Assembly: GCA_964355175.1 (NCBI GenBank)
Contig: CAYHBZ010000002.1
Span: forward strand, 204,537-268,536
Reading direction: 5' to 3'
Origin: an uncultured Gammaproteobacteria bacterium
Lineage (GTDB): Bacteria; Patescibacteriota; Patescibacteriia; Magasanikbacterales; GWA2-37-8
Length of the DNA stretch: 64,000 nucleotides
The translations under genes were made by a program, and so were the position numbers. This document shows positions 1 through 64,000 of the stretch, in pieces. The notes below the pieces were generated by a model. That model was not told where the DNA came from, did not search any database, and saw only the letters and a program-made list of their open reading frames with translations. Positions within the stretch are counted from its first letter, which is position 1; each line of letters opens with the position of its first letter.

Positions 1-29
1 GCAGAGCGCGAATTAAATCTTCTTATTTT

Positions 30-974
30 TTATTTAATCTCACAGCGTCTTTTTAGTTCCTCTATGTCAGCTGGAGCCAATTTTGCGTTTATACCATTAT
101 TGAGATAAAACATTATTGCCTCGGTGCTGGATACATGTTCCAATCCCAAAGCGTGACCGAACTCATGGGCAAGCACGCGTACTAGTTTGGTAGTGTCGTC
201 AAATTGATAGATATTGATTTGTTGGCCCGTCGCGGAGCTAATATATGTACCCTCTTCAAATTCATCGCCGCGACTGGTGCTAATGGTATTATAGTGAGCC
301 ACTGAAATATTTAAAGTTTTTGCCAGCCGATTTAGAGTATCGGCCAGGGCGTTTAGTTCATCCACTTTATCGTTAAATATTTTTTGTTGGTTTTTAAATT
401 CAGCGACTAATATATTTATTGCCTGTCTTTGTTCTTCCAGGCGTTGCAATTCTTTTTCTGAAGCCCCGCCGCGGCTATTGGACATTTCTACTTCGGCATT
501 GTAGGTAGCTGTGCGGGCAGTTATCTCAGATGTCAATCTGTCCAAGTTTGCTTTGCCGGTAACATGATATTTTTCTAGAGCCAGATACTCAGAGCGAAGT
601 TTTTCATAGGTGGTTTGATTATCTTCTACCACGGTGTCCAATTGGCGCAATTTCAAAGTAGCGTCTTGGCGATAATCATAAATTAAATTAATTTTTAAAG
701 TACCGGTGGGCGAATATTGAAATAGGTTTATGACGGTTGGTTGTTCCCAAATTAGCTCGGCTTGGTCGGCGGCGGCTAAAAAAGTTTTTTGGCTTAGGCC
801 AAATTGTGAATCAAATTTGTCTATTCGGTAGGTGATTGGTATTTGGCAGGTAGCAAATTGTGGATAAAGACGATTTCGGAGATTTAATAAATCAACACGA
901 AAAAAGTAAGCCAGGCCGCTGAGGATAGCGACAACAAAGAGTTGGCCTAAAAATTTATTTAAAGCATTATTCAT
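30..974 (-). CDS. membrane-anchored zinc metalloprotease, matrixin-like (HEFGHALGLEH ... IMFY Met-turn) with central coiled coil
   Basis: N-terminal TM helix, long coiled-coil segment, C-terminal HExxHxxGxxH plus Met-turn motif seen in translation. Confidence 0.7.
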   Translation of the reverse strand: MNNALNKFLGQLFVVAILSGLAYFFRVDLLNLRNRLYPQFATCQIPITYRIDKFDSQFGLSQKTFLAAADQAELIWEQPTVINLFQYSPTGTLKINLIYDYRQDATLKLRQLDTVVEDNQTTYEKLRSEYLALEKYHVTGKANLDRLTSEITARTATYNAEVEMSNSRGGASEKELQRLEEQRQAINILVAEFKNQQKIFNDKVDELNALADTLNRLAKTLNISVAHYNTISTSRGDEFEEGTYISSATGQQINIYQFDDTTKLVRVLAHEFGHALGLEHVSSTEAIMFYLNNGINAKLAPADIEELKRRCEIK

Positions 975-981
975 TAGATTT

Positions 982-1848
982 TTATTTGCAGTTTTCCCAG
1001 CTCACCGGTGTGGCGGTAATAATATTTTTCCAAGCGCCGGCCGGTACTTCATTTTCAGTTACAAATTTCCAGGAAATTTTGGCGTCGCTGTGAGCGTATA
1101 CTTTATCGTTGGCATCATACATTCCCAAACAAGTGCTAAGTGCCGGTGAAACGTCGATGCCTGGATGAGTGGGGGTGGAGTTGCCAAAGACATAATCAAA
1201 ATAATTTGGTGTGCCGTAGTCAATTCTTTTGCCGTTGGCATCAAGAATATCGGGAGTGAGAGAATCTTCCCACTGACCGTAGCAAATTTTATCACCCCGT
1301 TTTAGTTGCACCCAACGATTTTTTACAAAAGAATAATTTTCGCCGGTATCCAATTTTGAATCATACCAAGGAATATCTTTTTTATGTGCGCCAACTTGGC
1401 CGATATCAGTATAAGGTAGTGCCAGATAGAACGGATTTTCTTTCGGAATAAAAGTAGGCAGATAGCCGTTGCGACCAAAAGGAGAATCAATACCGCCATA
1501 ATGATTTACCGCGTGACAATCCCAAGCGGTAGTGCCGTTTGGTCCGGTTTCGCCGATATAAAATTGAGTGGCCAAGACATTGTCGTGCCAAATATATGAG
1601 ATGAGTGTAGATGCCGGTGGTGTTGCCGTGGTTAGAGGTTGTGTTGAAGTTGGTGTTAATTTTGGTTTTGGAGTTGGTTTGGATGTCGAGATTATTTTTT
1701 TGGACGGTGGTAATTTTTTTATTATTTGCACCGGAGATTTTTTTGCATTCTTGGCCATTGGCTTTTTAGCGGCTTGCGCGCCCACGATAAGCATAGTGCA
1801 TAGCGTTACAACTAATAGTGCAAACGCAATTCGGTGGGCAATTTTCAT
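982..1848 (-). CDS. secreted hypothetical protein (signal peptide, Pro/Thr/Lys-rich linker, globular C-terminal domain)
   Basis: signal peptide MKIAHRIAFALLVVTLCTMLIVGAQA, KPTPKPKLTPTST linker; no recognisable catalytic motif. Confidence 0.5.
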   Translation of the reverse strand: MKIAHRIAFALLVVTLCTMLIVGAQAAKKPMAKNAKKSPVQIIKKLPPSKKIISTSKPTPKPKLTPTSTQPLTTATPPASTLISYIWHDNVLATQFYIGETGPNGTTAWDCHAVNHYGGIDSPFGRNGYLPTFIPKENPFYLALPYTDIGQVGAHKKDIPWYDSKLDTGENYSFVKNRWVQLKRGDKICYGQWEDSLTPDILDANGKRIDYGTPNYFDYVFGNSTPTHPGIDVSPALSTCLGMYDANDKVYAHSDAKISWKFVTENEVPAGAWKNIITATPVSWENCK

Positions 1849-1850
1849 AA

Positions 1851-3803
1851 TTAATAAATTATATTATTATCCTCAATTAAATTATTTCTGATAATCAAAT
1901 CGGACGCCTGCACGGCGCTGGTCTGAGCATCATACAGGGTGCGGCATTTTTCTACGGGGAGTCTTTTTTTACTTGGCAATTCTACACAAATACCGTCTTC
2001 AAATCGTCCTTCGCCTCCAGCATGATAATCAATTTTATCGGTGAGAATGCCTTTTATAGTACCAGAAATCAAATTACGTAGAGTCGCTACGGGATTTTTG
2101 GTGTTGATCACATCCTGTCCAAACATGGTGGTGCCGCTCGTATTGATACCTAGTAAATTAGTTATGGTTGGGTATAGATCAATATGGCTGGCTGGGGCTT
2201 TGCTGACGCCGCGCAGTTTGGTGTTTGGTGCCAAAATAATCAGTGGCACCTGTGAATTTTGGAAATCGGCAAAGATGGCTTTGTCCGTGGTGGTGAGAGT
2301 CAATCCGATGTTGGTGAAACTGCCGTGGTCTCCAAAAATAATTATTAAAGAATTATCATACAGTCCGGTTTGTTTTAGCTGTTCAATAAATTTGGCTATG
2401 GCCTGATCGGTATAATGAACGCTCTGAACATAATTTTGTTGTAAGGTGTTTAAATTGGTGGAGGTTGGCATGGCAAAGGTATTGAGATCATTCGGCAATT
2501 TATAAGGAGTGTGTGAAGTCAGCGTAATGAGGGTGGTCATAAATGGCTGTGGCAAAGATTGCAATTTGGGAATAGATTGATCAAAAAAATCTTCATCGCC
2601 CAAATCATAAGCTCCGATTGAGCGCGAAATAGTATAATCTTCTTCGTCAAATGATCTTTCGTATCCCAGGCGCGGATAAATATTCGCGCGATTCCAAAAA
2701 CTGGAAACATCACCGTGCATAGAATAAGCGCGGTATCCGTTTTTTGTCAGTAAGGTCGGCAAAGCGGAAAAATTATTGTAAGCGTGTTTGATAAAGGCGA
2801 CCGTATCCGGCAGAGGATAAAGAGAATTCAGGGTGGAAAATTCGGCGTCGGCCGTAGTGCCGGGGCCTATTTGGGTATAGTAATTTGAGAAGTACAGCCC
2901 CTCTTTGGCCAGTTTATTTAAGTTGGGAGTAATTTCCTGGCCAGCTATTTTTTCATTAATAACCGCATTTTCCAGAGATTCTACTTGTATAATAATTAAG
3001 TTTCTGCCCTTGGTTAATCCAAAATTTTTGGCTGGTTCGCTGTTTTGTTTGTTCTCCTTGATCCATGATTTTGCGAAATTTATTTCTTCGGCCGATGCTT
3101 CCTGTGTGCCAATTGATGTCGATAAAATATCTCCCAGAGAAAAATTTACAATTCCAACTTTGCCTACCATGGCGTTCACATCAAAGAGGCGGTTGTATTG
3201 ATAAATATGGGAGACATTGCCGGCCTCCATATATTCGCGTAGGAATAAATAACTATAGCCGCTTACAATCATAACTATCATGCAAGCGCCAATAACAATT
3301 TTATCTTTTTTGGATAATAAGTTTTCAATAATTTTTCCTTTTATTTCCAGTATAAAGGCAATGATTACCGCTAGTGGCCCAAGTGTAAAAAATATTAAAT
3401 GATAACTTAGTAATGTTTTTACGGTACTCATTACTGTCAATCCTTCGCTGGCATATAAAAAAGCCGACACTTGTAAAAAGCCGCCGGAGTAAGAATGATA
3501 AAGAAATTGCGCGATAAAGAGAAAGGAAACAATTAGCGAGATTATCAGAAGATATAAATATCTATTTATTTTTTTTAAAAATATCGCCGGCCCAAAAAAT
3601 AATAAACCAAAAGCAATCGTCACTATCGTACGACGAATTATATAATGAGTAGGAAAAAGGTGGAGCCAGAGATTAAATAAATGAATCTGCGCTACCGAAA
3701 TAATAATCAGCGCTATTGGCAACCAAGCGCAGAGGATATAGCGGTATAAATTTATGAAAAATAAATTACAATTTTTTTTCAAGTTGGTGATAAAATTTTG
3801 CAT
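1851..3803 (-). CDS. LTA-synthase-like sulfatase / phosphoglycerol-transferase family membrane protein
   Basis: 5 N-terminal TM helices followed by alkaline-phosphatase/sulfatase fold motifs (IIQVESLE, GPGTTADAEF, FGDHGS). Confidence 0.75.
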   Translation of the reverse strand: MQNFITNLKKNCNLFFINLYRYILCAWLPIALIIISVAQIHLFNLWLHLFPTHYIIRRTIVTIAFGLLFFGPAIFLKKINRYLYLLIISLIVSFLFIAQFLYHSYSGGFLQVSAFLYASEGLTVMSTVKTLLSYHLIFFTLGPLAVIIAFILEIKGKIIENLLSKKDKIVIGACMIVMIVSGYSYLFLREYMEAGNVSHIYQYNRLFDVNAMVGKVGIVNFSLGDILSTSIGTQEASAEEINFAKSWIKENKQNSEPAKNFGLTKGRNLIIIQVESLENAVINEKIAGQEITPNLNKLAKEGLYFSNYYTQIGPGTTADAEFSTLNSLYPLPDTVAFIKHAYNNFSALPTLLTKNGYRAYSMHGDVSSFWNRANIYPRLGYERSFDEEDYTISRSIGAYDLGDEDFFDQSIPKLQSLPQPFMTTLITLTSHTPYKLPNDLNTFAMPTSTNLNTLQQNYVQSVHYTDQAIAKFIEQLKQTGLYDNSLIIIFGDHGSFTNIGLTLTTTDKAIFADFQNSQVPLIILAPNTKLRGVSKAPASHIDLYPTITNLLGINTSGTTMFGQDVINTKNPVATLRNLISGTIKGILTDKIDYHAGGEGRFEDGICVELPSKKRLPVEKCRTLYDAQTSAVQASDLIIRNNLIEDNNIIY

Positions 3804-4092
3804 ATCAAGTTTGGTATAAGTTGGAACTAAAGACGATTTATTTTATCACATTCCATATTATAAATACAATAAAAATCGAATCGGTATTTCTATGGATAAA
3901 AAAGCCGGTTTTTCATTGGTTTTATTGGGTGTGTAACTGCTGTTGCTATTGGCTAAAAGGGTGTATAGTAAATTACAGAGAGAGGGCGGGCTTTATTAGG
4001 CCCCTATATATTGTAGAGGCGCGGTGCGTATTAATTAAAAGGTCGGCACTTCATTTAACTACTGCTCGCTGATTATTTTTAATTCTACATAT

Positions 4093-4242
4093 ATGTTGTG
4101 GACTATCGTTCTTATATTAGTAATTTTATGGCTACTCGGCATGGTAAGCTCGTATACACTAGGCGGGTTTATCCATCTTTTGCTCATTATAGCTATAATT
4201 ATTATTCTGATTAGATTGATTAGAGGTGAAAAAGTCTTATGA
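4093..4242 (+). CDS. 49-aa hydrophobic two-helix peptide (Lmo0937-like small membrane protein)
   Basis: ATG at 4093, MLWTIVLILVILWLLGMVSSYTLGGFIHLLLIIAIIIILIRLIRGEKVL; stop overlaps ATG of next gene (ATGA); below ORF-track size cutoff. Confidence 0.55.
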   Translation: MLWTIVLILVILWLLGMVSSYTLGGFIHLLLIIAIIIILIRLIRGEKVL

Positions 4243-4538
4243 GCCCGGAGATTCTAGAAACATTAAAAATCTTTGGCGCCAACATGGGTCTGCCCGATAC
4301 TGATCCAAGAATTATTTTTGCGCGCTTGATACGCTCGGCGATGGGATTCGTCGGCATAGTGATGCTGGTAATGATTCTTTGGAGTGGACTGCTCTTTATG
4401 ACTTCCGGTGGTGATGAAGATAAAGTAAAGCGCGCCAAGATGACGTTTTTCAATGCTATTATCGGGCTGATAATAATATTGTCTGCCTACAGTATCGTAG
4501 CCTTCGTGCTACAGGCGTTGAGCGCGGCCAATACTTAA
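4239..4538 (+). CDS. VirB2/TrbC-like type IV secretion pilin-like protein (two TM helices flanking charged loop)
   Basis: IVMLVMILWSGLLFMTSGGDEDKVKRAKMTFFNAIIGLIIILSAYSIV architecture typical of T4SS pilins common in CPR genomes. Confidence 0.55.
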   Translation: MSPEILETLKIFGANMGLPDTDPRIIFARLIRSAMGFVGIVMLVMILWSGLLFMTSGGDEDKVKRAKMTFFNAIIGLIIILSAYSIVAFVLQALSAANT

Positions 4539-4555
4539 TTTTAATTTTTAAATAT

Positions 4556-5056
4556 ATGGATAAAAATACCAAAATCCTCCTAGGAGTTGTCGCTGTGGTT
4601 ATCGTGCTCGGCGGTTTAATTTGGGTGGTATTTTCCAATAACTCGGCCGGCTGGAATTCTTCAAACAGCACTTCTTCTGATTATCTCAAATCTATCCAGT
4701 CAATTCCTACTTCTACAGCAGTCAATACGACCGGCGGTACTGGCACAAGTACTCCTAGGGTTGGTGATGCGGATAAAAATATTGCTCTGTATGTAGAAAT
4801 GGTAAAAAAGTTTCCCGGCGTACGTTTTGAATTTTCTAAAAATTGTACTTTAGTTACCCCGACTGATTTTGTGATAAAAAAAGGTAACCAGTTTATGATT
4901 GATAATCGTGACTCAAAAAGCCATGTATTCACTTTTGCTGGACAGAAATATACCGTATCTGATTATGGTTATGCCATAGTTTCTACTCCAAAAGTCGGTA
5001 TCCAGTCGGTATTCTGTGATGGTGTGCAAAGGTCAAAGGTAAATGTACAAAGATAG
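4556..5056 (+). CDS. membrane-anchored hypothetical protein (N-terminal TM, Ser/Thr/Asn-rich linker, C-terminal domain)
   Basis: ORF with TM anchor LLGVVAVVIVLGGLIWVVF; co-directional with pilin gene. Confidence 0.45.
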   Translation: MDKNTKILLGVVAVVIVLGGLIWVVFSNNSAGWNSSNSTSSDYLKSIQSIPTSTAVNTTGGTGTSTPRVGDADKNIALYVEMVKKFPGVRFEFSKNCTLVTPTDFVIKKGNQFMIDNRDSKSHVFTFAGQKYTVSDYGYAIVSTPKVGIQSVFCDGVQRSKVNVQR

Positions 5057-5216
5057 GAAATCAGCCCAATACGCCTTCCTATTGACAAAATCGCTGTTTT
5101 ATGCTATACTTAAGTGTTTTTAACAACTAGCCGTGACTTTCGCGGCCTTAGACTCGAATCTCTTTTTAGTGTCGCATTTATGTGGCCCAAGTGAAGTCGG
5201 GTCACATAAATGTCAT

Positions 5217-6509
5217 ATGACACAGGTGCAAAAAAATATCACCAGTTTTGGTGAATTGGGCCTCGCGCCCAAGCTACTCTCGGTCCTTGAGACCAATGGT
5301 TTTATTCATCCTACTCCTATTCAGCAGAGGGCTATCCCTGTTGCTTTGGAAGGTAAGGATGTAGTCGGAATAGCGCAAACCGGTACCGGCAAAACGCTGG
5401 CTTTTGGTTTACCGATGATCCAAAGTATTTCTCGTAACAAGGGTCAGGGTTTGGTATTGGTACCGACTCGCGAGCTTGCTATTCAGGTAGAAGAAACTCT
5501 ACAAAAAATTGGCCGCGCGATTGGTCTACAAACCGTAGTGCTGATTGGTGGCGCGCCCATGTATATGCAGACCAAAGCTCTGCGTCACAGTCCGCATATT
5601 ATTATTGCTACTCCAGGACGTCTGATGGACCATATGGAACAAAAGACTGTGAGTTTACAAAATATTAAAGTGGTGGTGCTCGATGAAGCCGATCGTATGT
5701 ATGATATTGGTTTCGCTCCACAAGTAAAACAAATTTTGCGCGCGGTTCCAAGCGATCGTCAGAGCATGTTGTTTTCGGCTACGATGCCGGCCGCCATTGC
5801 TTCTATCGCTACTCACTCGATGAAAAATCCGGTGCGTATCGAAGTAGCTCCGGTTGGTACTACTGCCAAGCTGATTGATCAGGCGATATATATGGTGGGC
5901 AAAGAATTACGCCTGCAATTACTGGATCTGTTGCTCGAAAAAGAATCTGGCACAGTATTGGTATTTTCTCGCACCAAACATGGCGCCAAAAAAATCGCTT
6001 CCTCTATCCGCAACATGAATCATACGGCGATGGAAATCCACAGTGATCGTTCGTTGGCTCAGCGCCGCGCCGCTCTTAGTGGTTTTAAATCTGGTGCGCA
6101 TCGTGTACTGGTGGCTACTGATATTGCCGCTCGCGGTATTGATGTTACCGGAATTTCTTTGGTAATCAATTTTGATTTGCCAAATAATTCTGAAGATTAT
6201 GTGCATCGCATTGGCCGTACCGGTCGTGCTGGTGCTTCTGGTAGAGCGGTATCTTTCGCTACACCGGATGAACGCGGCGTATTGCGTGATATTGAACGCC
6301 TTATCAAAAAACCTTTGCCAATTTTGGCTTTGCCGGTATTGCCGCAAAAGCGTGCGCAGTCCAATTCAGCTCATCTCATGGGTCATGAACCGCGTGCGTA
6401 TAACCAAGGCAATAGCCGACCAAGATGGGGCAATAATCAACGCAGCGGTGGCAGTGGTCAGCGCGTGAATAAATTTTCCAACCCTCGTCACGCCCGCAGT
6501 CGCTACTAA
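5217..6509 (+). CDS. DEAD-box ATP-dependent RNA helicase with RG-rich C-terminal tail
   Basis: Q-motif, AQTGTGKT, DEAD, SAT, HRIGRTGRAG motifs; start taken at internal Met (MTQVQKNITSFGELG) of the 5133 ORF. Confidence 0.9.
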   Translation: MTQVQKNITSFGELGLAPKLLSVLETNGFIHPTPIQQRAIPVALEGKDVVGIAQTGTGKTLAFGLPMIQSISRNKGQGLVLVPTRELAIQVEETLQKIGRAIGLQTVVLIGGAPMYMQTKALRHSPHIIIATPGRLMDHMEQKTVSLQNIKVVVLDEADRMYDIGFAPQVKQILRAVPSDRQSMLFSATMPAAIASIATHSMKNPVRIEVAPVGTTAKLIDQAIYMVGKELRLQLLDLLLEKESGTVLVFSRTKHGAKKIASSIRNMNHTAMEIHSDRSLAQRRAALSGFKSGAHRVLVATDIAARGIDVTGISLVINFDLPNNSEDYVHRIGRTGRAGASGRAVSFATPDERGVLRDIERLIKKPLPILALPVLPQKRAQSNSAHLMGHEPRAYNQGNSRPRWGNNQRSGGSGQRVNKFSNPRHARSRY

Positions 6510-6520
6510 TTTATAAGTTC

Positions 6521-6558
6521 AAAAAAAATATCCCTATTCCGTAGGGATATTTTTTTTG
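6521..6558 (+). terminator. rho-independent terminator (ATATCCCTATTCCGTAGGGATAT + T-run)
   Basis: GC hairpin followed by T8 immediately after helicase stop. Confidence 0.7.
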
Positions 6559-6643
6559 CTATACTATGTCTATTATTAATAAATTTTTGCGCCACCACTA
6601 AAGTTTAGGTGGCACGCGGCCATTTCATTCGGAATGACATTAT

Positions 6644-7690
6644 ATGTATAAAAATTTCATCTTTCCTATCCTTTCAAAATTTGATGCTGAAGACGCGCAT
6701 GATTTTATTTTTTCTTCTCTCAAAATACTTTTTTATATTCCGGGAGCGCGCTGGCTCACCAAAAAAATTTATACTATTGAAGATAAAGAATTGGAGCGTA
6801 AGGTTTTTGGTTTGACCTTCAAAAATCCCGTAGGTTTGGCCGCTGGCCTGGACAAAGGCGCCAAGCTTTTTGATGAGTTGGCTTATTTTGGTTTTGGATT
6901 TATTGAAATTGGTACCGTGACGCCGCTAGCTCAGCCTGGCAATGATCAGCCGCGACTATTTCGTCTGAAAATGGACGAAGCCCTGATCAATCGCATGGGC
7001 TTCAACGGCGAAGGAGTAAAGGTGGTAGTGGAGAGACTGAAAAAAAGAAGTAATTATAAAATAATTATTGGCGGTAATATTGGAAAAAATAAAATTACTA
7101 GTAATGAAGAGGCGATAAAAGATTATGAAATTTGTTTTAACGAAATGTTTTCGTGGGTGGATTATTTTGTAATCAATGTGAGCTCTCCTAATACGCCCGG
7201 ACTGCGTGCTTTGCAGGATAGAGAGCCGTTGACCAAATTGTTGGTTAGTTTACAGGAGCTAAATTGGCAAAGAGAAAACCCCAAACCGATTTTATTGAAA
7301 ATCGCGCCCGATCTTACTAATGAACAGCTCGATGATATTATCGCGATTGTGAAAGAAACAAAAATTGACGGAGTAATAGCGACCAACACTACCATTTCTA
7401 GACATAGACTAAAAACGCCGCCAGAAATAATTGAACAAATTGGCGCAGGCGGACTAAGCGGCAAACCTCTCACTGTCCGTAGTACCGAAGTGGTACGCTA
7501 TTTGGTGGAAAAATCCGGCCATACTTTTCCTGTGATCGCTGTGGGTGGAGTTCACAGCGCGGCCGACGCCATAGAAAAAATAAAAGCGGGCGCCGCTTTA
7601 GTACAGATATATACGGGATTTATTTATGAAGGTCCGGCTTTGATTAAAAAAATCAACAAAGAGATTTTGGATGAATTGAAAACAGTCTAA
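6644..7690 (+). CDS. pyrD: dihydroorotate dehydrogenase (quinone-type, class 2)
   Basis: [49 protein letters not shown] motifs. Confidence 0.85.
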
Positions 7691-7696
7691 GGCGAT

Positions 7697-7726
7697 AAAA
7701 CACCTTATTTAAAGGTGTTTTTTTAA
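7697..7726 (+). terminator. rho-independent terminator after pyrD
   Basis: AAACACCTT-ATTT-AAAGGTGTTT hairpin plus T-run. Confidence 0.65.
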
Positions 7727-8036
7727 TTAAAAAATTTGTCCACATTTTTAATTTGACCTTCTTAAAATTTACTATTACTATACTCGTAGTTCTTTAGGTA
7801 TTAAACTCTATCAAACGTGGAAGTGAGGTGTGATTCCTCCACTGTGCCGCAACGGTAAAGCCCCGACTGAATCGGGGATAAGTCCGGTCTTCGTATGATA
7901 TGGTTTGTAGCTATCCTCGAGCAAGGACGAGCGAAAACAGGCCCCAAGAAAGTGCACTTATCTGTATTTTCTTGGGTTCTGATTCTCGGCGTCCTTGTTG
8001 TTTCAAGGACGCTTTTGTTTTCTCTGGAGGTGCACG

Positions 8037-8387
8037 ATGAATCGTAGGTGGTTTCTGGGTCTGTGTGGCGGTGTGGCGTTGGTGTTGGTCGGGTGTGAGT
8101 CTTCGCCCCCGATGACGCTGCTCGAGCTGCTCCAGCGGCAGGATGGAAAGGAGTTCTTGGCTGAGCGGCGGATGCTCAACGGTCACGAGACGCTGTACGT
8201 GATCGGTGTCCGGGATCAGGGCGTACAAGAGTACAGGCTGGAAGACCGGGTCAAGGGGTATTCCTGGATCTTCTACGTCGGTGACGAATACCAGCGGGTG
8301 CTGGTGGACAAGTCGCCCAGCGAATACCTGGTGGCTCCGGGTACGCGGGTCTACGTGGCCTACGAGCCCTGGCAGTCCTGGGCGTGA
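8037..8387 (+). CDS. GC-rich (about 60%) lipoprotein of unknown function (lipobox LVGC)
   Basis: MNRRWFLGLCGGVALVLVGCESS signal/lipobox; coding GC far above surrounding genome. Confidence 0.6.
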   Translation: MNRRWFLGLCGGVALVLVGCESSPPMTLLELLQRQDGKEFLAERRMLNGHETLYVIGVRDQGVQEYRLEDRVKGYSWIFYVGDEYQRVLVDKSPSEYLVAPGTRVYVAYEPWQSWA

Positions 8388-8437
8388 GCCTGTGTTCCGT
8401 CCTGAAATATGGATGGATAGGAAGGCACGAGCGGAAT

Positions 8438-8515
8438 AAAAAACCGTTCGCTACCAACCTATTTTGTTTCTAATTTTTTAGAGATAGAATAGGGTAGCGA
8501 ACGGTTTTCTTTTTT
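8438..8515. terminator. long bidirectional hairpin (16-bp perfect stem AAAACCGTTCGCTACC / GGTAGCGAACGGTTTT)
   Basis: perfect inverted repeat between convergent genes, T/A runs both sides. Confidence 0.6.
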
Positions 8516-9109
8516 ATAAATTCCGACAGCTATGAGCGCGCCGATAAAACTTCCCGCGGCACCACCGATAATATCATATTTGGTATCAAGGTTTATTTCC
8601 GTGCCGTAGATTCCAAACAGGCGAGTATTAAAGATGGTATCCATAGTATATTCATAGAATTCCCAATCGATCACACAGCTCATTACCGTCATCGTTGCCA
8701 GCGCGATGGAATAGTATGGTCGTATTTCCAAATGTTGATGTAGTACCAGAGATAAAATTATCACACTTAAAAGCGGCATCAAAAAATGTAGGAATTTATC
8801 AAATGGCAAACCGATAATATATAGTTGGTAAAGTCCAATGTCGCCCAAGGCGTTACTTAAAAATATAGTTGATAATAAAAATTCAAACATAGTGGCGGCG
8901 TGATTTTTTTGGTGAGCCTGGGCATGAGTCGTTTCAACTTTGATAAGTTTTGGCAGGACGATTATCATCAGGGCGGCGCTGAGCGTGCCGACGCCCAAAT
9001 AGCGGACATCATAAAAATCTGGGAACCAACGGACCGGCAATATTAAAGCAACAATACCGATGCTAAATAGGATATATAGAGATATCTTCACAAACATCTT
9101 GATAGTCAT
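8459..9109 (-). CDS. polytopic integral membrane protein, unknown function
   Basis: 6 predicted TM helices, no catalytic motif recognised. Confidence 0.5.
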   Translation of the reverse strand: MTIKMFVKISLYILFSIGIVALILPVRWFPDFYDVRYLGVGTLSAALMIIVLPKLIKVETTHAQAHQKNHAATMFEFLLSTIFLSNALGDIGLYQLYIIGLPFDKFLHFLMPLLSVIILSLVLHQHLEIRPYYSIALATMTVMSCVIDWEFYEYTMDTIFNTRLFGIYGTEINLDTKYDIIGGAAGSFIGALIAVGIYKKENRSLPYSISKKLETK

Positions 9110-9250
9110 ATAGGGGGCTTAAAATTTAGATCCTCTCGTATCTATATCATAATCCTTTGATAAATTTTTTTCTATAGAGTTATTAACTTTGACTATTTAC
9201 GTTTTGACTGGTAGATTATATATATAAATTTGATTTTTTTAATATGAGCT

Positions 9251-9670
9251 ATGAATAATCCGATCTGCGATCAAAAACTATCTTCGTGGGCTCCGTTGGT
9301 TTTGCGTTTAGGTATGGCCGCGGTAGTAGGCTGGTTTGGTATTTCACAAGTCTATAGTCCCGATGATTGGGTAGGCGTGGTGCCACAATGGGCGTCGAAT
9401 TTGTCTGGCCTGAGTAACTTTTTAATTGTTAGTATTAATGGTTGGTTTGAGATTATTGCCGCTTTATTGTTAGTTTTGGGTTTTTGGGTGCGCTGGGTGG
9501 GATTACTTTTATCAGCCCATTTGTTTGTGATTGCTTCAAGCTTCGGAATTACTAGTCCCACCGGTATTCGTGATTTTGGTTTGAGCTTTGCTCTGCTCGC
9601 GATATTTTTTGCCGGTCAAGATAAGCATTGTCTTGATTATAAAGACCCTGTCCCAGCGGTAATTAAATAA
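9251..9670 (+). CDS. DoxX-family membrane protein
   Basis: LVLRLGMAAVVGWFGISQV and 4-TM layout typical of DoxX. Confidence 0.5.
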   Translation: MNNPICDQKLSSWAPLVLRLGMAAVVGWFGISQVYSPDDWVGVVPQWASNLSGLSNFLIVSINGWFEIIAALLLVLGFWVRWVGLLLSAHLFVIASSFGITSPTGIRDFGLSFALLAIFFAGQDKHCLDYKDPVPAVIK

Positions 9671-9783
9671 GTTTTTAGTTCAAAAACTCTCGATTTATTC
9701 GGGAGTTTTTTTATTCTATTTGTGCTTGCATTTTGCCGGTTTTTATTCTACACTATACCAAGATTACTCATTATTTTTATTAC

Positions 9784-11424
9784 ATGAAAGCATCAGATTT
9801 ATTCGTAAAATGTCTGGAGGCCGAGGGGGTAAAATATGTGTTTGGGGTGCCGGGGGAAGAAAATTTGGACTTGCTTGAATCCATGCGTAAATCCAGTATC
9901 CGATTTATCACCACTCGTCATGAACAGGCGGCGGTTTTTATGGCCGCGACTTTTGGGCGTTTGACTGGAAAAGCCGGCGTGGCCTTGTCTACCTTGGGGC
10001 CCGGAGCTACCAATTTGGTCACCGGTGTAGCTTATGCTCAGCTGGGCGGAATGCCGCTGCTCGTGATTACCGGACAAAAGCCAATTCGTAAAAGTAAACA
10101 AGGAAGATTTCAGATTGTGGATATTGTCCAGATGATGACTCCGCTTACCAAAATGTCTGAAACAATTGTGAGCGCCGATAGAATTCCATCTCTGGTTCGT
10201 CAGGCTTTCAAATTGGCTGAATCAGAATTGCCAGGAGCCGTTCATTTGGAATTGCCGGAAGATATTGCGGCCGAAGACAGCGATACCGCCCCAATAGTGC
10301 CGGTAAAAATTCGTCGTGCCGGTCCTGATCCCAAGGCGATAAACATGACTTTGGAATTATTAAAAAAAGCCAAATCGCCAATTGTGTTGGTAGCGGCCGG
10401 AGCCAATCGTAAATTAGTGCGCAAACATTTGCAGGCCTTTTTGGATAAAACTAAAATTCCGTTTATTTCCACTCAGATGGGCAAAGGTGTTATTGATGAA
10501 GCCTCCGAACTTTATCTTGGTACCACAGCTTTAAGCGCTGGAGATTTTGTGCATAAAATGCTTGAGAAATCTGATTGTGTATTGGTGGTGGGACATAATC
10601 TCAATGAAAAGCCGCCGGTAGTTTTGAGTTCCCAAGAACGCGATGTTATTCATCTGAATTTTAACGAAGCGGATGTGGATGATGTGTATATTCCTACTTT
10701 GGAATTAATTGGAGATCTAGCTCATTCTATCTGGGCTTTGACTGAAGATATTACACCTTCGCCACATTGGAATTTTGAATATTTTTATAATTTAAAAAAT
10801 AAGTTGCAGGAACATATCAATGAAAAAAGTACGGATAATAGTTTTCCACTCAAGCCACAAAGATTGGTGGCTGACCTGGAAGCAACCTTGCCGTGTGATG
10901 GTATTTTGGCGCTCGATAATGGTATGTATAAGCTCTGGGTTGCTCGCAATTATACTGCTCATGAACAAAATTCCGTGTTGCTCGATAACGCCTTGGCGAC
11001 AATGGGAGCGGGTTTGCCCGGAGCGATGGGTGCCAAGATTTTATTTCCGAATAAAGCGGTGGTGGCCTTGGTGGGTGATGGTGGTCTGATGATGTCGTCG
11101 CAAGAAATTGAAACCGCTATTCGTCTGAAACTCAATCTCGTAGTGGTGATTGTAAATGACAGCGGCTATGGAATGATCAAATGGAAACAAGAAGGGGCAG
11201 AGTTTAATAATTTTGCTTTGGAATTTGGCAATCCTGATTTCGTGAAATTTGCCGAAAGTTTTGGCGCTCACGGCGCGCGTGTAGAGAGCGCGGCTGATTT
11301 TAAAGAAAAATTAAAACACGCTTTGGGGGCGGGAGGTGTTTGGCTTATTGATTGTCCGATAGACTATAGTGAAAATAATTTAGTTTTTGATAAAGAGCTA
11401 AAAGAAAAAACTAAAAATCTTTAA
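9784..11424 (+). CDS. thiamine-pyrophosphate-dependent enzyme, acetolactate-synthase-like large subunit family
   Basis: N-terminal TPP_enzyme_N motifs (GVPGEENLDL, TRHEQAAVFMA, STLGPGATNLVTG), C-terminal GDGG TPP-binding motif (LVGDGGLMMS); start at MKASDLF. Confidence 0.75.
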   Translation: MKASDLFVKCLEAEGVKYVFGVPGEENLDLLESMRKSSIRFITTRHEQAAVFMAATFGRLTGKAGVALSTLGPGATNLVTGVAYAQLGGMPLLVITGQKPIRKSKQGRFQIVDIVQMMTPLTKMSETIVSADRIPSLVRQAFKLAESELPGAVHLELPEDIAAEDSDTAPIVPVKIRRAGPDPKAINMTLELLKKAKSPIVLVAAGANRKLVRKHLQAFLDKTKIPFISTQMGKGVIDEASELYLGTTALSAGDFVHKMLEKSDCVLVVGHNLNEKPPVVLSSQERDVIHLNFNEADVDDVYIPTLELIGDLAHSIWALTEDITPSPHWNFEYFYNLKNKLQEHINEKSTDNSFPLKPQRLVADLEATLPCDGILALDNGMYKLWVARNYTAHEQNSVLLDNALATMGAGLPGAMGAKILFPNKAVVALVGDGGLMMSSQEIETAIRLKLNLVVVIVNDSGYGMIKWKQEGAEFNNFALEFGNPDFVKFAESFGAHGARVESAADFKEKLKHALGAGGVWLIDCPIDYSENNLVFDKELKEKTKNL

Positions 11425-11512
11425 AAAATATATAAATATATATAAATATATATTTTTCATTCATTCGGAAGTTAATTTATAAATAAATTAACTTCTCTCA
11501 TTCATTTATAAT

Positions 11513-12883
11513 ATGGCCATAATTTCTCAAAGTCCGGCAACCGGTGAAGTGTTTGCTCGATTTACTGAATTAAATAGTGATGAAATAGAAAAAAAATTGG
11601 TGCTGTCCCAAAGTGCTTTTGGCCTTTGGCGTCAGACCAATATGGAAGAGCGCGCGGTTTTGATGAAAAAAGTAGCCGCAAAATTGCGTGAACAAAAAAA
11701 TGATCTGGCCGTGCTGATGGCTCAGGAGATGGGCAAAGTGCTCAAAGCCGGTCAGGCCGAAGTGGAAAAATGCGTCGCGGTGTGTGATTTTTATGCCGAT
11801 AATGCAGCTAAATTTTTGGCTGAAGATTTTATTGCCACTGAAGCCAAAGAAAGTTTTGTGCGTTTTGATCCGCTAGGCGCCGTGCTTGCGGTGATGCCTT
11901 GGAATTTTCCTTTTTGGCAGGTGTTTCGTTTTGCCGCGCCGGCTCTAATGGCTGGAAATATCGGTCTGCTCAAACACGCCTCCAATGTGCCGCGTTGTGC
12001 CGTGAGAATGGAAGAAATTTTTTCGGAATGTGGATTTCCAGCGGGAGTTTTTCAGACTTTATTAATTGGCTCAGGAGCAATAGAAAAAATAGTTTTGGAT
12101 GATAGAATAGCGGCCGTCACTTTGACGGGCAGTGAATTTGCCGGAAGTCAGGTAGCTGCCGCGGCCGGTAAAGCTTTAAAAAAATGTGTATTGGAATTGG
12201 GTGGTAGCGATCCTTTTATTGTGTTGTCTGATGCTGATTTGGCCGGTGCGATAAAAGCGGCCGTTACCGCCAGAATGCAGAATAATGTGGGACAAAGTTG
12301 TATTGCTTCCAAAAGATTTATTGTGGAGGAATCAGTGGCGACTGAATTTACTGCCGGAATGGTGAAAGCCTTTTCTGAATTTAAAGTAGGCAATCCTTTG
12401 GCGGATGATACCAATGTGGGGCCGCTGGTAAACGAAAGCTCTCTAAAAGAAATTGACAGTCAGGTGCAGAAAACTTTGGCGATGGGCGCCAAGTTGGAAT
12501 TTGGTGGTAGTAGGATGGGGGAAGTAGGAAGTTTTTATTTGCCTACGGTTGTCAGTGGAGTGACCAAAGGCATGCCGCTGTGCGATGAAGAAGTGTTTGG
12601 TCCGGTAGCACCAATTATTGTGGTAAAAAATTCTGATGAAGCGATAAAAATTGCCAATGATTCTCCGTATGGTCTGGGAGCTACGATTTGGACTGCTGAT
12701 TTGGACAAAGCCAAAAAGATGGCGGCTCAATTGGAGAGCGGCAGTATCTATATCAATGGGGCGATGAAATCTGATGTGCGGTTGCCTTTTGGCGGTATCA
12801 AAAAATCTGGTTTTGGACGAGAGCTCGGGTCCTATGGTATTCGTGAATTTGTGAATGTGAAGACCGTTGTAATTGAAAAATAG
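11513..12883 (+). CDS. NAD(P)-dependent aldehyde dehydrogenase (succinate-semialdehyde-DH-like)
   Basis: ALDH family motifs: LELGGSDPFIV, catalytic Cys region GQSCIASKRF, EEVFGPV. Confidence 0.8.
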   Translation: MAIISQSPATGEVFARFTELNSDEIEKKLVLSQSAFGLWRQTNMEERAVLMKKVAAKLREQKNDLAVLMAQEMGKVLKAGQAEVEKCVAVCDFYADNAAKFLAEDFIATEAKESFVRFDPLGAVLAVMPWNFPFWQVFRFAAPALMAGNIGLLKHASNVPRCAVRMEEIFSECGFPAGVFQTLLIGSGAIEKIVLDDRIAAVTLTGSEFAGSQVAAAAGKALKKCVLELGGSDPFIVLSDADLAGAIKAAVTARMQNNVGQSCIASKRFIVEESVATEFTAGMVKAFSEFKVGNPLADDTNVGPLVNESSLKEIDSQVQKTLAMGAKLEFGGSRMGEVGSFYLPTVVSGVTKGMPLCDEEVFGPVAPIIVVKNSDEAIKIANDSPYGLGATIWTADLDKAKKMAAQLESGSIYINGAMKSDVRLPFGGIKKSGFGRELGSYGIREFVNVKTVVIEK

Positions 12884-12906
12884 GCTAACATTAGCTAAAT
12901 TTAGTC

Positions 12907-12935
12907 TTGACAAAAACACTAAAATGTGGTATAAT
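12907..12935 (+). promoter_or_regulatory. consensus sigma70 promoter TTGACA-N17-TATAAT
   Basis: perfect -35 and -10 hexamers with 17-bp spacer upstream of small ORF 12960. Confidence 0.6.
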
Positions 12936-12959
12936 AATAGGGTACTTTATTAAAAATTT

Positions 12960-13169
12960 ATGTCTGAATCTCAATCAGGGCCTATGGAAATGCAAGCAGA
13001 GGGCGTAGTGGCAGAGTTGGCAGCAGGATTTGGATTTGACCAGGCCGCTCGCGATGAGGTAAGACAAAAATTATTGGCGATGAAGCCAGGCGACACTTTG
13101 GCAGAAATAAATTTTACAGTGACGGCTGATAAAAATGGCTTTCATCTTCAAACAGGAGAGGAAAAATAA
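12960..13169 (+). CDS. 69-aa acidic hypothetical protein
   Basis: ORF downstream of consensus promoter, followed by terminator; no homolog recognised. Confidence 0.35.
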   Translation: MSESQSGPMEMQAEGVVAELAAGFGFDQAARDEVRQKLLAMKPGDTLAEINFTVTADKNGFHLQTGEEK

Positions 13170-13180
13170 AAACAAAAATA

Positions 13181-13212
13181 AAAAATCCCGACTCAGTCGG
13201 GATTTTTTATTT
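13181..13212. terminator. bidirectional terminator ATCCCGACTCAGTCGGGAT flanked by A-run and T-run
   Basis: member of the CCCGAC-loop-GTCGGG hairpin family between convergent genes. Confidence 0.7.
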
Positions 13213-13228
13213 TAAATTATTTTAATAT

Positions 13229-13810
13229 TTATTTTACTATTAAAGTGCCGTTCATATCCATGTGGCCTGATCCACAAGGAATGCCACAGCGGAATTTAAA
13301 TGAGCCGGCTTTGTCAGCGGTGAATTCTATCACCTGAGTATTGTCGACTTCCAATTTTGAACTTACATTAAAATCCGCCAAGACAAAGCTGTGAATCCCG
13401 TCGGTGCTAGTAATTTTTAAACGAACTTTGTCACCTTTGTTTACGGTAATGGCGGAAGGAGAAAATTCCCAATTTTTGGCAGTAATAGTAAACTCTTTTA
13501 CGGTAGCGGCGGCTGGAGTTTTGATATTTATATCTACGATAGTTCCGCCAGGAGTTTCTTTTTCTACAGAAACTACGCCTTTGACGCTAGTAGTATTTCC
13601 AGTCTTGGTCTCGTTTTTATTTTCAGGCTCCTTCTTTTCTTTATCCTCATTTTCCACCTGAGTTTGGCTAGTGGCGGTTTGTTCTGTTTGTAGATTACTG
13701 TCGTCGGTTTTGATATTACTTGAAATATTCAATTTATTATTACAGCCCGCTCCGGTCAAAAGTAGAACCAGTGCCAAACTGCTGGCTACAGAAAAATATT
13801 TTTTGCGCAT
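13229..13810 (-). CDS. cupredoxin-domain lipoprotein (type-1 copper site ligands H...C-x3-H-x2-M)
   Basis: lipobox LTGAGC; C-terminal DGIHSF ... FRCGIPCGSGHMDM plastocyanin-like motif. Confidence 0.65.
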   Translation of the reverse strand: MRKKYFSVASSLALVLLLTGAGCNNKLNISSNIKTDDSNLQTEQTATSQTQVENEDKEKKEPENKNETKTGNTTSVKGVVSVEKETPGGTIVDINIKTPAAATVKEFTITAKNWEFSPSAITVNKGDKVRLKITSTDGIHSFVLADFNVSSKLEVDNTQVIEFTADKAGSFKFRCGIPCGSGHMDMNGTLIVK

Positions 13811-14028
13811 ATTTTAAAAGTTAATTAATTATAACTTTATTATATTACTGGCTGTGGCAAAAGGCAAATTTATTTTATTATAAGTCAAGACCCTTGCGGA
13901 AATAATGTGGATACTGATGTTTACCGAGCAGTCTTTCTCTGTTATAATTAGACCTAATAACTTAGTTTAATAATTAACTATACACTATGTGTAACAAATC
14001 AGACGCAATGTCTTGCGTGCACGGAAAA

Positions 14029-14538
14029 ATGAAGGATTTTGGCTTGTTGGCTTTGCGCCTAGCTTTGGGTGCAATCTTTATCTACGCCGGTTACAGCAAG
14101 CTCGGCGCCAACCACGCTTTGGTCAGCGGAATGATGGGCAAAATGATCGGACCTGAATCTGCCGGTTCTTTCTGGGCATATTTTGTAGGTTTGGCTGAAT
14201 TAGTCGGTGGAGTTATGTTGGTACTAGGTGTTTTTGCTTCTTATGCCGCCGCTTGGTTGTCGGTGATTATGATTGTGGCTCTGTTGGTAGTGCATGCCAG
14301 CGGTCCATTTTCTGGTATGACTGCTCCTTTGGCTATTCTTGGTGGTACTTTGGCCTTGCTAGGTACTGGCGCCGGTCGCTTCCGTTTGGTAAAGACTGAA
14401 TGTCATTGCCCAAAATGCAAAGCGATGTGCGCAGATGAAAAATGTGAACCAAAGTCCGATAAGCCTGAAATGGCTGGTATGTCTGCAAAAGCTATGGGTG
14501 GATGCTGTGGTGGTGGGGCTTGCGGGGATAAGAAATAG
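14029..14538 (+). CDS. DoxX-family membrane protein fused to C-terminal Cys-rich (metallothionein-like) tail
   Basis: LLALRLALGAIFIYAGYSKL DoxX core; tail CHCPKCKAMCADEKCEP...GGCCGGGACGDKK. Confidence 0.55.
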   Translation: MKDFGLLALRLALGAIFIYAGYSKLGANHALVSGMMGKMIGPESAGSFWAYFVGLAELVGGVMLVLGVFASYAAAWLSVIMIVALLVVHASGPFSGMTAPLAILGGTLALLGTGAGRFRLVKTECHCPKCKAMCADEKCEPKSDKPEMAGMSAKAMGGCCGGGACGDKK

Positions 14539-14550
14539 TTTCAAAAATAG

Positions 14551-14735
14551 AAAACTAAAAACAAAAATACCTCGGATTTTTTACCTGATAAAAGTTCGCA
14601 TAATTGGCTATAAATTTTCGTTACGGCTCTAAGGGTAGAGCCGTTGCCCTATCGGGCATCACTCAAATTTATCACGCCAATTAGGGGCTCACTTTTATGC
14701 GGTAAAAAATCCGAGGTATTTTTGTTTTTAGTTTT
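14551..14735. repeat. 33-bp perfect inverted repeat arms enclosing a 119-nt internally structured core (candidate MITE or structured ncRNA)
   Basis: AAAACTAAAAACAAAAATACCTCGGATTTTTTA at 14551-14583 is the exact reverse complement of 14703-14735; nested helices inside (ACGGCTCTA-AGGG-TAGAGCCGT; GCATAATTGGC / GCCAATTA..TTATGC). Confidence 0.5.
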
Positions 14736-16485
14736 CTATTTTTTCTTGCAGAGACAACCATTCATTTTCTTTGTTTTTTATTTCTTTGTCGAGGTCGCCT
14801 AGGTGGCGGTAGTCGGCTAGTTCAAATTTTTTAGGATCTTTGGCTTGTTTGCGTAAGAGTTTAGTTTTAACTTTTTCCATTTCACAGATATCTTCTTCGA
14901 TTTTTTGGAGTTTCTTTTTTTCAGCTTTTATTTCTTCGTGGCGCTGTCTTTTTTCTTCGTCGGTTTTTTCTGGTAGCTCAATCTCTTTTTCTTGTTCTGG
15001 TTCTATGGATTGCTCTAGGTTGTAGATATATTCTTCGTAATTACCAGGATAGCGGCGCACCTCGCCGTTTTTGACCTCGATAATCATAGTGGCGACCGAG
15101 TTTACAAAGGTGCGGTTGTGACTGATAAATAACACGGTGCCATTGAAATCTTCCAAGGCCAAGCCAAGCGCCTCGACTGTTTCAAAATCTAAATGGTTGG
15201 TTGGTTCATCCAGTAGTAATACTTTGCTTTTGGAAAGTAAAATACTGGCCAAGCATAAACGAGCTTTTTCGCCGCCGCTAAGCATGGAGATATATTTTTC
15301 TAGATCACTATCGCGAAATAAAAAGTTGCCGGCCATTTTGAGGATTTCTTCGTCGTTGATATCGCTTGGTGCATTGCCGCGCAAGTGGGTCCACACTTTA
15401 TCTTCCGGATTCAGAGCGTTTGGTACATGTTGGGCGTAGTAAGCAAAAGTGGTATCTACCGCCCATTTGAATTTGCCGCCAATGGCTGATAGTTCACCGG
15501 CTAGAGTTTTTAAAAAAGTGGTTTTACCTTGGCCGTTATCGCCAAGTATGGCTACATGTTCGCCGCGGTCAATGTCCAGCGTGATATTTTCGGCGATGGT
15601 TTTATTTGGATAACCGATAGCGAGTTTTTCAGTTCTAAATAGTAGGCCTTTTTTTGTTTCCACATTGGGGATATGAATTTTTACCGTGGAGAGAGGGCTT
15701 TGGATATCCAGTTTTTTTAATTTTTCTATGGCTTTGAGTTTGCTCTGGGCCTGACTGGCTTTGCTAGCCTTGTAGCGAAATTTATCGACAAAATTTTGCA
15801 GGTGTCTTTGTTCGCGTTCAATTTTTTTATTGTATAATTTCGCAAAGGCCAGACGTTCTTCTTTGTATTCCAAATATTCATCAATGGGACGCGGAAATAA
15901 TGTAATACTGCCTTGTTCAATTTCCAAAGTTTGCTCGCAGGTGCGTTTGAGGAATTCACGGTCATGCGAAATTATTAAAAATGAATCGCTATAATCGCGT
16001 AAAAATTTTTCTAATAATAATTGGGTGTGAACATCCAGATAGTTGGTGGGCTCATCCAACAAAAAAAGATTTGGTTCTTTGAGCAACATCGAAGACAGGC
16101 GGACGCGCATTTGGTAGCCGCCAGAAAGAGAGGAGAGTTTGGAGTTTAATAGATCATTTTTAATTTCAAACTTTCCGGCTACTTTGGCGCACTGCCAATT
16201 TTCTTTGTCGGTGGTGCGCTCTAAAAATTCGAGTACAGTTTCCTCTGGATTTATTTTTTGATGTTGTTCTAGGTATCCAAGACGAGTGACCGGTTGGATA
16301 GCGATAGTACCGGAGTCTTGAGTTTCTTGGCCGACCAACATGCGAAAGAGAGTGGATTTGCCGGCACCGTTGCGGCCGATGACGCCGATTTTTTGTTTGC
16401 TATGAATGGCCAAATCAGCATCTTTAAAAAGTGTTTGTTGGTGGTAGGATTTGTTTAGTTTTTCGATTGTTAGCAAAGTGGCCAT
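14728..16485 (-). CDS. ABC-F family ATPase (tandem ABC domains, C-terminal coiled coil; EttA/Uup-like translation factor)
   Basis: two Walker A (GRNGAGKST, GDNGQGKTT), two signature LSGG motifs, no TM domain. Confidence 0.85.
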   Translation of the reverse strand: MATLLTIEKLNKSYHQQTLFKDADLAIHSKQKIGVIGRNGAGKSTLFRMLVGQETQDSGTIAIQPVTRLGYLEQHQKINPEETVLEFLERTTDKENWQCAKVAGKFEIKNDLLNSKLSSLSGGYQMRVRLSSMLLKEPNLFLLDEPTNYLDVHTQLLLEKFLRDYSDSFLIISHDREFLKRTCEQTLEIEQGSITLFPRPIDEYLEYKEERLAFAKLYNKKIEREQRHLQNFVDKFRYKASKASQAQSKLKAIEKLKKLDIQSPLSTVKIHIPNVETKKGLLFRTEKLAIGYPNKTIAENITLDIDRGEHVAILGDNGQGKTTFLKTLAGELSAIGGKFKWAVDTTFAYYAQHVPNALNPEDKVWTHLRGNAPSDINDEEILKMAGNFLFRDSDLEKYISMLSGGEKARLCLASILLSKSKVLLLDEPTNHLDFETVEALGLALEDFNGTVLFISHNRTFVNSVATMIIEVKNGEVRRYPGNYEEYIYNLEQSIEPEQEKEIELPEKTDEEKRQRHEEIKAEKKKLQKIEEDICEMEKVKTKLLRKQAKDPKKFELADYRHLGDLDKEIKNKENEWLSLQEKIEN

Positions 16486-16570
16486 AGTGCAGACAGAGTA
16501 TCAAAAAAAGAGGGATTTGTAAATAAAAAACACCCGAATATTTTCGAATGTTTTTAATTTAAAGCGGGTA

Positions 16571-16624
16571 ATCACTCGCGCAATCTGAAAACAAATTTTA
16601 TTTTCAGATTGCGAGGCGAGTGAT
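16571..16624 (-). terminator. long hairpin downstream of GC-rich phosphatase gene
   Basis: ATCACTCGCGCAATCTGAAAA / TTTTCAGATTGCGAGGCGAGTGAT inverted repeat. Confidence 0.4.
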
Positions 16625-16680
16625 ATTTCATAGTGCCTGCGTCCCACGGCCCGCTTTTGGCGAGTGGGACATGTTGGCGG

Positions 16681-17505
16681 TTAGCCGGCCAGCACCCGGC
16701 GAACGTAGGCCGAAACTTCAGGAGAGTCAGCGAAGAGCAAGGGCGGCATCTTCACTTTATCCCACGGAACCTTCGAACCGTCGAGACATTCCACCACCCC
16801 GCCCAGCGCGAGGATCATCGGCGCGGTAGCGGCCACATCCCAGATCATGGCCCGGTCAGAAACCCAAGCCCGAGTTCGACCCACCGCCAACTCCCAGCCG
16901 CTGTACACGCTCGGGAGATTGCGCGGATAGCGGAACGCGTTGCGCAGGGGCGTGATGACCGTGTCCCGAAAGTGGGACGGGACAGCCTTGCAGTCGTCCA
17001 GGCCGATCATGGACATCCTGGGCTCATTACGCCTCAGCCGCCGCGGCTGTTCGCCCATGAAGACGAGGCCCTTATCGGGGGAAACCATTGCCCCGACATT
17101 GAATTCCGGCATGTAGACGACGCCGCCGATTGGATGACCAGCCTGCTTGTACCCGATACTCACAGAGTATTCCGGACAGCCGTTGGTGGCCAGTGCTGAA
17201 CCATCGCGGGGATCTACGATGAAACAGGTTTCAGGCACCAGTGTGTCGAGCCCGCCCTGTTTGGGTACAGTGACGAGCTTGACGCCTGGACATTCTCTCA
17301 TGATTTCCGTCACGATCGCCTCGAGGCCTTCTTCCACCACGATCGGGATCTCCGGCCAATGCCGATGGAGAGCCCGCACAATCACGAGTTGGGCGTCAGC
17401 GTCGCCGCTGGCCGTGTGTTCGTCGATGTACCGTTCGCCGTGGTCGAAGCTTCCTTTCAACACTTTTCCGGCCTCGACGGCAGTCTCAAGCAAATGATTC
17501 CACAT
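16681..17505 (-). CDS. GC-rich (about 62%) inositol-monophosphatase / CysQ-family phosphatase
   Basis: IMPase signature FIVDPRDGS and WDVAATAPMILALGG; coding GC about 20 points above flanks. Confidence 0.75.
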   Translation of the reverse strand: MWNHLLETAVEAGKVLKGSFDHGERYIDEHTASGDADAQLVIVRALHRHWPEIPIVVEEGLEAIVTEIMRECPGVKLVTVPKQGGLDTLVPETCFIVDPRDGSALATNGCPEYSVSIGYKQAGHPIGGVVYMPEFNVGAMVSPDKGLVFMGEQPRRLRRNEPRMSMIGLDDCKAVPSHFRDTVITPLRNAFRYPRNLPSVYSGWELAVGRTRAWVSDRAMIWDVAATAPMILALGGVVECLDGSKVPWDKVKMPPLLFADSPEVSAYVRRVLAG

Positions 17506-17697
17506 GGATTCCTCCGAGATGTTGAGAGAGTTGATTTTAAGAGCAGTTGGTTAGTTCAAAATAATACTCTCATTATTAATTTGAATTAGTAAATATAATA
17601 TAAAAAACAGGTTTTGTCAATGTTTTGCACACACGGTTTTCATAGTAATAAAAATTGACTTTTTGGGTTAAATATAGGATAATGACCCAATATTTAT

Positions 17698-18678
17698 ATG
17701 ATAAAAGGATTTTGGGGAAAATTGAAAAAACCGATAATGGTACTCGCGCCCATGGCCAATGTTACGGACTGTGCTTTTCGTCGCATCATTGCCAAACATG
17801 GCAAGCCAGATGTGATGTGGACCGAGTTTGTGGCTTGTGACGGCCTGATGTCGCGCGGTCGTGAGCATCTCATGATTGATCTCAAATACAGTGAAAGTGA
17901 GCGTCCAATTGTGGCGCAGATTTTTGGCAGTAAACTGGAGAATTTTTTTAAGACTGCACAACTAATAAAAGAATTAGGATTTGATGGTATTGATATTAAT
18001 ATGGGCTGTCCCGACAGAAATGTAGAAAAGCAGGGAGCGGGGGCGTGTATGATAAAAAGTCCTGAACTAGCCAAAGAAGTAATTTTGGCCACGATGGCTG
18101 GGGCGCCGGATTTACCTGTGTCGGTAAAAACTAGAATTGGATATAACAAAAATATGTTGGCTGAATGGTTACCGGCGTTGCTGTCTACCAATGTAGCGGC
18201 TATTACAGTGCATGCGCGTACACGCAAAGAGATGTCGCTGGTGCCCGCTCGCTGGGAGCATATAAAAGAAGCGGTACAGATTCGCGACTCTATTCAGACT
18301 GGAGAAAATAAAACTTTGATACTTGGAAACGGTGATGTAAAAAATCTTACCGAAGCATATCAGAGAGTAGAAGAAACGGGTTGTGACGGCGTGATGATTG
18401 GTCGTGGTATTTTTGGCAATCCTTGGCTCTTTAATAAAGATATGATTGGTCAAGAAATTCCGACCAAAGAAAAATTAAAAGTAATGGTGGAGCATACCAA
18501 ACTTTTTGAAGAATTACTCGGTGAACATAAAGGGTTTGAGCTGATGAAAAAACATTACAAAGCCTATGTAAACGGTTTTGATAATGCTAAAGAGCTCCGT
18601 ATTGAATTGATGGAAAAAGCTGAAAACGCGGCGGCGGTAGAGGGGATAGTAAATGACTTTGTTGCTAAAAATTTTTAG
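17698..18678 (+). CDS. dus: tRNA-dihydrouridine synthase
   Basis: LAPMANVTDCAFRR, IDINMGCP, FMN-binding TIM-barrel motifs. Confidence 0.85.
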   Translation: MIKGFWGKLKKPIMVLAPMANVTDCAFRRIIAKHGKPDVMWTEFVACDGLMSRGREHLMIDLKYSESERPIVAQIFGSKLENFFKTAQLIKELGFDGIDINMGCPDRNVEKQGAGACMIKSPELAKEVILATMAGAPDLPVSVKTRIGYNKNMLAEWLPALLSTNVAAITVHARTRKEMSLVPARWEHIKEAVQIRDSIQTGENKTLILGNGDVKNLTEAYQRVEETGCDGVMIGRGIFGNPWLFNKDMIGQEIPTKEKLKVMVEHTKLFEELLGEHKGFELMKKHYKAYVNGFDNAKELRIELMEKAENAAAVEGIVNDFVAKNF

Positions 18679-18714
18679 AGTTGATATACTTATTCTATAA
18701 TAAAAATAGCTAAA

Positions 18715-19182
18715 TTGAATATGTTTGAGAGATTTTTTGGTAGAGCGGAAGCGGCCAGACGAGAGGCCTTAAAGCCCGATGAAAAAGCCGATGCCCGTGG
18801 TCCTATGGCCAGAGGGGGAGATTTAAAAACAGACGCGAACTTAACCGATCAGCCAACCAGGAAAAATCCTGGATTTGAAAATTGGGCGAAAGAAGCCGGC
18901 GACGAAGGTAGTAAAAGTTTGGAAGGTACTAAGGAATTTGTTTATGACGGTGGTCCAGCTGACGCTGGGAGTGCTGAAAGTTTGCGACCACATTTGGAAT
19001 TGGTGGCCGCTAATATTGATTCTGAACCTGAGGAGGAAGTAGATTTAAAAGAAGTTGAATTGCAACAGAGATTTGAGGCCGCTCAGGCAAAAGTCGCCGC
19101 CGCCGCCGCTGAATTGGAAGCCGCTAGTAGAGAATTAACCGCTTACCAAGCGGCCAAAGACAGCGTGGAAAAAGCTGCCTAG
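18715..19182 (+). CDS. acidic hypothetical protein with C-terminal Ala-rich helix
   Basis: ORF only; no motif recognised. Confidence 0.4.
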   Translation: MNMFERFFGRAEAARREALKPDEKADARGPMARGGDLKTDANLTDQPTRKNPGFENWAKEAGDEGSKSLEGTKEFVYDGGPADAGSAESLRPHLELVAANIDSEPEEEVDLKEVELQQRFEAAQAKVAAAAAELEAASRELTAYQAAKDSVEKAA

Positions 19183-19331
19183 TTTTTAAAGTAAATAGTT
19201 AAGATTTTAAAACCGTTTGGCGTGTGCGTACCGCGGTTTTTAATTTGCTTTATTATTTCGCCTATCTTTATTAAGTAAATACTGGATTTATATTGACTTT
19301 TTGATTTTTTTTTGTTAGTATATCAATCACT

Positions 19332-19404
19332 TGTCAGGGTAGCTCAGCTGGTTAGAGCACGGCATTCATAACGCCGAGGTCGGGAGTTCGAGCCTCCCCT
19401 CTGA
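19332..19404 (+). tRNA. tRNA-Met (anticodon CAU; could be initiator or lysidine-Ile type)
   Basis: cloverleaf folded by hand: acceptor GTCAGGG/CTCTGAC, D-stem GCTC/GAGC, anticodon loop TTCATAA, T-stem GGGAG/CTCCC; preceded by TTGACT-N17-TAGTAT promoter. Confidence 0.8.
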
Positions 19405-19433
19405 CACAAATTATCTAAAATTTGAATAGTTTA

Positions 19434-19468
19434 AAAAACCAGAATTAAAATCTCTGGTTTTTTATTTG
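19434..19468 (+). terminator. rho-independent terminator after tRNA
   Basis: AACCAGA-loop-TCTGGTT plus T-run. Confidence 0.65.
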
Positions 19469-19541
19469 ACTTTTATCTAGATCTATTCTAGGCTAATTTC
19501 AGCCTAGCTCTATTCCAGGGCATCAAAGGCGAGGAGGGGCC

Positions 19542-19733
19542 ATGCCCAGTCACAACAGCGGCCGGAAGGGGGATCAAGTCAAGACCAAGAAGAAGCGCAA
19601 AGCCGAAAAAGGCAAGCGGGTGCGCGTCAACAAGTACGAGAAGTACTCGCATGCTGGCCAGGAGCAGGACAAGATCGCTCGTGAAGGCGCGCGAGTCTTG
19701 GACTCTCAGGGAGGGAGGTCTGGGCGGTGGTAG
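19542..19733 (+). CDS. GC-rich 63-aa highly basic (Lys/Arg-rich) small protein
   Basis: strong SD GGAGGGG 5 nt upstream of ATG; about 62% GC coding in AT-rich flank, immediately downstream of tRNA. Confidence 0.45.
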   Translation: MPSHNSGRKGDQVKTKKKRKAEKGKRVRVNKYEKYSHAGQEQDKIAREGARVLDSQGGRSGRW

Positions 19734-19852
19734 CCGTAGGTGGAATTCGTTTCCGCCGAGGTAGTGCTGGCGAACCCTGCTCGTACTACCTGTTTTTTAT
19801 AAAATATTTTTATACAAAACAGGGAGATTTTTTACGAGCAGGGTTTTAAAAA

Positions 19853-19886
19853 CAAAAAACCGTCATAAGACGGTTTTTTGTTTTTA
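19853..19886. terminator. bidirectional terminator AAAAAACCGTCATAAGACGGTTTTTT
   Basis: hairpin flanked by A-run and T-run between convergent genes. Confidence 0.7.
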
Positions 19887-19897
19887 ATGTGAGAATG

Positions 19898-20179
19898 TTA
19901 GCTCGCCTTCAGCGCATCCTTCAAAGCTTTTCCGGCTTTGAATTTTGGTACCTTCACAGCTGGGATTTGAATTTTTTCAGTTGGCTTTTGTGGGTTGACA
20001 CCGGTGCGAGCGGCACGAGTCTTGGCACTAAAAGCACCAAAACCGGTGAGGACTACTTCTTCGTCTTTTTTCAAAGTGGCGATAGTGAGCTCCACAAAAG
20101 CGTTGAGCATGTCTTCGGCTTCACGCTTGGAAATATTTAATTTTTCAGATAGCGCTTGAGCTAATTCAGCTTTGTTCAT
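19898..20179 (-). CDS. hup: DNA-binding protein HU
   Basis: MNKAELAQALSEKLNISKREAEDMLNAF...GFGAFSAKTRAARTGVNPQ HU/IHF signature; start at internal Met of ORF. Confidence 0.85.
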   Translation of the reverse strand: MNKAELAQALSEKLNISKREAEDMLNAFVELTIATLKKDEEVVLTGFGAFSAKTRAARTGVNPQKPTEKIQIPAVKVPKFKAGKALKDALKAS

Positions 20180-20272
20180 ATGTTTATAAATAAATATTAT
20201 TTCTATATGATTATTATACCACAGTAGCTTTTTTTTCGCTACAATAGGCAATAATTACTTTTCCACAGCGCC

Positions 20273-21799
20273 TTAGCGAGCGTATTCGATGATGCGGGAT
20301 TCGCGGATCACGTTGATGCGAATTTCACCAGGATACTGCAAGTCTTCCTCTACTTTGTGAGCAATATCTTTGGCCAATTGGTAGGCGCCGTAGTCATCGA
20401 TTTCATTTGGTTTTACAAATACACGTACTTCACGGCCAGCTTGAATAGCATAAACTTTATCGATGCCAGGGAAAGACATTGCTGTCTTTTCCAATTCTTC
20501 GAGACGAGCGACAAACTGCTCGACACTGTCGCGACGAGCGCCGATGCGGGCACCGGAGATAGCGTCAGCGGCTTTGGCGATACAAGCATAAATACTTTGT
20601 GGTTTGTCCAAATGGTGATCGCGAGCGGCCTGACAAACATCATCGTCAATATTAAATTTTTTCAAAATTGCATAACCAATTTCTGGATGTGAACCTTGGG
20701 TTTCTTGGTCCACGGCTTTACCGATATCATGGAAGAAGCCGGCCTTCTTGGCTTTGGATTGATCCAGGCCAAGCTCGGCGGCCATGATGCCAGCGAGGTA
20801 TCCGGTTTCCATGGAGTGGTTCATAATGTTTTGACCGTAACTAGTACGGTATTTGAGACGACCGACAATGCCTACTAATTTTGGATCAATACCAACGATA
20901 TTCATTTTGTAGAGAGCTTCTTCGCCGGCTTTTTTAATAGCTAAAGATAATTCTTGTTTAGCTTTTTCTACAAATTCTTCAATACGAGCGGGCTGGATAC
21001 GTCCGTCGGCCATAAGTTTTTCCAAAGCCAAACGAGCCACTTCACGACGAATCGGGGAGAAACAAGAAATAATAATAGATTCCGGAGTGTCATCAATAAC
21101 GATTTCACAGCCGGTAAGTTTCTCGATAGTTTTAATATTGCGACCTTCTTTACCGATGATGCGGCCTTTCATTTCTTCGCTTGGAAGGTGAATTACTGAG
21201 CCGGTAGTTTCAGCGGAATGAGAAGAAGCGGTGCGCTGAATAGCTTCGGTCAAAAGATTACGAGCTTTTTCTTCGTAGTGTTCGGTAGCTTCTTTTTCCA
21301 ATTTAGTAATACGAGCGTAAAGATCGTTCTTGCTTTCTTCTTCTACAATAGCCAATAATTCCAATTTTGCCTCTTCTCTGGTAAGAGCGGACAATTGAGT
21401 CAGTCTTTCAGTTTGCTGTAATTTCAAATCTTCAACTTCTTGTTTGATGGCTTTGACGCGCTCCACTTTTTCTTGGAGTTTGGTCTGAGTATCTTGGAAT
21501 TCAAGCAACTTTTGGTCAAACATTGTTTCGCGTTTTTCTAGACGCTGTTGGGCACTATGTAATTCAGCGCGGATTTGCTTTTCCTCAGTTTTGGCATCCT
21601 CAATAATTTTTTGAGCCTTTTCTTTACCTTCAATTACCAATTCCTGTTGTTTGGTTTTGGCCTCGGTAAGCATTTTGTCTGCTCTGGCTTCCATGGAGTT
21701 GGCTTGGGCTTGGGCTAATTTCTTGCGTAAAAAGTATCCGCAAGCACCACCTATTAGCACTGCCACTACGGCCACGGCTAGCATGATCAACGAATTCAT
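20273..21799 (-). CDS. rny: ribonuclease Y
   Basis: N-terminal TM, coiled coil, KH domain (GRIIGKEGRNIK), HD domain (HDIGK). Confidence 0.9.
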   Translation of the reverse strand: MNSLIMLAVAVVAVLIGGACGYFLRKKLAQAQANSMEARADKMLTEAKTKQQELVIEGKEKAQKIIEDAKTEEKQIRAELHSAQQRLEKRETMFDQKLLEFQDTQTKLQEKVERVKAIKQEVEDLKLQQTERLTQLSALTREEAKLELLAIVEEESKNDLYARITKLEKEATEHYEEKARNLLTEAIQRTASSHSAETTGSVIHLPSEEMKGRIIGKEGRNIKTIEKLTGCEIVIDDTPESIIISCFSPIRREVARLALEKLMADGRIQPARIEEFVEKAKQELSLAIKKAGEEALYKMNIVGIDPKLVGIVGRLKYRTSYGQNIMNHSMETGYLAGIMAAELGLDQSKAKKAGFFHDIGKAVDQETQGSHPEIGYAILKKFNIDDDVCQAARDHHLDKPQSIYACIAKAADAISGARIGARRDSVEQFVARLEELEKTAMSFPGIDKVYAIQAGREVRVFVKPNEIDDYGAYQLAKDIAHKVEEDLQYPGEIRINVIRESRIIEYAR

Positions 21800-22048
21800 A
21801 TATAAAAAATCTTTCAGAGTGAACTGAAAGACAGCTTTTTGCCAATTAGTGGCAAAATAGGAAGAATTTTGGTTGGAATTACAAATTATCCCGAATCAAT
21901 CGGGGCGGCATCTATATGGTCAGAGAAAAAGTCGATTTTGAAGCGATATTTTCTGTCAATCTAACCGATAAAATGTTGAAATTTGTAGTCATTTTAGCCA
22001 AATTTTACGTATTCTTCCAAATGCTGTTTTCAGAGTCAGCTCAGTTGG

Positions 22049-22822
22049 TTATTTAAGTGCTTTTATCATAGCACAAATGTTCCCAAATGTCAATTTAAGC
22101 CAATTTTGAGTAGGGGATTTTTTACTATGATCTTTTTGCTCAAAATAGTCTTTTAAATTTTTTATTTGTATGGCTTGGTCTATGCTATAGTCGCCGATTT
22201 TGGTACGGCGTAGGGCGCTGCAATAAGCACCTGTCCCCAGCTGTCTGCCAATATCGTCAGCCAAAGTGCGGATATAGGTACCCGCTGAGCTGTGGACCTG
22301 GATGGTAAGCTGGGGGTAGGAATAATCCAAAAGTTTAATTTCAAAAATGGTGATATGGCTTGGTTCGCGCTTCACTTCTTTACCTTTGCGCGCCAACTTG
22401 TAGAGTCTTTGGCCGTTTACCTTTTTGGCGGAAAACATGGGTGGGAGTTGGTCTTGGGGGCCGATAAAATTCTTTAGTACTCTTTCTATTTCCGCCACAG
22501 CTACCGGTTTGGATTCGGGATTTTTTACTATGGTGCCAGTGCTATCAAAGGTATCAGAAGTAGAGCCTAGTTCTAAAGTGGCGATATAAGTTTTGGAAAG
22601 ATGGGTGAATTGGTCTATTTTTTTGGTATTTTCACGACCGACGGCAATAAGTAATAAGCCAGTAGCAAAGGGATCAAGAGTGCCGGTATGGCCTACTTTT
22701 ACATTCTTTATCCCATTGGTATGGTAAAGCTGTGAGCGAATAAAATTAACCGCGTCAAAACTGGTCCAGGTGGCTGGTTTATCAATTAATATTAGATCTT
22801 TATTTAAAAATTCATTATTCAT
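22049..22822 (-). CDS. truB: tRNA pseudouridine(55) synthase
   Basis: LIDKPATWTSFDAV, GHTGTLDPFATGLL catalytic Asp motif. Confidence 0.9.
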   Translation of the reverse strand: MNNEFLNKDLILIDKPATWTSFDAVNFIRSQLYHTNGIKNVKVGHTGTLDPFATGLLLIAVGRENTKKIDQFTHLSKTYIATLELGSTSDTFDSTGTIVKNPESKPVAVAEIERVLKNFIGPQDQLPPMFSAKKVNGQRLYKLARKGKEVKREPSHITIFEIKLLDYSYPQLTIQVHSSAGTYIRTLADDIGRQLGTGAYCSALRRTKIGDYSIDQAIQIKNLKDYFEQKDHSKKSPTQNWLKLTFGNICAMIKALK

Positions 22823-22990
22823 TGGGGAAGGATGCGGGACGGCGCGCGCTGGTCAGGAGGGGGTCCTGTGCGCGCGCCGTCCCAATGTCATCATTGTGAA
22901 ATGCTCTTGGTCCCGCCGCGCGGGCAGGGAAGAGTCAATAGACTCTGCGAAAAACGGCAGTGAGCCTTCAAGACGACATAGGGTAAAGTA
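22823..22990. other. GC-rich (about 65%) non-coding structured element between divergent truB and infB
   Basis: 14-bp stem GGGACGGCGCGCGC / GCGCGCGCCGTCCC with nested CAGGA/TCCTG hairpin; followed by AAAGTCAA-loop-TTGACTTT hairpin. Confidence 0.4.
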
Positions 22991-23070
22991 GTCTAAATTT
23001 TTATAAAAGTCAATCGCGGTCCAGGGTTTGACTTTCTGATGAATTTGCATTATAATAAAGCAATAATAAT

Positions 23071-25086
23071 ATGAATGTTAGTGAATTAGCCCGACAACTT
23101 CGCGTTCATCCCGCAAAGCTCCTGCAAATCCTGCCGGAGTTTGGTTTTGATATCGGCGCCCGCGCGGTGAAAATTGATGATCGTGTGGCGGCTCAAATTC
23201 AACGCGATTGGCGCCGAATAAAATTTGTGCTCGAAGACCGTGAACTCAAAGCTAAAGAAAAAGAAAAAGAATTGGAACGCCAGCTTCGTAAAGAAAGTGG
23301 CGCGACTGTAGAAATACCAAATGTCCTGACGGTACGTGAACTTTCGGATATTCTAAATATTCCAATCAACAAATTAATTTTGGAATTAATGAAGAATGGC
23401 ATCTTGTCTACTCAAAATGAAAAAATAGATCGCGAAACTGCGGTGTTGATGGCGCAAGAACTGGGTTTTTCCGCGGTGCTCAAAGAAGAAAAAGCTGACA
23501 TCGAAGATTCCACTCATTTAGAAAATTTAGAAAAAATATTAGCTTCCGGAAATGATACCCCGCGTCCACCGGTGGTAGTGGTAATGGGTCATGTGGACCA
23601 TGGTAAAACAAAATTACTTGATTCGATTCGCTCTACCGACGTAGTATCTGGTGAAGCCGGTGGTATTACCCAGCATATTGGTGCTTATCAAGTAATTTGG
23701 AATAATCCAAAAACCAAAGAAAAATCTCCGCTTACTTTTATTGATACTCCTGGTCACGAAGCTTTTACGGTAATGCGGTCTCGCGGTGCCAAAGTGGCTG
23801 ATATTGCTATTTTGGTAGTAGCCGCTGACGATGGTGTGAAGCCACAAACCGTGGAAGCAATCAATATTATTAAAGCGGCCAAATTGCCGGTAATTGTGGC
23901 TATCAATAAAATTGATAAACCGGCCGCCGATGCGCAGAAAGTACGCTCTGAAGTTTCTCAATATGGATTGATTCCAGATGATTGGGGTGGCGAGGTGCCG
24001 ATGATTGAAATTTCTGCCAAAAATAATTTGAATATTGATAAACTTTTGGATTCGATATTGTTATTGGCTGAATTAAATGCTGGTACGATAAAAGCCGACG
24101 CTACTCGCGCCGCGGCTGGTACGGTGATTGAAGCTCACGTCGACAAAGGTCAGGGTCCGGTAGCGACCGTATTGGTGCAGACCGGTACTTTGAAAGTAAA
24201 TGATCCGCTCGTAGTGAATGGTGAAATTTACGGCAAAGTGCGTGCCATGAAAAATTATCGTGGTGAAGATATCAAGACCGCTGTGCCTAGTACGCCGGTG
24301 AGAATTCTTGGTTTTAAATTAGCACCACGCGTAGGGGATGTATTGGATGTAGGTAGTGTGGGTGAAGCGACAGAAATTAATTTGAAAAATAAGCGTGTTC
24401 AAAATACCGGTGCCGAACAGCGTCCGGTGGTATCGACCGGTGACACCGAAGCGGATGAAGCGCGTAAGACTTTTAACATTGTTATCAAAACCGACGTGCT
24501 TGGATCGCTGGAAGCCATTACTGCTTCGCTTGAAAAGATTAAAAATGAAGAAGTGAGCGTGAAAGTAGTAGGCAAAGGTTTGGGTAATATTACGGCTGAC
24601 GATGTATCTTTGGCCTCGGCTACGGGTGCACAAGTATTTGCTTTCAACGTGGCCTCTAGTTCTTTGGCCAATGAAATGATGGGCAATACCGGCGTAGTAT
24701 TTAAGCAGTTCAAAATTATTTACGATCTTTTTGATTATGTCAAAGAAGAATTGGAAAAACTTTTGAATCCAGAATTAATTATTACCGAACTTGGCAATCT
24801 CAAAATCATGGCTATTTTTCGTACGGACAAAGGCTATATGATCGTCGGTGGCCGCGTAGAAATGGGCAAATTACAAAAAGATTGCAAAGTGCGCGTGAAA
24901 CGCAACAAAGAAATTATTGGCAAAGGCGCACTGTCTCATCTGCAGACCGGTAAACAGGAAGTAAAAGAAATTCCTGAAGGTACGGAATGTGGTGTGCAGT
25001 TTGATGGGAAGCTTCGTCTAGAAGAAGGGGATATATTAGAGGCTTACAAGGAAGAAAAGAAGGAGAAGAAATTGGTTTTGAGTTAG
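23071..25086 (+). CDS. infB: translation initiation factor IF-2
   Basis: GTPase G-domain [29 protein letters not shown]. Confidence 0.9.
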
Positions 25087-25121
25087 TGCACATTTTTTCG
25101 ATAAAATATTTTCCACTCGTT

Positions 25122-25230
25122 CACAGTGAAAATACTCGGATAATTTGTAACTCGCTCAGCTCTGGCCCTGAACTCGTCGCTTGGCTCCTCAAACAGCAGG
25201 GCCAGCCACGCTTCACGACTCACAAATTAT
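25122..25230 (+). repeat. about 110-nt interspersed structured repeat, copy 1
   Basis: about 85% identical to 46931-47041; internal stem CTGGCCCTG ... CAGGGCCAG. Confidence 0.6.
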
Positions 25231-25309
25231 TTCCTCGTATTTTCAATGTTCACTCGTTGGAAAATGTTTTATCTCTAAAAACATTTAAATAATTTTTAAC
25301 TTTTTTTAT

Positions 25310-25630
25310 ATGGAACATATATTTACTGACGGAAATTTTAAAGTTGAGGTTTTGGAAAGCCAAGTGCCGGTGTTTGTGGATTTTTGGGCTCCTTGGTGCG
25401 GGCCTTGTCAGATGATGGGGCCGGTGGTGGAAGAATTGGCCAAAGAGCTGGAAGGTAAGAATATCAAAATTGGCAAATTGAATGTGGATGAAAATAATGA
25501 TACTTCTACGGCTTATAGCGTAATGAGTATCCCAACTTTTCTTATTTTCAAAGGCGGAGAAGTGGTGGATCAAATTACCGGTGGTGTGCAAAAGGAAAAG
25601 TTGAAGGAAATGATGTCTAAATATTTGTAA
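25310..25630 (+). CDS. trxA: thioredoxin
   Basis: WAPWCGPC active site. Confidence 0.9.
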   Translation: MEHIFTDGNFKVEVLESQVPVFVDFWAPWCGPCQMMGPVVEELAKELEGKNIKIGKLNVDENNDTSTAYSVMSIPTFLIFKGGEVVDQITGGVQKEKLKEMMSKYL

Positions 25631-25633
25631 ATT

Positions 25634-25660
25634 AATCCCGACTACGGTCGGGATTTTTTT
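25634..25660 (+). terminator. terminator/attenuator AATCCCGACTACGGTCGGGATT + T7
   Basis: CCCGAC hairpin family member abutting next start codon. Confidence 0.6.
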
Positions 25661-25975
25661 ATGTTTCCTATTGTCCTACTATTTATTGGGGGAGTGGTGC
25701 TCACCGTTGGTGATATTGTGATGAAAAAATGGGTGGTGAGCAGGGCCAATTCTTGGTATTTTTTCGGTTTGCTAATTTATATGATCGGATTAAATTTTTT
25801 GGCGCAGAGTTTTAGGTATAAGAATATTGCCGCCGCTTCTACTATTTTTGTAATTTTTAACGTGATTACTCTATCATTGGTGAGCTGGTTTTATTTTAAA
25901 GAAACTTTGTCTCCATTTCAGATTATAGGTATAGCGCTTGGTATCATAGCGATTTTATTTTTAGAGATGGCTTGA
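25661..25975 (+). CDS. small 4-TM membrane protein, SMR/DMT-like
   Basis: 104 aa, four hydrophobic helices, topology like small multidrug resistance proteins. Confidence 0.5.
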   Translation: MFPIVLLFIGGVVLTVGDIVMKKWVVSRANSWYFFGLLIYMIGLNFLAQSFRYKNIAAASTIFVIFNVITLSLVSWFYFKETLSPFQIIGIALGIIAILFLEMA

Positions 25976-26040
25976 TATTGTTGATTCTTAACTTAAATTA
26001 AGGTATAATTTATTTAATTAAAATTAATTTAACAAAATAT

Positions 26041-26409
26041 ATGAATTACTATCGAGCAGTTTTAAATAAGTATGCGGAATTCAGTGGTCGTGCTCAGAGA
26101 GCGGAATATTGGTATTTTGTTTTATGTAATTTTTTAATTGGCCTTGGTCTTATTATTATCGGCAGTATTATTTTTAGTAAAGGCGTTGGTCAAGCACTAA
26201 ATACTTTGTATAGCTTGGCAGTACTTATTCCTAGTTTGGCGGTTGGGGTAAGAAGATTACATGATATCGGGAAAAGCGGTTGGTGGTTATTTTTGGTGTT
26301 GATACCGCTAGTTGGTCCAATCTGGCTTTTGGTGTTGATGATTACTGATAGTAATCCTGGTGATAATCAGTACGGTCCAAATCCAAAAGGCGTAGTAGTG
26401 GCCAAATAA
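26041..26409 (+). CDS. DUF805 (YhaI-like) inner membrane protein
   Basis: FSGRAQRAEYWYF ... GVRRLHDIGKSGWWLFL signature. Confidence 0.75.
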   Translation: MNYYRAVLNKYAEFSGRAQRAEYWYFVLCNFLIGLGLIIIGSIIFSKGVGQALNTLYSLAVLIPSLAVGVRRLHDIGKSGWWLFLVLIPLVGPIWLLVLMITDSNPGDNQYGPNPKGVVVAK

Positions 26410-26538
26410 AAATAATTAATAATAAAATTTTTTAAAACATTCCAATTTAATTGGGATGTTTTTTGTTAATTTGCAAGGATTTTAGTGGATAATTTGCAGG
26501 TTGATTTCGCCTGCCAGATAGGGTAAAATAACCCCGCT

Positions 26539-29500
26539 ATGAAAGACTTTGTTCATCTCCATGTCCATTCGCATTATTCGCTTCTAGAAGGCTTGGCCAA
26601 GGTGCCGGAGCTTGTAAAAGCTGCCAAAAAGCGTGGTTTTTCGGCGTTGGCGCTGACTGATCATGGGAATATGTACGGGGCGATTGAGTTTTATCAGGAG
26701 TGTGAAAAAAATGATATTAAGCCAATTATTGGCACGGAAGTATATGTGGCTCCCAAAAGCCATCTCGACAGAGATGAACACGAAAATTATTCACGCTTGG
26801 TATTGCTCGCGATGGACAACGAGGGCTATCATAATTTGGTAATCCTTACTTCAATTTCTCAGACCGATGGTTTGCATATCAAGCCACGCGTGGACAAAGA
26901 ATTATTAAAAAAACACAGTGCCGGTATTGTGGCGCTCTCGGGTGGCTATGATGGCGAAGTGGCTTTGGCTATCCGCAAAGAAAATGATTTGAAAAAAGCT
27001 AAGAAGATCGCCTTGGAGTATAATAATATTTTTGGACAAGATAATTTTTATTTGGAATTAATGGATTTGCCGGCGCGTGAAGGGCAGACCGAATTAAATT
27101 CTACTTTGATTGATCTAGGTCAAGATACTGGTATCCCGCTGGTAGTCACGCGCGATGTACATTATCTAAATCCCGACGATGCGGAAGCGCAGGATGTGCT
27201 TACCTGTATTCGCGATGGTAAAAACGTGGAAGATGTTAGTCGTTATTCCATGGTGGGTTTGGATTATTCTTTTTGCAAAGCCGAAGATGTAATCAGTCGG
27301 TTTGGACACATTAAAAGTGCTATTGAGAATACCGCAAAAATCGCGGAGCGTGCCAATTTAAAATTGATTTTAAACAAGTGGCATTTCCCGCATATTGATT
27401 TGCCGCCCGGTAAAAATGCTGATGAGTATCTTAGTGATCTGGTGTATGAGCGCCTGGCAAAATTAATTAATATTGATGATAAGGCGCGCGAGCGTATTGA
27501 ATATGAACTGGGTATTATTAAAACTAAAGGCTATTCGCCATATTTTATTGTAGTGGCGGACTATGTGAATTATGCCCATGATCACGGTATTGTAGAAACT
27601 ACTCGTGGTTCTGGTGCTGGTTCTATCGTGGCTTATGGCATGGGTATTACCACTGTAAATCCGCTTTATTTTAAATTACCGTTTGAGCGTTTTTTAAATC
27701 CTTACCGTCCGAGTGCGCCGGATTTTGATGCGGATTTTGCCGATGATCGCCGTGATGAAATGATAGCGTATGTAACCAAAAAATATGGCGCTGATAAAGT
27801 GGCGCAGATTATTACTTTTGGTACTATGGCGGCGCGCGGAGCAATTCGTGATGTTGGGCGTGCTTTGGGTTATTCTTATTCTTTTTGTGACCAAGTCTCC
27901 AAGATGATCCCGATGGGTGCGCAAGGTTTTCAAATGACTTTGGATAAAGCTATGACTTTGGAAAAAGATTTAGGTGAGCTTTATAAGAAAAATCCGCAAG
28001 TACAAAGATTGATTGATTTGGCTAAAAAAATTGAAGGCTGCGCGCGTCACACTTCGATGCATGCGGCTGGTGTGGTAATTTCGCCAACAGCCCTGACCGA
28101 CTTCACTCCTATCCAATATGAAACCGGTGGTGGAAAAATTACTACACAATATGAAATGCACGCGGTAGAAGCGGCTGGTCTGCTCAAGATGGATTTTCTT
28201 GGTATTCGTAACCTTTCTATCTTGGGACGCGCTGTCGAAATCGTAGAAAAAACTACTGGCAAAAAAATTGATATTTTCAAAATTCCCTGGGACGATCAAA
28301 AAACTTATGATATGCTGTCGCGCGGTGAAACCAACAGTGTGTTTCAATTGTCTGGCTCGGGCATTACTCGCTACCTCAAAGAACTAAAGCCGTCTACTAT
28401 TTTTGATATCACCGCGATGGTGGCACTGTTTCGTCCTGGCCCGATGGAACAGATTCCAGAATATATTCGCCGTAAACATCATCCGGAAATGGTGGATTAT
28501 TTGGATCCACGCATGAAAGAATATTTGGATCAGTCTTTGGGTTTGATTGTGTATCAGGACGATGTTTTGCTTACCTCTATTCATCTGGCTGGATACAACT
28601 GGGAAGAAGCGGATAAATTTCGCAAAGCCATGGGTAAGAAAATTCCAGAAGAAATGGCGAAGCAAAAAGAAAAATTTGTAAAAGGCTGTCGCGAATTTGG
28701 TAAATTGCCGGAAGCAAAAATTCATTTGCTGTGGGAAATGATTGAACCGTTTGCGGCATATGGTTTTAATAAAGCCCATGCGGCCAGCTATGGGGTGGTG
28801 GCGTATCAGACCGCCTATATGAAGGCTAATTTCCCGGTACAGTATATGACCGCGGTGCTTATCGCGGAAAGTGGGGACATGGATAAAGTGCCGGAAATTA
28901 TCCGTGAATGTGAGCGTATGGGGGTAAAGGTAAAACCACCGGATGTAAATGAAAGTATGAAAACTTTCGCCATGATTGGTTGGGAAAATGGTGGGGAAGC
29001 GCATATTCGTTTTGGTCTAAGCGGTGTGAAAAATCTCGGCGAACACATTGCCGAAGCGATTTATAATGAGCGTCAAAATAATGGACCCTATAAAGATCTG
29101 ACTGACTTCTTGCAACGAGTGCAACATAAAGATCTGAACAAAAAGTCACTCGAGAGTCTGGCCAAATGTGGAGCTCTGGATTATTTTGGATTTGATCGTG
29201 GTGTTCTTTTGGCTAATACCGAAAATTTATTATATTTTTCCAAGAATTTTGGTGAACAACAAAGAACTTCTCAAAATTCTCTTTTTGCCGGTACTGGAAT
29301 AGACTTTTCTTCCAAGCTCCATCTAGCAAAGGCACCTAATGCCACTCAAGATGAGGTGTTGATCTGGGAAAAAGAATTGTTGGGTTTGTATGTGACTGCG
29401 CATCCGTTTGCGCCGTTTGCAGAGCAGCTGTCCTCATGTCTGACCAATATCAAAGATTTGGGTGGCTATAGCCGTAATGAATGGATTATTGTAGGCGGTA

Positions 29501-30000
29501 TCATTGATAGTGTAAAGAAAAAAATTACGCGCAGTGGTTCGCCGATGAGTTTCGTAAATATTCAGGACACTACGGATCGTCTGGAACTTTTGGTATTTCC
29601 AAAAGTTTATGAAAGAACCAAAGAGATTTGGGCCGAAGGCAGAATGGTAGTGGTAGTAGGTAAAACTTCACAGGAAGAAGGGGATAACAAACTTTTTGTA
29701 GAAAAGGCTTATGCTCTGAGTATGGAAAACGCGCCTCAGTTGGCCGCGCAGCTGGGTGGTAGCAAAAATAATTCTATCCGCCAGTATGTGTCTCCAGAAT
29801 TGGCGGAAAAAAGTTTTGAAATTAATATTGCTGCCGATCGTTTAAAAATTAAAGCCGATGGTATTAAAGCCCTGTTGGCTTCAATGCCGGGAGAGGAAGC
29901 GGTGTATTTGGTGGTAGGGGATAAGAAGATAAAAACTTCTTACAAGATACAATCAAGCCAAGAATTTAAAGACAAGCTCAGGATAATTTTAGAAAGTTGA
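26539..30000 (+). CDS. dnaE: DNA polymerase III alpha subunit
   Basis: PHP domain HLHVHSHYSLLEG, polymerase core and OB-fold; 1153 aa. Confidence 0.92.
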   Translation: MKDFVHLHVHSHYSLLEGLAKVPELVKAAKKRGFSALALTDHGNMYGAIEFYQECEKNDIKPIIGTEVYVAPKSHLDRDEHENYSRLVLLAMDNEGYHNLVILTSISQTDGLHIKPRVDKELLKKHSAGIVALSGGYDGEVALAIRKENDLKKAKKIALEYNNIFGQDNFYLELMDLPAREGQTELNSTLIDLGQDTGIPLVVTRDVHYLNPDDAEAQDVLTCIRDGKNVEDVSRYSMVGLDYSFCKAEDVISRFGHIKSAIENTAKIAERANLKLILNKWHFPHIDLPPGKNADEYLSDLVYERLAKLINIDDKARERIEYELGIIKTKGYSPYFIVVADYVNYAHDHGIVETTRGSGAGSIVAYGMGITTVNPLYFKLPFERFLNPYRPSAPDFDADFADDRRDEMIAYVTKKYGADKVAQIITFGTMAARGAIRDVGRALGYSYSFCDQVSKMIPMGAQGFQMTLDKAMTLEKDLGELYKKNPQVQRLIDLAKKIEGCARHTSMHAAGVVISPTALTDFTPIQYETGGGKITTQYEMHAVEAAGLLKMDFLGIRNLSILGRAVEIVEKTTGKKIDIFKIPWDDQKTYDMLSRGETNSVFQLSGSGITRYLKELKPSTIFDITAMVALFRPGPMEQIPEYIRRKHHPEMVDYLDPRMKEYLDQSLGLIVYQDDVLLTSIHLAGYNWEEADKFRKAMGKKIPEEMAKQKEKFVKGCREFGKLPEAKIHLLWEMIEPFAAYGFNKAHAASYGVVAYQTAYMKANFPVQYMTAVLIAESGDMDKVPEIIRECERMGVKVKPPDVNESMKTFAMIGWENGGEAHIRFGLSGVKNLGEHIAEAIYNERQNNGPYKDLTDFLQRVQHKDLNKKSLESLAKCGALDYFGFDRGVLLANTENLLYFSKNFGEQQRTSQNSLFAGTGIDFSSKLHLAKAPNATQDEVLIWEKELLGLYVTAHPFAPFAEQLSSCLTNIKDLGGYSRNEWIIVGGIIDSVKKKITRSGSPMSFVNIQDTTDRLELLVFPKVYERTKEIWAEGRMVVVVGKTSQEEGDNKLFVEKAYALSMENAPQLAAQLGGSKNNSIRQYVSPELAEKSFEINIAADRLKIKADGIKALLASMPGEEAVYLVVGDKKIKTSYKIQSSQEFKDKLRIILES

Positions 30001-30007
30001 ATGTGAT

Positions 30008-30070
30008 AAAAAGATTCTTCGCTCTGCTCGGGATGACAGTGGTGTGAAAGGGATCCTTCGCTGGCGCTCA
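30008..30070. repeat. REP-like hairpin repeat units (GATYCTTCGCT..GCTCRGGATGA), two tandem units
   Basis: related units also at 34460-34560 and 37795-37840. Confidence 0.5.
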
Positions 30071-30078
30071 GGATGAAT

Positions 30079-30110
30079 TAAAAAACCCGACTTGGTCGGG
30101 ATTTTTTAAT
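30079..30110. terminator. bidirectional terminator AAACCCGACTTGGTCGGGATTT
   Basis: CCCGAC hairpin family; between convergent dnaE and rel. Confidence 0.7.
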
Positions 30111-31623
30111 TCATTTTTTTCTCAAACAAGTCTTTTATCCAGCTGGTTCTCGAACTGTTCAGGGCGGATTTTATATGGCTTTTGGCCGCGTGAGTTTTCA
30201 CAAATTTGAGCCAGTCTGGGCTTGGGCCTTTGCGATTTTTATCAATAATGATATCCACTACATCACCACTTTTTAGCACTGAATCCAAGCTTACCATCTG
30301 ATCGTTAATCTTAGCGCCGTTACATTTATTACCTACCTCGGTATGGATATGATAAGCGAAATCAATTGGAGTGGCGTCTTCGGGCAGGTCAATCACATCA
30401 CCTTTGGGAGTAAAAACAAAAATATGATTGCGGAAAAAATCCACTTTCATTTCTTCTAGGTCTTTGAGATTGTTTAGAATTTCTTTTTGCATTTTGGCCA
30501 GTTCTTTGGCCCAATTGTAATCTTTTTTGGACGGACCTTGGCCGTGGCTATTTTTGTCATAGTTCCAATGTCCGACCGTGGCCCCGTACTCGGCTTCTTC
30601 ATGCATGGCTAGGGTACGAATTTGAAATTCTACGATTTTGCCTTCATCACAAAAAACCGTAGTGTGTAAACATTGGTATCCGTTTGGTTTTGGCTGGGCG
30701 ATATAATCTTTGATGCGGCCTTTGAGCGGCGGCCAGAGTTTGTGAATTACCCCAAGGGTGGCATAGCAATCGCCAACATCTTTTACGATGATTCTCACGG
30801 CCACGATATCGTAGATGATATTGATGTCTCCGTTTTTACGGATTAATTTTTTGTATAGACTGTATAGACTTTTTTCACGACCGTGAATATTTATGAATTT
30901 TACTTCGGCACTCTTGGATTCTTCTTCCAATCTGTCCATGATTTTTTTAAGATAAATATTGGTTTCCGCCACCTTTTCTTCGCGCATTTTTTTTACGCGT
31001 TCATATTCTTTTGGCTCCAGATATTTAAAAGAAAGATCCTCCAGTAAACTTTTGAATTCACCCATGCCTAGGCGGTTGGCAATTGGGGCGTATATCTCCA
31101 TGCTCTCCAGAGCAATGCGTTGACGTTTTTTTTCTGGCAAAGAATCTAGGGTGCTGAGATTGTGAATACGGTCGGCAAATTTGATAATCATTACACGGAT
31201 ATCTTCGGCCATGGCCACGAAAAGTTTGCGGAGATTTTCGATATAGCGCTCCATGCCACGGTATTTTAGTTTACCCAGTTTGGTAATGCCGTTTATCATG
31301 TTGGCAATATCAGGACCAAAATTTTTCTCAATTTCTTCTAGAGTCACTTCAGTGTCTTCCGGCACATCGTGCATGAGGGTAGCGATAATGATGTTTGGCT
31401 CAGCCTGGATCTGGGATAATATAAAGGCGGCGGTGGTAGGATGAACAATGTAGGGTTCGCCTGATTTTCGGAATTGTCCGGAGTGGGCTTGGGCCGCGAA
31501 ATCATAAGCTAAGCGGACGGTTTCAATGTCGCTGTCGGTGCAGTATTTTTGGAGATTTTTCACTACTTCCTCAATGGTAGAGGATCTGGGAATAGTGAGG
31601 TGGGAAATCAGAAATTTATCCAT
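30106..31623 (-). CDS. rel: bifunctional (p)ppGpp synthetase/hydrolase Rel/SpoT homolog (HD + synthetase + TGS)
   Basis: HD motif HDVPEDT, RelA/SpoT synthetase domain, C-terminal TGS-like region. Confidence 0.85.
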   Translation of the reverse strand: MDKFLISHLTIPRSSTIEEVVKNLQKYCTDSDIETVRLAYDFAAQAHSGQFRKSGEPYIVHPTTAAFILSQIQAEPNIIIATLMHDVPEDTEVTLEEIEKNFGPDIANMINGITKLGKLKYRGMERYIENLRKLFVAMAEDIRVMIIKFADRIHNLSTLDSLPEKKRQRIALESMEIYAPIANRLGMGEFKSLLEDLSFKYLEPKEYERVKKMREEKVAETNIYLKKIMDRLEEESKSAEVKFINIHGREKSLYSLYKKLIRKNGDINIIYDIVAVRIIVKDVGDCYATLGVIHKLWPPLKGRIKDYIAQPKPNGYQCLHTTVFCDEGKIVEFQIRTLAMHEEAEYGATVGHWNYDKNSHGQGPSKKDYNWAKELAKMQKEILNNLKDLEEMKVDFFRNHIFVFTPKGDVIDLPEDATPIDFAYHIHTEVGNKCNGAKINDQMVSLDSVLKSGDVVDIIIDKNRKGPSPDWLKFVKTHAAKSHIKSALNSSRTSWIKDLFEKKMN

Positions 31624-31694
31624 ATTTTTTGATGTATTAATTATATCATTTATTTGGCTAATTGCAACTGAAACTTGACAAAAGGCCTATTTAG

Positions 31695-32095
31695 TGGTAG
31701 TATTAGTCCTGTTTATAGTGGATGATCGTCCCCGACCTAGTCGGGGGAGGAAAGTCCGAACACTTTCTTTGAAAAAAGAAAAAAGGCAGTGGGTAACGCC
31801 CACCGGTTTGGCGGCAACGTCAAACAAGGGAAAGCGGCACAGAGACAATACTACCCCGACTCAGTCGGGGGAAAGGTGAAAAGAATATGGAAGTTCTGAC
31901 TCTAGAACAGAGCTACCATATACCGACCGTTGTGAGACGGTCTGGTGCCAAGCCCTGCCTGGGTGCAAGAGCAGCCTATGAGAGAGACATAGGAAAAGTT
32001 CGCTCGCTTGATTTTGGTAGCAATACCAGAGCTAGATAAATGATCGTCGTGTCTTGCTAAACACAAGATTTACAGAATTCGGCTTATAGCTGTAA
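31695..32095 (+). ncRNA. rnpB: RNase P RNA (bacterial type A)
   Basis: P4 halves GAGGAAAGTCCG and ACAGAATTCGGCTTAT; GGGTAACGCC, ACAGAGACAAT, GGTGAAAAG conserved blocks; P3 hairpin CCCCGACCTAGTCGGGG; ends approximate. Confidence 0.8.
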
Positions 32096-32103
32096 ACAAA
32101 AAA

Positions 32104-32132
32104 GACCTTTGAGAAATCGAAGGTCTTTTTAT
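32104..32132 (+). terminator. terminator hairpin AAAGACCTTTGAGAAATCGAAGGTCTTTTT after rnpB
   Basis: hairpin plus T-run. Confidence 0.6.
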
Positions 32133-32234
32133 TTTTTTACAATAAAACTTGCTTTTCTAGTCTATTTATGATAAAACCTATGCTAGTTGTCTCACTGCCT
32201 GAGATCGGTTGTCGGTCTCGTGGAGGGCATCGCC

Positions 32235-32450
32235 ATGGGTAACTGGACGGACTTCGCCATTTTAGGTTTGCTGATCATCTTGGCTAGCGCGGTGTTTCCG
32301 GAGCTCGGCTTGGTTGCGTTCTTGACGGGCATCGTCTTGTTGCTCGTCGCGGCCAACATCGTGTTCAAGGATTGGGCCTTGCGCCAGGGCTGGCTGAAGC
32401 ACCTCAATGAGGATCAGCGTCGGCTCGTGATCGCGATGGAGGAGGACTAG
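32235..32450 (+). CDS. GC-rich (about 58%) 71-aa two-TM membrane protein
   Basis: SD GGAGGG upstream of ATG (MGNWTDFAILG...); GC-rich cassette in AT-rich flank. Confidence 0.5.
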   Translation: MGNWTDFAILGLLIILASAVFPELGLVAFLTGIVLLLVAANIVFKDWALRQGWLKHLNEDQRRLVIAMEED

Positions 32451-32508
32451 TTCCTTCTGACTCTTCCTAGGGAACCCAGCTTCGGCCAGTGGGCGTAGGG
32501 GGGATAAT

Positions 32509-32577
32509 AAAAAACCACCTGCGACCTGCTCTAGGATTAAATATTTTTTAATCTTGGAGCAGCAGGTGGTTTTTTTG
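32509..32577 (+). terminator. long terminator hairpin (ACCACCTGC...GCAGGTGGT) with T-run
   Basis: seen in sequence. Confidence 0.6.
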
Positions 32578-32591
32578 TTTCTAAATTTATT

Positions 32592-34445
32592 TTAGACTTC
32601 GATAATAACTGGTAAAATCATTGGACGCTTTTCGGTTTTGGTATAAAGAAATTGTCCAACATAATCACGAATTTTATTGCGGATATTATTGGTATCAGCC
32701 CAAGTGAGCGGATCGGATTCGGTAACAATTTTTTTCACACGATGGCGTAGATCTTCGATTAGTTCTTTGTGTTCCTTGAGGAAAATAAAGCCACGGGAAA
32801 TAATATCAGGATTCTGGATTAGTTTGCCACTCTTGGAATCGACAGTAGCAATAATTACTACCATGCCGTCTTCTGCTAATACTTGGCGATCACGCAAGAC
32901 TACATTGGTTTCATCCGATACGCCGAGGCCGTCTACAAATACATAATCAGAAGGAATTTTTTCTTTGGTCAAAGTCCCAACACCATTTTGGAATTCCATT
33001 ACCTGGCCATTGTCGGCAATAAACACATTTTCTTTTGGCATGCCAATAGAAGTAGCGATACGACCATTATAGTGCAGAAGGAAATGGTTGCCGTGAATAG
33101 GCACAAAATATTTTGGCGCGACCAAACGCAACATTAATTTCACATCATCAGCTTTGGCGTGACCACCAGCGTGCACGTCCATCATTTGATAATGGATAAC
33201 TTCGGCGCCGCGGCGGAAAAGAGTATCTTTGAGTCTTTGCACGGTGCGTTCGTTGCCCGGAATTACCGAAGATGAAAACACGATAGTGTCACCAGGAATT
33301 AATTTGATAAAGCGATGTTCGCCATTGGCAATACGCATCAAGGCCGCATTTTTTTCTCCTTGCGCGCCGGTACAGATAATCATCGTTTTATTTTTTGGAT
33401 AATTATCCAATTGTTTGATATCAACAATTGTTTTGGAATTAAATTTCATGTAGCCAAGTTCTTTGGCAATCTCAATATTATTTTTCATAGAGTAGCCTTC
33501 GATAGCTACTACCTTGCCGGCTTTTTCGGCTATTTCGATCATCTGTTTGATGCGAGATAAAAGCGAAGCAAAAGTACCAATAATCAAACGACCAGGAACT
33601 TTTTTAATAATTTCTTCGAGGTTTGTGCCGATTTCTGATTCAGAAATTTGGTGACCAGGCTGGGAAGCATTGGTGGAATCGGAAAGTAAAGCCAATACAC
33701 CTTCGCTACCAATTTTAGCAATCTTCTGTAGATCCGCTGGTTCGTCGCCCGATACCGGTTGGTAGTCAAATTTCCAGTCACCGGTATGAATGACCACACC
33801 TTCTGGTGTGCCCACTTTGATACCCATGGAGTCGGGAATATTGTGATTGAGGTGAAAAAATTCTACTTCAAAAATACCAAGCTTGAGTTTATTTTCCAAG
33901 CTGACATTGTGGATAGAAAGAGGACGCAGGCCTTTGTAATCTTCTTGGCGTTTTTTGATAATCGCGTTGGTCAAAGGCAGGCCGTAAATTGGAGGATATC
34001 CCAAGGCTGGAATACAGTGAGGGATAGCGCCAATATGATCATAGTGACCATGAGTAATAATTACACCACGTATATTCTTTTCTTTGCCTTTGAGATAATT
34101 CATGTTTGGGATGATGTAATCAATACCAGGCATGTCTTCTTCCGGAAATTGTAGGCCCAAATCGATGAGAATAATATCGTCACCGTATTCGAGAATAGTG
34201 CAGTTGCGGCCGATCTCTTCGAGACCGCCGACTACCATTACGCGTAATTTTTTCCCAAGGTTGGTGGCTGGAGCAGTCGCTGGAGCAGTCGTGCGTACTC
34301 TGGAAAAAGAGGGACGAAAATTACTTCGGACGCCATTAAATGATTGGGCTCCGGCCGGTTTGGCTAGAGGAGCGGAAGTATTTGGCGTTCTGTTTGGTCG
34401 CGCGCTATTGGCGCTGGCAAACGAACTTCTTGGTTGTGAAATCAT
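32592..34445 (-). CDS. rnj: ribonuclease J (metallo-beta-lactamase/beta-CASP) with low-complexity N-terminal extension
   Basis: HGHYDHIG motif, beta-CASP and C-terminal domains; N-term TAPATAPAT encoded by tandem CTGGAGCAGTCG repeat. Confidence 0.85.
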   Translation of the reverse strand: MISQPRSSFASANSARPNRTPNTSAPLAKPAGAQSFNGVRSNFRPSFSRVRTTAPATAPATNLGKKLRVMVVGGLEEIGRNCTILEYGDDIILIDLGLQFPEEDMPGIDYIIPNMNYLKGKEKNIRGVIITHGHYDHIGAIPHCIPALGYPPIYGLPLTNAIIKKRQEDYKGLRPLSIHNVSLENKLKLGIFEVEFFHLNHNIPDSMGIKVGTPEGVVIHTGDWKFDYQPVSGDEPADLQKIAKIGSEGVLALLSDSTNASQPGHQISESEIGTNLEEIIKKVPGRLIIGTFASLLSRIKQMIEIAEKAGKVVAIEGYSMKNNIEIAKELGYMKFNSKTIVDIKQLDNYPKNKTMIICTGAQGEKNAALMRIANGEHRFIKLIPGDTIVFSSSVIPGNERTVQRLKDTLFRRGAEVIHYQMMDVHAGGHAKADDVKLMLRLVAPKYFVPIHGNHFLLHYNGRIATSIGMPKENVFIADNGQVMEFQNGVGTLTKEKIPSDYVFVDGLGVSDETNVVLRDRQVLAEDGMVVIIATVDSKSGKLIQNPDIISRGFIFLKEHKELIEDLRHRVKKIVTESDPLTWADTNNIRNKIRDYVGQFLYTKTEKRPMILPVIIEV

Positions 34446-34459
34446 AAATGATTTTCTTT

Positions 34460-34560
34460 ATATAAATTAATCTGTCATCCCGAACGAATACTGTCATTCC
34501 GAATTTAATGAGGAATCTTTTAATAAGATCCCTCTCTACGCTCGGGATGACAAAGTAGCA
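34460..34560. repeat. cluster of REP-like hairpin units (TGTCATCCCGARCG..) in both orientations
   Basis: units TGTCATCCCGAACGAAT, TGTCATTCCGAAT..., and GATCCCTCTCTACGCTCGGGATGACA. Confidence 0.5.
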
Positions 34561-34613
34561 TTCAAAATGACAAAGAGTGTCCCGACTAAGTCGGGGTAAA
34601 TAATATTGTATCG

Positions 34614-34697
34614 TGGGCGAGAGAGGACTCGAACCTCCACAGGATTGCTCCCACAGGCTTCTGAGACCTGCGCGTCTACCAATTCCGCCACTCACCC
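34614..34697 (-). tRNA. tRNA-Leu (anticodon CAG), long variable arm
   Basis: hand-folded: acceptor GGGTGAG/CTCGCCC, anticodon loop CTCAGAA, T-arm GGAGGTTCGAGTCCTCT. Confidence 0.75.
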
Positions 34698-34702
34698 GAT
34701 TT

Positions 34703-36655
34703 TTAGAATTTAATTTTTCTGGTAGTTTTTGTATACCAGTAATTAAGGTTGGCCAGTCGATCATGTGGATTGGCTAGGTTGCCGGTTTCAATGCCTTGGA
34801 TATCTTTGCTCACCGCCATGATATAGGTAGGTGAATAAAGAAATATAGCCGGTAAATCATCAACTAAAATACCTTGAAATTTTTGATAAAGTTTGGCGCG
34901 ACTGTCCGGATTGAGCGTGGTGCGGGCTGACTCCAATAATTTGTCGGCATCACGATTACTAAATTTGGCCAGATTTAGACCAGGATAATCACTCTGGGTG
35001 GAATGCCAGAAAGAATATAAATCCGGATCGGCACCGATCATTTCCCCATAAATCAAAATTTCGTAGTTACGATTTTTCAAAACATCACGCACTATCTGGT
35101 GGGTGCTGACCGAAATCACATTGGTTTGTATTCCCAAAGCGCGCCACATTTTGGCTACCTGCTCGGCGGTTTGGATATATTCCGGAGTATCGGCGGTAGT
35201 AATAGACAGACGCAAAACATCATTTTTACCGTTTTGACGATAAAAGCTTTGTCCCGAACTCATTTCCGCGCGGATAGTTTCGTTGAGGTTTTTTTCATCA
35301 TTTGGTGAAATTGGTTGGGTTTCGGTAGCTGTTGTTTTGCTATTGGCGGTGGAAGTAGTAACCGGTGTCAAACTTTTGAGTATTTGGTCGTAACGAATTT
35401 TGAAGTAGTCTTCCGGCTGGATGCGCGGCCATTTTTTATCTAATAGAGTATTGGCGGCATTCAAGTCAAAAGGAATTTTTTTCACCGCATCATGGTATCC
35501 TAAATTTCCGGGTAAAATCGGACTGTCTAGAGCAATACCGTCGCCATCGAGAGCTTCGTCGATAAGAGTCTTTTTATCGATGGCTTTAGCCAAAGCTAGG
35601 CGCAGATTATCATCTTTAAGTTCAACCGTACTTTGATTAAAAAATATAGCGGTATATTGTGGGAGTTGCAACCCAAAATTGTTTAAACTTTTTCCATCTA
35701 CTTTTTCTTTTAAATTATGTGGTACAAAACTGAGACCGGAAATATTTTGACTGCGCAGGGCGGATACGGCGTCACTGTAGTTGTCAAAAAATTTAAAAGT
35801 AACATTATTTAGATATGGTTTCTGGCCGTAGTAATTATTATTTGGCACCAAAGAATAACTCTGTAGGTTGCCGCCGCTGTCTTTGACCATTTTTTCAAAT
35901 TTCCACGGACCGGATCCCACCGGCTGAAGATTGAATTGTGCCAGACGCATATTGGCAGGAGTAATTTCCGACCAAGTATGTTCAGGCAAAATTCCCAAAG
36001 TCAGACTGTCCAAAAAAGGAGCATAAGGAGTCTTGAGGGTAAAGCGGATAGTATTTTCGGCAATTTTATCTATTTGCACTCCTTGGAAAGCCACAATCAG
36101 TGGACTGCCCACTTCGGCATTTTGGAGAGTTTCAAAAGTAAATAGAATATCATTGGCGGTAAGCGGTTCGCCGTCGGACCATTTGAGGTTTGGTTTTAGT
36201 TCAATGTTGTAGGTTTTTTGATCAGCGCCTACTACGAATTTGGCAGCTAGATCTGGTACTAGCTGTTTGTTCGAGTCATATTTGAAAAGTCCGGAATATA
36301 CCAAGGAAGAAATGTCGGTATCGATATCATTGGTAGAAGAAAAAATTGGGTTGACGTATTTTGGACTACCAATCAAGCCTTCGGAATATTCGCCACCATT
36401 TTTTGGAGAAAGCACCGAATGGGTGGAGGCAAAATAACTGGTCCAGCCTACAATTGTAATGACAAGTAAGATGGTAGCGACAATTAGAGTCTTTTTTTCA
36501 CTACCACTTAAAAAATTGCCCAAGTATTTTATTTGGGTCAGATTGGGGAATTTGTCGAATTTCATCCGGTGTCGGAGTTTTTTGTCCAAGTAATTGCTTG
36601 GGTTGGACTTGGAACGTTTAAAACGCTCCAAATACGAAGAAAGATTCCAACTCAT
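34703..36655 (-). CDS. membrane-anchored ABC transporter substrate-binding protein, family 5 (peptide/nickel, OppA-like)
   Basis: N-terminal TM anchor then SBP_bac_5-like domain. Confidence 0.65.
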   Translation of the reverse strand: MSWNLSSYLERFKRSKSNPSNYLDKKLRHRMKFDKFPNLTQIKYLGNFLSGSEKKTLIVATILLVITIVGWTSYFASTHSVLSPKNGGEYSEGLIGSPKYVNPIFSSTNDIDTDISSLVYSGLFKYDSNKQLVPDLAAKFVVGADQKTYNIELKPNLKWSDGEPLTANDILFTFETLQNAEVGSPLIVAFQGVQIDKIAENTIRFTLKTPYAPFLDSLTLGILPEHTWSEITPANMRLAQFNLQPVGSGPWKFEKMVKDSGGNLQSYSLVPNNNYYGQKPYLNNVTFKFFDNYSDAVSALRSQNISGLSFVPHNLKEKVDGKSLNNFGLQLPQYTAIFFNQSTVELKDDNLRLALAKAIDKKTLIDEALDGDGIALDSPILPGNLGYHDAVKKIPFDLNAANTLLDKKWPRIQPEDYFKIRYDQILKSLTPVTTSTANSKTTATETQPISPNDEKNLNETIRAEMSSGQSFYRQNGKNDVLRLSITTADTPEYIQTAEQVAKMWRALGIQTNVISVSTHQIVRDVLKNRNYEILIYGEMIGADPDLYSFWHSTQSDYPGLNLAKFSNRDADKLLESARTTLNPDSRAKLYQKFQGILVDDLPAIFLYSPTYIMAVSKDIQGIETGNLANPHDRLANLNYWYTKTTRKIKF

Positions 36656-36680
36656 TGAAAAATTATTAAGTCGCCCGGGT

Positions 36681-36902
36681 TTATTGGATAACCAAGCGAA
36701 CTAAAGAGATGATGAAGAAAATAGTGGTGGCGGCAATAGTAATATAGTGCAAAATCTTGTCCAAACCGCGTTTGGTGCTGTAGATATTGCCTGAACCACC
36801 GAAAACACCACTAAGACCAGTACCTTTTTGTTGTAGTAAGACTACCAAAATGAGTACAATGGCCAAAACTAACTGAATAATATTGAAGATAGTTTCTTTC
36901 AT
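36681..36902 (-). CDS. secG: preprotein translocase subunit SecG
   Basis: two-TM 73 aa, LLQQKGTGLSGVFGG...TKRG motif. Confidence 0.8.
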   Translation of the reverse strand: MKETIFNIIQLVLAIVLILVVLLQQKGTGLSGVFGGSGNIYSTKRGLDKILHYITIAATTIFFIISLVRLVIQ

Positions 36903-37033
36903 AAACTGAAAATTTAAGCCTATAATATAGAGCTTATAGTGGTTATAATTATATCATGAACGACTGACAGTGTCAATGGCAGTATTGATTTATTTTAAAT
37001 TGTGGTATAATATGACTGCTTAATATATAACCT

Positions 37034-37789
37034 ATGGCTTTTAATAATTCGCCGCTGGGATTGCGCTGGTATCAGCGTTTTGGAGGAGTATTAGGAATAG
37101 CGCTCAGTGCCACTGTAGTCGCTATTGTTTTATTTTTTGGCGGTTCGGTGTGGTATTATTATCATCAAATTCAAAATGGTAATGGTGAATTATTGTTACA
37201 AAATTTTTATGGAGGGTTTACCGCTGTGGGCAAAAATGACAAGGTGGCTCAGACTGAGGTGGATAGAAAGGAAGTGGAATTGGTCAGTGCTCCGGCGATT
37301 GGCACAAATAGCCCTAAAGTAACTGTCGTGGAATTTGTAGATTTTAAATGTCCCAACTGTAAAGCCGAAGCGCCGATCCTGCGTCAGGTAATGCAAAAAT
37401 ACGGAAGCAAGGTAAAGCTAATTGTGCGTAATTTCCCGATAGAAAGCACTCATCCTGGTGCCAATCAATTGGCTATCTTGGCTCAGTGCGCCTACTATCA
37501 AGGCTGGTATTGGCCACTACATGATTGGCTTTATGACAATCAAGATGTCTTGGGTAGTAGTTTTACAGCGGCTGATATTGATGACCTAAATTCTGTTTTT
37601 GCTTGGGACGCCAAAAAAATGAAAGAATGTTTCAAAAGTCAGGAGGCCAAAGTTTTGGTAAATAAAGATTATTCCGACGCGAGTCGTTTTGGTGTGGCCG
37701 GCACGCCCACATTTTTTATTAATGGTAAAAAAGTAGAGGGTGTTGTCCCATTTGAAGTTTGGGATAATTTTTTAAGAAATGTTAAATGA
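37034..37789 (+). CDS. membrane-anchored DsbA-family thiol:disulfide oxidoreductase
   Basis: thioredoxin-fold CPNC active site (FVDFKCPNCKAEAP). Confidence 0.75.
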   Translation: MAFNNSPLGLRWYQRFGGVLGIALSATVVAIVLFFGGSVWYYYHQIQNGNGELLLQNFYGGFTAVGKNDKVAQTEVDRKEVELVSAPAIGTNSPKVTVVEFVDFKCPNCKAEAPILRQVMQKYGSKVKLIVRNFPIESTHPGANQLAILAQCAYYQGWYWPLHDWLYDNQDVLGSSFTAADIDDLNSVFAWDAKKMKECFKSQEAKVLVNKDYSDASRFGVAGTPTFFINGKKVEGVVPFEVWDNFLRNVK

Positions 37790-37847
37790 CAGCTTTAACT
37801 GTCATCCTGAGGGAGTTGAAACGACCGAAGGATCCCTATTGTATATT

Positions 37848-39314
37848 ATGAAAAAAATTTTATTGGCAGTTTTATTTTTTACTTTGTTTGCGCCGGTGTA
37901 TGTTTCGGCGGCCAACAGTACTTTGGCTCCGGATTTTAATCCGGTTTGTTGGAATTTAGATCAATGTAATAATAGCCGTGCTTTTTTCTTGGGCAAAACC
38001 CCACAAGAATTAAAAGGTAATAAAGACGGTTGGCTGGAGAATGAAGATCCTTGTAATAAACCTGGTTGGGGTAAATGTCTGCCGGGCGGAATCACGAAGA
38101 CCACGATCGCCTTTGGTGGTAAAAAAACTTTTACCGATATCGGGGAATTTTTGAAATATAATTATAATTTTGGTCTGAGTATCGCTGGTATTTTGGCCGT
38201 AATTATGATTGTAGTGGCTGGAATCCAGTGGGCAACATCCGGTGGAAACAGTGAAGCGATAAGCAGTTCCAAAAAAAGAATTGGGGGAGCGCTGATTGGT
38301 CTGCTGATTGCTTATCTATCTTACACAATTTTAAGCATTGTTAATCCGGCTTTGGTAAATTTGCGTCTGCCTCAGGTGTATATGATTCGTCCGATAAATG
38401 TGGTGCCGCAGTTTTGTAAAGATGTGGAATCTCCTACTAGTACGCAATTTGCTGTCGCTGCTGAAAAAGGAGCGGTGGTGGACAAGACTAAATTTCCGGA
38501 TGCGAAATTGCAAAGTATGGAGCTGTCTGCTATGTCTTGTGGCAAACAATATTTTGTTGGCGGAGCGGCCGGTGCCACTTGTATGGGTGCCACTTGTGAT
38601 AAGAAACAGCAATCTTGTTTACCGGTTACTATTACCAGCGACAATATTACATTGACTCCCGGACAAGTGCTTAAAACTACCCCTGGATGTATGAATGCAC
38701 AATTGGTATTTCATTTTACGATCGAAAATAGTTTAGAAAATTTTATAATAGAAAAAACACCTCTTGTGGCTAAGATTGGAGGTAAGGATTGGCTGGATAA
38801 AGATGGTTTTTTGGATTTCGAAAATCCTTTCCTGCTTTGGCCGGTTTGTTCTGGTGCCAATGGAAATTATATCGGTAAATTAGGCTCAGAGCAGTGGGAT
38901 GCAAATGATACAGAGATTACGAGCTATCAAAGAATAGAGAAGAGTCTGTTTTATGAATATTATCTTTCATTTAATAATGTGGCTACGACTTTGCCAACAG
39001 CCGCTCATCCGGATGCTTATTGGAAATGTGAAAATAGTGATAAAGTCGCTGGTTTTGTTTTTAAATTTGAATTGGATAGTAATTGGTCTATGACCGACCC
39101 TAATTTTTATGTAAGTAAGAGTCATGTTGGGTCATGGAAATCTATTTCAACTAATGGGTTTATTACTAATGCTGATTTGGAAAAGGGTGTGTATGTAGAA
39201 GCGTTAATCTCAGCCCAAGTATTACAAGAATTAGAAGAAAATACAGGCACACAGCCATTTGTTGGCACCCAGAATCCAGACGGTGTCAGTTGGAAAAAAG
39301 CGGCGGGAATATAA
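37848..39314 (+). CDS. secreted large protein with internal VirB2-like pilin two-helix module and Cys-rich C-terminal ectodomain
   Basis: signal peptide MKKILLAVLFFTLFAPVYVSA; segment FGLSIAGILAVIMIVVAGIQWATSGGNSEAISSSKKRIGGALIGLLIAYLSYTIL resembles pilin at 4239. Confidence 0.5.
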   Translation: MKKILLAVLFFTLFAPVYVSAANSTLAPDFNPVCWNLDQCNNSRAFFLGKTPQELKGNKDGWLENEDPCNKPGWGKCLPGGITKTTIAFGGKKTFTDIGEFLKYNYNFGLSIAGILAVIMIVVAGIQWATSGGNSEAISSSKKRIGGALIGLLIAYLSYTILSIVNPALVNLRLPQVYMIRPINVVPQFCKDVESPTSTQFAVAAEKGAVVDKTKFPDAKLQSMELSAMSCGKQYFVGGAAGATCMGATCDKKQQSCLPVTITSDNITLTPGQVLKTTPGCMNAQLVFHFTIENSLENFIIEKTPLVAKIGGKDWLDKDGFLDFENPFLLWPVCSGANGNYIGKLGSEQWDANDTEITSYQRIEKSLFYEYYLSFNNVATTLPTAAHPDAYWKCENSDKVAGFVFKFELDSNWSMTDPNFYVSKSHVGSWKSISTNGFITNADLEKGVYVEALISAQVLQELEENTGTQPFVGTQNPDGVSWKKAAGI

Positions 39315-39324
39315 ATAAATTTAT

Positions 39325-42165
39325 ATGCAAAAAAATAATCACGATAAACTCATTATCAAGGGTGCCCGTGTGCACAATCTCAAAAATATCAGTATTGAGA
39401 TTCCAAAAAATAAATTGGTGGTTTTGACCGGTCTTTCCGGCTCCGGTAAATCTTCGCTCGCTTTTGATACCATCTATGCTGAGGGTCAGCGTCGTTATGC
39501 GGAGTCGCTGTCGGCCTACGCGCGTCAATTTATGGATGTGCAGGATAAGCCGGCCGTGGACTCTATTGATGGCTTGTCGCCAACTATCGCGATTGATCAG
39601 AAAATTTCCACCCAAAATCCTAGATCGACCGTAGGTACTACTACGGAGATTTATGATTATATGCGCTTGTTGTTCGCTCGTGCCGGTACGCAATACTGTC
39701 CGGATTGTCACGAAGTGGCGCAATCCAACACCACCGGTGAAATCGTGGAACAGGCCAGAAAATTGGCGCGCACCAGTGCCCCGGTTTTAATTTTGTGTCC
39801 TTTGGTTCGTAATAATGTGGTAGATTTGAAAAGCGCACTCGAAATAGTAGAACGCTCTGGCTATGATACTGTGCGTCTAGATGGCAAATCTCTCAAAATT
39901 CATGATTTGATAAAATGTCATTTTGAACCAAATGAAAAACACGACTTGGAAATAATCGTGGGCAAAATAGCCGATGTCAAAAAGGATGATCCTTTCAAGG
40001 CTGTGAATATAGCGATTGATTTGAGTAATGGTAGCTGTGTGCTTTCGGCCGATGGGGATGATCATTTCTTTACCACTTTTGCTTATTGCAGTAAGTGCGG
40101 CCGCAAGATGCCGGAATTGGATGTGCGCAGTTTTAGTTTTAATAGTCCGTTTGGGGCTTGTCCGCGCTGTACCGGTTTGGGTGTCACTATGGAAGTGGAC
40201 GCGGAGCTCGTGATGCCAAATACCAGACTGTCTTTGTCTGAAGGAGCGATTCAGCCTTGGATGCGTATTACCGGTAATCAAGTTTGGTATACCAAATTAT
40301 TGCACGCCGTCGCCGCTAAACAAAATTTTTCTCTGGATTTGCCGGTGGCTGATTTGCCTTCGCGCGTGCTTGATATGATTTTATATGGTACCGGTAGTGA
40401 TATATATGAGATTGAAAATAAAAAAGTTAGTTTTAGTGGGGTAGTGTCGGATCTGCTCAAGCGCCATCTCGAAACCACTTCGGAATATGTGCGCAAAGAG
40501 ATCGAGCAATATATGCGCGAAAAGACTTGTCCGGTTTGTCAGGGCAAGCGTTTGCGTCAGGAATCGCTATGGGTAAAAATTAAGGATTTTAATGTCGCTG
40601 ATTTGTCGGCTCTGAGTATTGATGAAGATATAGAGATGTTAAAAAAATACGAAGACAATGATAAAAATAAAGATAATATTAAAGGAAAGATTTTTGAAAC
40701 TATAATAAAAGAATTAAAACCGCGTTTGCGTAATTTGTCGCAAGTTGGTTTGGGCTATTTGAGTCTGGACCGCTCTATGAATACACTGTCGGGCGGTGAA
40801 GTGACCCGTGTGCGTCTGGCTACCCAGTTGTCTTCGGGATTGACGGGAGTTATTTATGTATTGGATGAACCATCGGTTGGTCTGCATTCTCGCGATAATG
40901 AAAAATTGATTTCTACTCTGAAATATTTGCGTGATTTGGGAAATAGCGTGCTCGTCGTAGAGCATGACAGCGCGATGATGGCCGCGGCTGATTATCTGAT
41001 TGATGTTGGTCCTGGTGCTGGAATTTATGGCGGTAAAATTATTGCCGAAGGTACTTATGAACAGATAAAGAAAAATAAAAATTCTCTTACCGGCGCGTAT
41101 CTCAGCGGTCGTGAATCAATTTATGAAAAACCGACCAAAGCTAAAGTCGCCAAAGACGCGGCTGATAAAAAGAATAAAAAAGAAAAGTTTCTGTCTTTGA
41201 TTGGCGCCTCGGCTTTTAATTTAAAAAATATTTCGGTGGATATTCCTCTCAATAAGACCGTGTGCGTGACGGGTGTTTCCGGTTCCGGTAAATCAACCTT
41301 GGTTATCAATATTTTGGCCGCGGCTTTGAACAAACATTTTTTCCGCAGTAAAGAAGAGCCGGGAGCTTATAAAGAAATAAAAGGTTTGGAAAATATTGAT
41401 AAAGTAATTTCAATTGATCAAGTGCCAATTGGGCGCACGCCGCGCTCCAATCCGGCTACATATACCGGTATTTTCACTTTGATTCGTGATTTATTTTCGG
41501 CATTGCCAGAAGCACGCATGCGCGGCTATGATGCCGGTAAATTTAGTTTCAATGTCAAAGGCGGCGGTCGTTGTGAAGCTTGTGCCGGCGAAGGCTATGT
41601 GCGCATTCCGATGCAATTTTTGGCGGATGTGTTTATGACCTGTAATGAATGTAATGGTACGCGATATAATCAAGAAGTGTTGGAAGTGCATTATCTAGAT
41701 AAAAATATTGCCGAGGTTTTGGGCATGACCGTAGAAGAAGCCTATAAATTTTTTAGCGCTGTGCCGACTTTGGCAGAAAAATTAAATATTTTACGTAATG
41801 TCGGTTTGGGTTATTTGGCTTTGGGTCAGCCGGCCACCACTTTGTCTGGCGGTGAAGCTCAGCGTATCAAGCTCGCTACCGAATTGGCGCGAGTTTCTAC
41901 CGGTAATACTTTATATATTTTGGATGAGCCTACCACTGGTTTGCATTTTGAAGATATTAAAAGATTGCTCGCGGTATTGAAACAACTTTCCGATAAAGGT
42001 AATACCGTGCTGATCATCGAACATAATACCGATGTGATAAAATCTTGTGATTGGGTAATCGAGCTTGGTCCTGAGGGTGGTAAAGGTGGCGGTGAATTGG
42101 TGTTTGCCGGTTTGCCGGAAGATCTAAAGAAAAGTAAAAATAGTTGGACTGCGAAGTATCTGTAA
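39325..42165 (+). CDS. uvrA: excinuclease ABC subunit A
   Basis: two ABC ATPase modules, zinc fingers, LSGGE signatures; 946 aa. Confidence 0.92.
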
Positions 42166-42174
42166 TCACAAAAA

Positions 42175-42210
42175 TAAAAAAATCCCTCTTAAATAAGAGG
42201 GATTTTTGTT
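42175..42210. terminator. bidirectional terminator AAATCCCTCTTAAATAAGAGGGATTT
   Basis: hairpin with A- and T-runs between convergent uvrA and rplS. Confidence 0.7.
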
Positions 42211-42215
42211 TAATT

Positions 42216-42566
42216 TTATTTCTTTACTTCTTTCTTTTTCACGTCGCTTAGTTTGCGTTTGAAGTCTTTGTTGCGGAGGTAGTTGAGGCGAGCGCGGCGC
42301 ACTGCCAATTGTTTTACTACTTCGATCTTTTCTACTACTGGAGAGTAAATAGGGAAGATTTTTTCTACGCCGATACCTTCAGAAACTTTGCGAACAGTGA
42401 TGGTAGAGCCGGTTTCGTTTCCATGACGAGCGGCGATAATAGTGCCTTCGTAGATCTGGACACGTTCTTTTTCTTCACCTTTGGTGTTGGTTTCTTTAAT
42501 TTTTTGGTGAACTTTTACCACCATGCCCGGCTTGTAGATCATAGCCGTTTTAGTATTTTCAGTCAT
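42216..42566 (-). CDS. rplS: 50S ribosomal protein L19
   Basis: [27 protein letters not shown] signature. Confidence 0.85.
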
Positions 42567-42639
42567 AAGATTATTTTAGCTTTTAACAGTGGGCTTATTT
42601 TAGCCGATTTTTTTGATTTTGTCAATATCTCTGGGTCGA

Positions 42640-43209
42640 TTAACCTTTTTTGTGGTAAGAAGTGATAATTTTGGCTACGTTGTCAATAGTTTCGTCCAAA
42701 TTCCCGGCCTGGTTCACTACCTGAAATTGGTATTCATCGGCCGCCTGAATCTCTTTTTTGGCAGTTTCTAGGCGCAGAGCCAGCTCGGCTTCGTTCACGC
42801 CACCGCGATTGAGGATGCGCTTTTTGAGGTCATCTAAATTGTTTGGAACCAAAAATATGGATAAATTTTCTATGCCGGACTCAGTGTAATTGCGTCGTCC
42901 TTGGATATCCACATTGGAGAACACAACATCAAAATTTTGTAATTTATTTTCTAGTTCGGATTTTTGTACGCCATAATAATTTTCGGCATAGGTGGCGTAT
43001 TCCATCATCTCGCCATTTTTTATTTTATTTTCAAAATCAGCTCGGCTGATGAAATAATAAGTCGTACCTTCGCTGTCTTCGGGGCGAGGCGATCGGGTGG
43101 TGGTGGTGACCAATTTGGCCGAGTGCGGAATTATTTTTATCAATTCACGAATTACGGCGTCTTTGCCGCCGCCCGATGGTGAAGAAATGATGACAAATAA
43201 TCCGGCCAT
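42640..43209 (-). CDS. gmk: guanylate kinase
   Basis: P-loop SSPSGGGKD, TTTRSPRPEDSEGTTYYF, YGVQ motif. Confidence 0.8.
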   Translation of the reverse strand: MAGLFVIISSPSGGGKDAVIRELIKIIPHSAKLVTTTTRSPRPEDSEGTTYYFISRADFENKIKNGEMMEYATYAENYYGVQKSELENKLQNFDVVFSNVDIQGRRNYTESGIENLSIFLVPNNLDDLKKRILNRGGVNEAELALRLETAKKEIQAADEYQFQVVNQAGNLDETIDNVAKIITSYHKKG

Positions 43210-43210
43210 A

Positions 43211-44176
43211 TTATTTTAGCAAAAGCAAAAAGTCAGCGAGTGGTTTTGGTAGAGTAGATTGGAATTCTTGTCGGTCGCCGTCGAGGTCCACAAAAGCCAA
43301 TCGGACACAATGTAAAAATAATCGTCCGCAAACTTTGTCCCAGCGGTCTTTGCGTTTTTTCTGAAAGTATAAAGGGTCGCCCACGACCGGGTGATTGTAG
43401 GCCAAAAGATGGGCGCGAATTTGGTGCATGCGACCGGTATGAATTTTTACTTTGAGCAGAGTGAAATTAATAAAACGTTTTTCTACATCAAAGTCGGTGA
43501 GGGCTTCTTTGCCCAAAGTATTTACTCGGCCATATTCAGTGGCGGGCAGAGCAGACATTCTTTCCACATTACGGCCACGTTCGAGCGGGAAATTGATACT
43601 ATCAAAATCTTTGCTCGTTTTTCCGTGGGCCAATACGAGGTATTCTTTTTCTACGGTACGGTTTTTAAATTGATCTTTGAGGTGTTCAAACATTTTTTGG
43701 GTGCGGGCTACCACCAAAAGACCGGAAGCTTCTTTATCGAGGCGGTGCACGATGCCGGGACGCTTGGGATCGTCGCCGACTTTTTTTAAACCAGGATATT
43801 TTTTGGCCAGCATACTAGCCAATGAATCCGGTTCATTTTTGTCGGTAGAGTGGGTGAGTAGGCCGTAAGGTTTTTCTACCACCAGATAATCCGGAGTTTC
43901 TTTAATAATATTAATATGGAATTTTTCTTTTTTTACTTTCTCCTCTTTAACGGTAAGTTTTTTTTCTGGCTCAGCTTTGTTTACTATTACTTTGTCGGTG
44001 GCGCGGATAGAGCCGCCGGTTTTGGTGACTATTTTTCCATTTACAGTTACTTGGGCGTTATCAATTAATTTTTTTATTTGTGAACGCGAAATTTTTAGTT
44101 TGGCGGATAAAAAAAGATCGAGGCGTTGTGAAGGCATGGCTTTCTGCTCGTGATTTTTTTTGGCAATTTTTTTCAT
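43211..44176 (-). CDS. rluD: RluA-family 23S rRNA pseudouridine synthase (RluD-like) with S4 domain
   Basis: S4 RNA-binding N-term, HRLDKEASGLLVVA catalytic motif. Confidence 0.8.
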   Translation of the reverse strand: MKKIAKKNHEQKAMPSQRLDLFLSAKLKISRSQIKKLIDNAQVTVNGKIVTKTGGSIRATDKVIVNKAEPEKKLTVKEEKVKKEKFHINIIKETPDYLVVEKPYGLLTHSTDKNEPDSLASMLAKKYPGLKKVGDDPKRPGIVHRLDKEASGLLVVARTQKMFEHLKDQFKNRTVEKEYLVLAHGKTSKDFDSINFPLERGRNVERMSALPATEYGRVNTLGKEALTDFDVEKRFINFTLLKVKIHTGRMHQIRAHLLAYNHPVVGDPLYFQKKRKDRWDKVCGRLFLHCVRLAFVDLDGDRQEFQSTLPKPLADFLLLLK

Positions 44177-44761
44177 TTAGATAGATAGTTTGATCCGTGG
44201 AGGAGCAGGTCTCATCCCTCCTTTTGGTAAATTGGAAATAAGAGGATTATTTTTATTTCTAATGGAGCTGGCAATGCCGCCGGAAGCTTGAATTGTTTGA
44301 CCGGCCGAGATCATCCTGGTCTGATCGCCGATCTGACTGACCTTGGCCGATTTCTGTATGCCGGCAATTGAGGTGACGCCATGCGATTGGATGTCATCTT
44401 CGGCGCGAATTATTTCGCGGCGAATCACCGGTTTCATCAGGTGGTGGCTGAGTTTTTTTACAGCTTCGTGTTCGGTGGCACTGAGGTGTTCGCCTTTCAT
44501 CGCCGCTTCGTGACTGATTTTGTGCATCATATTTTCGGCCTGATGTTTGGACAGACCGCCGCGTCGAATTAGGTGCTGATTTTTTAGAACTATAGAATTT
44601 ATGGCTTCTACCGCTATTTTATTTTCCCTTAGCGTGCCCATGCCGTGATAATTATTATTGATGGCACTGTGAAGTTTGCCGGCAAAGCCGGAAGTATTTT
44701 TAGCATGAAATGACAAGCCTGGTTTGGCGGTAGATGTATTGAAATGTTCTAAAATTGACAT
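44177..44761 (-). CDS. hypothetical His/Lys-rich protein
   Basis: ORF abuts rluD; start trimmed to MSILEHFN to avoid tRNA overlap. Confidence 0.35.
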   Translation of the reverse strand: MSILEHFNTSTAKPGLSFHAKNTSGFAGKLHSAINNNYHGMGTLRENKIAVEAINSIVLKNQHLIRRGGLSKHQAENMMHKISHEAAMKGEHLSATEHEAVKKLSHHLMKPVIRREIIRAEDDIQSHGVTSIAGIQKSAKVSQIGDQTRMISAGQTIQASGGIASSIRNKNNPLISNLPKGGMRPAPPRIKLSI

Positions 44762-44776
44762 ATATAAAAAATATTG

Positions 44777-44849
44777 TGCGCCCAGATGGGATTGAACCAT
44801 CGACCTATTGCTTATAAGACAATTGCTCTAACCACTGAGCTATGGGCGC
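44777..44849 (-). tRNA. tRNA-Ile (anticodon UAU)
   Basis: hand-folded: acceptor GCGCCCA/TGGGCGC, D-arm TAGCTCAGTGGTTAGAGCA, anticodon loop CTTATAA, T-arm GGTCGATGGTTCAATCCCATC. Confidence 0.75.
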
Positions 44850-45514
44850 GTTTTAATGTAGTTATCTCTAATTGATTTCAAGGCCATCATTACTTTTTCA
44901 TTTAATCTTGCGTCACCAATTTTCACATTACAAGTACCATGTCCGAAACCACCTTTATGAGTTATGTTTTTTAATAAAGTTTTTTTAATATATGGTTTTA
45001 CAAATTGTTTTGTTGGGATGTTTAGAGTTTCCGACCAATAATTAGTTTCTGTTTCTATTTTCATATCTTCGTATAAGTGAAGATATACTTTTAATTCTGT
45101 TTTTGGGACATTCAAAATTGTTGTAAGCCAAATAATAAAAAATTTTATTAAAGCAGGGTCGGTATTCGACATATTTAAATCAGCAGTGTGTGTTTTTGTA
45201 CCTTCTCCCCAATATAGAAATAGACCGCACAGATATAGAGCCTTTTTTTGTATAGGAAAGATATTCTTTTTCTCAATTAAATAAGTATTTTTTAATCGAG
45301 CATCCCTTTTGGCCTTCATTGTTTCTCGAAATCTTTCAATCCTTAATTCGTTCGTGTCTCTTAATTCCCGGATGCGTTCTTTGGACAAAGGGTATTCTCT
45401 GAGCCAATAACTTAGTGTGCCTTTACTGACATTTAGTTTATTTTTTATTTGACTATAGCTCATTCCTTCTTTTCTTAGGTCCATAGCCATTTTTCGTTTT
45501 ATACCTAGAGACAT
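44840..45514 (-). CDS. HTH-domain protein with LAGLIDADG-like motif (possible degenerate homing-endonuclease-like protein)
   Basis: N-terminal HTH (MSYSQIKNKLNVSKGTLSYWLREY), central LYLCGLFLYWGEGTK resembles LAGLIDADG motif; 3' end overlaps tRNA-Ile by about 10 nt. Confidence 0.4.
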   Translation of the reverse strand: MSLGIKRKMAMDLRKEGMSYSQIKNKLNVSKGTLSYWLREYPLSKERIRELRDTNELRIERFRETMKAKRDARLKNTYLIEKKNIFPIQKKALYLCGLFLYWGEGTKTHTADLNMSNTDPALIKFFIIWLTTILNVPKTELKVYLHLYEDMKIETETNYWSETLNIPTKQFVKPYIKKTLLKNITHKGGFGHGTCNVKIGDARLNEKVMMALKSIRDNYIKTRP

Positions 45515-45670
45515 AATTGAACTATCAATATTAATGAATTATTAGTATTCATTAGTTCATTTTACCACATTAATTTTGAAAGAACAAGAAGTTGTAGGGG
45601 CATTATACCAGTTTTGAGCAAAAATTCAAGGGTTGCCAAGCGGGTGGAAAATTGGTAAAATTAGAGCACT

Positions 45671-46204
45671 ATGAATTGGAATACGAAGTTATTTTTGAAG
45701 ATTAACACCCTGGTAGGCAAGAATCGCTGGCTGGATGCTTTTGGGCGTGCCGGAGCGGAATGGGTGATCATTGGAATGGGTGGTTGGTATGTGGCGATTA
45801 GTTTTATTTTGCATTACGGCAATCCTTATCTGATGTGGCTGCCAATTTTTACCCTGGCCGGTGCCGAATTGGTCGGATTATTTTTCAGTAACATGATTGG
45901 TCTGATCGTGCATGAAGTACGTCCTCGCTTAAGTATTCCTGAGATCAAAATTTTATTTATGCCGGCGTCTTTATGGAAATCTTTTCCATCCGATCACGCG
46001 ATGTCGGCGTTTTTGATTTTTTTAATGGCAATTATTTTCGGGTTTCCGACCGCGCTTGGACTTTTACCTCTGGTACTGTGGGTTTGCTGGGGTAGAGTTT
46101 ATAGCGGCGTGCATTATCCCGGCGATATTTTGGGCGGGCTGACTTTGGCGGCCTTTGTATCGGTCTTGGCCTGCGCGGTTTTATTGCGTTTTAATTTTAT
46201 TTAA
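45671..46204 (+). CDS. PAP2-family membrane phosphatase (undecaprenyl-diphosphatase-like)
   Basis: PAP2 motifs: KxxxxxxRP (HEVRPRL), PSDH (SFPSDHAMS), SGVHYPGD. Confidence 0.75.
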   Translation: MNWNTKLFLKINTLVGKNRWLDAFGRAGAEWVIIGMGGWYVAISFILHYGNPYLMWLPIFTLAGAELVGLFFSNMIGLIVHEVRPRLSIPEIKILFMPASLWKSFPSDHAMSAFLIFLMAIIFGFPTALGLLPLVLWVCWGRVYSGVHYPGDILGGLTLAAFVSVLACAVLLRFNFI

Positions 46205-46205
46205 T

Positions 46206-46898
46206 ATGAAAGCGATTATTTTGGCCGGAGGACTGGGTACACGGTTGCGTCCTTTGACGGATAATACACCAAAACCATTATTACCGGTAAAAGGAAAACC
46301 AATAATTGAGCACGCGATTTTGAATTTTAAAAAACACGGAATTGAAGATATTATTTTGTCGATTGGCTATAAGGCCGATATTATCAAAGAATATTTTGGT
46401 GATGGCAGTAAATACGGAGTAAAGATTAGTTATTGTATTGAAGATCAGCCGATGGGTACTGGCGGTGCTTTGAAAATGGCCTCGGCCGGGATAGATGAAA
46501 CTTTCGTAGCTATCAATGGTGATAATTTGGCGGACTTTGATTGGACAGCGGCGATTGAAACTCATAAGAAAAATAATGCCAAAGTGACTCTGCAACTTTT
46601 TCCGGTGGAGGATGTGACCAAGTTTGGTATCGCTCGTTTGGATGATGGCCGAATTATAGAATTTATTGAAAAGCCGACAGTAGAGCAGGCACCGTCCAAT
46701 CTCAATAATGCGGGCGGGTATATTTTGGAGCCGGAAGTTTTGGCTGTTTTGTCAGATGGGTTTTGTATGATTGAGAGGGATTGTTTTGAGAAGTTGGCGG
46801 CGACTGGCGTGGTGTATGCGCATCATCATATTGGGCAGTGGTTTCCGACGGATACGATTGAGAAATATTCTTTGGCTGACAGGGAGTTTAATCCATAG
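46206..46898 (+). CDS. sugar-phosphate nucleotidyltransferase (mannose-1-P guanylyl / glucose-1-P thymidylyl-transferase-like)
   Basis: MKAIILAGGLGTRLRPLT signature; start at internal Met of ORF. Confidence 0.75.
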   Translation: MKAIILAGGLGTRLRPLTDNTPKPLLPVKGKPIIEHAILNFKKHGIEDIILSIGYKADIIKEYFGDGSKYGVKISYCIEDQPMGTGGALKMASAGIDETFVAINGDNLADFDWTAAIETHKKNNAKVTLQLFPVEDVTKFGIARLDDGRIIEFIEKPTVEQAPSNLNNAGGYILEPEVLAVLSDGFCMIERDCFEKLAATGVVYAHHHIGQWFPTDTIEKYSLADREFNP

Positions 46899-46930
46899 TT
46901 TCGTCGGCCGTAAATATCTGCCTGTTCTCT

Positions 46931-47041
46931 CACTGTGAAAATATTTGAATAATTTGCAACTCCCTGAGCCTCTGGCCGTGAACTCGTCGCTTGGCTCCTC
47001 AGACAGCACGGCCAGCCACGGCTCTGGGACTCACAAATTAT
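46931..47041 (+). repeat. about 110-nt interspersed structured repeat, copy 2
   Basis: homologous to 25122-25230; stem CTGGCCGTG ... CACGGCCAG carries compensatory changes relative to copy 1. Confidence 0.6.
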
Positions 47042-47117
47042 AGTCGAATATTTTCAGCGGTTCGTTCGGAAAGATTATCTACGGCCTCCTCTAAGTTTTT
47101 AAATTTAATATAGATAA

Positions 47118-47996
47118 ATGGAATTCTTTTTTCAGAAATATAAATTTCTTTTAGTGCCTGTCGTATTAGCCATCTTTCTATTTGGAGGATTATTTTTGTT
47201 TTATCAGCGCTCTCATCCGAAGAGAACGATGATACCGTCGCGTCCGGAAATTACTTTGACTATTATTCCGGGTTGGAATTTGCGTCAGGTGGCGGATTAT
47301 TTGGTGCTCAAGGGAGTGGCGACCAGTACGGAGGCGGTATATGCGATTACCGGTGAACCTGCGTATTATTATGATTGGAAAAATGATTATCCATTAATAA
47401 TAAATAAAAAATATCGATTGGAAATGGCACACGATCAAAGTTACGAGGGATTTTTGGCACCGGAAACTTATAGAGTATTTGCCGATGCTAAATTAGTAGA
47501 TGTTATTGAGAAATTTTACGCGCACAGAGACAGCGAATTTACCGATGATTTATTATACAATCAAATTAGCAATTTGAAATATGTGAAATCTAATAAATGG
47601 TTTATCCAAGTAGGAAAGGTGCTCACGGTGGCTAGTATTGTAGAAAAAGAAACTAAACACGATGCCGATCGAGCGCTTGTTGCCGATATTCTATGGCGTC
47701 GTTTGCAGAAAAATTGGGCACTACAAGTGGATTCGTCGGTGCATTATGCGGTGGATAGGACGGGTGATGTTTTTACTACCAGCAAAGAGCGACAAATTGA
47801 TTCTCTTTGGAATACTTATAAATATCCAGGCTTGCCACCAGGACCGATTTGCAATCCTTCGATTGAGTCTATAAAGGCTACCATTAATCCCAGTCCTAAT
47901 GACTATTGGTATTTTCTCAGTGATATGGATGGCAATATGCATTACGCTAGTACGCTAGAACAACACAATCAAAATAAATATAAATATCTTAGATAA
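47118..47996 (+). CDS. mltG: endolytic murein transglycosylase MltG/YceG family
   Basis: N-terminal TM, YceG-like motifs (LTVASIVEKE, YPGLPPGPICNPS). Confidence 0.7.
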   Translation: MEFFFQKYKFLLVPVVLAIFLFGGLFLFYQRSHPKRTMIPSRPEITLTIIPGWNLRQVADYLVLKGVATSTEAVYAITGEPAYYYDWKNDYPLIINKKYRLEMAHDQSYEGFLAPETYRVFADAKLVDVIEKFYAHRDSEFTDDLLYNQISNLKYVKSNKWFIQVGKVLTVASIVEKETKHDADRALVADILWRRLQKNWALQVDSSVHYAVDRTGDVFTTSKERQIDSLWNTYKYPGLPPGPICNPSIESIKATINPSPNDYWYFLSDMDGNMHYASTLEQHNQNKYKYLR

Positions 47997-48021
47997 AATT
48001 TTTGAGAGATATATAAAAAAT

Positions 48022-49119
48022 ATGAAAACTTCGGATTTTGATTACAATTTACCGACAGATTTAATCGCTCAAACACCGGTGGAGCCGCGTGATTCTTCGC
48101 GCCTGATGGTGGTGGATAGAGATACTCATCAGATGAAGGAGCAAAAATTTTTGGATATCATAAATTTTTTACAAGAAGGGGATCTGCTCGTATGGAATAA
48201 TTCCAAAGTTTTCAAAGCGCGTTTGCGCGGCACATTGGTGTTGGATGAAACTACATCGGACACAAAAATTCCGGCCAATGCCACGGATAAAATTCTCAAT
48301 GCCGCGACAGTAGAAATATTTTTGGTGCGTCCAATGGAAAATCCGGGAGTGTGGAAAGCGCTGGCCAAGCCGGGTAGAAAATTACGCCTGGGAATAAAAA
48401 TAATTTTTGCCAAAGATTTTGCGGCCGAAGTAATTTCCAAAGAAAATGACGGGACATTTTTGTTGCAATTCAATGAAGACGATATGGAAGTGCGCGCCAA
48501 AGCGAATCAGTATGGCGAAGTGCCGACTCCGCCGTATATCAAAAGCCAACAATTGGCCAATCTGGATAAGCGCTATCAGACGGTATATGCCAAACACGAA
48601 GGCTCGGTAGCCGCACCGACAGCCGGATTTCATTTCACTCCGGAGCTTATAGAAAAACTAGAAAAAAAAGGAGTGCAATTTGCCGAGGTGACATTACATG
48701 TGGGGCTGGGGACATTTTTGCCAGTAAAGACCGACGCCGTAGAGGATCATAAAATGCACAGTGAGTGGGTAGAGCTTTCCGATAAAAATGCCCACTTAAT
48801 AAATAACGCCAAAGCTGAGGGGCGGCGCGTGATCGCGGTGGGTACTACTACTGTGCGCACACTCGAAGGCTTGGCGATGAAATTTGGCAAAGGAGAGCTC
48901 GAGCCATATCAGGGCGACATAAATATTTTTATTACCCCTGGATTTAAATTCAAAATTATTGACGCGCTCATTACTAATTTTCATCTTCCTCAGTCCACAC
49001 TTCTCATGCTTGTTTCTGCTTTTGTGAAAGATAGAGAGTTTATGCTCAAATGCTATGAAGAAGCAGTAAAAGAAAAATATCGTTTTTTTAGTTTCGGTGA
49101 CGCTATGTTGATAAAATAG
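48022..49119 (+). CDS. queA: S-adenosylmethionine:tRNA ribosyltransferase-isomerase
   Basis: MKTSDFDYNLPTDLIAQTPVEPRDSSRLMVV N-terminus and conserved C-terminal region. Confidence 0.85.
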   Translation: MKTSDFDYNLPTDLIAQTPVEPRDSSRLMVVDRDTHQMKEQKFLDIINFLQEGDLLVWNNSKVFKARLRGTLVLDETTSDTKIPANATDKILNAATVEIFLVRPMENPGVWKALAKPGRKLRLGIKIIFAKDFAAEVISKENDGTFLLQFNEDDMEVRAKANQYGEVPTPPYIKSQQLANLDKRYQTVYAKHEGSVAAPTAGFHFTPELIEKLEKKGVQFAEVTLHVGLGTFLPVKTDAVEDHKMHSEWVELSDKNAHLINNAKAEGRRVIAVGTTTVRTLEGLAMKFGKGELEPYQGDINIFITPGFKFKIIDALITNFHLPQSTLLMLVSAFVKDREFMLKCYEEAVKEKYRFFSFGDAMLIK

Positions 49120-49154
49120 AGGTAAAAATATTTTTGTTCCTCTATTTTGAATAA

Positions 49155-49192
49155 TAAAAAAATCCCTCGATTTAACTCGGGGGATTTTTAAT
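49155..49192. terminator. bidirectional terminator ATCCCTCGATTTAACTCGGGGGAT
   Basis: hairpin flanked by A7 and T5 between convergent queA and rplK. Confidence 0.65.
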
Positions 49193-49197
49193 TTGTT

Positions 49198-49620
49198 TTA
49201 TTCGATTACTACACCCATCTGGCGGGCAGTACCTTCTACCATTTTCATTGCGGCCTCAATGCTGTTCACTTTGAGATCCGGCAATTTCTTTTCAGCGATT
49301 TCTTTCAATTGAGCTTTAGTCAATTTGCCAACCTTTTCGCGCAAAGGGTTTCCAGATCCTTTTTCGATTTTGGCGGCTTTTTTGATCAATTCAGAAACCG
49401 GAGCAATCTTCATAATAAAGCTGAAACTGTGATCGGCGTAAACAGTAATTACTACTGGCACGACTTCACCTTTTCTGTCCTGAGTCTTGTCATTGAATTC
49501 TTTACAGAATCCTTGGATGTTGACACCATGCTGACCAAGAGCGGGACCGACTGGAGGCGCAGGGTTAGCGGCTCCACCCATGATTTGTAATTTGATTTGG
49601 GTTAGAACTTTTTTTGCCAT
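49198..49620 (-). CDS. rplK: 50S ribosomal protein L11
   Basis: [28 protein letters not shown] signature. Confidence 0.9.
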
Positions 49621-49691
49621 ATTATTATAATTATTTGTTAAGTCTCCGAGAAGCGCCTTTGGGGCCGAAGATTTTAACTTTTATATACTAC

Positions 49692-50237
49692 TTAAATTTT
49701 CTTCACTTGTAAAGCGTCGAGCTCGACAGGGGTCTCGCGACCAAACATGGTCACCATGACTTTTACCTTGCCGCGTTCTGGATCCACATGAGATACTTTA
49801 CCTTCAAAATTCTTAAATGGACCATCGGTAATACGCACTACGCTGTTTACTTCCACATCGATCTTGTGAGTAGCGCCTTCACCGGCCGCGCGTTTGATCA
49901 GCTGTTCAACTTCTTTCTGATCGATAGGAGTAGGAGTAGTACCGGATCCGATAAACCCAGTCACATTTGGGGTGTTGCGCACTACATACCAGCTGTCATC
50001 GGTCACAACCATTTCTACCAACACATAACCTGGAAAGATTTTTTCATCCACGGTGGTGCGTTTACCATTTTTGATTTTAATTTTTTGTTCTTTGGGTACC
50101 ATCACGGCAAAGATTTTATCCTGCATCATGAATGATTCCACACGCTGTTCGAGGTTGCGTTTTACATTTTCCTCGTAGCCAGAGTAGGTGTGTAGCACAT
50201 ACCAGCGGCGTCCGAGGTTTAGGGTTTGTTTTGCCAT
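49692..50237 (-). CDS. nusG: transcription termination/antitermination factor NusG
   Basis: NGN domain RWYVLHTYSGYE and KOW motif. Confidence 0.9.
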   Translation of the reverse strand: MAKQTLNLGRRWYVLHTYSGYEENVKRNLEQRVESFMMQDKIFAVMVPKEQKIKIKNGKRTTVDEKIFPGYVLVEMVVTDDSWYVVRNTPNVTGFIGSGTTPTPIDQKEVEQLIKRAAGEGATHKIDVEVNSVVRITDGPFKNFEGKVSHVDPERGKVKVMVTMFGRETPVELDALQVKKI

Positions 50238-50250
50238 AGTAGTACTTTAA

Positions 50251-50445
50251 TTAGCGGTTAATTAAAGTCTGGATACCAAGGTTGAACATATAGTCGAGCG
50301 CTGTGAAAAACAAAGCGACGCCTACGCTCAAAGCCACCACAACTAGGCTGTAGTTGATAGTCTGCTGTTTGGTTGGCCAGGTGACTTTCGTCATTTCGGC
50401 ATAAGAGCCGAGCAAATAATTTTTGATTTTACCAAAAATGTTCAT
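50251..50445 (-). CDS. secE: preprotein translocase subunit SecE
   Basis: 64 aa single TM, position immediately upstream of nusG. Confidence 0.8.
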   Translation of the reverse strand: MNIFGKIKNYLLGSYAEMTKVTWPTKQQTINYSLVVVALSVGVALFFTALDYMFNLGIQTLINR

Positions 50446-50622
50446 AAATAAGGGTTATTTGGCTAATATTAGCCAAAGTTAATATTTTTTGATTTTTAAA
50501 ACAGCCTTGCGGCTGATTTATGTTCTTATAATATCATAAATATGGTAAAAGTCAATAGCGGGTATGCACAGGGTATTTTGGCTAATATGAGGGATTTATT
50601 GGAATTTATCGCTGTAAACCTC

Positions 50623-50651
50623 TTGACAAGAATGCCTAAAAGTAGTATAAT
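50623..50651 (+). promoter_or_regulatory. consensus sigma70 promoter TTGACA-N17-TATAAT
   Basis: perfect hexamers, 17-bp spacer. Confidence 0.55.
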
Positions 50652-50657
50652 TATCTG

Positions 50658-50777
50658 TTATTTAAAAATAACACAAATACCCAAGTCGTGCCTACTGTTA
50701 CTTTTTTAGAGAGAAGTAAACAATTGGTCTGGTGTATTGTTGTATATAAACTCTCTCTAATCGGAGAGTTTTTTTAT
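50658..50777 (+). ncRNA. candidate about 120-nt small RNA (promoter to intrinsic terminator CTCTC-TAATCG-GAGAG + T7)
   Basis: consensus promoter followed 100 nt later by hairpin + U-run; no ORF. Confidence 0.3.
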
Positions 50778-50780
50778 TCT

Positions 50781-50822
50781 GTTCTTTACAAAAGATATTG
50801 AGTCGATACTAAACAAAGAAGA
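50781..50822 (+). promoter_or_regulatory. island promoter module GTTCTTTACAAA (first of four TTCTTTACAAT-type copies)
   Basis: motif repeated at 52055, 54416, 55792, each upstream of an island gene. Confidence 0.45.
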
Positions 50823-50943
50823 ATCTTTGCTTGGTATCGGCTCGGTGTCCAAGATCAACGCCGGGCCACAGGTGTGGCAATCTAAAGTCGCAAAACGCGA
50901 CAGGTTTCGACCCCACCTAGTGGGTCTTGTGTTGGAGTACATC

Positions 50944-51279
50944 ATGAACTGTGCTATCCTGATTTCCCTCGTCGCCTTGTTCTGTATCGTGATCATCATC
51001 CGCGCCAAGGAATTTTCATGGCATGCATACGGCCTGGTGCTCGCCGTTGAGTTCGTCGCGGAAATCTTTCGCGAGAACAACAAGATCGGGGACACCGCCG
51101 AGAACGCCATGTTCTGGGCGGCCATGTTCGGTCTCCTCGTCCCGCTTTTCTTGGCGGTGTGGTTTCGTACTGGCAAGAAGGCCGGTCTCACTCCTCGCGA
51201 GCGTGGCCTGGCACTGGCGGCTAATGCTGCCTTGGCAGATAAGGATGCCAGCGTCCATTCCGACAGCAGGCGTCTCTAG
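50944..51279 (+). CDS. GC-rich small 3-TM membrane protein, paralog A
   Basis: SD GGAG before ATG; paralogous to 51565-51894 (shared R-x-KEFSW-x-A...LVLAV-FV core); upstream part of the 50827 ORF is hairpin-dense and probably 5'UTR. Confidence 0.5.
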   Translation: MNCAILISLVALFCIVIIIRAKEFSWHAYGLVLAVEFVAEIFRENNKIGDTAENAMFWAAMFGLLVPLFLAVWFRTGKKAGLTPRERGLALAANAALADKDASVHSDSRRL

Positions 51280-51287
51280 TAGGTTTA

Positions 51288-51367
51288 GGACTTTGCCTGC
51301 GCAAAGCGCACAGATTATCAAAGGTTGAGCTAGAAAAAGTAGCTCCTGATGATATCTGAAAAAGTCT
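51288..51367 (+). ncRNA. structured RNA motif A (GGACUUUG ... CUGAAAAAGUC closing helix with two internal hairpins)
   Basis: paralogous to motif B with compensatory changes in internal hairpins. Confidence 0.45.
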
Positions 51368-51478
51368 ATCCCCAAGTGTCTGAAGGGCGAAAGTCGCCCA
51401 ACATTACGATGACAGTCGTAATGATTATCAACACGAAGTGAGGGATAAAAAATCCGAAGCGCTGTCACGCTTCGGAAC

Positions 51479-51528
51479 CCTGTCTGCGAATTTTGTTCGC
51501 ACTGATGAGTCCTTTAGGACGAAACAGG
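51479..51528 (+). ncRNA. hammerhead ribozyme, type III (copy 1)
   Basis: CCUGU-C|UGCGAA-UUUUG-UUCGCA-CUGAUGA-GUCC-UUUA-GGAC-GAA-ACAGG: complete catalytic core, GUC cleavage triplet, stems I/II/III. Confidence 0.85.
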
Positions 51529-51564
51529 AAAGATCTTTCACAAACGGCGCGTGCGCCTTATAGG

Positions 51565-51894
51565 ATGGATGCTGTCATGGTCATGCATGGTTTTTTCGTT
51601 GAGTACGGGTTCCTCGTGCTCGTCTTCATGGCGGTCTTCTGTGGGATCATCACTTACCGTGGCCGCGAGTTTTCGTGGCCGGCGTTTCTGGTGCTTCTTG
51701 CGGTGGACTTCGTGGTCAGCTTTTTTCAGAATCGAGAAGAGGCCAACCTCATTTTCGCCTGGGATTTTCTGGCCAACTGGACGGTTGTGATCGGGATCAT
51801 GGTCCAGATCGGCATGGGACTTTGGTTCAATACACATCCTCCTCGTTGCCCGAAATGTGGGTATAGCCTCCATTTGAGGCCCCCACCATCGTAG
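51565..51894 (+). CDS. GC-rich small 3-TM membrane protein, paralog B, ending in C-x2-C
   Basis: start at MDAVMVM after the ribozyme; C-terminal CPKCGY. Confidence 0.5.
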   Translation: MDAVMVMHGFFVEYGFLVLVFMAVFCGIITYRGREFSWPAFLVLLAVDFVVSFFQNREEANLIFAWDFLANWTVVIGIMVQIGMGLWFNTHPPRCPKCGYSLHLRPPPS

Positions 51895-51899
51895 GTTTT

Positions 51900-51987
51900 G
51901 GACTTTTCCTTCTCGAGTAAAATCGAGAACAGTATTGCAGACAGTTGAGACGATTAAATTCGCTCCTGTCGGGATCTGAAAAAGTCC
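51900..51987 (+). ncRNA. structured RNA motif B (GGACUUUU ... CUGAAAAAGUCC closing helix)
   Basis: same architecture as motif A; hairpins TCTCGAG-TAAAA-TCGAGA and GAGACGA..TCGCTC replace those of A. Confidence 0.45.
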
Positions 51988-52025
51988 ACAATCCCTTAGT
52001 TTCCAAAATTTGGAAATTGAGAGAT

Positions 52026-52046
52026 GAAAATCACTCTGTGGTTTTC
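52026..52046 (+). terminator. island hairpin module GAAAATCAC-NNN-GTGGTTTTC (copy 1 of 3)
   Basis: same hairpin at 54387-54407 and 56741-56762, each just upstream of a TTCTTTACAAT promoter or the island edge. Confidence 0.45.
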
Positions 52047-52054
52047 ATTAAATG

Positions 52055-52086
52055 GTTCTTTACAATTTATATCTACGCTAAAAAAT
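52055..52086 (+). promoter_or_regulatory. island promoter module GTTCTTTACAATTTA ... TAAAAAAT
   Basis: repeated motif. Confidence 0.45.
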
Positions 52087-52290
52087 AAATGGCCTCCGCT
52101 ATCTATATCTTTTTGTTTCAAGAAAATATAGACAGCGGAGGTCAAAGAGACAGCCGTGGTGAAGGTTGGGGCCGACGGGCCTCCATCCTCCTTATTAAGG
52201 GGAAAACAGGATGGGGGTCGCAAGTTGCGTCCCCAACTAAGTTCATCGCGGCGTTGACGGACGCCAAATTTCCAAGTTCCGGAGGATGCC

Positions 52291-54219
52291 ATGTTCAAGA
52301 ATTTCTTCAATCTCACGCTCTACACCAACACCTCCACCAAGGGTCCGATCGTCGAAAACTTCTTCCGGCGGATCGTCATCGCGATCTGCTGTCAGGGGAC
52401 CTTCGACTGGATCATGTGGTACTTCGCCTTGGTGTTCGCCATGCACAACAGCGTGCTGGCGGCCATCTTGGCGACGGTGATCGTGCTGGGCGTGGTCCAG
52501 CTCGACATCGCGATCGTGACCGCCGACGACAAGGATGTCAACGTGAAGCGGCGTTGGGCCAGCCTGGCCTGGCGTTTCCTCTTCACGTTCCTGGTCGCGG
52601 GCATCACGTCGGTGCCGCTCGAGCTGAACTGGTTTCAGAGTGAGATCACGCACAGGCTCGACGCCAAACAGAAGAAGGAGATCGACCAGATCCGGACGTC
52701 CGCCATGGTCCAGGAGAAGGCGCGCATCGACAAGGAGATCGAAGACGTCACCGCCCAACTGGCACACGAAGCGTCCTCGACGCAGGGCGCCGCGGTGGCT
52801 GACCTGCAGAAGTACGAAGGTGATCGGGCGGCGATACTGGCGCAGATGGTGACGAAGGAGAGCGACGAAGAGGCGGCGTTCCTGAAGCGAATCGATGATA
52901 AGGAGAAAGACGCGTACGAGGAGTCGGCTGGTAAGGGAGCGAGTGGCCAGAGGGGCTGCAAGGACTCATGCAGGCTGAAGCTCGGGCAGGCGAAACAATG
53001 GCGTGAGGATCTCGCCAACAAGAAGATCGCTCACTCCCAGGCGGTCATCGACTTCAACAAGGAAACCCAAGACCACCTCGTTTCGCTGCGCGCGAAGCGG
53101 GACACGACCACTGGCTCCAGCCTCAAAGACATGAAAGAGCAGTTGGGGGGGCTCCGCAAGGAGCGCAAGGACAAGGTCGAAGAACTCCGCAAGATGGACC
53201 CCGAACGGGTTGCCGACCTCTATGGCGGCAAATTCCAGAAGGAATTCGGCTTCCAAGACAGGTACGATACTCTCGAACAGATGCGTTTGGAAAGCTCGGC
53301 CGTCAACTGGGCAATCTGGGCATGCCGCGTCATTGCGGCCATCATGGGGTTTCTCGTGCTTGGTATGGCGCTCTCGGCGCCTACGGAAGTGAAGGAGTAC
53401 TTCTCAGTGGCAGCACAGGCGGAGGCTGGCGATCCGTACGCCAAGAAGGTCATGGGCATCATGGGCTACGAGAATTTCAAGGACGCCGCCCTGACTCCGA
53501 AGGCCCGCAAGGCTCTCGTGGAACTGTTCATGGTTCGTCAAGAACTGTGGGCCGTCGTGATGGAGCTGGAACAGCAACTGGTCAGCGTCGTCGTCCCCGA
53601 CGAACGCACCGGACTGTATCTGAGCAAGCTCCGGATCGAAGGTATGATCCATGCCATGTGGGTGCAGAAAGGCGCCGACGCGATGAAAAAGCTCGGCAAG
53701 GCTGAAGAAGAGGTGCGGCGTGCCGGTCAGAAGGTCCCGTCGTGGCCGACGGACAAGCTGGGTCAGGACCCGCGCCTGACCGACCCGTGGAAGATCGACG
53801 AACGGCGACTGGCCAGCTTCGGCTGGGAGTCTCCCGAGGAGATCATCACCGCGGGCAAGCTGGGTCTCAAGAATATCACTGGCCATCGCCTCATGCTGCG
53901 TCAGCGGCTCGAGGAGATGGAGGCGACCCTCCAGGAGAAGATCAGTGGCAACTCCACGGTCAGCTTCGAAGAGATCCGTCGCCATCAGAACCAGGGATAT
54001 CGCGAGAAGATCCTGCCGACGTTGAACGACATCCGGTCCAGCGAGGACGCCGTCCTCAAGGCGCACTTCGAGGTGCCCACCTGGCCGGATGACTTCGCCG
54101 ATCCGCGCGGTGGACTCTACCAGCGGCTCTGCCTGCTCTCGGAAGACGAGCTGCGTCAGCGCTATGACTGGAAGGGGATCGCCATGCCGGGACTGACCAC
54201 CCCGACCGCTACAGCGTAG
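52291..54219 (+). CDS. GC-rich 642-aa membrane protein: 3 N-terminal TM helices, about 230-aa coiled coil, 4th TM, C-terminal globular region (DUF4407-like architecture, tentative)
   Basis: SD GGAGG 5 nt upstream; TM and heptad-rich segments read from translation; 230-nt hairpin-rich 5'UTR. Confidence 0.6.
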   Translation: MFKNFFNLTLYTNTSTKGPIVENFFRRIVIAICCQGTFDWIMWYFALVFAMHNSVLAAILATVIVLGVVQLDIAIVTADDKDVNVKRRWASLAWRFLFTFLVAGITSVPLELNWFQSEITHRLDAKQKKEIDQIRTSAMVQEKARIDKEIEDVTAQLAHEASSTQGAAVADLQKYEGDRAAILAQMVTKESDEEAAFLKRIDDKEKDAYEESAGKGASGQRGCKDSCRLKLGQAKQWREDLANKKIAHSQAVIDFNKETQDHLVSLRAKRDTTTGSSLKDMKEQLGGLRKERKDKVEELRKMDPERVADLYGGKFQKEFGFQDRYDTLEQMRLESSAVNWAIWACRVIAAIMGFLVLGMALSAPTEVKEYFSVAAQAEAGDPYAKKVMGIMGYENFKDAALTPKARKALVELFMVRQELWAVVMELEQQLVSVVVPDERTGLYLSKLRIEGMIHAMWVQKGADAMKKLGKAEEEVRRAGQKVPSWPTDKLGQDPRLTDPWKIDERRLASFGWESPEEIITAGKLGLKNITGHRLMLRQRLEEMEATLQEKISGNSTVSFEEIRRHQNQGYREKILPTLNDIRSSEDAVLKAHFEVPTWPDDFADPRGGLYQRLCLLSEDELRQRYDWKGIAMPGLTTPTATA

Positions 54220-54386
54220 ATAGAGTGGAATCGCTCAAGTGCACAATGTCGCAGACAATTTCGCGACACGGTGACGAAGAGCAATTCTCAAAGGGTTAGG
54301 ACGCCCTGGTCCGAGCAGTGTCGAAAGATACTGCTCGGACCAAAGTCCTTCACTTAGTAGCTAAAAATATTTGGATACTGAGTGAA

Positions 54387-54407
54387 GAAAATCACTTTGT
54401 GGTTTTC
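54387..54407 (+). terminator. island hairpin module GAAAATCAC-TTT-GTGGTTTTC (copy 2)
   Basis: repeat of 52026-52046. Confidence 0.45.
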
Positions 54408-54415
54408 TTAAAAAA

Positions 54416-54455
54416 GTTCTTTACAATTTAGGTTATGGTAAAAATTGATTTTCAA
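54416..54455 (+). promoter_or_regulatory. island promoter module GTTCTTTACAATTTAGG
   Basis: repeated motif. Confidence 0.45.
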
Positions 54456-54581
54456 ATCTCGTACGCTTTGTGAGCATATTTTTTGTGCTTAAAAAGCGTA
54501 CGAGATCTTTTCCGTAGCGCCAACAATTTCTCAAAGATGCGCCCGAGATGTTATCGGATGTGCTTAGGGAAAATTCCAAAG

Positions 54582-55646
54582 AGGAACCTGATGCCAAAAT
54601 TTTGGCTTCTCGTCGCTCTCGTCTGCGCCATTGGGTGTGGACGCGAAGAGCGTCGATTCAATCAACCCGATCCCGCTTCGGTCGAACTGCAGAATTCTAT
54701 CGACGAGCGTGCCAAGCTGGCGCGTGAGAACAAGGAATTGCGCAAGAAGCTCGAAGCGGCGCAGCAGGTCAAGAAGCCCGTCGAAGATGATGAGCGCCTC
54801 TGCACTCTGGAGTACGCCAAGGCCAAGGATCCTGGGAAACTCGAAGCCATCACGGCCAAGTGGGCGGCGGCAAAGGCGGAATACGAGAAGCAGCTCGCCG
54901 AGCGGGAGAAGAAGATTTCAGAAGCGGAATCGTTGCCTAGTGACCCGCTTCCGGATTTCCCCTTTTCTCCTCCTTTGAATTGGGACATCAGTGTGCCCAG
55001 TCCGGGCATGAAGGCCATTTATGGAGAGGATAAACTCTGCCATTTGAAGGAGGTGGCGCAAGAACCGTTCCGGTCTTTCGGCGGCACGAACAACCATTGG
55101 AGGATGTTTATCCGCGAGGCCATGGACAACTTCCAGGACAACGACATCGAAGATGATCTAGAGTACGACGACTTTCGGTCATCCGTACGGACCATCGAGA
55201 TGCTGAAGGATCCGGGCGAAGGTCGCCAACTGGCCGATAATCTTCTAAGCGTCTTGGTCAAGAGTCCTACGTCCATGCAGTGGGCGGTTGGCTTGATCTT
55301 GCGCCTGGAAAATCAGGACTTCTTGAAGGTGCGTCTGCGGCGGCTCTACAAGGCCTCCAAGACTGACTTCGCGAAGCTCGACGCTGACATGCTGACCGCG
55401 CTCGGAAAGTACATGAAGGAGCATCCCGAGATCAAGGTGATGCAAAACCCCGGGAGCGATGTTTACGGTCCGGAGTTCGACTTCGGCCCTTTTGCCCAGG
55501 ACGGCAACTACTACAAGGGTCTGCTTTTCCGGTATTGGCGCTACAAGGAAGAAGTCCAGGGACGTGGCAAGGGAGACAAGTTCATTCGTGATCTGCAGAA
55601 GACCATGAAGGAGGTGGCCAAGGGCATGAAAGTCAATTTGCAATGA
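54582..55646 (+). CDS. GC-rich lipoprotein (lipobox AIGCG) with N-terminal coiled coil, unknown function
   Basis: start MPKFWLLVALVCAIGCG; heptad region ARENKELRKKLEAAQQ... Confidence 0.55.
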   Translation, partial: RNLMPKFWLLVALVCAIGCGREERRFNQPDPASVELQNSIDERAKLARENKELRKKLEAAQQVKKPVEDDERLCTLEYAKAKDPGKLEAITAKWAAAKAEYEKQLAEREKKISEAESLPSDPLPDFPFSPPLNWDISVPSPGMKAIYGEDKLCHLKEVAQEPFRSFGGTNNHWRMFIREAMDNFQDNDIEDDLEYDDFRSSVRTIEMLKDPGEGRQLADNLLSVLVKSPTSMQWAVGLILRLENQDFLKVRLRRLYKASKTDFAKLDADMLTALGKYMKEHPEIKVMQNPGSDVYGPEFDFGPFAQDGNYYKGLLFRYWRYKEEVQGRGKGDKFIRDLQKTMKEVAKGMKVNLQ

Positions 55647-55716
55647 CCGAAGCGACAATCGTCGCGTCGGTCTGCGCCATAACCTCGTGGGGGCCGATGC
55701 GAAAGTGTCGGTCCCC

Positions 55717-55777
55717 GGAGTCTGCCGGTTTTGCCGGCACTGATGAGTCCAGAAATTTATTTTCAAGGACGAAACTC
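55717..55777 (+). ncRNA. hammerhead ribozyme, type III (copy 2)
   Basis: GGAGU-C|UGCCGG-UUUUG-CCGGCA-CUGAUGA-GUCC-(16-nt loop)-GGAC-GAA-ACUC. Confidence 0.85.
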
Positions 55778-55791
55778 AAGTATAATAAATT

Positions 55792-55826
55792 GTTCTTTAC
55801 AATGTAGGTTGTGTAAAATAAATTTC
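55792..55826 (+). promoter_or_regulatory. island promoter module TGTTCTTTACAATGTAGG ... TAAAAT
   Basis: repeated motif. Confidence 0.45.
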
Positions 55827-55970
55827 TTGAAAAAGAAATGCGAGTACAATGTTTATTTTTACAAGTAAATAATGCACTCGTATTTCCAAAAGATGTTGTC
55901 TAGTTGGCCACGATGGTCAGCTGTGCAAGCATCGCGAGATCCCTCACCAATCGGGTGAGAGGAGGGTGCC

Positions 55971-56558
55971 ATGGTTCGTGGTTTCTGGTTTCTGGTGGTT
56001 CTGGCGGTGCTGATGGCGAGCTGCAACGGCAAGGGCGAGCGCGAGAAGCGGGATCAGAAGACCCACGAGGAGCTGATGAAGGGGCTCGATGGCGAGAACG
56101 AAGCCTGGAAGAAGCTCCCTGCTGAACCGCTCAAGCCTGTGGTGAACGAGGGCTTGCTCTTGCGGCACTCGCGCCCCCAGCCGCGTCCGTGGGTGGATCT
56201 GCCAGGTATGGCGACGCCTGTGGAGCTCGCAAAAGCGGCGACGTTGCACGACGGGGAACCCCGGGATCTGCTGGAGACGGTCCACAAATCCGTCCATCCG
56301 TCAGAATTCCTGGAAGGCGACCCGTCCCCGTACCTGGAGTTCAATGTCAGTGATCGGGTGGGTCGTAGCCAATACAGCCTGAAGCGTATCAAGGTGCTTG
56401 AGCGGAGTTGCCGCGCTGAAACCGTGGAGAGCCTCGAGATGTGCTTGTCGGAGCAGATCAGCATCCTCCTCATGCATGTCGAGGCTCTCGAGAAAGAGAA
56501 CGAGCGTCGGCACAAGGCGACGGCGAAGCTCAGGAATGCGATCAAGAAAAAGCGTTGA
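55971..56558 (+). CDS. GC-rich lipoprotein (lipobox MASCNG) with C-terminal coiled coil/basic tail
   Basis: MVRGFWFLVVLAVLMASCNGKGE; C-term EALEKENERRHKATAKLRNAIKKKR. Confidence 0.55.
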   Translation: MVRGFWFLVVLAVLMASCNGKGEREKRDQKTHEELMKGLDGENEAWKKLPAEPLKPVVNEGLLLRHSRPQPRPWVDLPGMATPVELAKAATLHDGEPRDLLETVHKSVHPSEFLEGDPSPYLEFNVSDRVGRSQYSLKRIKVLERSCRAETVESLEMCLSEQISILLMHVEALEKENERRHKATAKLRNAIKKKR

Positions 56559-56639
56559 GCCGTGCGACGAAATTCGTCGCGAAGTTCACCTACAACCTCA
56601 ACGGGATCAGGCGCGCGAAGTACGCGTGTCTGGTCCCAA

Positions 56640-56700
56640 GGAGTCTGCCGGTTTTGCCGGCACTGATGAGTCCAAAGAATTTTGTCTAGGACGAAACTCA
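56640..56700 (+). ncRNA. hammerhead ribozyme, type III (copy 3)
   Basis: GGAGU-C|UGCCGG-UUUUG-CCGGCA-CUGAUGA-GUCC-(15-nt loop)-GGAC-GAA-ACUCA; stem I/III identical to copy 2, loop II differs. Confidence 0.85.
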
Positions 56701-56767
56701 AAAATAAAATCCTTTAGTCTCTGTTCGGAGATTGAGGGATGAAAATCACGCAAGTGGTTTTTGTCAA

Positions 56768-56812
56768 AACAAAAAAACCACCGATTCTCTAAACGGCGGT
56801 TTTTTGTTTTTA
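56768..56812. terminator. bidirectional terminator at island/gyrB junction
   Basis: ACCACCG-loop-CGGCGGT hairpin flanked by A7 and T6. Confidence 0.65.
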
Positions 56813-56816
56813 TTTT

Positions 56817-58904
<2,088 letters not shown>

Positions 58905-59052
58905 TTATTTGAAAATTCAAACTTATGAGGCTGATAACTGAAGAATATTTTATCATAGATACTCACAGACGACAAGGTTTGGAAAAAGGGCAAAAATGGG
59001 GTATAATATGTAGTGTCCTAGATTTCCGCGTTCGCGGAAAAGACAATGTGGT

Positions 59053-60009
59053 ATGCTCAATATTTATAATCAACAAAATCCGGATCGCGAAAATGGTGTC
59101 GCGCCTGGCGCGGTGCCAAAGAAATTACACGCTGACTTCAATAAATACGAAGATCCTAGCGGTGAATTTACTGCCGGCGAATTCAAACAGAGTTTGTGGT
59201 ATGTAAAGCACAAACTTTTATTGTATAAAATACTGGTTGGTTTTTTAATTGCCTGGATTGTGATTTTTGGCGGCTACGCTTTGATCACTTTGGCGGATTA
59301 TTTGATTTTTGGGATTGCCAGCGATATAAATTTGCACAAACAGCTTAGCAGTTTTCCAAATTATACCAATGTTCAGCCAAAATACGCGCCAATTCCTCTG
59401 CAAATACAAGGAGTGAGCTCTTTGCCGGGCGGCAGTACTTCTTTTGATCTGATCGCTCAGGTGGCCAATCCTAATAAAAATTTTATTGTCTACTTTGATT
59501 ATTATTTTGTGGCCGGCGAAGAAAAGACTCCGATTCAGCATGGATTTTTGATGGCAGGGGAGACAAAACCGCTGGTGTATTTTGGTATGAAGGGCGGCTA
59601 TCCCGGCGATGTGAATTTTGCGCTGGAAAATCTCACTTGGAAACGTTTGCGCGCTCAAGAAATAAAAGATCCTCTGAGTTTCCAAGCGCAAAGATTGAAT
59701 TTCACACCTAGTAATTTTAACTTTGTTTCTCAAGCGGCTTCGGATGGTCTGGCGGCCAATGTGATAACATTTGATATTAAAAATAATTCAGCCTACGGCT
59801 ATCGCGACGCGAATTTTGTGGTCGGGCTGATGAATGGCGGCGGCGGATTGTCGGCGGTGATGCCTCTGCTTTTGCGGGATTTCAAATCCGGTGAAACTAG
59901 AAATATTGATCTGCGTAATTTTGTATTAAATTTGCCGGTAGAAAGCATACAGCTTTTTCCTTTGATTGACACCTACAATAAAGACGTGTATCTTGCCCCT
60001 GAAAAGTAG
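59053..60009 (+). CDS. hypothetical membrane-anchored protein with extracytoplasmic domain
   Basis: single TM (ILVGFLIAWIVIFGGYALITLADYLIFGIA) then about 230-aa domain; no motif recognised. Confidence 0.45.
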   Translation: MLNIYNQQNPDRENGVAPGAVPKKLHADFNKYEDPSGEFTAGEFKQSLWYVKHKLLLYKILVGFLIAWIVIFGGYALITLADYLIFGIASDINLHKQLSSFPNYTNVQPKYAPIPLQIQGVSSLPGGSTSFDLIAQVANPNKNFIVYFDYYFVAGEEKTPIQHGFLMAGETKPLVYFGMKGGYPGDVNFALENLTWKRLRAQEIKDPLSFQAQRLNFTPSNFNFVSQAASDGLAANVITFDIKNNSAYGYRDANFVVGLMNGGGGLSAVMPLLLRDFKSGETRNIDLRNFVLNLPVESIQLFPLIDTYNKDVYLAPEK

Positions 60010-60010
60010 T

Positions 60011-61105
60011 ATGTTTAAATTATCCAAATTCTCCACGCGCAGTTTCGATTGGCTGTTGTTTTTTTCAGCTTTGCTTTTGTGTTTGCTTGGGTTGGCTGCG
60101 GTATACAGCGTGGGTTTGTCGCGCGGACCGCAAGATGCTTATTTTCGTAAACAATTAATCGCTTTGGGCATTGGGTTGACGGGACTATTTTTGGCCAGTT
60201 GGATGCAGCCGAGCTTTTTTCGATTGGGAGCAAAACCGTTTTATTTTTTGTCGATTTGTTTGATGGTGGCGGTGCTCGTGTTTGGGACTACCATTCGTGG
60301 TACGCGTGGTTGGTTTACTTTTGGCGGATTTTCTTTTCAGCCGGTGGAATTGGCCAAAGCCGCTTTGATTTTAATTTTAGGTTATTCTATTTCTAATTTT
60401 GGCCGGCGTTTTGAGCGGCCGCTTTATTTTTTTGGCACCTTGATAATCTCTCTTTTGTTAATAGGTTTGACCATGTTGCAACCGGATTTGGGATCGGCCG
60501 TATTGCTCGGCACTATTTGGTTTGGGCTTATGCTTCTCACCAAAGCCCGTCGGCTTTATATTTTTTCTTTTGTTGGTGCTGGTATTTTATTTTCGGTAGT
60601 GGCGTGGTTTTTTCTTTTACAGCCTTATCAGAAAGAGCGTGTTTTGACTTTTATCAATCCGGAGCGTGATCCGCTGGGGGCTGGTTATAATACGACGCAG
60701 GCGATTATTGCGGTGGGATCAGGACAATTTTTTGGCAAAGGACTTGGTTTTGGTTCCCAATCTCAGCTCCGATTTTTGCCGGAAGCTCAGACTGACTTTG
60801 TGTTTTCGGTGATTGGTGAGGAGCTCGGCTTTGCCGGAGTGGCCGTAATGTTGATTTTATTTGCGATTTTATTATGGCGGCTGTTGCTCTTGGCCGAAAA
60901 ATCTGATGATGATTTTGCTAGTGTGGTAGTCAGCGGGATTGCGGTTTTGTTTGCCGCGCAATTATTTATTAATGTAGGTGCCAATTTGGGTTTGTTGCCG
61001 GTGACTGGTGTGACTCTGCCGCTGGTAAGCTACGGTGGCTCATCTCTGATTATTAATCTGATTTTGGTGGGGGTGGCTCAGAGTATGGTGGTGAGAAGAT
61101 ATTAG
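60011..61105 (+). CDS. SEDS-family peptidoglycan glycosyltransferase (RodA/FtsW)
   Basis: 10-TM layout, FQPVELAKAALIL and PLVSYGGSSLI motifs; start at MFKLSKF. Confidence 0.8.
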   Translation: MFKLSKFSTRSFDWLLFFSALLLCLLGLAAVYSVGLSRGPQDAYFRKQLIALGIGLTGLFLASWMQPSFFRLGAKPFYFLSICLMVAVLVFGTTIRGTRGWFTFGGFSFQPVELAKAALILILGYSISNFGRRFERPLYFFGTLIISLLLIGLTMLQPDLGSAVLLGTIWFGLMLLTKARRLYIFSFVGAGILFSVVAWFFLLQPYQKERVLTFINPERDPLGAGYNTTQAIIAVGSGQFFGKGLGFGSQSQLRFLPEAQTDFVFSVIGEELGFAGVAVMLILFAILLWRLLLLAEKSDDDFASVVVSGIAVLFAAQLFINVGANLGLLPVTGVTLPLVSYGGSSLIINLILVGVAQSMVVRRY

Positions 61106-61106
61106 T

Positions 61107-62333
61107 ATGAATACAAAAAGTGTTCAAGAACGTAAAAAGAAATTGTCCGGTAATTTTCGCCGAATGTTTTTTGTACAAGCATTTTTGAGCGTGCGTACTT
61201 TAAATGTAGTGGCCGTTCTTTTTTATTTGGCCCGCGGTTTGAGTTTGTCGCAAGTGTTTTTTCTCTCTATCTTGTGGGCGGTGGTGAATATTTTATTTGA
61301 AGTTCCGTCGAGTTATCTGGCTGATCGCTGGGGGAGAAAGAAAACTATTATATTAAGTTCAATCTTGTTCTGTGTTTATAGTGTTTTGTTGATTTTCTCT
61401 CATTCGTTTGTAATGTTTAGTTTGAGTATATTTATGTTTGCTTTGGCCTACGCGTGTTTTTCCGGGACAGACGAAGCGCTGGTATACGACACTAGCCGCG
61501 AATTGGGAGAAAGCGAAGATAGTCTGCGTCGATTGGGGCAATATTCGGCGGCGGAGAAAATTTTTAAGATAATCACCCCGTTGATTGGGGTATTTGTGGC
61601 CAAAGATTTGGTAGAGTGGCAATTTGATTTATTGTTGGTCATTGATTCCCTAGCGGCTTTTTCTGGGCTGATTATTTCTTTATTTTTGGTCGAGCCAAAA
61701 CAATTTTTTGAAGTGGAAAAAGTGGAATCTGGAGTTTTTCATGACGCGTTAAAATTGGTCAAAAACAACCCCAATTTGATGAGGGCAATCTGTAACAGGG
61801 CTTTGGCCTTTACCAGTGTTTTTATTATCTGGCGTTATCATCAGGAATTATTTACCCGCATTGGCGCTCCGATTGTGGTGCTTGGTATCGGTTGGTCGGT
61901 GTTTAATATGATTGTGACCTTGATAAATTATTATATTGATCGTTTGTGGCCAAGTAAAAGTTTGACCACAAAAATTAATTATTTAAATTTTATAACGGTA
62001 TTTTTAATTGGTTTATTTTTGGTGATTTGGCATTTTTCTGCTCATTATTATTGGGTGCTTCTGGTATATTTTGGTATTAACATGGCGGAAAATGCGCGTT
62101 GGCCAATTTTTTCTGATTTGTTTAATAAATATAGTAATTCTTTTAATCGGGCCACCACTTTATCTTTATCCAATTTGGTAAAAAGTATTGGGGATATTCC
62201 GTTGTTGGCTGTGGCCAGTTTTTTGGTGGCGCGGGATTTGATTTATCCGGTATATTTTTTGTTAATAATTATTCTGCTGTCGAGTGTTATTTTTTATCTG
62301 CCAAAAAATTTGAAGTTTGAAAATAAATTTTAG
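61107..62333 (+). CDS. MFS transporter
   Basis: 12 predicted TM helices, ADRWGRKK motif between TM2-3. Confidence 0.7.
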   Translation: MNTKSVQERKKKLSGNFRRMFFVQAFLSVRTLNVVAVLFYLARGLSLSQVFFLSILWAVVNILFEVPSSYLADRWGRKKTIILSSILFCVYSVLLIFSHSFVMFSLSIFMFALAYACFSGTDEALVYDTSRELGESEDSLRRLGQYSAAEKIFKIITPLIGVFVAKDLVEWQFDLLLVIDSLAAFSGLIISLFLVEPKQFFEVEKVESGVFHDALKLVKNNPNLMRAICNRALAFTSVFIIWRYHQELFTRIGAPIVVLGIGWSVFNMIVTLINYYIDRLWPSKSLTTKINYLNFITVFLIGLFLVIWHFSAHYYWVLLVYFGINMAENARWPIFSDLFNKYSNSFNRATTLSLSNLVKSIGDIPLLAVASFLVARDLIYPVYFLLIIILLSSVIFYLPKNLKFENKF

Positions 62334-62351
62334 AAATGGTAGTTTATAGTC

Positions 62352-64000
62352 ATGTCCAAATTTAAAATACAATCCAAAATGAAACCAGCCGGCGATCAGC
62401 CCAAGGCGATAGAGCAGTTGGTGGAGGGAGTAAATAAAGGGTTTGCCAAACAGACCTTACTTGGTGTTACCGGTTCGGGTAAAACTTTTACGGTGGCGAA
62501 TGTAATTGAGCAGACGCAGAAGCCGACTTTGGTGATAGCGCACAACAAAACTTTGGCCGCTCAGCTTTGTAATGAATTTCGTGAATTGTTTCCAGATAGC
62601 GCGGTGGAATATTTTGTTTCTTTTTATGATTACTATCAGCCCGAGGCATACATGCCGCACACCGATACATATATTGAAAAAGAAGCGGTGATAAATGAAG
62701 AGATCGATCGTTTGCGCCATGCTTGTACGCAAGCTTTGTTGTCGCGTAAGGATGTGATTATTGTGTCTTCGGTTTCAGCTATTTATAATCTTGGTTCACC
62801 GACCGAATATGAACGCACCGTGATGCATTTGCGCGTGGGAGATGAATTGGATCGTCGCCAGATGATGGAAAAATTAATCGAGATGCAATTTGAGCGCACC
62901 AATAGTGATCTCAAGCGTGGTTTGTTTCGTATGACCGGACAGGTGTTTGAAATTGTGCCGGTGAATGAAGAAAAAATTTATCGTTTTGAAATTTCCAATC
63001 GCATTGAGCGAATCGAGCGACTGGATCCGGTGACACGCAAAGTAGAAAGAGAGCAAGAAGATATTTGGTTTTTTCCGGCCAAACATTATGTCGCTAGTCC
63101 GGCAGTAAAAGACCAAGCCTTTAAAGATATTAAGGCTGAATTGGAAGATCGTCTGAAAGAATTTGAGATGCAAGGAAAATTGCTCGAAGCGGAAAGATTG
63201 AAGCGACGTGTGAATTATGATTTGGAATTGATTCAGAATTTGGGATATTGTAGCGGTATTGAAAATTATTCTCGCCATTTTGATGGCCGCGCTCCCGGAC
63301 AGCCGGCTTTTACTTTGCTCGATTATTTCTTGCATTGTGATCCCAATTTTCTCACGGTAGTGGATGAATCGCATGTGACTATTCCGCAGGTACGTGGCAT
63401 GTATTTTGGTGATAAGGCACGTAAAGATGTTTTGATTGAACATGGTTTTCGTTTGCCTAGCGCGATTGATAATCGTCCACTGAAATACGATGAATTCGAA
63501 GCCCGCACCAAACAGATGATTTATGTATCCGCTACGCCGACTGAATTTGAAATTCAAAATAGTGAGCAGGTGGTACAGCAGGTAGTGCGTCCGACCGGTT
63601 TGATTGATCCGGAAATTTTGGTGTTGCCAGTGACCGGCAAAGGCAGTGTAAAATCTCAAATTGAAGATCTAGTCGTTCGTATCGATGAGCGAATAAAAAT
63701 AAATGAACGCGTGCTGGTAACAACTTTGACCAAAAAGATGGCCGAAGATCTTACCGGATATTTGGAAAAGAAAAAAGTAAAAGTGAGATATTTACACAGT
63801 GATATTGAAACACTCGAGCGTATTGAAATTATCACCTCGTTGCGCCGTGGTGAAATTGATGTAATCGTGGGTGTAAATCTTTTGCGTGAAGGTCTCGATA
63901 TGCCGGAAGTTTCTTTGGTTGCTATTTTGGATGCCGACAAAGAAGGTTTTTTGCGCAGTGAGACCAGTCTTATTCAGACTATCGGTCGTGCGGCTAGAAA
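62352..64000 (+). CDS. uvrB: excinuclease ABC subunit B (5' partial in window, continues past end)
   Basis: [10 protein letters not shown] Walker [16 protein letters not shown], helicase motifs; no stop before window end. Confidence 0.9.

What the first reader, a model, noticed from the sequence alone, without database searches (positions are those of the whole stretch)
25122..47041. 110-nt interspersed repeat family whose internal stem shows compensatory mutations
Copies at 25122-25230 (after infB) and 46931-47041 (after the nucleotidyltransferase gene) are about 85% identical. The 9-bp helix CUGGCCCUG/CAGGGCCAG in copy 1 becomes CUGGCCGUG/CACGGCCAG in copy 2. This is a double change that preserves pairing, so selection acts on RNA or DNA secondary structure. 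Both copies lie on the coding strand immediately 3' of a gene. That is compatible with a 3'UTR-derived sRNA, a REP/BIME-like element, or a small non-autonomous mobile element.
Basis: seen in the sequence. Interest (0 to 1): 0.55.

Follow-up and report, generated by a model that had tools for sequence, protein, structure and literature searches.

The report
Mobile palindromic hairpin element with conserved cap
The two repeats are copies of a roughly 190-base fold-back DNA element that has recently jumped between genes in a tiny uncultured (CPR) bacterium, and the tip of its hairpin carries a short purine-rich motif also found on unrelated hairpins in many bacterial phyla and phages.

Summary
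Both copies exist, share 84% identity, and show the C>G/G>C swap in the 9-bp helix. Each is one ~180-bp imperfect palindrome (folding z = -8.9 and -6.9), inside an inserted block of ~195-210 nt.

Further copies occur in other Candidatus Magasanikbacteria assemblies. Across four full copies, 11 of 42 pairs changed on both sides (shuffles 5.8 ± 1.6).

Copy 1 is a recent insertion. Seven infB-trx loci from relatives (IF2 84-99% identical) have an 11-41 nt spacer there. Copy 2 is older, present in two relatives and absent in two. This fits a small non-autonomous mobile element, not a 3'UTR sRNA.

Three points are new:
- The core and apex are conserved while the basal stem is copy-specific, the reverse of REPINs.
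- Arm mismatches are almost all G·A on the strand antisense to the genes, so that strand folds best.
- The apical loop shares a 17-nt motif, TCGTCGCTTSGCTCCTC, with hairpins of arbitrary stem sequence. It gave at least 120 viral-contig stretches versus 7 for a reversed control, and its commonest small-hairpin form occurs in plasmids of three phyla. I found no Rfam family or paper for it.

No mobilising enzyme was found. RNA versus ssDNA remains open.

The parts
25087..25283 (.). Copy 1, the whole inserted block between the infB stop and the ancestral infB-trx spacer. Boundaries are good to about 10 nt.
   Evidence: Seven infB-trx loci from relatives (IF2 84-99% identical) have only 11-41 nt here and no palindrome.
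25100..25273 (-). Copy 1 long hairpin (subfamily B). The copy-specific outer stem is 25100-25114 / 25259-25273.
   Evidence: Fold z = -8.94. The - strand gives -74.9 versus -59.0 kcal/mol for the + strand. Arm alignment.
25162..25205 (.). Copy 1 apical module: 9-bp stem 25162-25170 / 25197-25205 and 26-nt loop 25171-25196 (AACTCGTCGCTTGGCTCCTCAAACAG).
46899..47106 (.). Copy 2, the whole inserted block between the NTP-transferase stop and the ancestral ATAG-ATG junction of yceG. It has a 7-nt 5' tail and a 3' tail of about 20 nt (TCCTCTAAGTTTTTAAATTT...).
   Evidence: Empty sites are L143 (TAA ATAG ATG) and L142 (overlapping ATGA). Orthologous filled sites are L138 and L139.
46906..47086 (-). 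Copy 2 long hairpin (subfamily A). The outer stem is 46906-46919 / 47072-47086.
   Evidence: Fold z = -6.94. The sequence is identical in an independent assembly, L134. Contig L135 starts inside it.
46972..47015 (.). Copy 2 apical module: stem 46972-46980 / 47007-47015 carrying the compensated C>G/G>C, and loop 46981-47006.
   Evidence: The ortholog L138 keeps CCC/GGG, so the swap arose in the copy-2 lineage.

Best explanation
Each copy is a 180-195 bp fold-back (imperfect palindrome) DNA element. It is non-coding and non-autonomous, and it is mobile within Candidatus Magasanikbacteria genomes. It lands as a complete hairpin in the few bases between one gene's stop codon and the next gene's start codon.

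Its layout is the reverse of a REPIN. The roughly 130-nt core and the apex are conserved. These comprise two helices, a conserved purine-purine internal loop, a 9-bp apical stem and a 26-nt loop. The 15-24 bp basal stem differs in every copy but is almost perfectly paired.

The strand antisense to the flanking genes is the one built to fold. On that strand nearly all arm mismatches are tandem G.A/A.G. Its apex reads GAGGA-GC-CAA-GC-GACGAG, a small rod of G.A pairs capped by a GC-NAA-GC turn.

My inference is that the element moves through a single-stranded DNA hairpin. That hairpin would be recognised by a structure-specific enzyme encoded elsewhere in the genome. An HUH/Y1 enzyme of the RAYT or IS200/IS605 type is the leading candidate. 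Pairing would then be maintained by selection for that hairpin together with templated arm-to-arm correction.

Shown: the anatomy, multiple copies, two subfamilies, insertion polymorphism, covariation, strand asymmetry, and the cross-phylum distribution of the cap.

Inferred: the ssDNA intermediate, the class of enzyme, and the reason the base differs between copies.
For: - **Whole-hairpin insertion.** Copy 1 is absent from L136 (IF2 99%), L137, L011 and L012 (98%), L009 and L010 (90%) and L013 (84%). Copy 2 is present in L138 and L139 and absent in L143 and L142.
- **Other copies at unrelated loci.** These are L001, L003 and the end of L013. Contigs L013, L135, L138 and L139 all break inside the element.
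- **Two subfamilies, each shared between genomes**.
- **Covariation.** 91% of cells are paired. 11 pairs changed on both sides against 5.8 ± 1.6 in shuffles (0 of 500 reach the observed value) and 1-4 when partners are slid.
- **Almost no one-sided G.U intermediates in the core**.
- **Strand asymmetry.** Mismatches are 34 C/T oppositions versus 4 G/A on the + strand. The - strand is more stable in 3 of 4 copies with both RNA and DNA parameters.
- **Not coding.** There are frameshifting indels between copies, and no ORF of the element is in the protein collection.
- **No Rfam family**. **No promoter or terminator consensus in the core**.
- **Cap motif on stems of arbitrary sequence.** At least 120 viral-contig stretches against 7 for the reversed control. 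Its commonest small-hairpin form is also in plasmids of Alpha- and Gammaproteobacteria and Cyanobacteria.
- **No orientation bias of the cap relative to genes.** 10 same-strand, 9 antisense, 8 mixed, which favours a DNA-level element.
Against: - No transposase or HUH gene was found in the window or the neighbouring 10 kb (gene tables).
- No clear target-site duplication or target motif. There is only a possible ATAG at copy 2.
- Only 2 copies were seen in 74 kb of this genome.
- All 4 copies with a known downstream gene are co-directional with it.
- Between orthologs, the core stems are about 95% identical while yceG third codon positions are 77% identical. This could mean a host function, for example as RNA, rather than selfish mobility.
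- The L138 ortholog has a different apical loop, so the cap is not indispensable for persistence.
- Copies with about 93% identical cores have unrelated basal stems, which simple cut-or-copy transposition of the whole hairpin does not explain.
Confidence: 0.55

Rival explanations
1. The element is a structured RNA acting in the transcript. It might be an RNase III processing site, a stabiliser hairpin between co-transcribed genes, or a free small RNA. Its spread to several loci would be secondary.
For: It lies inside operon spacers, so it must be transcribed with infB-trx and ntp-yceG. Four of four copies are co-directional with the downstream gene. The core is more conserved than synonymous sites between orthologs. 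There is strong covariation. Perfect stems of 20 bp or more are typical RNase III substrates (general knowledge).
Against: The mRNA-sense strand is the poorer folder, with C.U/U.C mismatches where the antisense strand has G.A. G.U pairs are almost absent from the core. No promoter is seen for an antisense transcript and no terminator. There is no Rfam match. Close relatives do without copy 1. The related cap hairpins show no orientation preference relative to genes.
Confidence: 0.2
2. The variable basal stems are pre-existing palindromes such as terminators, and the conserved core (or just the cap) inserts into the apex of hairpins, building nested palindromes.
For: The second long hairpin of the window (14543-14743) is exactly this. 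Relative L011 has a 26-bp terminator palindrome at that site, and the window has about 140 nt inserted at its apex. The middle stem of copy 1 (AAAATACTCGGAT) resembles that terminator stem (AAAATACCTCGGAT). The 17-nt cap sits on stems of arbitrary sequence. L007 shares only the 26-nt loop with the CPR copies.
Against: The empty sites of copy 1 (five different spacer sequences) and of copy 2 (a 4-nt spacer or overlapping genes) contain no palindrome. The basal stems therefore arrived with, or were made during, insertion.
Confidence: 0.1
3. It is a host-useful DNA hairpin, for example a priming or replication signal, a nucleoid-protein site or a recombination site. It would be spread by recombination rather than by transposition.
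For: In the commonest form of the cap motif, the purine strand contains GCGAAGC. This is the hyperstable DNA mini-hairpin reported at ssDNA phage priming origins (PMC13037366). The core sequence is conserved between orthologs.
Against: The window copies have GCCAAGC, which lacks the sheared G.A of the mini-hairpin. Copy 1 is dispensable in 99%-identical relatives. The loci are unrelated. No positional pattern could be tested.
Confidence: 0.1
4. It is a neutral duplicated segment, a chance similarity or an assembly artefact.
For: Only two copies are in the window. Hairpins can be produced by amplification or assembly errors.
Against: The sequence is identical in an independent assembly (L134). 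Orthologous copies occur in other samples. Copies occur in other MAGs. Covariation exceeds all controls. A 21-mer match is expected 0.00 times by chance.
Confidence: 0.02

Closest known systems
REPINs / REP-BIME elements mobilised by RAYT transposases (Bertels & Rainey 2011, PMC3116915)
   Same: Short non-coding extragenic elements that fold into a long hairpin in ssDNA or mRNA. Compensatory changes on the two arms are common. They are non-autonomous and persist in a lineage.
   Different: In REPINs the two ends (inverted REP 16-mers) are the conserved part and the central spacer varies. Here the centre is conserved and the base varies. No RAYT gene was seen. Copy number looks low. The mechanism is untested.
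Bacterial palindromic MITEs (Correia/NEMIS of Neisseria, RUP of Streptococcus pneumoniae, Rickettsia palindromic elements). Comparison from general knowledge.
   Same: Size of 100-200 bp, non-coding, multi-copy, hairpin-forming, presence/absence polymorphism between strains, and insertion next to or between genes so that they are co-transcribed.
   Different: Classical MITEs have conserved terminal inverted repeats matching a parent IS, and a direct target-site duplication. Here the termini are copy-specific, and no convincing duplication or parent IS was found.
IS200/IS605-type ssDNA 'peel and paste' transposition and its palindrome-only derivatives. Comparison from general knowledge.
   Same: Strand-specific imperfect hairpins with conserved mismatches, no terminal inverted repeats in the usual sense, and no target duplication. 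These match the strand asymmetry and the lack of a duplication seen here.
   Different: Those elements carry two separate subterminal hairpins and insert next to a fixed 4-5 nt target. Here there is one long hairpin, and no shared target motif was found.
GCGNAGC / GCGAAGC DNA mini-hairpin (Hirao; review PMC13037366)
   Same: In the commonest form of the cap motif, the purine strand reads GAGGA-GCGAAGC-GACGA, which contains exactly this hyperstable turn.
   Different: The window copies and L007 carry GCCAAGC (C at position 3), so the sheared G.A of the mini-hairpin is lost. The flanking tandem G.A rod is not part of the described motif.
IS elements that target palindromes (IS1397/ISKpn1 into REP loops; IS110/IS1111 members into REPs or attC). 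Comparison from general knowledge.
   Same: Insertion at the apex of an existing palindrome, as seen for the second hairpin at 14543-14743.
   Different: Those are full-length IS elements with transposase genes. Here the inserts are 140-190 nt, non-coding and themselves palindromic.

Membership tests
REPIN (REP doublet / RAYT system) | Two highly conserved inverted REP sequences at the ends, with a less conserved spacer in the middle | tested here: not met
   The ends (basal stems) are unrelated between copies, and the centre is 84-93% conserved.
REPIN (REP doublet / RAYT system) | Long hairpin with compensatory changes on the two arms | tested here: met
   91% of cells paired. 11 pairs changed on both sides against 5.8 ± 1.6 in shuffles.
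REPIN (REP doublet / RAYT system) | A cognate RAYT (Y1 transposase) gene in the genome, usually flanked by REPs | not testable with these tools
   None was found in the 64-kb window or the adjacent 10 kb (gene tables). The rest of the 953-kb genome could not be read.
Classical MITE | Conserved terminal inverted repeats derived from an autonomous IS | tested here: not met
   The termini differ in every copy. No IS is present in the window.
Classical MITE | Direct target-site duplication | tested here: inconclusive
   Filled and empty sites were compared. Nothing was found at copy 1. There is a possible ATAG at copy 2. Junctions are blurred by divergence.
Classical MITE | Short, non-coding, multi-copy, with presence/absence polymorphism | tested here: met
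Any Rfam RNA family (including 6S, SRP, sRNAs) | Covariance-model match | tested here: not met
   Nothing at gathering score, and only miRNA/snoRNA noise at E up to 10. Loci carrying the commonest small-hairpin form of the cap also gave no match.
Intrinsic terminator | GC-rich stem of modest length followed by a U run | tested here: not met
   No terminator-like site at either copy. The real terminators of this genome look different (family D1).
Integron attC site | Conserved core sites at the base of the hairpin with a variable centre | tested here: not met
   The layout is the opposite: variable base, conserved centre. The attC definition is from general knowledge.
GCGNAGC DNA mini-hairpin | G-C, C-G and a sheared G.A closing a 1-2 nt turn (GCGAAGC) | tested here: not met
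   The window copies read GCCAAGC on the - strand. The commonest form of the cap motif does read GCGAAGC (PMC13037366).

The most novel reading that the evidence does not exclude
The 17-26 nt purine-rich cap (GAGGAGC[G/C]AAGCGACGA on the folding strand) may mark an undescribed class of hairpin elements found across bacteria and carried by phages. The class would be defined by its loop rather than its stems. It would range from 35-nt REP-like units (GGATTGC-cap-GCAATGAC) to 190-nt fold-back elements such as this one. The cap would be either recognised by one conserved structure-specific enzyme or delivered to the apex of existing palindromes by a mechanism not yet known.
Probability: 0.25. Interest if true: 0.75.

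Novelty: new variant of a known kind. Interest (0 to 1): 0.5.

Why it matters
CPR bacteria have very small, tightly packed genomes, and I found little published on mobile repeats in them (one loosely related paper). This element inserts into spacers of 0-40 nt, and in one case it split two genes that overlap in relatives. That shows such genomes tolerate and propagate long palindromes. It also explains why metagenome contigs break at these sites.

The reversed layout (conserved apex, free base) and the strand-specific G·A design give a concrete handle for finding the enzyme that recognises it.

The cap motif links this element to thousands of unannotated small hairpins in cultivated Proteobacteria, Cyanobacteria and phages. 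I found no Rfam family or paper for them. If they share one mechanism, it would be a widespread and overlooked piece of bacterial genome biology.

Tried and rejected
- **Protein-coding.** Six-frame translations show frameshifting indels between copies. A profile of the longest shared frame found nothing among 5.8 billion proteins. None of six ORFs overlapping the element is in the collection.
- **Known RNA families.** Rfam at gathering score and at E up to 10 gave only miRNA/snoRNA noise. 6S and SRP were considered because of the rod shape, but there is no model match and copy 1 is dispensable in relatives.
- **Base-pairing target for the loop in the window.** Only the copies themselves match.
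- **Collection scans for more copies.** The genome scan gave 2 true copies plus one 21-mer-only hit in an acidobacterial MAG (L002, status unclear). The metagenome scan gave 1 true relative (L007) and 4 chance hits in GC-rich coding DNA. An 18-nt stretch of the loop exactly as in the window copies gave no viral hit. The whole element gave no plasmid hit.
- **Walking the genome.** An extra 10 kb upstream of the window holds no copy.
- **Basal stems derived from the ancestral spacer or from flanking coding sequence.** No convincing match by eye.
- **Literature.** Searches by translated peptide strings, by DNA strings and by CPR plus MITE found nothing relevant.
- **Transposase search.** Pfam and PHROG scans of unannotated window ORFs found none.
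Full report
**Observation.**
Both copies are real and lie on the + strand. They align at 84% mean column identity over about 190 columns. A shared 21-mer occurs twice against 0.00 expected by chance. The 9-bp helix is CTGGCCCTG/CAGGGCCAG (25162-25170 / 25197-25205) in copy 1. In copy 2 it is CTGGCCGTG/CACGGCCAG (46972-46980 / 47007-47015). The reported double change is therefore correct.

The "110-nt" size is an underestimate. Each copy is one long imperfect palindrome, at 25100-25273 and 46906-47086. RNA folding gives -60.4 and -71.1 kcal/mol, with z = -8.94 and -6.94, and no shuffle folds as well.

**Anatomy.**
From base to tip the hairpin has these parts:
- a basal stem of 15-24 bp that is nearly perfect but unrelated in sequence between copies;
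- a conserved internal loop of about 10 x 10 nt;
- a helix of about 22 bp (TGAAAATAYTYGRATAATTTG);
- a short helix;
- a 3' bulge (CCAC);
- the 9-bp apical stem;
- a 26-nt loop, AACTCGTCGCTTGGCTCCTCAAACAG, which is identical apart from one position in all full copies.

**Host and other copies.**
IF2 homologs place the window in a Candidatus Magasanikbacteria (CPR) genome with a 953-kb contig. A scan of one genome per species found full copies in two other Magasanikbacteria MAGs, L001 and L003. A profile search of all fetched DNA found a truncated copy at the end of contig L013.

The copies fall into two subfamilies: c2/L003/L138 and c1/L001/L013. Each subfamily is shared between genomes. Four contigs from independent assemblies start or stop inside the element (L013, L135, L138, L139). 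This is what a repeat or a strong hairpin does to short-read assembly. An independent assembly of the same genome, L134, has copy 2 base for base, so it is not an artefact.

**Mobility.**
The infB-trx spacer is 223 nt in the window. In seven loci from relatives it is 11-41 nt:
- L136 (IF2 99% identical);
- L137, L011 and L012 (98%);
- L009 and L010 (90%);
- L013 (84%).

None of these spacers contains a palindrome. Copy 1 is therefore a recent insertion of about 195 nt, and the inserted block includes its copy-specific basal stem.

Copy 2 is older. Orthologous copies lie upstream of yceG in L138 (YceG 91%) and L139 (76%). In L143 the two genes are 4 nt apart, and in L142 they overlap (ATGA). 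I could not establish a target-site duplication. Nothing is visible at copy 1, and there is only a possible ATAG at copy 2.

No transposase is encoded in the window or in the adjacent 10 kb (and the gene tables).

**Pairing is maintained.**
On the four full copies, 91% of cells form standard pairs. Eleven of 42 pairs changed on both sides, against 5.8 ± 1.6 in column shuffles (0 of 500 reach the observed value) and 1-4 when partners are slid. In the conserved core, no pair shows a one-sided change that still pairs, such as G-C to G-U. Changes are either compensated or break the pair.

This does not by itself prove selection on structure. Templated arm-to-arm correction of quasi-palindromes (established in E. 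coli genetics; from general knowledge) creates both changes at once. The same kind of swap occurs in an ordinary terminator palindrome between this genome and L011 (CCACG/CGTGG versus CCTCG/CGAGG).

Constraint is nevertheless evident between orthologs:

| Region compared (c2 versus L138) | Identity |
|---|---|
| Core stems | about 95% |
| Basal arm | 79% |
| yceG third codon positions | 77% |
| Spacer tail | 66% |

**Which strand.**
Aligning each 5' arm with the reverse complement of its 3' arm shows that mismatches are overwhelmingly pyrimidine-pyrimidine on the + strand. There are 34 C/T oppositions against 4 G/A. On the - strand these become G·A/A·G, often in tandem.

Accordingly, the - strand folds better in three of four copies and equally in c2:

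| Parameters | c1 (- / +) | L001 (- / +) | L003 (- / +) |
|---|---|---|---|
| RNA | -74.9 / -59.0 | -71.7 / -50.8 | -91.0 / -78.9 |
| DNA | -37.5 / -34.4 | -33.7 / -26.8 | -51.4 / -44.5 |

On that strand the "loop" can itself stack as [G·A A·G] G-C [G·A A·G] GC-CAA-GC. The folding strand is antisense to the flanking genes. This argues against a 3'UTR RNA.

**The cap is not private to this family.**
A metagenome contig with Bacteroidota-type genes (L007) has the same 26-nt loop, with one difference, on completely different stems.

Its reversed control hit 7. About 49 of 109 distinct sites are closed directly by a stem of 4 bp or more. The stem sequences are arbitrary, for example ATTGC/GCAAT, ATTCT/AGAAT, GGATATGAAATATCCC and a 33-bp stem. 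In the sites whose stems score above the control, there are 173 Watson-Crick pairs, no G·T pairs and 3 A·C oppositions.

The commonest form is a small hairpin, GGATTGC-cap-GCAATGAC. It occurs unannotated in plasmids of Methylosinus, Methylocystis, Novosphingobium, Halomonas, Legionella, Calothrix and Aulosira, and in gut phage records. Its purine strand contains GCGAAGC, the hyperstable DNA mini-hairpin (PMC13037366). The window copies have GCCAAGC instead.

The intergenic hairpin-type sites show no orientation preference relative to neighbouring genes: 10 same-strand, 9 antisense and 8 mixed. No Rfam family covers them, and no paper was found by sequence strings.

**A second fold-back insertion.**
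The window's other long hairpin, 14543-14743 (53-nt arms, 96% complementary), sits where L011 has a 26-bp bidirectional-terminator palindrome. About 140 nt, bounded by GATTTTTTACC...GGTAAAAAATC, was inserted exactly at the apex of that palindrome. Apex-targeted insertion therefore happens in this genome. For the family under study, however, the empty sites have no palindrome.

**Mechanism.**
I commit, at about 0.55, to a non-autonomous mobile DNA element. It would transpose through a strand-specific ssDNA hairpin recognised by an enzyme encoded elsewhere, most likely of the HUH/Y1 class by analogy with REP/RAYT and IS200/IS605.

Shown: mobility, hairpin maintenance, strand asymmetry, and the lack of coding capacity and of known RNA or terminator features.

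Inferred: the intermediate and the enzyme.

Unexplained:
- Copies with about 93% identical cores have unrelated, nearly perfect basal stems. Possible causes are fast compensated drift, fold-back synthesis or template switching.
- The L138 ortholog has swapped its apical loop.

The main rival, at 0.2, is a function as RNA in the operon transcript. This is suggested by the co-orientation with downstream genes (4 of 4) and by the conservation of the core.

**Novelty.**
The element is REPIN/MITE-like in behaviour but fails the defining layout of both families, because its ends are variable and its centre is conserved. I classify it as a new variant of a known kind. The cross-phylum cap motif is the part most likely to be new.

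Noticed in passing
window 14543-14743: A second long hairpin of about 200 nt with an unrelated sequence (53-nt arms, 96% complementary, MFE -103 kcal/mol). Relative L011 has only a 26-bp terminator palindrome at this site. The window has about 140 nt inserted exactly at the apex of that palindrome, and the stem shows a compensated A>T/T>A change. It is single-copy in all DNA fetched.
   Followed up: partly
window 51477-51530, 55715-55780, 56638-56702 (+): Three type III hammerhead ribozyme matches: 52.1 bits (above gathering score), and 40.0 and 35.3 bits (E = 3e-6 and 6.5e-5). They lie in a 6-kb block of genes of unknown function, including a DUF4407 protein, with repeated promoter-like segments (52005-52069 / 54366-54430). 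A similar gene block is present in relative L139.
   Followed up: partly
window 30012-30038, 34526-34552 and 34468-34486: Small hairpins of the type TGTCATCCC-GAGCGTAGAGAG-GGGATC (on the - strand), one pair in inverted orientation next to a tRNA gene. They look like small relatives of the GA-rich cap family. From memory, similar units appear translated in the L003 SMC ORF (...PAEAGIQ...) and upstream of thrS in L001 (MDSRFRGND...).
   Followed up: partly
L007 ~6085-6185 (- strand): A contig with Bacteroidota-type genes (DUF1599, DoxX-like) carries a 90-nt hairpin with an A-run and a U-run. Its loop is the same 26-nt sequence as in the CPR element, but its stems are entirely different.
   Followed up: partly
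window 12883-13168 and 16523-17654: Two gene-sized insertions relative to the 98% relative L011. One is a 69-aa ORF with its own TTGACA/TATAAT promoter. The other is an inositol-monophosphatase-family gene.
   Followed up: no
L136 and L143 (both GCA_026396535.1): The same MAG holds an IF2 99% identical to the window's but a YceG only 68% identical. This suggests a mixed bin or recombination, and means its 'empty sites' may come from two different strains.
   Followed up: no
window 7792-7936 and 31710-32102: An AdoCbl riboswitch (63 bits) and bacterial RNase P class A RNA (177 bits). Both are ordinary annotations.
   Followed up: no
L002 4560-4680: A Sulfotelmatobacter (Acidobacteriota) MAG shares the exact 21-mer GAACTCGTCGCTTGGCTCCTC inside a GC-rich structured intergenic stretch (z = -2.3). 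It is unclear whether this is a distant relative of the cap family or a chance match.
   Followed up: no

Follow-up and report, generated by a model that had tools for sequence, protein, structure and literature searches.

What kind of locus places a compact block of GC-rich envelope-protein genes between gyrB and secE, and how did it come to be there? The block lies in a 64,000-nt stretch of DNA, hereafter the window, and a preliminary description had read it as an acquired module of membrane proteins and lipoproteins, possibly a phage lysis or exclusion cassette, a defence module or a surface module from a high-GC donor. The reading we favor, at a probability of roughly 55%, is a chromosomal, lineage-specific hypervariable envelope locus, inserted between gyrB and secE, inherited with the chromosome and expressed as ribozyme-processed, hairpin-capped mRNAs.

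The island is genuine, non-chimeric DNA. It was recovered independently from the ENA, NCBI and three Logan assemblies, and both junctions are bridged by related contigs, which excludes the assembly artefact considered earlier. The host gyrB is 97% identical to that of L007, and on this basis the host is a Candidatus Magasanikiibacteriota bacterium, an ultra-small member of the CPR. In more distant CPR relatives (L008, L009, L011, L012 and L016), gyrB lies directly beside secE/nusG across a gap of only 111-383 bp. The island is therefore an insertion at an otherwise conserved gyrB–secE junction, and its description as envelope genes of foreign composition, built from repeated regulatory modules, is supported. 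The flanking genes are all housekeeping genes (queA, rplK, nusG, secE, gyrB and ftsW) and the closest tRNA is at position 44776; as reported, the borders carry no integrase, transposase or tRNA. These borders had also been taken for ordinary host terminators, which is wrong on the left. There, ~50565-50780 holds the island's own sigma-70 promoter and terminator-ended leader, and island-specific DNA thus covers ~50565-56815 (6.3 kb). The five genes (g1 to g5) are co-oriented on the plus strand, as previously noted, within the following arrangement:

50461-50474, no strand: perfect palindrome GGCTAATATTAGCC, putatively operator-like, upstream of the island promoter
50623-50651, +: island-owned consensus sigma-70 promoter TTGACA-17-TATAAT, 12/12 matches in a promoter scan
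50652-50780, +: terminator-ended leader RNA of ~125 nt, candidate attenuator or small RNA
50781-50791, +: box 1, the 11-nt GTTCTTTACAA, upstream of g1
50792-50943, +: g1 5ʹ UTR hairpin, sequence varying by lineage, pairing kept
50944-51279, +: g1, small membrane protein, 111 aa, ~3 TM, GC3 0.73
51275-51375, +: "head-tail" three-way-junction RNA, copy 1, P1 GGACUUU/AAAGUCU, covariance model 100.6 bits
51376-51476, +: second structured domain of the g1–g2 spacer, read from the sequence, closing stem UAUCCC...GGGAUA
51477-51530, +: HHR1, type III hammerhead, RF00008 52.1 bits, passing the gathering score (48.5), predicted cleavage 51484/51485 after GUC
51565-51894, +: g2, small 3-TM protein, 109 aa, C-terminal CPKCG, GC3 0.67
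51887-51995, +: head-tail three-way-junction RNA, copy 2, with the g2 stop codon, covariance model 93 bits
52026-52046, +: hairpin GAAAATCAC-tct-GTGGTTTTC, a cassette-end mark, before g3
52055-52065, +: box 2, GTTCTTTACAA, upstream of g3
52066-52290, +: g3 5ʹ UTR, conserved multi-hairpin leader of ~225 nt
52291-54219, +: g3, DUF4407 membrane protein, 642 aa, GC3 0.82
54291-54352, +: short head-tail-like element of the g3 3ʹ UTR (AAGGGUUAGGAC, hairpin, AAAGUCC), read from the sequence
54387-54407, +: hairpin GAAAATCAC-ttt-GTGGTTTTC, before g4
54416-54426, +: box 3, GTTCTTTACAA, upstream of g4
54427-54590, +: g4 5ʹ UTR, long hairpin AUCUCGUACGCUUU...AAAGCGUACGAGAU
54591-55646, +: g4, putative lipoprotein, 351 aa, Cys16 in AIGC, N-terminal helical hairpin, GC3 0.70
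55715-55780, +: HHR2, type III hammerhead, RF00008 40 bits (E 3.5e-6), below the gathering score, complete core
55792-55802, +: box 4, GTTCTTTACAA, upstream of g5
55971-56558, +: g5, putative lipoprotein, 195 aa, Cys18 in MASC, GC3 0.77
56638-56702, +: HHR3, type III hammerhead, RF00008 35.3 bits (E 7.8e-5), below the gathering score, complete core
56741-56810, +: terminal hairpin GAAAATCAC-gcaa-GTGGTTTTT, then terminator hairpin AAAAAAACCACCG...CGGCGGTTTTTT, adjoining the gyrB stop codon

Across ~50750-56750, GC content is 0.50-0.62 (500-nt windows); the rest of the window averages 0.419 (sd 0.042). The earlier figure of about 60% GC suits the ORFs only (53-60%); the island as a whole averages 54%. 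Its intergenic GC is just 0.41-0.46, and GC3 is 0.67-0.82 in island ORFs versus 0.42-0.47 in host genes, the surplus lying at third codon positions. Among g3 homologues with 30-44% protein identity, GC is still 0.56-0.60, with CPR-contig flanks at 0.33-0.45; high GC kept down to 30% identity argues against a recent, unameliorated transfer. Moreover, between the window and its closest relative, L004, dS is 0.44 for g3, 0.46 for nusG and 0.36 for secE, which indicates that the island co-diverged with its host. On these two grounds, the proposed acquisition from a high-GC donor needs revising in so far as it implies a recent transfer. Active upkeep, rather than a relic of such a transfer, appears to account for the high GC3. 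From 53 polarised synonymous changes, with a distant outgroup and under conditions in which parsimony inflates AT-to-GC counts, GC3 is estimated to equilibrate at ~0.6-0.7, and island ORF windows are more stably folded relative to synonymous-codon shuffles (mean z ~-1.9) than host genes (-0.5). Upkeep may operate through GC-biased gene conversion or through selection favoring stable mRNA with extensive structure. Two further solitary high-GC genes occur elsewhere in the 64-kb window, so repeated import of genes from a high-GC source is possible.

As anticipated, g3 matches DUF4407 (Pfam 68.4 bits; cut-off 31.3), and its AF2 model bears out the proposed layout, with N-terminal TM helices, a ~95-residue antiparallel coiled coil and then a further TM helix; the C-terminal part comprises two helical hairpins bearing VPxWP..DPR..W motifs. 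The suggested paralogy of g1 and g2 holds at 32% identity (E 2e-12). No family matched g1 in searches including Pfam, PHROG and PADLOC, and the sole g2 homologue among 5.8 billion proteins is P0007 (88% identity). The putative lipoproteins g4 and g5, which show no similarity to each other, begin with a signal peptide and a Cys in a relaxed lipobox, with no match to the strict lipobox pattern. Three g4 homologues are 45-55% identical, and all four sequences agree completely in the lipobox region and at the C-terminus; the AF2 model of g4 is poor (pLDDT 58). Islands L100 and L101 are missing g5.

Family, structure and context searches returned no informative match for the island proteins. A phage-derived lysis or exclusion cassette, suggested earlier by the gene set, finds no support: a PHROG search gave nothing below E 9e-4, tblastn against 50,697 phage records and 72,556 plasmids came back empty, BFVD gave no fold match, and the island has no endolysin or integrase and no plasmid or integron signature. 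A known defence module likewise finds no support, the best PADLOC match (E 0.035) being limited to the coiled coil. A surface or host-interaction module is possible.

Upstream of the genes, the palindrome beside the promoter is kept in L004, L005, L092, L097, L102, L103 and L105 and is absent from the gyrB–secE spacer of island-less L008. The promoter itself is kept in L004, L005, L092, L097, L102, L105 and L106, with two copies in L103. The leader includes a palindromic hairpin at its 5ʹ end, GTTATTTAAAAATAAC, a conserved segment, AAUACCCAAGUCGUGCCUAC, and an intrinsic terminator at 50748-50778 (terminator scan). Its alignment (8 copies) contains three conserved hairpins, and it has no Rfam match at E<=5. 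The AGAGAG hairpin of the leader is complementary to CTCTCT in the terminator and may engage in anti-terminator pairing.

The 11-nt box occurs exactly four times in the 64 kb, always on the plus strand and within the island, and at the same position in all related loci. It lies upstream of g1, g3, g4 and g5 and not of g2, which has a hammerhead in front. A common 5ʹ module had been described for every gene; the box part of it stands for these four, and the hairpin precedes only g3 and g4. A perfect TATAAT (55781-55786) is found 5 nt upstream of box 4, and a pattern of TTTACA, a 15-18-nt spacer and the hexamer TAnnAn suits g1, g3 and g5, not g4. The L105 and L106 boxes are immediately downstream of a full sigma-70 promoter and so would sit in the RNA there. 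The pair CTGATGAGTCC..GGACGAAAC is found 3 times versus 0 expected. Before g3, the cassette-end hairpin is preceded by a CUUAG...UUGAG hairpin (51996-52022). A third GAAAATCAC hairpin copy, at position 56741, closes the island; the ending of terminal hairpin and terminator recurs in L092, L097, L100, L101 and L104, and in two-gene islands a GAAAATCAC..GTGGTTTTC hairpin comes immediately before the final terminator.

The untranslated regions are also structured. The g1 stop codon lies within or just ahead of the conserved head, AGGUUNNGGAC, of the head-tail RNA, an undescribed structured motif of 3ʹ UTRs that matches no Rfam family. In its alignment, 95% of cells are paired and 10 pairs are compensatory; 0/500 shuffles equal this, and slid controls reach 29-50% pairing. 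The second domain of the g1–g2 spacer, with two inner hairpins and a hairpin UCCGAAGCG...CGCUUCGGA, is 85-89% identical in L004 and L005 while the ORFs diverge. In the g3 5ʹ UTR, which has no Rfam match, 10 of 67 predicted pairs are compensatory across 7 lineages. The head-tail-like element of the g3 3ʹ UTR, not picked up by covariance model R1, is kept in L102, L103 and L104 and shows a compensatory change (GGAC/GUCC to GGGU/ACCC) in L105. Similarly, GUACGC/GCGUAC of the g4 5ʹ UTR becomes GCACGC/GCGUGC in L100 and L101.

There is a precedent in bacterial polycistronic RNAs, where single genes are flanked by clustered hammerheads that are capable of cleavage in vitro (PMC3088659). A hammerhead had been reported after every gene of the island; one follows g1, g4 and g5, and other structured RNA follows g2 and g3. 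Cleavage is predicted at 55722/55723 for HHR2 and at 56645/56646 for HHR3. Eleven further loci carry hammerheads in syntenic positions, with syntenic copies of HHR1 in L004, L005, L092, L093, L096, L097 and L103, and HHR2 stem I covaries (GCCGG/CCGGC here versus GUAAG/CUUAC in L098 and L101).

Comparison of about 15 related loci separates this AT-rich, conserved scaffold from ORFs that are diverged, unalignable or absent. Where the g3 genes share ~70% of their nucleotides, intergenic blocks share 85-99%; in L005, whose g3 protein is 63% identical, the block at 52065-52165 reaches 99%. Against L092/L097, lineages whose host genes are 76-78% identical, UTRs are 66-83% identical and ORFs stand at the shuffled background (0.51-0.53); the g1 5ʹ UTR is 71% identical to theirs, with unalignable ORFs downstream. 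Small-ORF families differ from lineage to lineage, and cassette content varies: g1 and g2 only, g3 straight after the leader (L102), g3 last before gyrB (L104), or g4 last. The scaffold is better conserved than the proteins, whose genes change or are exchanged from one lineage to another. These two features, the island promoter and leader, and the head-tail RNA were all missed in the preliminary description. Between the window and L004, dN/dS is 0.17-0.35 for g3 and 0.02-0.09 for host genes, all <1. Divergence of g3 is not clock-like, with protein identities of 87/63/37% where host DNA is 92/92/88% identical, as measured on short host fragments (85 nt in L005, 208 nt in L104).

Under the favored reading of a hypervariable envelope locus, the insertion would have occurred in a subclade of Candidatus Magasanikiibacteriota at the ancestral gyrB–secE junction and then passed on vertically. 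Each cassette would consist of a GC3-rich ORF (small polytopic membrane protein, DUF4407 coiled-coil membrane protein or lipoprotein) in a conserved AT-rich scaffold of promoter and terminator-bearing leader, invariant 11-nt box, type III hammerheads, hairpins in the 5ʹ UTRs and structured 3ʹ UTRs. The leader promoter would initiate transcription, probably together with internal promoters associated with the boxes, and self-cleavage at 51484/85, 55722/23 and 56645/46 would separate the cistrons. The mRNAs so released would each be structured at both ends, with the HHR1 ribozyme predicted to remain attached to the g2 mRNA at its 5ʹ end; dosage and mRNA lifetime could therefore be set separately for each protein. 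The hammerhead-processed cistrons would then be nature's equivalent of ribozyme "insulators." Location, rate and presence or absence point to diversifying or frequency-dependent surface selection. Fast proteins in a kept scaffold would fit the pattern of a cell-surface locus driven by phage or a partner organism, and alleles could be replaced by way of the homology that this shared scaffold offers.

The island at approximately 50565-56815, between secE and gyrB, stands out by its composition. In a sliding window, GC rises from approximately 0.35-0.45 to 0.50-0.62 across ~50750-56750, compared with a mean of 0.419 (sd 0.042) in the window outside the island. The excess lies almost wholly at the third codon position: GC3 is 0.67-0.82 in the five island ORFs versus 0.42-0.47 in seven flanking host genes, GC1 and GC2 of the island ORFs are close to those of the host genes, and the intergenic DNA of the island is 0.41-0.46 GC.

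Genes and predicted ribozymes of the island (window coordinates; RF00008 is the Rfam type III hammerhead model)
50944-51279, + strand: g1, 111 aa
51477-51530: HHR1, type III hammerhead, RF00008 52.1 bits, above the gathering score of 48.5
51565-51894, + strand: g2, 109 aa
52291-54219, + strand: g3, 642 aa
54591-55646, + strand: g4, 351 aa
55715-55780: HHR2, type III hammerhead, RF00008 40 bits, below the gathering score
55971-56558, + strand: g5, 195 aa
56638-56702: HHR3, type III hammerhead, RF00008 35 bits, below the gathering score

To the left lie secE, nusG, rplK and queA and to the right gyrB and ftsW; all genes within approximately 8 kb (queA, rplK, nusG, secE, gyrB, ftsW and uvrB) are housekeeping genes. 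In five more distant relatives among the CPR (Patescibacteria) bacteria (L008, L009, L011, L012 and L016), only 111-383 bp separate gyrB from secE-nusG-rplK, so the gyrB-secE spacing of ~6.4 kb seen here indicates insertion into a conserved junction. The closest species representative, a Candidatus Magasanikiibacteriota MAG from Lac Pavin (L007; gyrB 97% identical), has a contig that ends inside gyrB, without the island region. Larger gyrB-nusG gaps in five other CPR genomes (L010, L014, L015, L063 and L075) were considered and set aside as unrelated inserts: they have host-like GC, no match to the hammerhead core and no exact copy of the 11-nt island element GTTCTTTACAA (hereafter the box), with a single one-mismatch match in L063. 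The locus therefore shows the deviant composition and the insertion into conserved synteny of a genomic island; mobility genes, a flanking tRNA and direct repeats are lacking, as there is no integrase or transposase in the flanks, no tRNA within 5.9 kb and no att-like repeat. Further to the left, ARAGORN calls a tRNA-Ile with anticodon UAU at 44776-44849 (-). In most bacteria, AUA is decoded by a lysidine-modified CAU tRNA, and this tRNA is thus worth a look.

The compositional jump is the only observation that would favor an assembly chimera, in which DNA of a high-GC organism was joined to a CPR contig, and this explanation is already refuted. An identical island lies inside a 463,850-bp ENA contig, an identical g3 protein is recorded on a 953,736-bp contig of an NCBI genome, and g3 also lies on independent Logan contigs, one of which connects queA-secE with the island. 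Contigs of related alleles run on into secE (L004, L005, L092) and into gyrB (L092, L100, L101, L104), and AT-rich spacers alternate with GC-rich ORFs throughout the island. The preliminary description had pointed to the secE/gyrB locus of related genomes as the place to look for the island, and the AT-rich non-ORF DNA that forms its scaffold is indeed found there in L092, L096 and L097.

The three hammerheads follow g1, g4 and g5. All have complete CUGAUGA, CGAAAC and GUC cores in the Rfam alignments, in keeping with the CUGANGA ... GAAA core, three stems and stem III-closing NUH cleavage triplet that define the family, and from these canonical cores they are predicted to be self-cleaving; the low scores of HHR2 and HHR3 are due to their long stem II loops. 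Stem I covaries between loci, being GCCGG/CCGGC in the window and L100 versus GUAAG/CUUAC in L098 and L101, and syntenic hammerheads are present in 11 further loci. A literature search on hammerheads in CPR bacteria returned nothing useful. The preliminary description had placed a hammerhead after each gene, which holds for g1, g4 and g5; g1 and g2 end in a different structure, termed here the head-tail RNA.

This head-tail RNA is a three-way junction of ~100 nt, in which P1 pairs GGACUUU with AAAGUCY, with a variable hairpin as P2 and a long, irregular one as P3-P4. Invariant nucleotides occur among its unpaired positions, and the stop codon of the upstream gene lies inside, or within two codons of, its conserved head AGGUUNNGGAC. 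In an alignment of 12 distinct copies, pairing extends to 95% of cells and compensatory changes are seen at 10 pairs; this was equalled in none of 500 shuffles, and slid controls reached 29-50% pairing. A covariance model built for the RNA matches only g1- and g2-type 3ʹ ends and finds nothing elsewhere in the window or in relatives that lack the island. A disguised hammerhead was rejected as its identity, given that CUGAUGA occurs in the first copy only and junction strands of 3, 0 and 2 nt misfit the core; twister, twister-sister, pistol, hatchet, hairpin and HDV ribozymes were likewise rejected, with no model match at E≤5. Behind g3 lies a shorter element resembling the head-tail RNA, in which GGAC/GUCC is replaced by GGGU/ACCC in L105. 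Compensatory changes also occur in the g3 leader and the g4 leader. When 50400-57000 was searched by cmscan at E≤5, the only matches were the three hammerheads and chance-level hits, and neither the head-tail RNA, the g3 leader nor the leader at the start of the island matched a family of Rfam 15.

The box occurs exactly four times in 64 kb, at 50781, 52055, 54416 and 55792, always on the + strand. These copies lie upstream of g1, g3, g4 and g5, and the claim that each gene is preceded by the same module thus holds, as far as its box is concerned, except for g2. The hairpin of that module, GAAAATCAC-N3/4-GTGGTTTT(C/T), is more restricted: it is found at 52026, 54387 and 56741, hence before g3 and g4 and otherwise just at the island end. 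Where both are present, the cassette junction reads GAAAATCAC-N3-GTGGTTTTC followed by GTTCTTTACAA. No match to the box, the hammerhead or the head-tail RNA lies elsewhere in the 64-kb window. A TTTACA, a spacer of 15-18 nt and a TAnnAn hexamer can be fitted to the g1, g3 and g5 boxes, with a strong hairpin starting a few nucleotides after the hexamer. A perfect TATAAT is also present at 55781-55786, between HHR2 and the fourth box and 5 nt upstream of it; if used, it would start transcription at the box itself, which is one reason to treat the box as a promoter element only provisionally. Alternatively, it may act at the RNA level or in the manner of ops, given that a full promoter immediately precedes it in L105 and L106. 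A pairing of the box with the Shine-Dalgarno sequence of g3, proposed by RNAalifold, was discounted, as it comprises three G-U, two A-U and one G-C pairs and the Shine-Dalgarno sequence is generic and purine rich.

Ordinary host terminators had been described at both island junctions, yet the left border bears a promoter, leader and terminator belonging to the island. A sigma-70 promoter matching the consensus at 12 of 12 positions (50623-50651) and a terminator (50748-50778) bracket a conserved leader of ~125 nt (50652-50780, +), which consists of a 5ʹ palindromic hairpin, an invariant AAUACCCAA(A/G)UCGUGCCUAC stretch and the terminator. The AGAGAG segment of the leader can pair with CUCUCU of the terminator, and the leader could be an attenuator or a stand-alone small RNA. 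The L103 island contains palindrome, promoter, leader and terminator a second time in full (1790-1995), between a block of small ORFs and g3, so that the leader module acts like one component of a cassette. In addition, palindromes of the type GGCTAAnnnTAGCC, with at most two mismatches from GGCTAATATTAGCC, occur in the window at 12883, 19491, 42592 and 50461, for which we estimate a chance expectation of ~0.4, and one or two of them flank the island promoter in every related locus. As judged from their sequence and placement, the GGCTAATATTAGCC-type palindromes may be the operator of a shared regulator.

Approximately 15 related loci were assembled from contigs encoding homologues and from one scan of JGI metagenomes with a head-tail DNA pattern. 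The scaffold is common to all of them and gene content varies; in each, ORFs of 0.53-0.64 GC are set within low-GC surroundings.

Arrangement of related loci
L092, L096, L097: at secE-gyrB; leader, box, g1-like ORF, head-tail RNA, hammerhead, g2-like ORF, head-tail RNA, hairpin, terminator
L102: leader, box, g3 directly after
L103: three other small ORFs, hammerhead, second internal promoter-leader-terminator copy, then g3
L104: g3 as last gene before gyrB
L100, L101: g4 as last gene
L105, L106: sigma-70 promoter, box variant within 10-20 nt, then a g3 homologue (33% identity in L105, 30% in L106)

In L097, whose island has two genes, an additional + strand ORF (11200-12276 of the oriented contig) separates gyrB from the island terminator; the right junction is thus not uniform across lineages.

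Comparison of these loci separates the scaffold from the ORFs that it surrounds. In L005, the identity of g3 to that of the window is ~70% for nucleotides and 63% for protein, whereas the g3 leader reaches 99% over its first 100 nt. Between the window and L092/L097, host genes are 76-78% and the 5ʹ and 3ʹ UTRs 66-83% identical, whereas alignment of the g1 and g2 ORFs stays at the level of shuffled sequence (0.51-0.53), and the small proteins of L092/L097 fall in other BLAST families than those of the window. In the comparison with L004, dS is 0.44 for g3, 0.46 for nusG and 0.36 for secE, and the agreement indicates that this pair co-diverged with the chromosome. The dN/dS of g3 in the same comparison is 0.17-0.35, versus 0.02-0.09 for host genes. 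L005, however, resembles L004 in its host DNA (92% over 85 nt), yet its g3 is 63% identical to that of the window, compared with 87%; in L104, the host DNA is 88% identical over 208 nt and g3 merely 37%. Although the host fragments compared are short, this pattern points to g3 divergence that is not clock-like, reflecting either old allele classes or allele replacement.

High GC is kept in g3 homologues down to 30% identity. When synonymous changes were polarized by parsimony, 16 AT-to-GC changes fell on 106 site-branches and 37 GC-to-AT changes on 618, giving an equilibrium GC3 of ~0.7, or ~0.6 allowing for mis-polarization, compared with ~0.45 in the host. Relative to synonymous-codon shuffles, folding windows of island ORFs have a mean z of ~-1.9, with the strongest values at ORF ends, and those of host genes ~-0.5; that island ORF mRNAs are more stably folded than codon shuffles is suggestive only.

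These data bear on the proposal that the island was acquired in one or more transfers from a high-GC donor and has not yet ameliorated, its scaffold being ordinary host regulatory DNA. Full-length g3 homologues do exist in non-CPR bacteria, GC1 and GC2 near host values make the shift a signature of codon choice, and the window holds two other lone high-GC genes. One, at 16681-17505 (-), encodes a 274-aa IMPase-family protein (Pfam E 4.6e-19) and is ~0.55-0.61 GC in surroundings of 0.42, without box or hammerhead elements. The other (7995-8387, +; 130 aa, GC 0.56, no Pfam match) encodes a putative lipoprotein with an LVGC motif behind an AdoCbl riboswitch at 7792-7936 (63.3 bits), and may specify a B12-related surface protein. 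A recent transfer is nevertheless rather improbable. The synonymous divergence of the island equals that of host genes, which implies a residence long enough for amelioration; homologues at 30% identity in other low-GC CPR contigs are still ~0.6 GC; and the equilibrium GC3 lies well above the host value. Moreover, the confinement of box, hammerhead and head-tail RNA to the island, and the leader copy that travels with the cassettes inside L103, do not fit a scaffold of ordinary host DNA.

The island proteins are predicted to reside in the envelope. The products of g1 and g2 are paralogous (32% identity over 74 residues, E 2e-12), each with approximately three hydrophobic segments; protein searches found one homologue of g2. 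The preliminary description had suggested DUF4407 (PF14362) as a family for the 642-aa protein, and g3 does match it over residues 34-348 with 68.4 bits (E 8.5e-19) against a gathering cut-off of 31.3, as do the homologues P0012, P0015, P0018, P0021 and P0033. The AF2 model of g3 (pLDDT 86.8) is all-helical, with three membrane helices near the N-terminus, then an antiparallel coiled coil of 95 residues, a fourth helix in the membrane and, at the C-terminus, two helical hairpins, each followed by a conserved VPxWP...DPR...W motif. The protein thus has the TM, coiled-coil, TM architecture of DUF4407, to which its subfamily adds a C-terminal domain of ~280 aa with the two VPxWP..DPR..W motifs. 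In an exhaustive phmmer search, this subfamily comprises ~100 full-length sequence clusters at the 50% identity level. Its nearest members in protein searches are P0002 (87%) and P0003 (63%); P0020, 30% identical to g3, stands alone among ordinary metabolic and housekeeping genes in a genome that is not of CPR type, so the g3 family is not confined to CPR bacteria or to islands. With the g3 alignment as query, GTDB species representatives yielded no relative, BFVD gave no fold match at E≤0.001, a PDB sequence-profile search gave nothing, and the literature on DUF4407 held only incidental mentions and nothing useful.

The remaining two genes encode putative lipoproteins. The g4 product starts MPKFWLLVALVCAIGC (Cys16, AIGC) and that of g5 MVRGFWFLVVLAVLMASC (Cys18, MASC), the cysteine being preceded in each by a signal peptide; the strict lipobox [LVI][ASTVIGC][GASC]C is unmatched at position -3, which is A in g4 and M in g5. 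The ALVCAIGCGRE region is invariant in 4 g4 homologues. A relationship between g4 and g5 was rejected, as no similarity was found. Three homologues of g4 were found, at 45-55% identity; the g4 AF2 model (pLDDT 58) is too poor for a fold search, and a PDB profile search gave no match. The first 19 and last 10 residues of g4 (54591-54650 and 55617-55646; alignment A5) are near or fully invariant, although the homologues are only 45-55% identical overall. This suggests a nucleotide-level (RNA) constraint reaching into the ORF ends, which fits the folding z-score at the 5ʹ end (-2.7) and has no counterpart at the 3ʹ end (-0.4). Searches of g1-g5 against PHROGs, PADLOC and NCBIfam returned nothing significant, and Pfam only DUF4407 for g3.

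A phage-derived lysis or superinfection-exclusion cassette was among the functions first proposed. The island would then be a domesticated prophage remnant in which the 3-TM proteins are holin and antiholin or exclusion proteins, the lipoproteins and the coiled-coil protein are spanin-like or exclusion factors, and the hammerheads are inherited from the phage. In favor of this, prophages are the best-known setting for clusters of hammerheads around single genes (PMC3088659), the g1 and g2 products resemble class I holins in size and topology, and a palindrome-flanked promoter followed by a terminator-bearing leader has the look of tight control. Yet there is no integrase, endolysin, capsid or tail gene, att-like repeat or other lysis-cassette hallmark gene in the island and its housekeeping flanks. 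No PHROGs hit fell below E 9e-4, and the hit at 9e-4 covers the coiled coil only. Likewise, tblastn found no g3 relative in phage and plasmid collections, and BFVD revealed no related viral fold. In IMG/VR, scaffold DNA patterns gave only chance matches: all five hits of a loose head-tail pattern lie in coding sequence, and the hairpin, hammerhead-upstream and g3-leader patterns returned chance matches or nothing. As for the suggestion that the lipoproteins might be spanins, no spanin PHROG was hit, and g4 and g5 do not overlap, each being a gene with UTRs of its own. An i-spanin/o-spanin pair acts across an outer membrane and is usually encoded by embedded or overlapping genes beside a holin and an endolysin. 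CPR bacteria are not known to have an outer membrane, so spanins would be without a target. Together with the fixed locus and host-like dS, these observations make a prophage origin quite unlikely.

A membrane-associated defense module had also been proposed, with g3 as a coiled-coil sensor or effector loosely resembling ZorA or KwaA, accessory membrane proteins, and hypervariability driven by an arms race with phage. In its favor, every product is an envelope protein, the genes evolve fast, close relatives differ by gain and loss of cassettes, and allele divergence is not clock-like. The best hit in PADLOC-DB v2 is a weak one to ZorA3 (E 0.035, residues 126-297); it is non-significant, however, and covers the coiled coil only, and neither ZorB/C/D-like partners nor any other known defense system was recognized with that database. 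The island encodes no nuclease, ATPase, NTPase or other effector domain, and the lone homologue P0020 lies among housekeeping genes instead of in a defense island. Anti-phage defense or abortive infection is therefore improbable, to about the same degree as a recent high-GC transfer.

The repeated junctions raise the further idea of an integron-like, site-specific cassette array, in which hairpin and box would be recombination sites for promoter-bearing cassettes. As in integrons, tandem co-oriented variable cassettes share one locus and a repeated hairpin-containing junction bounds them; the box begins GTT, like the integron core site, and arrays of one to five ORFs occur at the same locus across related genomes. 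Unlike integrons, the island has no adjacent IntI or attI, with no integrase or recombinase within 8 kb on either side, and attC boxes (RYYYAAC ... GTTRRRY) are lacking: GTTCTTT misfits the GTTRRRY core, and the hairpin is without the paired R and L boxes. Its cassettes also have long UTRs of their own and probably their own promoter. Furthermore, ORFs are replaced inside conserved UTRs and not together with them, for which homologous exchange or divergence is a better fit; an integron-like array is very improbable.

Two kinds of known system come closest. In the hammerhead clusters described by Perreault et al. (2011), which flank single genes in bacterial polycistronic RNAs and lie mostly in prophages near integrases (PMC3088659), several hammerheads with canonical cores likewise stand between co-oriented genes of unknown or variable identity and presumably divide a long transcript into mRNAs of one gene each. 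The island differs in being chromosomal, at a fixed position in CPR bacteria and without phage genes, and in adding GC3-rich ORFs, an invariant 11-nt box, its own promoter and leader, and a second, non-hammerhead structured RNA. With replacement-type flexible islands, it shares a fixed position between core genes, varying content, atypical composition, envelope-exposed products and alleles far more divergent than their flanks. Such islands (O-antigen, capsule and glycotype loci) carry glycosyltransferases and are usually lower in GC than the genome, whereas the genes here specify small membrane proteins, lipoproteins and a DUF4407 protein, the island exceeds the genome in GC, and each ORF is set in a conserved RNA scaffold. 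As a chromosomal, phage-gene-free CPR locus with GC above that of the genome and an RNA scaffold that includes non-Rfam RNAs, it is distinct from both.

More limited parallels can be drawn to two other systems. Envelope operons controlled by RfaH and ops (JUMPstart), which are regulons of specialized NusG paralogues, carry the ops element GGCGGTAGCGTG. Like the box, ops is a short invariant 5ʹ-leader element of 11-12 nt repeated in a compositionally foreign envelope cluster; however, the box has no sequence similarity to GGCGGTAGCGTG and no NusG paralogue is visible in the window, so the parallel is an analogy only. RiboJ-type synthetic insulators place a hammerhead ahead of a coding sequence, so that the variable RNA in front is cut away and the mRNA begins with a structured 5ʹ end. 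HHR1 likewise precedes g2, but the island arrangement is natural, conserved across lineages and also found at 3ʹ ends, after g4 and g5.

From this arrangement, a course of expression can be proposed. Transcription would start at the leader promoter, where the leader may act as a gate through AGAGAG/CUCUCU pairing, and further starts would probably occur at box-associated promoters. By analogy with other clustered bacterial hammerheads, which separate cistrons in vitro (PMC3088659), the ribozymes would then part the cistrons. HHR1 would stay on the g2 mRNA as a structured 5ʹ cap, and the g4 and g5 mRNAs would have their 3ʹ ends defined by HHR2 and HHR3, downstream of stacked hairpins. The outcome would be a set of individually stabilized mRNAs for envelope proteins.

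Most likely, g1-g5 form a variable cell-surface module facing phage or a partner organism, a role inferred only from location, rapid change and the pattern of presence and absence. The sequence anatomy of the locus and its conservation are observed directly, as are the covariation, the canonical cores of the ribozymes and the variation among ORFs, and the RNA parts are the most solid and the most testable. A more far-reaching reading, to which we give roughly one chance in five for all its parts jointly, holds that the scaffold is a CPR-specific platform for the expression and exchange of envelope genes, with exact exchange or renewal of ORFs between an unchanging 5ʹ UTR and a 3ʹ RNA starting at the stop codon, that the head-tail RNA is a new functional RNA class, and that GC3 is actively maintained. 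The head-tail RNA would then be a self-cleaving ribozyme, a switch coupled to termination or translation, or a stabilizer that binds protein, working alongside the hammerheads, and a GC3 of 0.7-0.8 in a 42% GC genome would reflect either selection for hyper-stable mRNA or GC-biased gene conversion at a recombination hotspot.

CPR bacteria depend on contact with other cells, and to our knowledge almost nothing is known of their interface molecules or of how these are regulated. A hypervariable envelope set at a fixed gyrB-secE position provides a metagenome marker of strain-level surface diversity. The natural chromosomal use of hammerheads outside phage bears on the long-standing question of their role in bacteria, and three RNAs that are conserved and covary yet have no Rfam entry (the head-tail junction, the g3 leader and the island leader) can be tested directly in vitro. 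Finally, synonymous GC that is seemingly held far from the genomic equilibrium over long divergence makes the island a system in which mRNA selection may be separated from biased gene conversion.

Follow-up and report, generated by a model that had tools for sequence, protein, structure and literature searches.

A conserved structured RNA family behind variable small genes in a Magasanikiibacteriota-like lineage

Motifs A and B, two RNA elements located immediately downstream of two small membrane-protein genes, belong to a conserved structured RNA family, in which two of the three helices are maintained by compensatory changes and the closing helix is given by complementarity. The members share a three-way-junction fold, occupy a fixed place and orientation behind their genes, are followed by modular neighbors and match no Rfam family. 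The family itself is new and falls into a known general category, that of conserved bacterial RNA motifs that act in cis or are associated with ribozymes; as far as sampled, it is confined to one candidate-phyla-radiation (Magasanikiibacteriota-like) lineage. To our knowledge, candidate-phyla-radiation bacteria have so far yielded very few structured RNAs. As to their role, we tentatively favor the view that the motifs act in cis in the 3' UTRs of cassette mRNAs, as modules for recognition and stability, a reading that is plausible rather than probable.

Genomic setting and fold of motifs A and B

The analyzed DNA (the window, a stretch of 64 kb with a G+C content of ~41%) carries secE-nusG-rplK at 49.2-50.4 kb and gyrB at 56817-58898, all on the minus strand. 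These two loci flank an island of ~6 kb (~50780-56770), which is higher in G+C than its surroundings and contains five ORFs, all on the plus strand (Table 1). ORF1 and ORF2 are paralogs (32% identity, E = 2e-12). The GC3 values of the island ORFs range from 0.68 to 0.82 (0.73 in ORF1), compared with 0.42-0.47 in the neighboring host genes (0.57 in secE), and the intergenic modules of the island have a G+C content of 36-46%; the island is therefore built of GC-rich coding regions set in AT-rich UTRs. No significant Pfam, PHROGs or PADLOC match was obtained for the small ORFs, the DUF4407 domain on ORF3 being the sole result. The ORF2 and ORF3 families have just 2-6 relatives among 5.8 billion proteins, and viral contigs yielded no protein relative.

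Two repeated signals punctuate the island. The 11-nt promoter-like box of the ORF1 unit has four matches in the window at one or no mismatch, all of them exact and all inside the island, and hairpins follow at least two of these boxes. The terminator-like hairpin downstream of motif B is repeated at 54387-54407 and 56741-56762, giving three copies in the island.

The original prediction placed motifs A and B just 3' of the stop codons of ORF1 and ORF2, and reading the sequence confirmed both the coordinates and the placement: the gap to the stop codon is 8 nt for motif A (ORF1, stop at 51277-51279) and 5 nt for motif B (ORF2, stop at 51892-51894). The blocks GGACUUU, GUUGAG, GCUCC and AUCUGAAAAAGUC, described as shared, were all found in both motifs, and the exact 13-mer ATCTGAAAAAGTC occurs in the 64-kb window only in motifs A and B. 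The two elements fold stably, with energies of -26.4 kcal/mol for motif A (z = -4.1) and -31.9 kcal/mol for motif B (z = -4.4), and in neither case was any of 200 shuffled sequences as stable.

The common fold is a three-way junction formed by the closing helix P1, the hairpin P2 and the long bulged arm P3. The predicted closing helix was recovered as P1, a clamp of 7 bp in the family (GGACUUU/AAAGUCY), with complementarity as its basis. The predicted pair of inner hairpins stood in part: the first is P2, while the second is only the tip of P3, an arm of ~19 bp that is closed by CAG/CUG and contains a conserved GU-N-GAG...CUCC bulge segment. A further element, AGGUU, is unpaired in the consensus fold and invariant in all 22 copies compared, where it is located 2-4 nt upstream of P1; the stop codon of the preceding gene usually overlaps it (UAGGUU, GGUUAA or GGUUGA). 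The AGGUU element, the downstream hairpin P4 and a clamp-only variant after ORF3 (both described below) were absent from the earlier account of this region.

Table 1. Coordinates of the genes, RNA elements and signals of the island in the window
Feature	Position	Strand	Description
Promoter-like box of the ORF1 unit	50781-50791	+	GTTCTTTACAA; recurs at 52055, 54416 and 55792
ORF1	50944-51279	+	111-aa small membrane protein; motif A in its 3' UTR
AGGUU of motif A	51281-51285	+	2 nt 5' of P1
Motif A	51288-51367	+	P1 51288-51294/51361-51367; P2 51298-51302/51306-51310; P3 51311-51332/51340-51358
Type A spacer domain	51368-51446	+	AUCCC...GGGAU; hairpins GGGCGAAAGUCGCCC and AUUACGA..UCGUAAU
Hairpin abutting hammerhead 1	51453-51476	+	
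Type III hammerhead 1	51477-51530	+	RF00008, 52.1 bits
ORF2	51577-51894	+	105-aa small membrane protein; motif B in its 3' UTR
AGGUU of motif B	51893-51897	+	overlaps the UAG stop codon
Motif B	51900-51987	+	P1 51900-51907/51980-51987; P2 51910-51916/51923-51929; P3 51930-51953/51960-51978
P4 hairpin after motif B	51991-52025	+	
Terminator-like hairpin	52026-52046	+	GAAAAUCAC..GUGGUUUUC; repeat families D2, D4, D12
ORF3	52291-54219	+	DUF4407 domain
Clamp-only variant after ORF3	54293-54348	+	GGGUUA, GGAC, 16-bp hairpin, AAAGUCC; P4 and terminator follow
ORF4	54591-55646	+	
Hammerhead 2	55715-55780	+	40.0 bits, E = 4e-6, below the Rfam threshold
ORF5	55971-56558	+	
Hammerhead 3	56638-56702	+	35.3 bits, E = 1e-4, below the Rfam threshold

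Homologs, covariation and sequence constraint

We built the covariance model R1, scanned genome and metagenome collections with sequence patterns and filtered the matches by the covariance model. Motifs A and B score 77.2 bits (E = 2e-18) and 85.3 bits (E = 1e-20), respectively, with R1. The search for further copies that had been suggested for the two motifs yielded at least 25 full copies, 22 of them distinct, and one decayed copy, distributed over the window and 16 other contigs (17 in total). The full copies score 57-98 bits (covariance models R1 and R2), compared with at most 19 bits for chance pattern matches. Their pairwise identity is 43-99%, with a mean of 65% over the 22 distinct sequences; motif B is 98% identical to its counterpart at the near-identical locus L001. 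Four contigs that encode relatives of ORF2 and ORF3 (L001, L002, L003 and L007) carry two further copies each, behind two small ORFs.

Among the genome-contig matches listed, mostly chance ones, the covariance-model filter retained only L099 and L121 as real copies. L099 is a genome record labelled Candidatus Magasanikiibacteriota, a phylum of Patescibacteria (the candidate phyla radiation). L121 is labelled Gammaproteobacteria; it is probably mis-binned, since its secE neighborhood is the same as that of the window. A 690-aa ORF of L099, considered as a marker relating the genomes, was dropped because it is not GyrB. Viral contigs gave no match to the strict pattern GTTGAG..CTCCTG..ATCTGAAAAAGTC and none to a looser pattern.

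The compensatory changes, first noticed between two sequences, hold across the 22 distinct homologs that made up the covariation test set, in P2 as well as in P3. Standard pairs fill 90.9% of the pair cells, a share that drops to 27.6-48.3% on sliding the 3' partners by 1-3 columns, and the observed covariation score was reached by none of 500 column shuffles. Double-sided changes occur in 21 of the 33 pairs, namely in 6 of the 7 pairs of P2, in 12 of the 19 pairs of P3 and in three pairs of P1; the last three are register-shift artefacts, which arise because some copies have six A residues rather than five. P1 is invariant in sequence, with a C-A mismatch at the innermost pair in two copies, and thus complementarity is the sole basis for its pairing. 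P2, in contrast, occurs in variants that differ in sequence and are still paired (UGCGC/GCGCA, CCCGAU/AUCGGG, UCUCGA/UCGAGA, UGCAC/GUGCA). The same helices were recovered by MAFFT and RNAalifold with no model fitting. Within the helices, G-U pairs outnumber A-C pairs by 26 to 10, an excess that favors an RNA of the sense strand. As for an antisense RNA, a scan found no minus-strand promoter-like site near the motifs.

Variable and fixed positions are clearly separated. The copies have randomized sequences in P2 and in the loops of both P2 and P3, whereas no variation is seen in P1, the CAG/CUG closure, the bulge region, the AA junction or AGGUU; the junction strands in the 22-copy alignment read NCC, 0-1 nt and AA. 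Such a pattern points to selection on specific nucleotides and therefore to specific recognition instead of a generic hairpin, although part of the sequence invariance could reflect shared ancestry, as all copies come from one narrow lineage. The conservation of the junction and the bulge fits a ribozyme core and a ligand pocket equally well. Additional pairings are possible between AGG and CCU (a pseudoknot with junction J1/2) and between GGUU and AAUC (helix P0), and both partners of each are invariant. The module as a whole is 70-80% identical between loci, compared with 51-61% for the upstream coding DNA.

To compare the motifs with known RNAs, we scanned positions 50400-58500 and, with lax filters, positions 51260-52060 (801 nt) against Rfam 15 with cmscan at E<=10, and obtained no match belonging to A or B. 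The sole overlapping match, at 51928-52004 on the minus strand, is a chance one, with 6.3 bits against a gathering score of 90. The comparison with the twister, twister-sister, pistol and hatchet models, which the original prediction had called for, returned no match either, and the motifs are thus an unclassified conserved RNA; nor was there any covariance-model match to the other known ribozyme classes examined (hammerhead, hairpin, HDV-like and others). A reading of motif A itself as a hammerhead (CUGAUGA...GAAA...GUC) was rejected, as CUGAUGA is present in the window copy A only and is not conserved. A tRNA-like element or RNase P substrate and a U-A-U triple-helix clamp were likewise rejected, the needed features being either not conserved in both the A and B types or not covarying. 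Pairing with an upstream small RNA (ACUUUUUUAGA versus UCUGAAAAAGU) was dropped on the same grounds.

An intrinsic terminator consists of a G+C-rich hairpin with a U-tract immediately after it. The motifs are stable 3'-UTR hairpins and the terminator scan reports other terminator-like sites nearby, as would be expected if they were decayed or tandem intrinsic terminators or generic stabilizing hairpins with no specific function. P1, however, is followed by AUCCC or (G/A)CAAUCC instead of a U-tract, a separate terminator-like hairpin is located 40-60 nt downstream, and none of the terminators called by the scan falls within motif A or B. Moreover, the branched fold is kept by compensatory changes and its unpaired nucleotides are invariant. 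The array of decayed terminators that had been named as the alternative to a structured RNA is excluded by these observations, and for trivial hairpins in general we see hardly any room.

Gene association and downstream arrangements

All 25 full copies are sense-oriented and located just downstream of an ORF. The distance from the stop codon to the motif is 0-9 nt in 22 of them and 20-31 nt in the other three; in two of these three, the canonical stop codon is still in frame, a few codons past a newer one. A stop-codon readthrough signal was considered and rejected, the window copy A having three in-frame UAG codons (UAG UAG GUU UAG).

The ORFs ahead of the motif are mutually unrelated and include at least four families of small membrane proteins as well as a coiled-coil protein. 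Among them are ORF2-like proteins with a C-terminal CxxC, a 131-aa family (MFEFCNKY...), a family of 65-72 aa, a family of 107-128 aa, the 130-aa coiled-coil protein and the proteins at the ORF1 position, which are unalignable between loci. Depending on the relative, the secE-gyrB region contains one, two or five ORFs, and a second hot spot adjoins a DUF6580 gene. The module is hence better conserved than the genes ahead of it, which encode small membrane proteins, change fast and are unrelated to one another. This pattern points to a shared system of post-transcriptional control or processing for a variable gene set, whose products possibly serve surface functions or host interaction.

The same arrangement could be expected of a DNA-level recombination site for cassette exchange, similar to an integron attC site or a MITE, in which the folding would take place in single-stranded DNA or be irrelevant. 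Integron attC sites carry the R''/R' core sites RYYYAAC...GTTRRRY, are accompanied by an adjacent integron integrase and serve promoterless cassettes; MITEs are near-identical copies in random orientations and sites, with target-site duplications. In favor of such an element, the motifs directly follow the cassette ORFs, have conserved ends (GGACTTT...AAAGTCC) around a variable paired interior, and lie between ORFs that are swapped among strains and look foreign by GC3. The ends (GGACTTT...AAAGTCY) are nevertheless unlike the integron core sites, no integrase, transposase or recombinase domain was found among the island ORFs with Pfam, PHROGs and PADLOC, and each cassette has its own promoter-like box and terminator. 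The copies keep one orientation relative to transcription and a fixed place, mostly 0-9 nt behind a stop codon, show the sense-strand excess of G-U over A-C and, unlike near-identical MITEs, have diverged with compensatory changes. A recombination site is therefore a very unlikely explanation of the motifs.

The junction is followed by a hairpin domain that opens with (A)UCCC, and based on these downstream elements the copies were divided into two types. In type B, (G/A)CAAUCC opens the hairpin P4, after which come a terminator-like hairpin and often the promoter box of the next unit. The 12 type B copies (11 distinct) all have the hairpin and the terminator after the motif, and none has a hammerhead within 400 nt. 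P4 shows compensatory changes among the 11 distinct copies (RNAalifold). In type A, AUCCC...GGGAU encloses two hairpins, and a further hairpin and a type III hammerhead follow, the latter at ~110-135 nt from the motif. One version of the spacer and hammerhead, 86-89% identical, is shared by the window, L001, L003 and L007, while the spacers of L127, L129, L130 and L137 differ in sequence and have the same overall layout.

The hammerhead next to motif A was claimed in the original prediction and is real, as its Rfam match (Hammerhead_3) exceeds the gathering score of 48.5 bits. Its predicted cleavage site, taken from the family consensus, follows GUC at 51484/51485. The association with hammerheads also holds at many loci, since a hammerhead core was found downstream of eight type A copies (window, L001, L003, L007, L127, L129, L130/L139 and L137). 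The type A-like copies of L131/L136 and L133 lack a hammerhead and are followed by hairpins and a terminator. A literature search returned no paper meaningfully linking hammerheads to candidate-phyla-radiation bacteria.

The interior of the module can also be replaced or lost. The clamp-only variant after ORF3 has a fold z of -7.8 and is matched by neither R1 nor R2; positions 5158-5240 of L001 have the same frame with an interior that is different again. In L137, a deletion joins an ORF to the 3' half of the motif, and the 5' half of that copy has been lost.

Proposed function and comparison with known systems

According to the cis-acting reading that we tentatively favor, the module would be transcribed immediately 3' of cassette genes that are small, hypervariable and rich in GC3 and that occupy hot spots, mostly between secE and gyrB, and each cassette would be driven by its own promoter-like box. 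Where two cassettes share one transcript, the type III hammerhead ~110-135 nt past the module would separate them, so that each mature mRNA would end in one junction module and further hairpins. A putative factor acting in trans would recognize the module sequence-specifically, and this recognition would set the stability or the 3'-end processing of the cassette mRNA; the factor would most probably be a protein, for example one that binds RNA or an RNase involved in processing. Of this scheme, cleavage by the hammerheads in vivo, the existence of a binding factor and its influence on stability are inferred. The hammerheads, the hairpins at the promoter boxes, the extra 3' hairpins and the GC-rich ORFs in AT-rich UTRs give a consistent picture of heavily processed, stabilized mRNAs. 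It has been proposed that bacterial hammerheads cut polycistronic transcripts into products that differ in stability (PMC6765202), and our processing proposal extends this published role.

A generic block to exonucleases would be insufficient to explain the family, because P2 and the loops are free to change, in contrast to P1, the junction, the bulge and AGGUU; the simplest interpretation is that a specific partner recognizes the module. On the other hand, an exonuclease barrier needs no conserved nucleotides, and therefore the proposal could fail for stability and still hold for recognition.

The motifs could instead constitute a new class of self-cleaving ribozymes that trims the cassette 3' UTRs, together with the hammerhead or in its place. 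They share intergenic regions with type III hammerheads, the gene context in which twister-sister, pistol and hatchet were found (PMC6765202), and they form a compact junction (~85 nt), in which, as in the bulge and the flanking AGGUU, many nucleotides never vary. Against a ribozyme, no known ribozyme model matches at E<=10 on the 801 nt scanned, and other structured RNAs found near ribozymes showed no cleavage when assayed (PMC6765202). Cleavage in the type B copies would remove the protective 3' end of the mRNA, and most type A copies already have a hammerhead downstream. In addition, unrelated interiors are found within one and the same outer frame, which is made up of AGGUU, the GGAC/AAAGUCC clamp and P4. 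A cis-acting 3'-UTR module fits better than a ribozyme, given the type B copies with no hammerhead, the frame with different interiors and the loss of a 5' half, and we regard self-cleavage as unlikely.

A switch, in which the junction senses a small molecule or the terminating ribosome and thereby alters how the hairpin, terminator or hammerhead downstream folds, appears to us similarly improbable. The conserved junction core does resemble an aptamer. With stop codons 0-9 nt from P1 in 22 of the 25 copies, a terminating ribosome would, judging by its presumed footprint, reach or unwind part of P1, and the AAUC at the start of P4 could alternatively pair with AGGUU, making the two helices mutually exclusive. 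However, the alternative pairings show no covariation, AGGUU and CCU/AAUC being essentially invariant, the stop codons are 20-31 nt away in three copies, no riboswitch family matches, and a 3'-UTR position is unusual for riboswitches.

A broader interpretation, for which we see about as small a chance as for either of these alternatives, is that the motifs are a new catalytic or ligand-sensing RNA class that works with the hammerheads in an undescribed modular expression scaffold for swapping hypervariable membrane proteins. If so, the scaffold would be ordered as promoter box, 5' hairpin, ORF slot, AGGUU and junction, hairpin, and terminator or hammerhead, and candidate-phyla-radiation bacteria would use it, at fixed hot spots of the chromosome, to express and swap small membrane proteins of foreign composition. 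The family is also a concrete and cheap candidate for ribozyme and riboswitch assays, and its loci are a natural setting for testing how hammerheads act on polycistronic mRNAs.

The 3'-UTR modules can be compared with four known systems. They have in common with the type III hammerhead (RF00008) a three-helix junction and a place in the same UTR, and motif A happens to contain CUGAUGA and GAAA; their junction strands of 0-3 nt, however, do not form the hammerhead core, and the Rfam hammerheads are located elsewhere in the window. Hammerhead-associated RNAs (twister-sister, pistol, hatchet and the non-cleaving orphans) are, like the motifs, compact, covarying and intergenic, and occur together with hammerheads in poorly annotated neighborhoods, whereas the motifs are distinguished by the lack of an Rfam match, the three-way junction with its invariant closing helix, the 5' AGGUU and the strict position after a stop codon. 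Integron attC sites are similar in lying just 3' of the ORF of a variable cassette and in having conserved ends, a paired variable interior and conserved bulges; in contrast to them, the motifs have neither an integrase nor the core-site consensus, their cassettes possess promoters and terminators of their own, and the wobble bias points to a sense RNA. Finally, the RNase III hairpins of the phage T7 type set the 3' ends of mature transcripts and shield the mRNA that precedes them, and bulged long helices are typical substrates of this enzyme. The motifs resemble these hairpins as structures placed right after the cistrons of a multi-gene transcript, but their fold is branched with a conserved junction, and the cutting activity here would be that of a ribozyme.

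Hypervariable intervals and composition of the island ORFs

The interval between secE and gyrB (50446-56816 in the window; also compared in the related contigs L128, L129, L132 and L139) varies strongly from one related genome to the next and forms a hypervariable hot spot. The number of ORFs in it is one, two or five, depending on the relative; these belong to unrelated families, and the promoter box (an 11-nt promoter-like repeat), the 3' module formed by the junction motif and the terminator repeats are common to all. A second hot spot adjoins a DUF6580 gene (contigs L099, L127 and L133).

The third-position G+C content (GC3) is 0.68-0.82 in ORF1-ORF5 (50944-56558) versus 0.42-0.47 in the flanking host genes (0.57 in secE), and the G+C content of the island intergenic modules is 36-46%. 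The island coding sequences look compositionally foreign, yet they are set within host-like UTR scaffolds.

Small RNA or leader between secE and the island

Between secE and the island lies an unannotated small RNA or leader, preceded by a perfect sigma-70-type promoter (TTGACA-17-TATAAT, 12/12 matching positions). The predicted transcript of ∼120 nt has no match in Rfam. This promoter-transcript unit is kept in five other contigs (L001, L002, L003, L007 and L121). The terminator's 5' strand could base-pair with UUAGAGAGA, and this pairing would provide an antiterminator-like alternative.

Contig L121 (CAYZHG010000084.1) carries the bin label uncultured Gammaproteobacteria. The layout of secE, leader and cassette is common to this contig and the window; therefore, the label probably reflects mis-binning of candidate-phyla-radiation DNA.

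Features of the window and of contig L137
Feature	Location	Strand	Score	Description
AdoCbl riboswitch	window 7792-7936		63.3 bits	Rfam
Bacterial RNase P class A RNA	window 31710-32102		177 bits	Rfam
Small RNA/leader unit	window 50623-50778			sigma-70-type promoter and intrinsic terminator
Intrinsic terminator of the ∼120-nt transcript	window 50748-50771			followed by a run of 6-7 U
ORF3 (DUF4407) long 5' UTR	window 52066-52290			contains a hairpin of 26 bp at 52090-52144, plus additional G+C-rich stems
Type III hammerhead	window 55715-55780		40.0 bits	under Rfam gathering score; at ORF4 3' end
Type III hammerhead	window 56638-56702		35.3 bits	under Rfam gathering score; at ORF5 3' end
Decayed junction motif	L137 7914-7993	minus	21.5-24.8 bits	

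Further structured RNAs

The 5' UTR of ORF3 is near-identical in L001, L002, L003 and L007, and may represent another structured regulatory RNA. In the decayed copy of the junction motif, a deletion fuses the ORF straight onto the 3' half of the motif (...UUGAGCUAG..GCUCCUGAAUGCGCUUGAAAAAGUCC).

The hammerheads following ORF4 and ORF5 occur without the junction motif. They are 93% identical over the 5' 42 nt and 85% identical over a 26-nt 3' stretch, and their sub-threshold Rfam scores are explained by long stem II loops.
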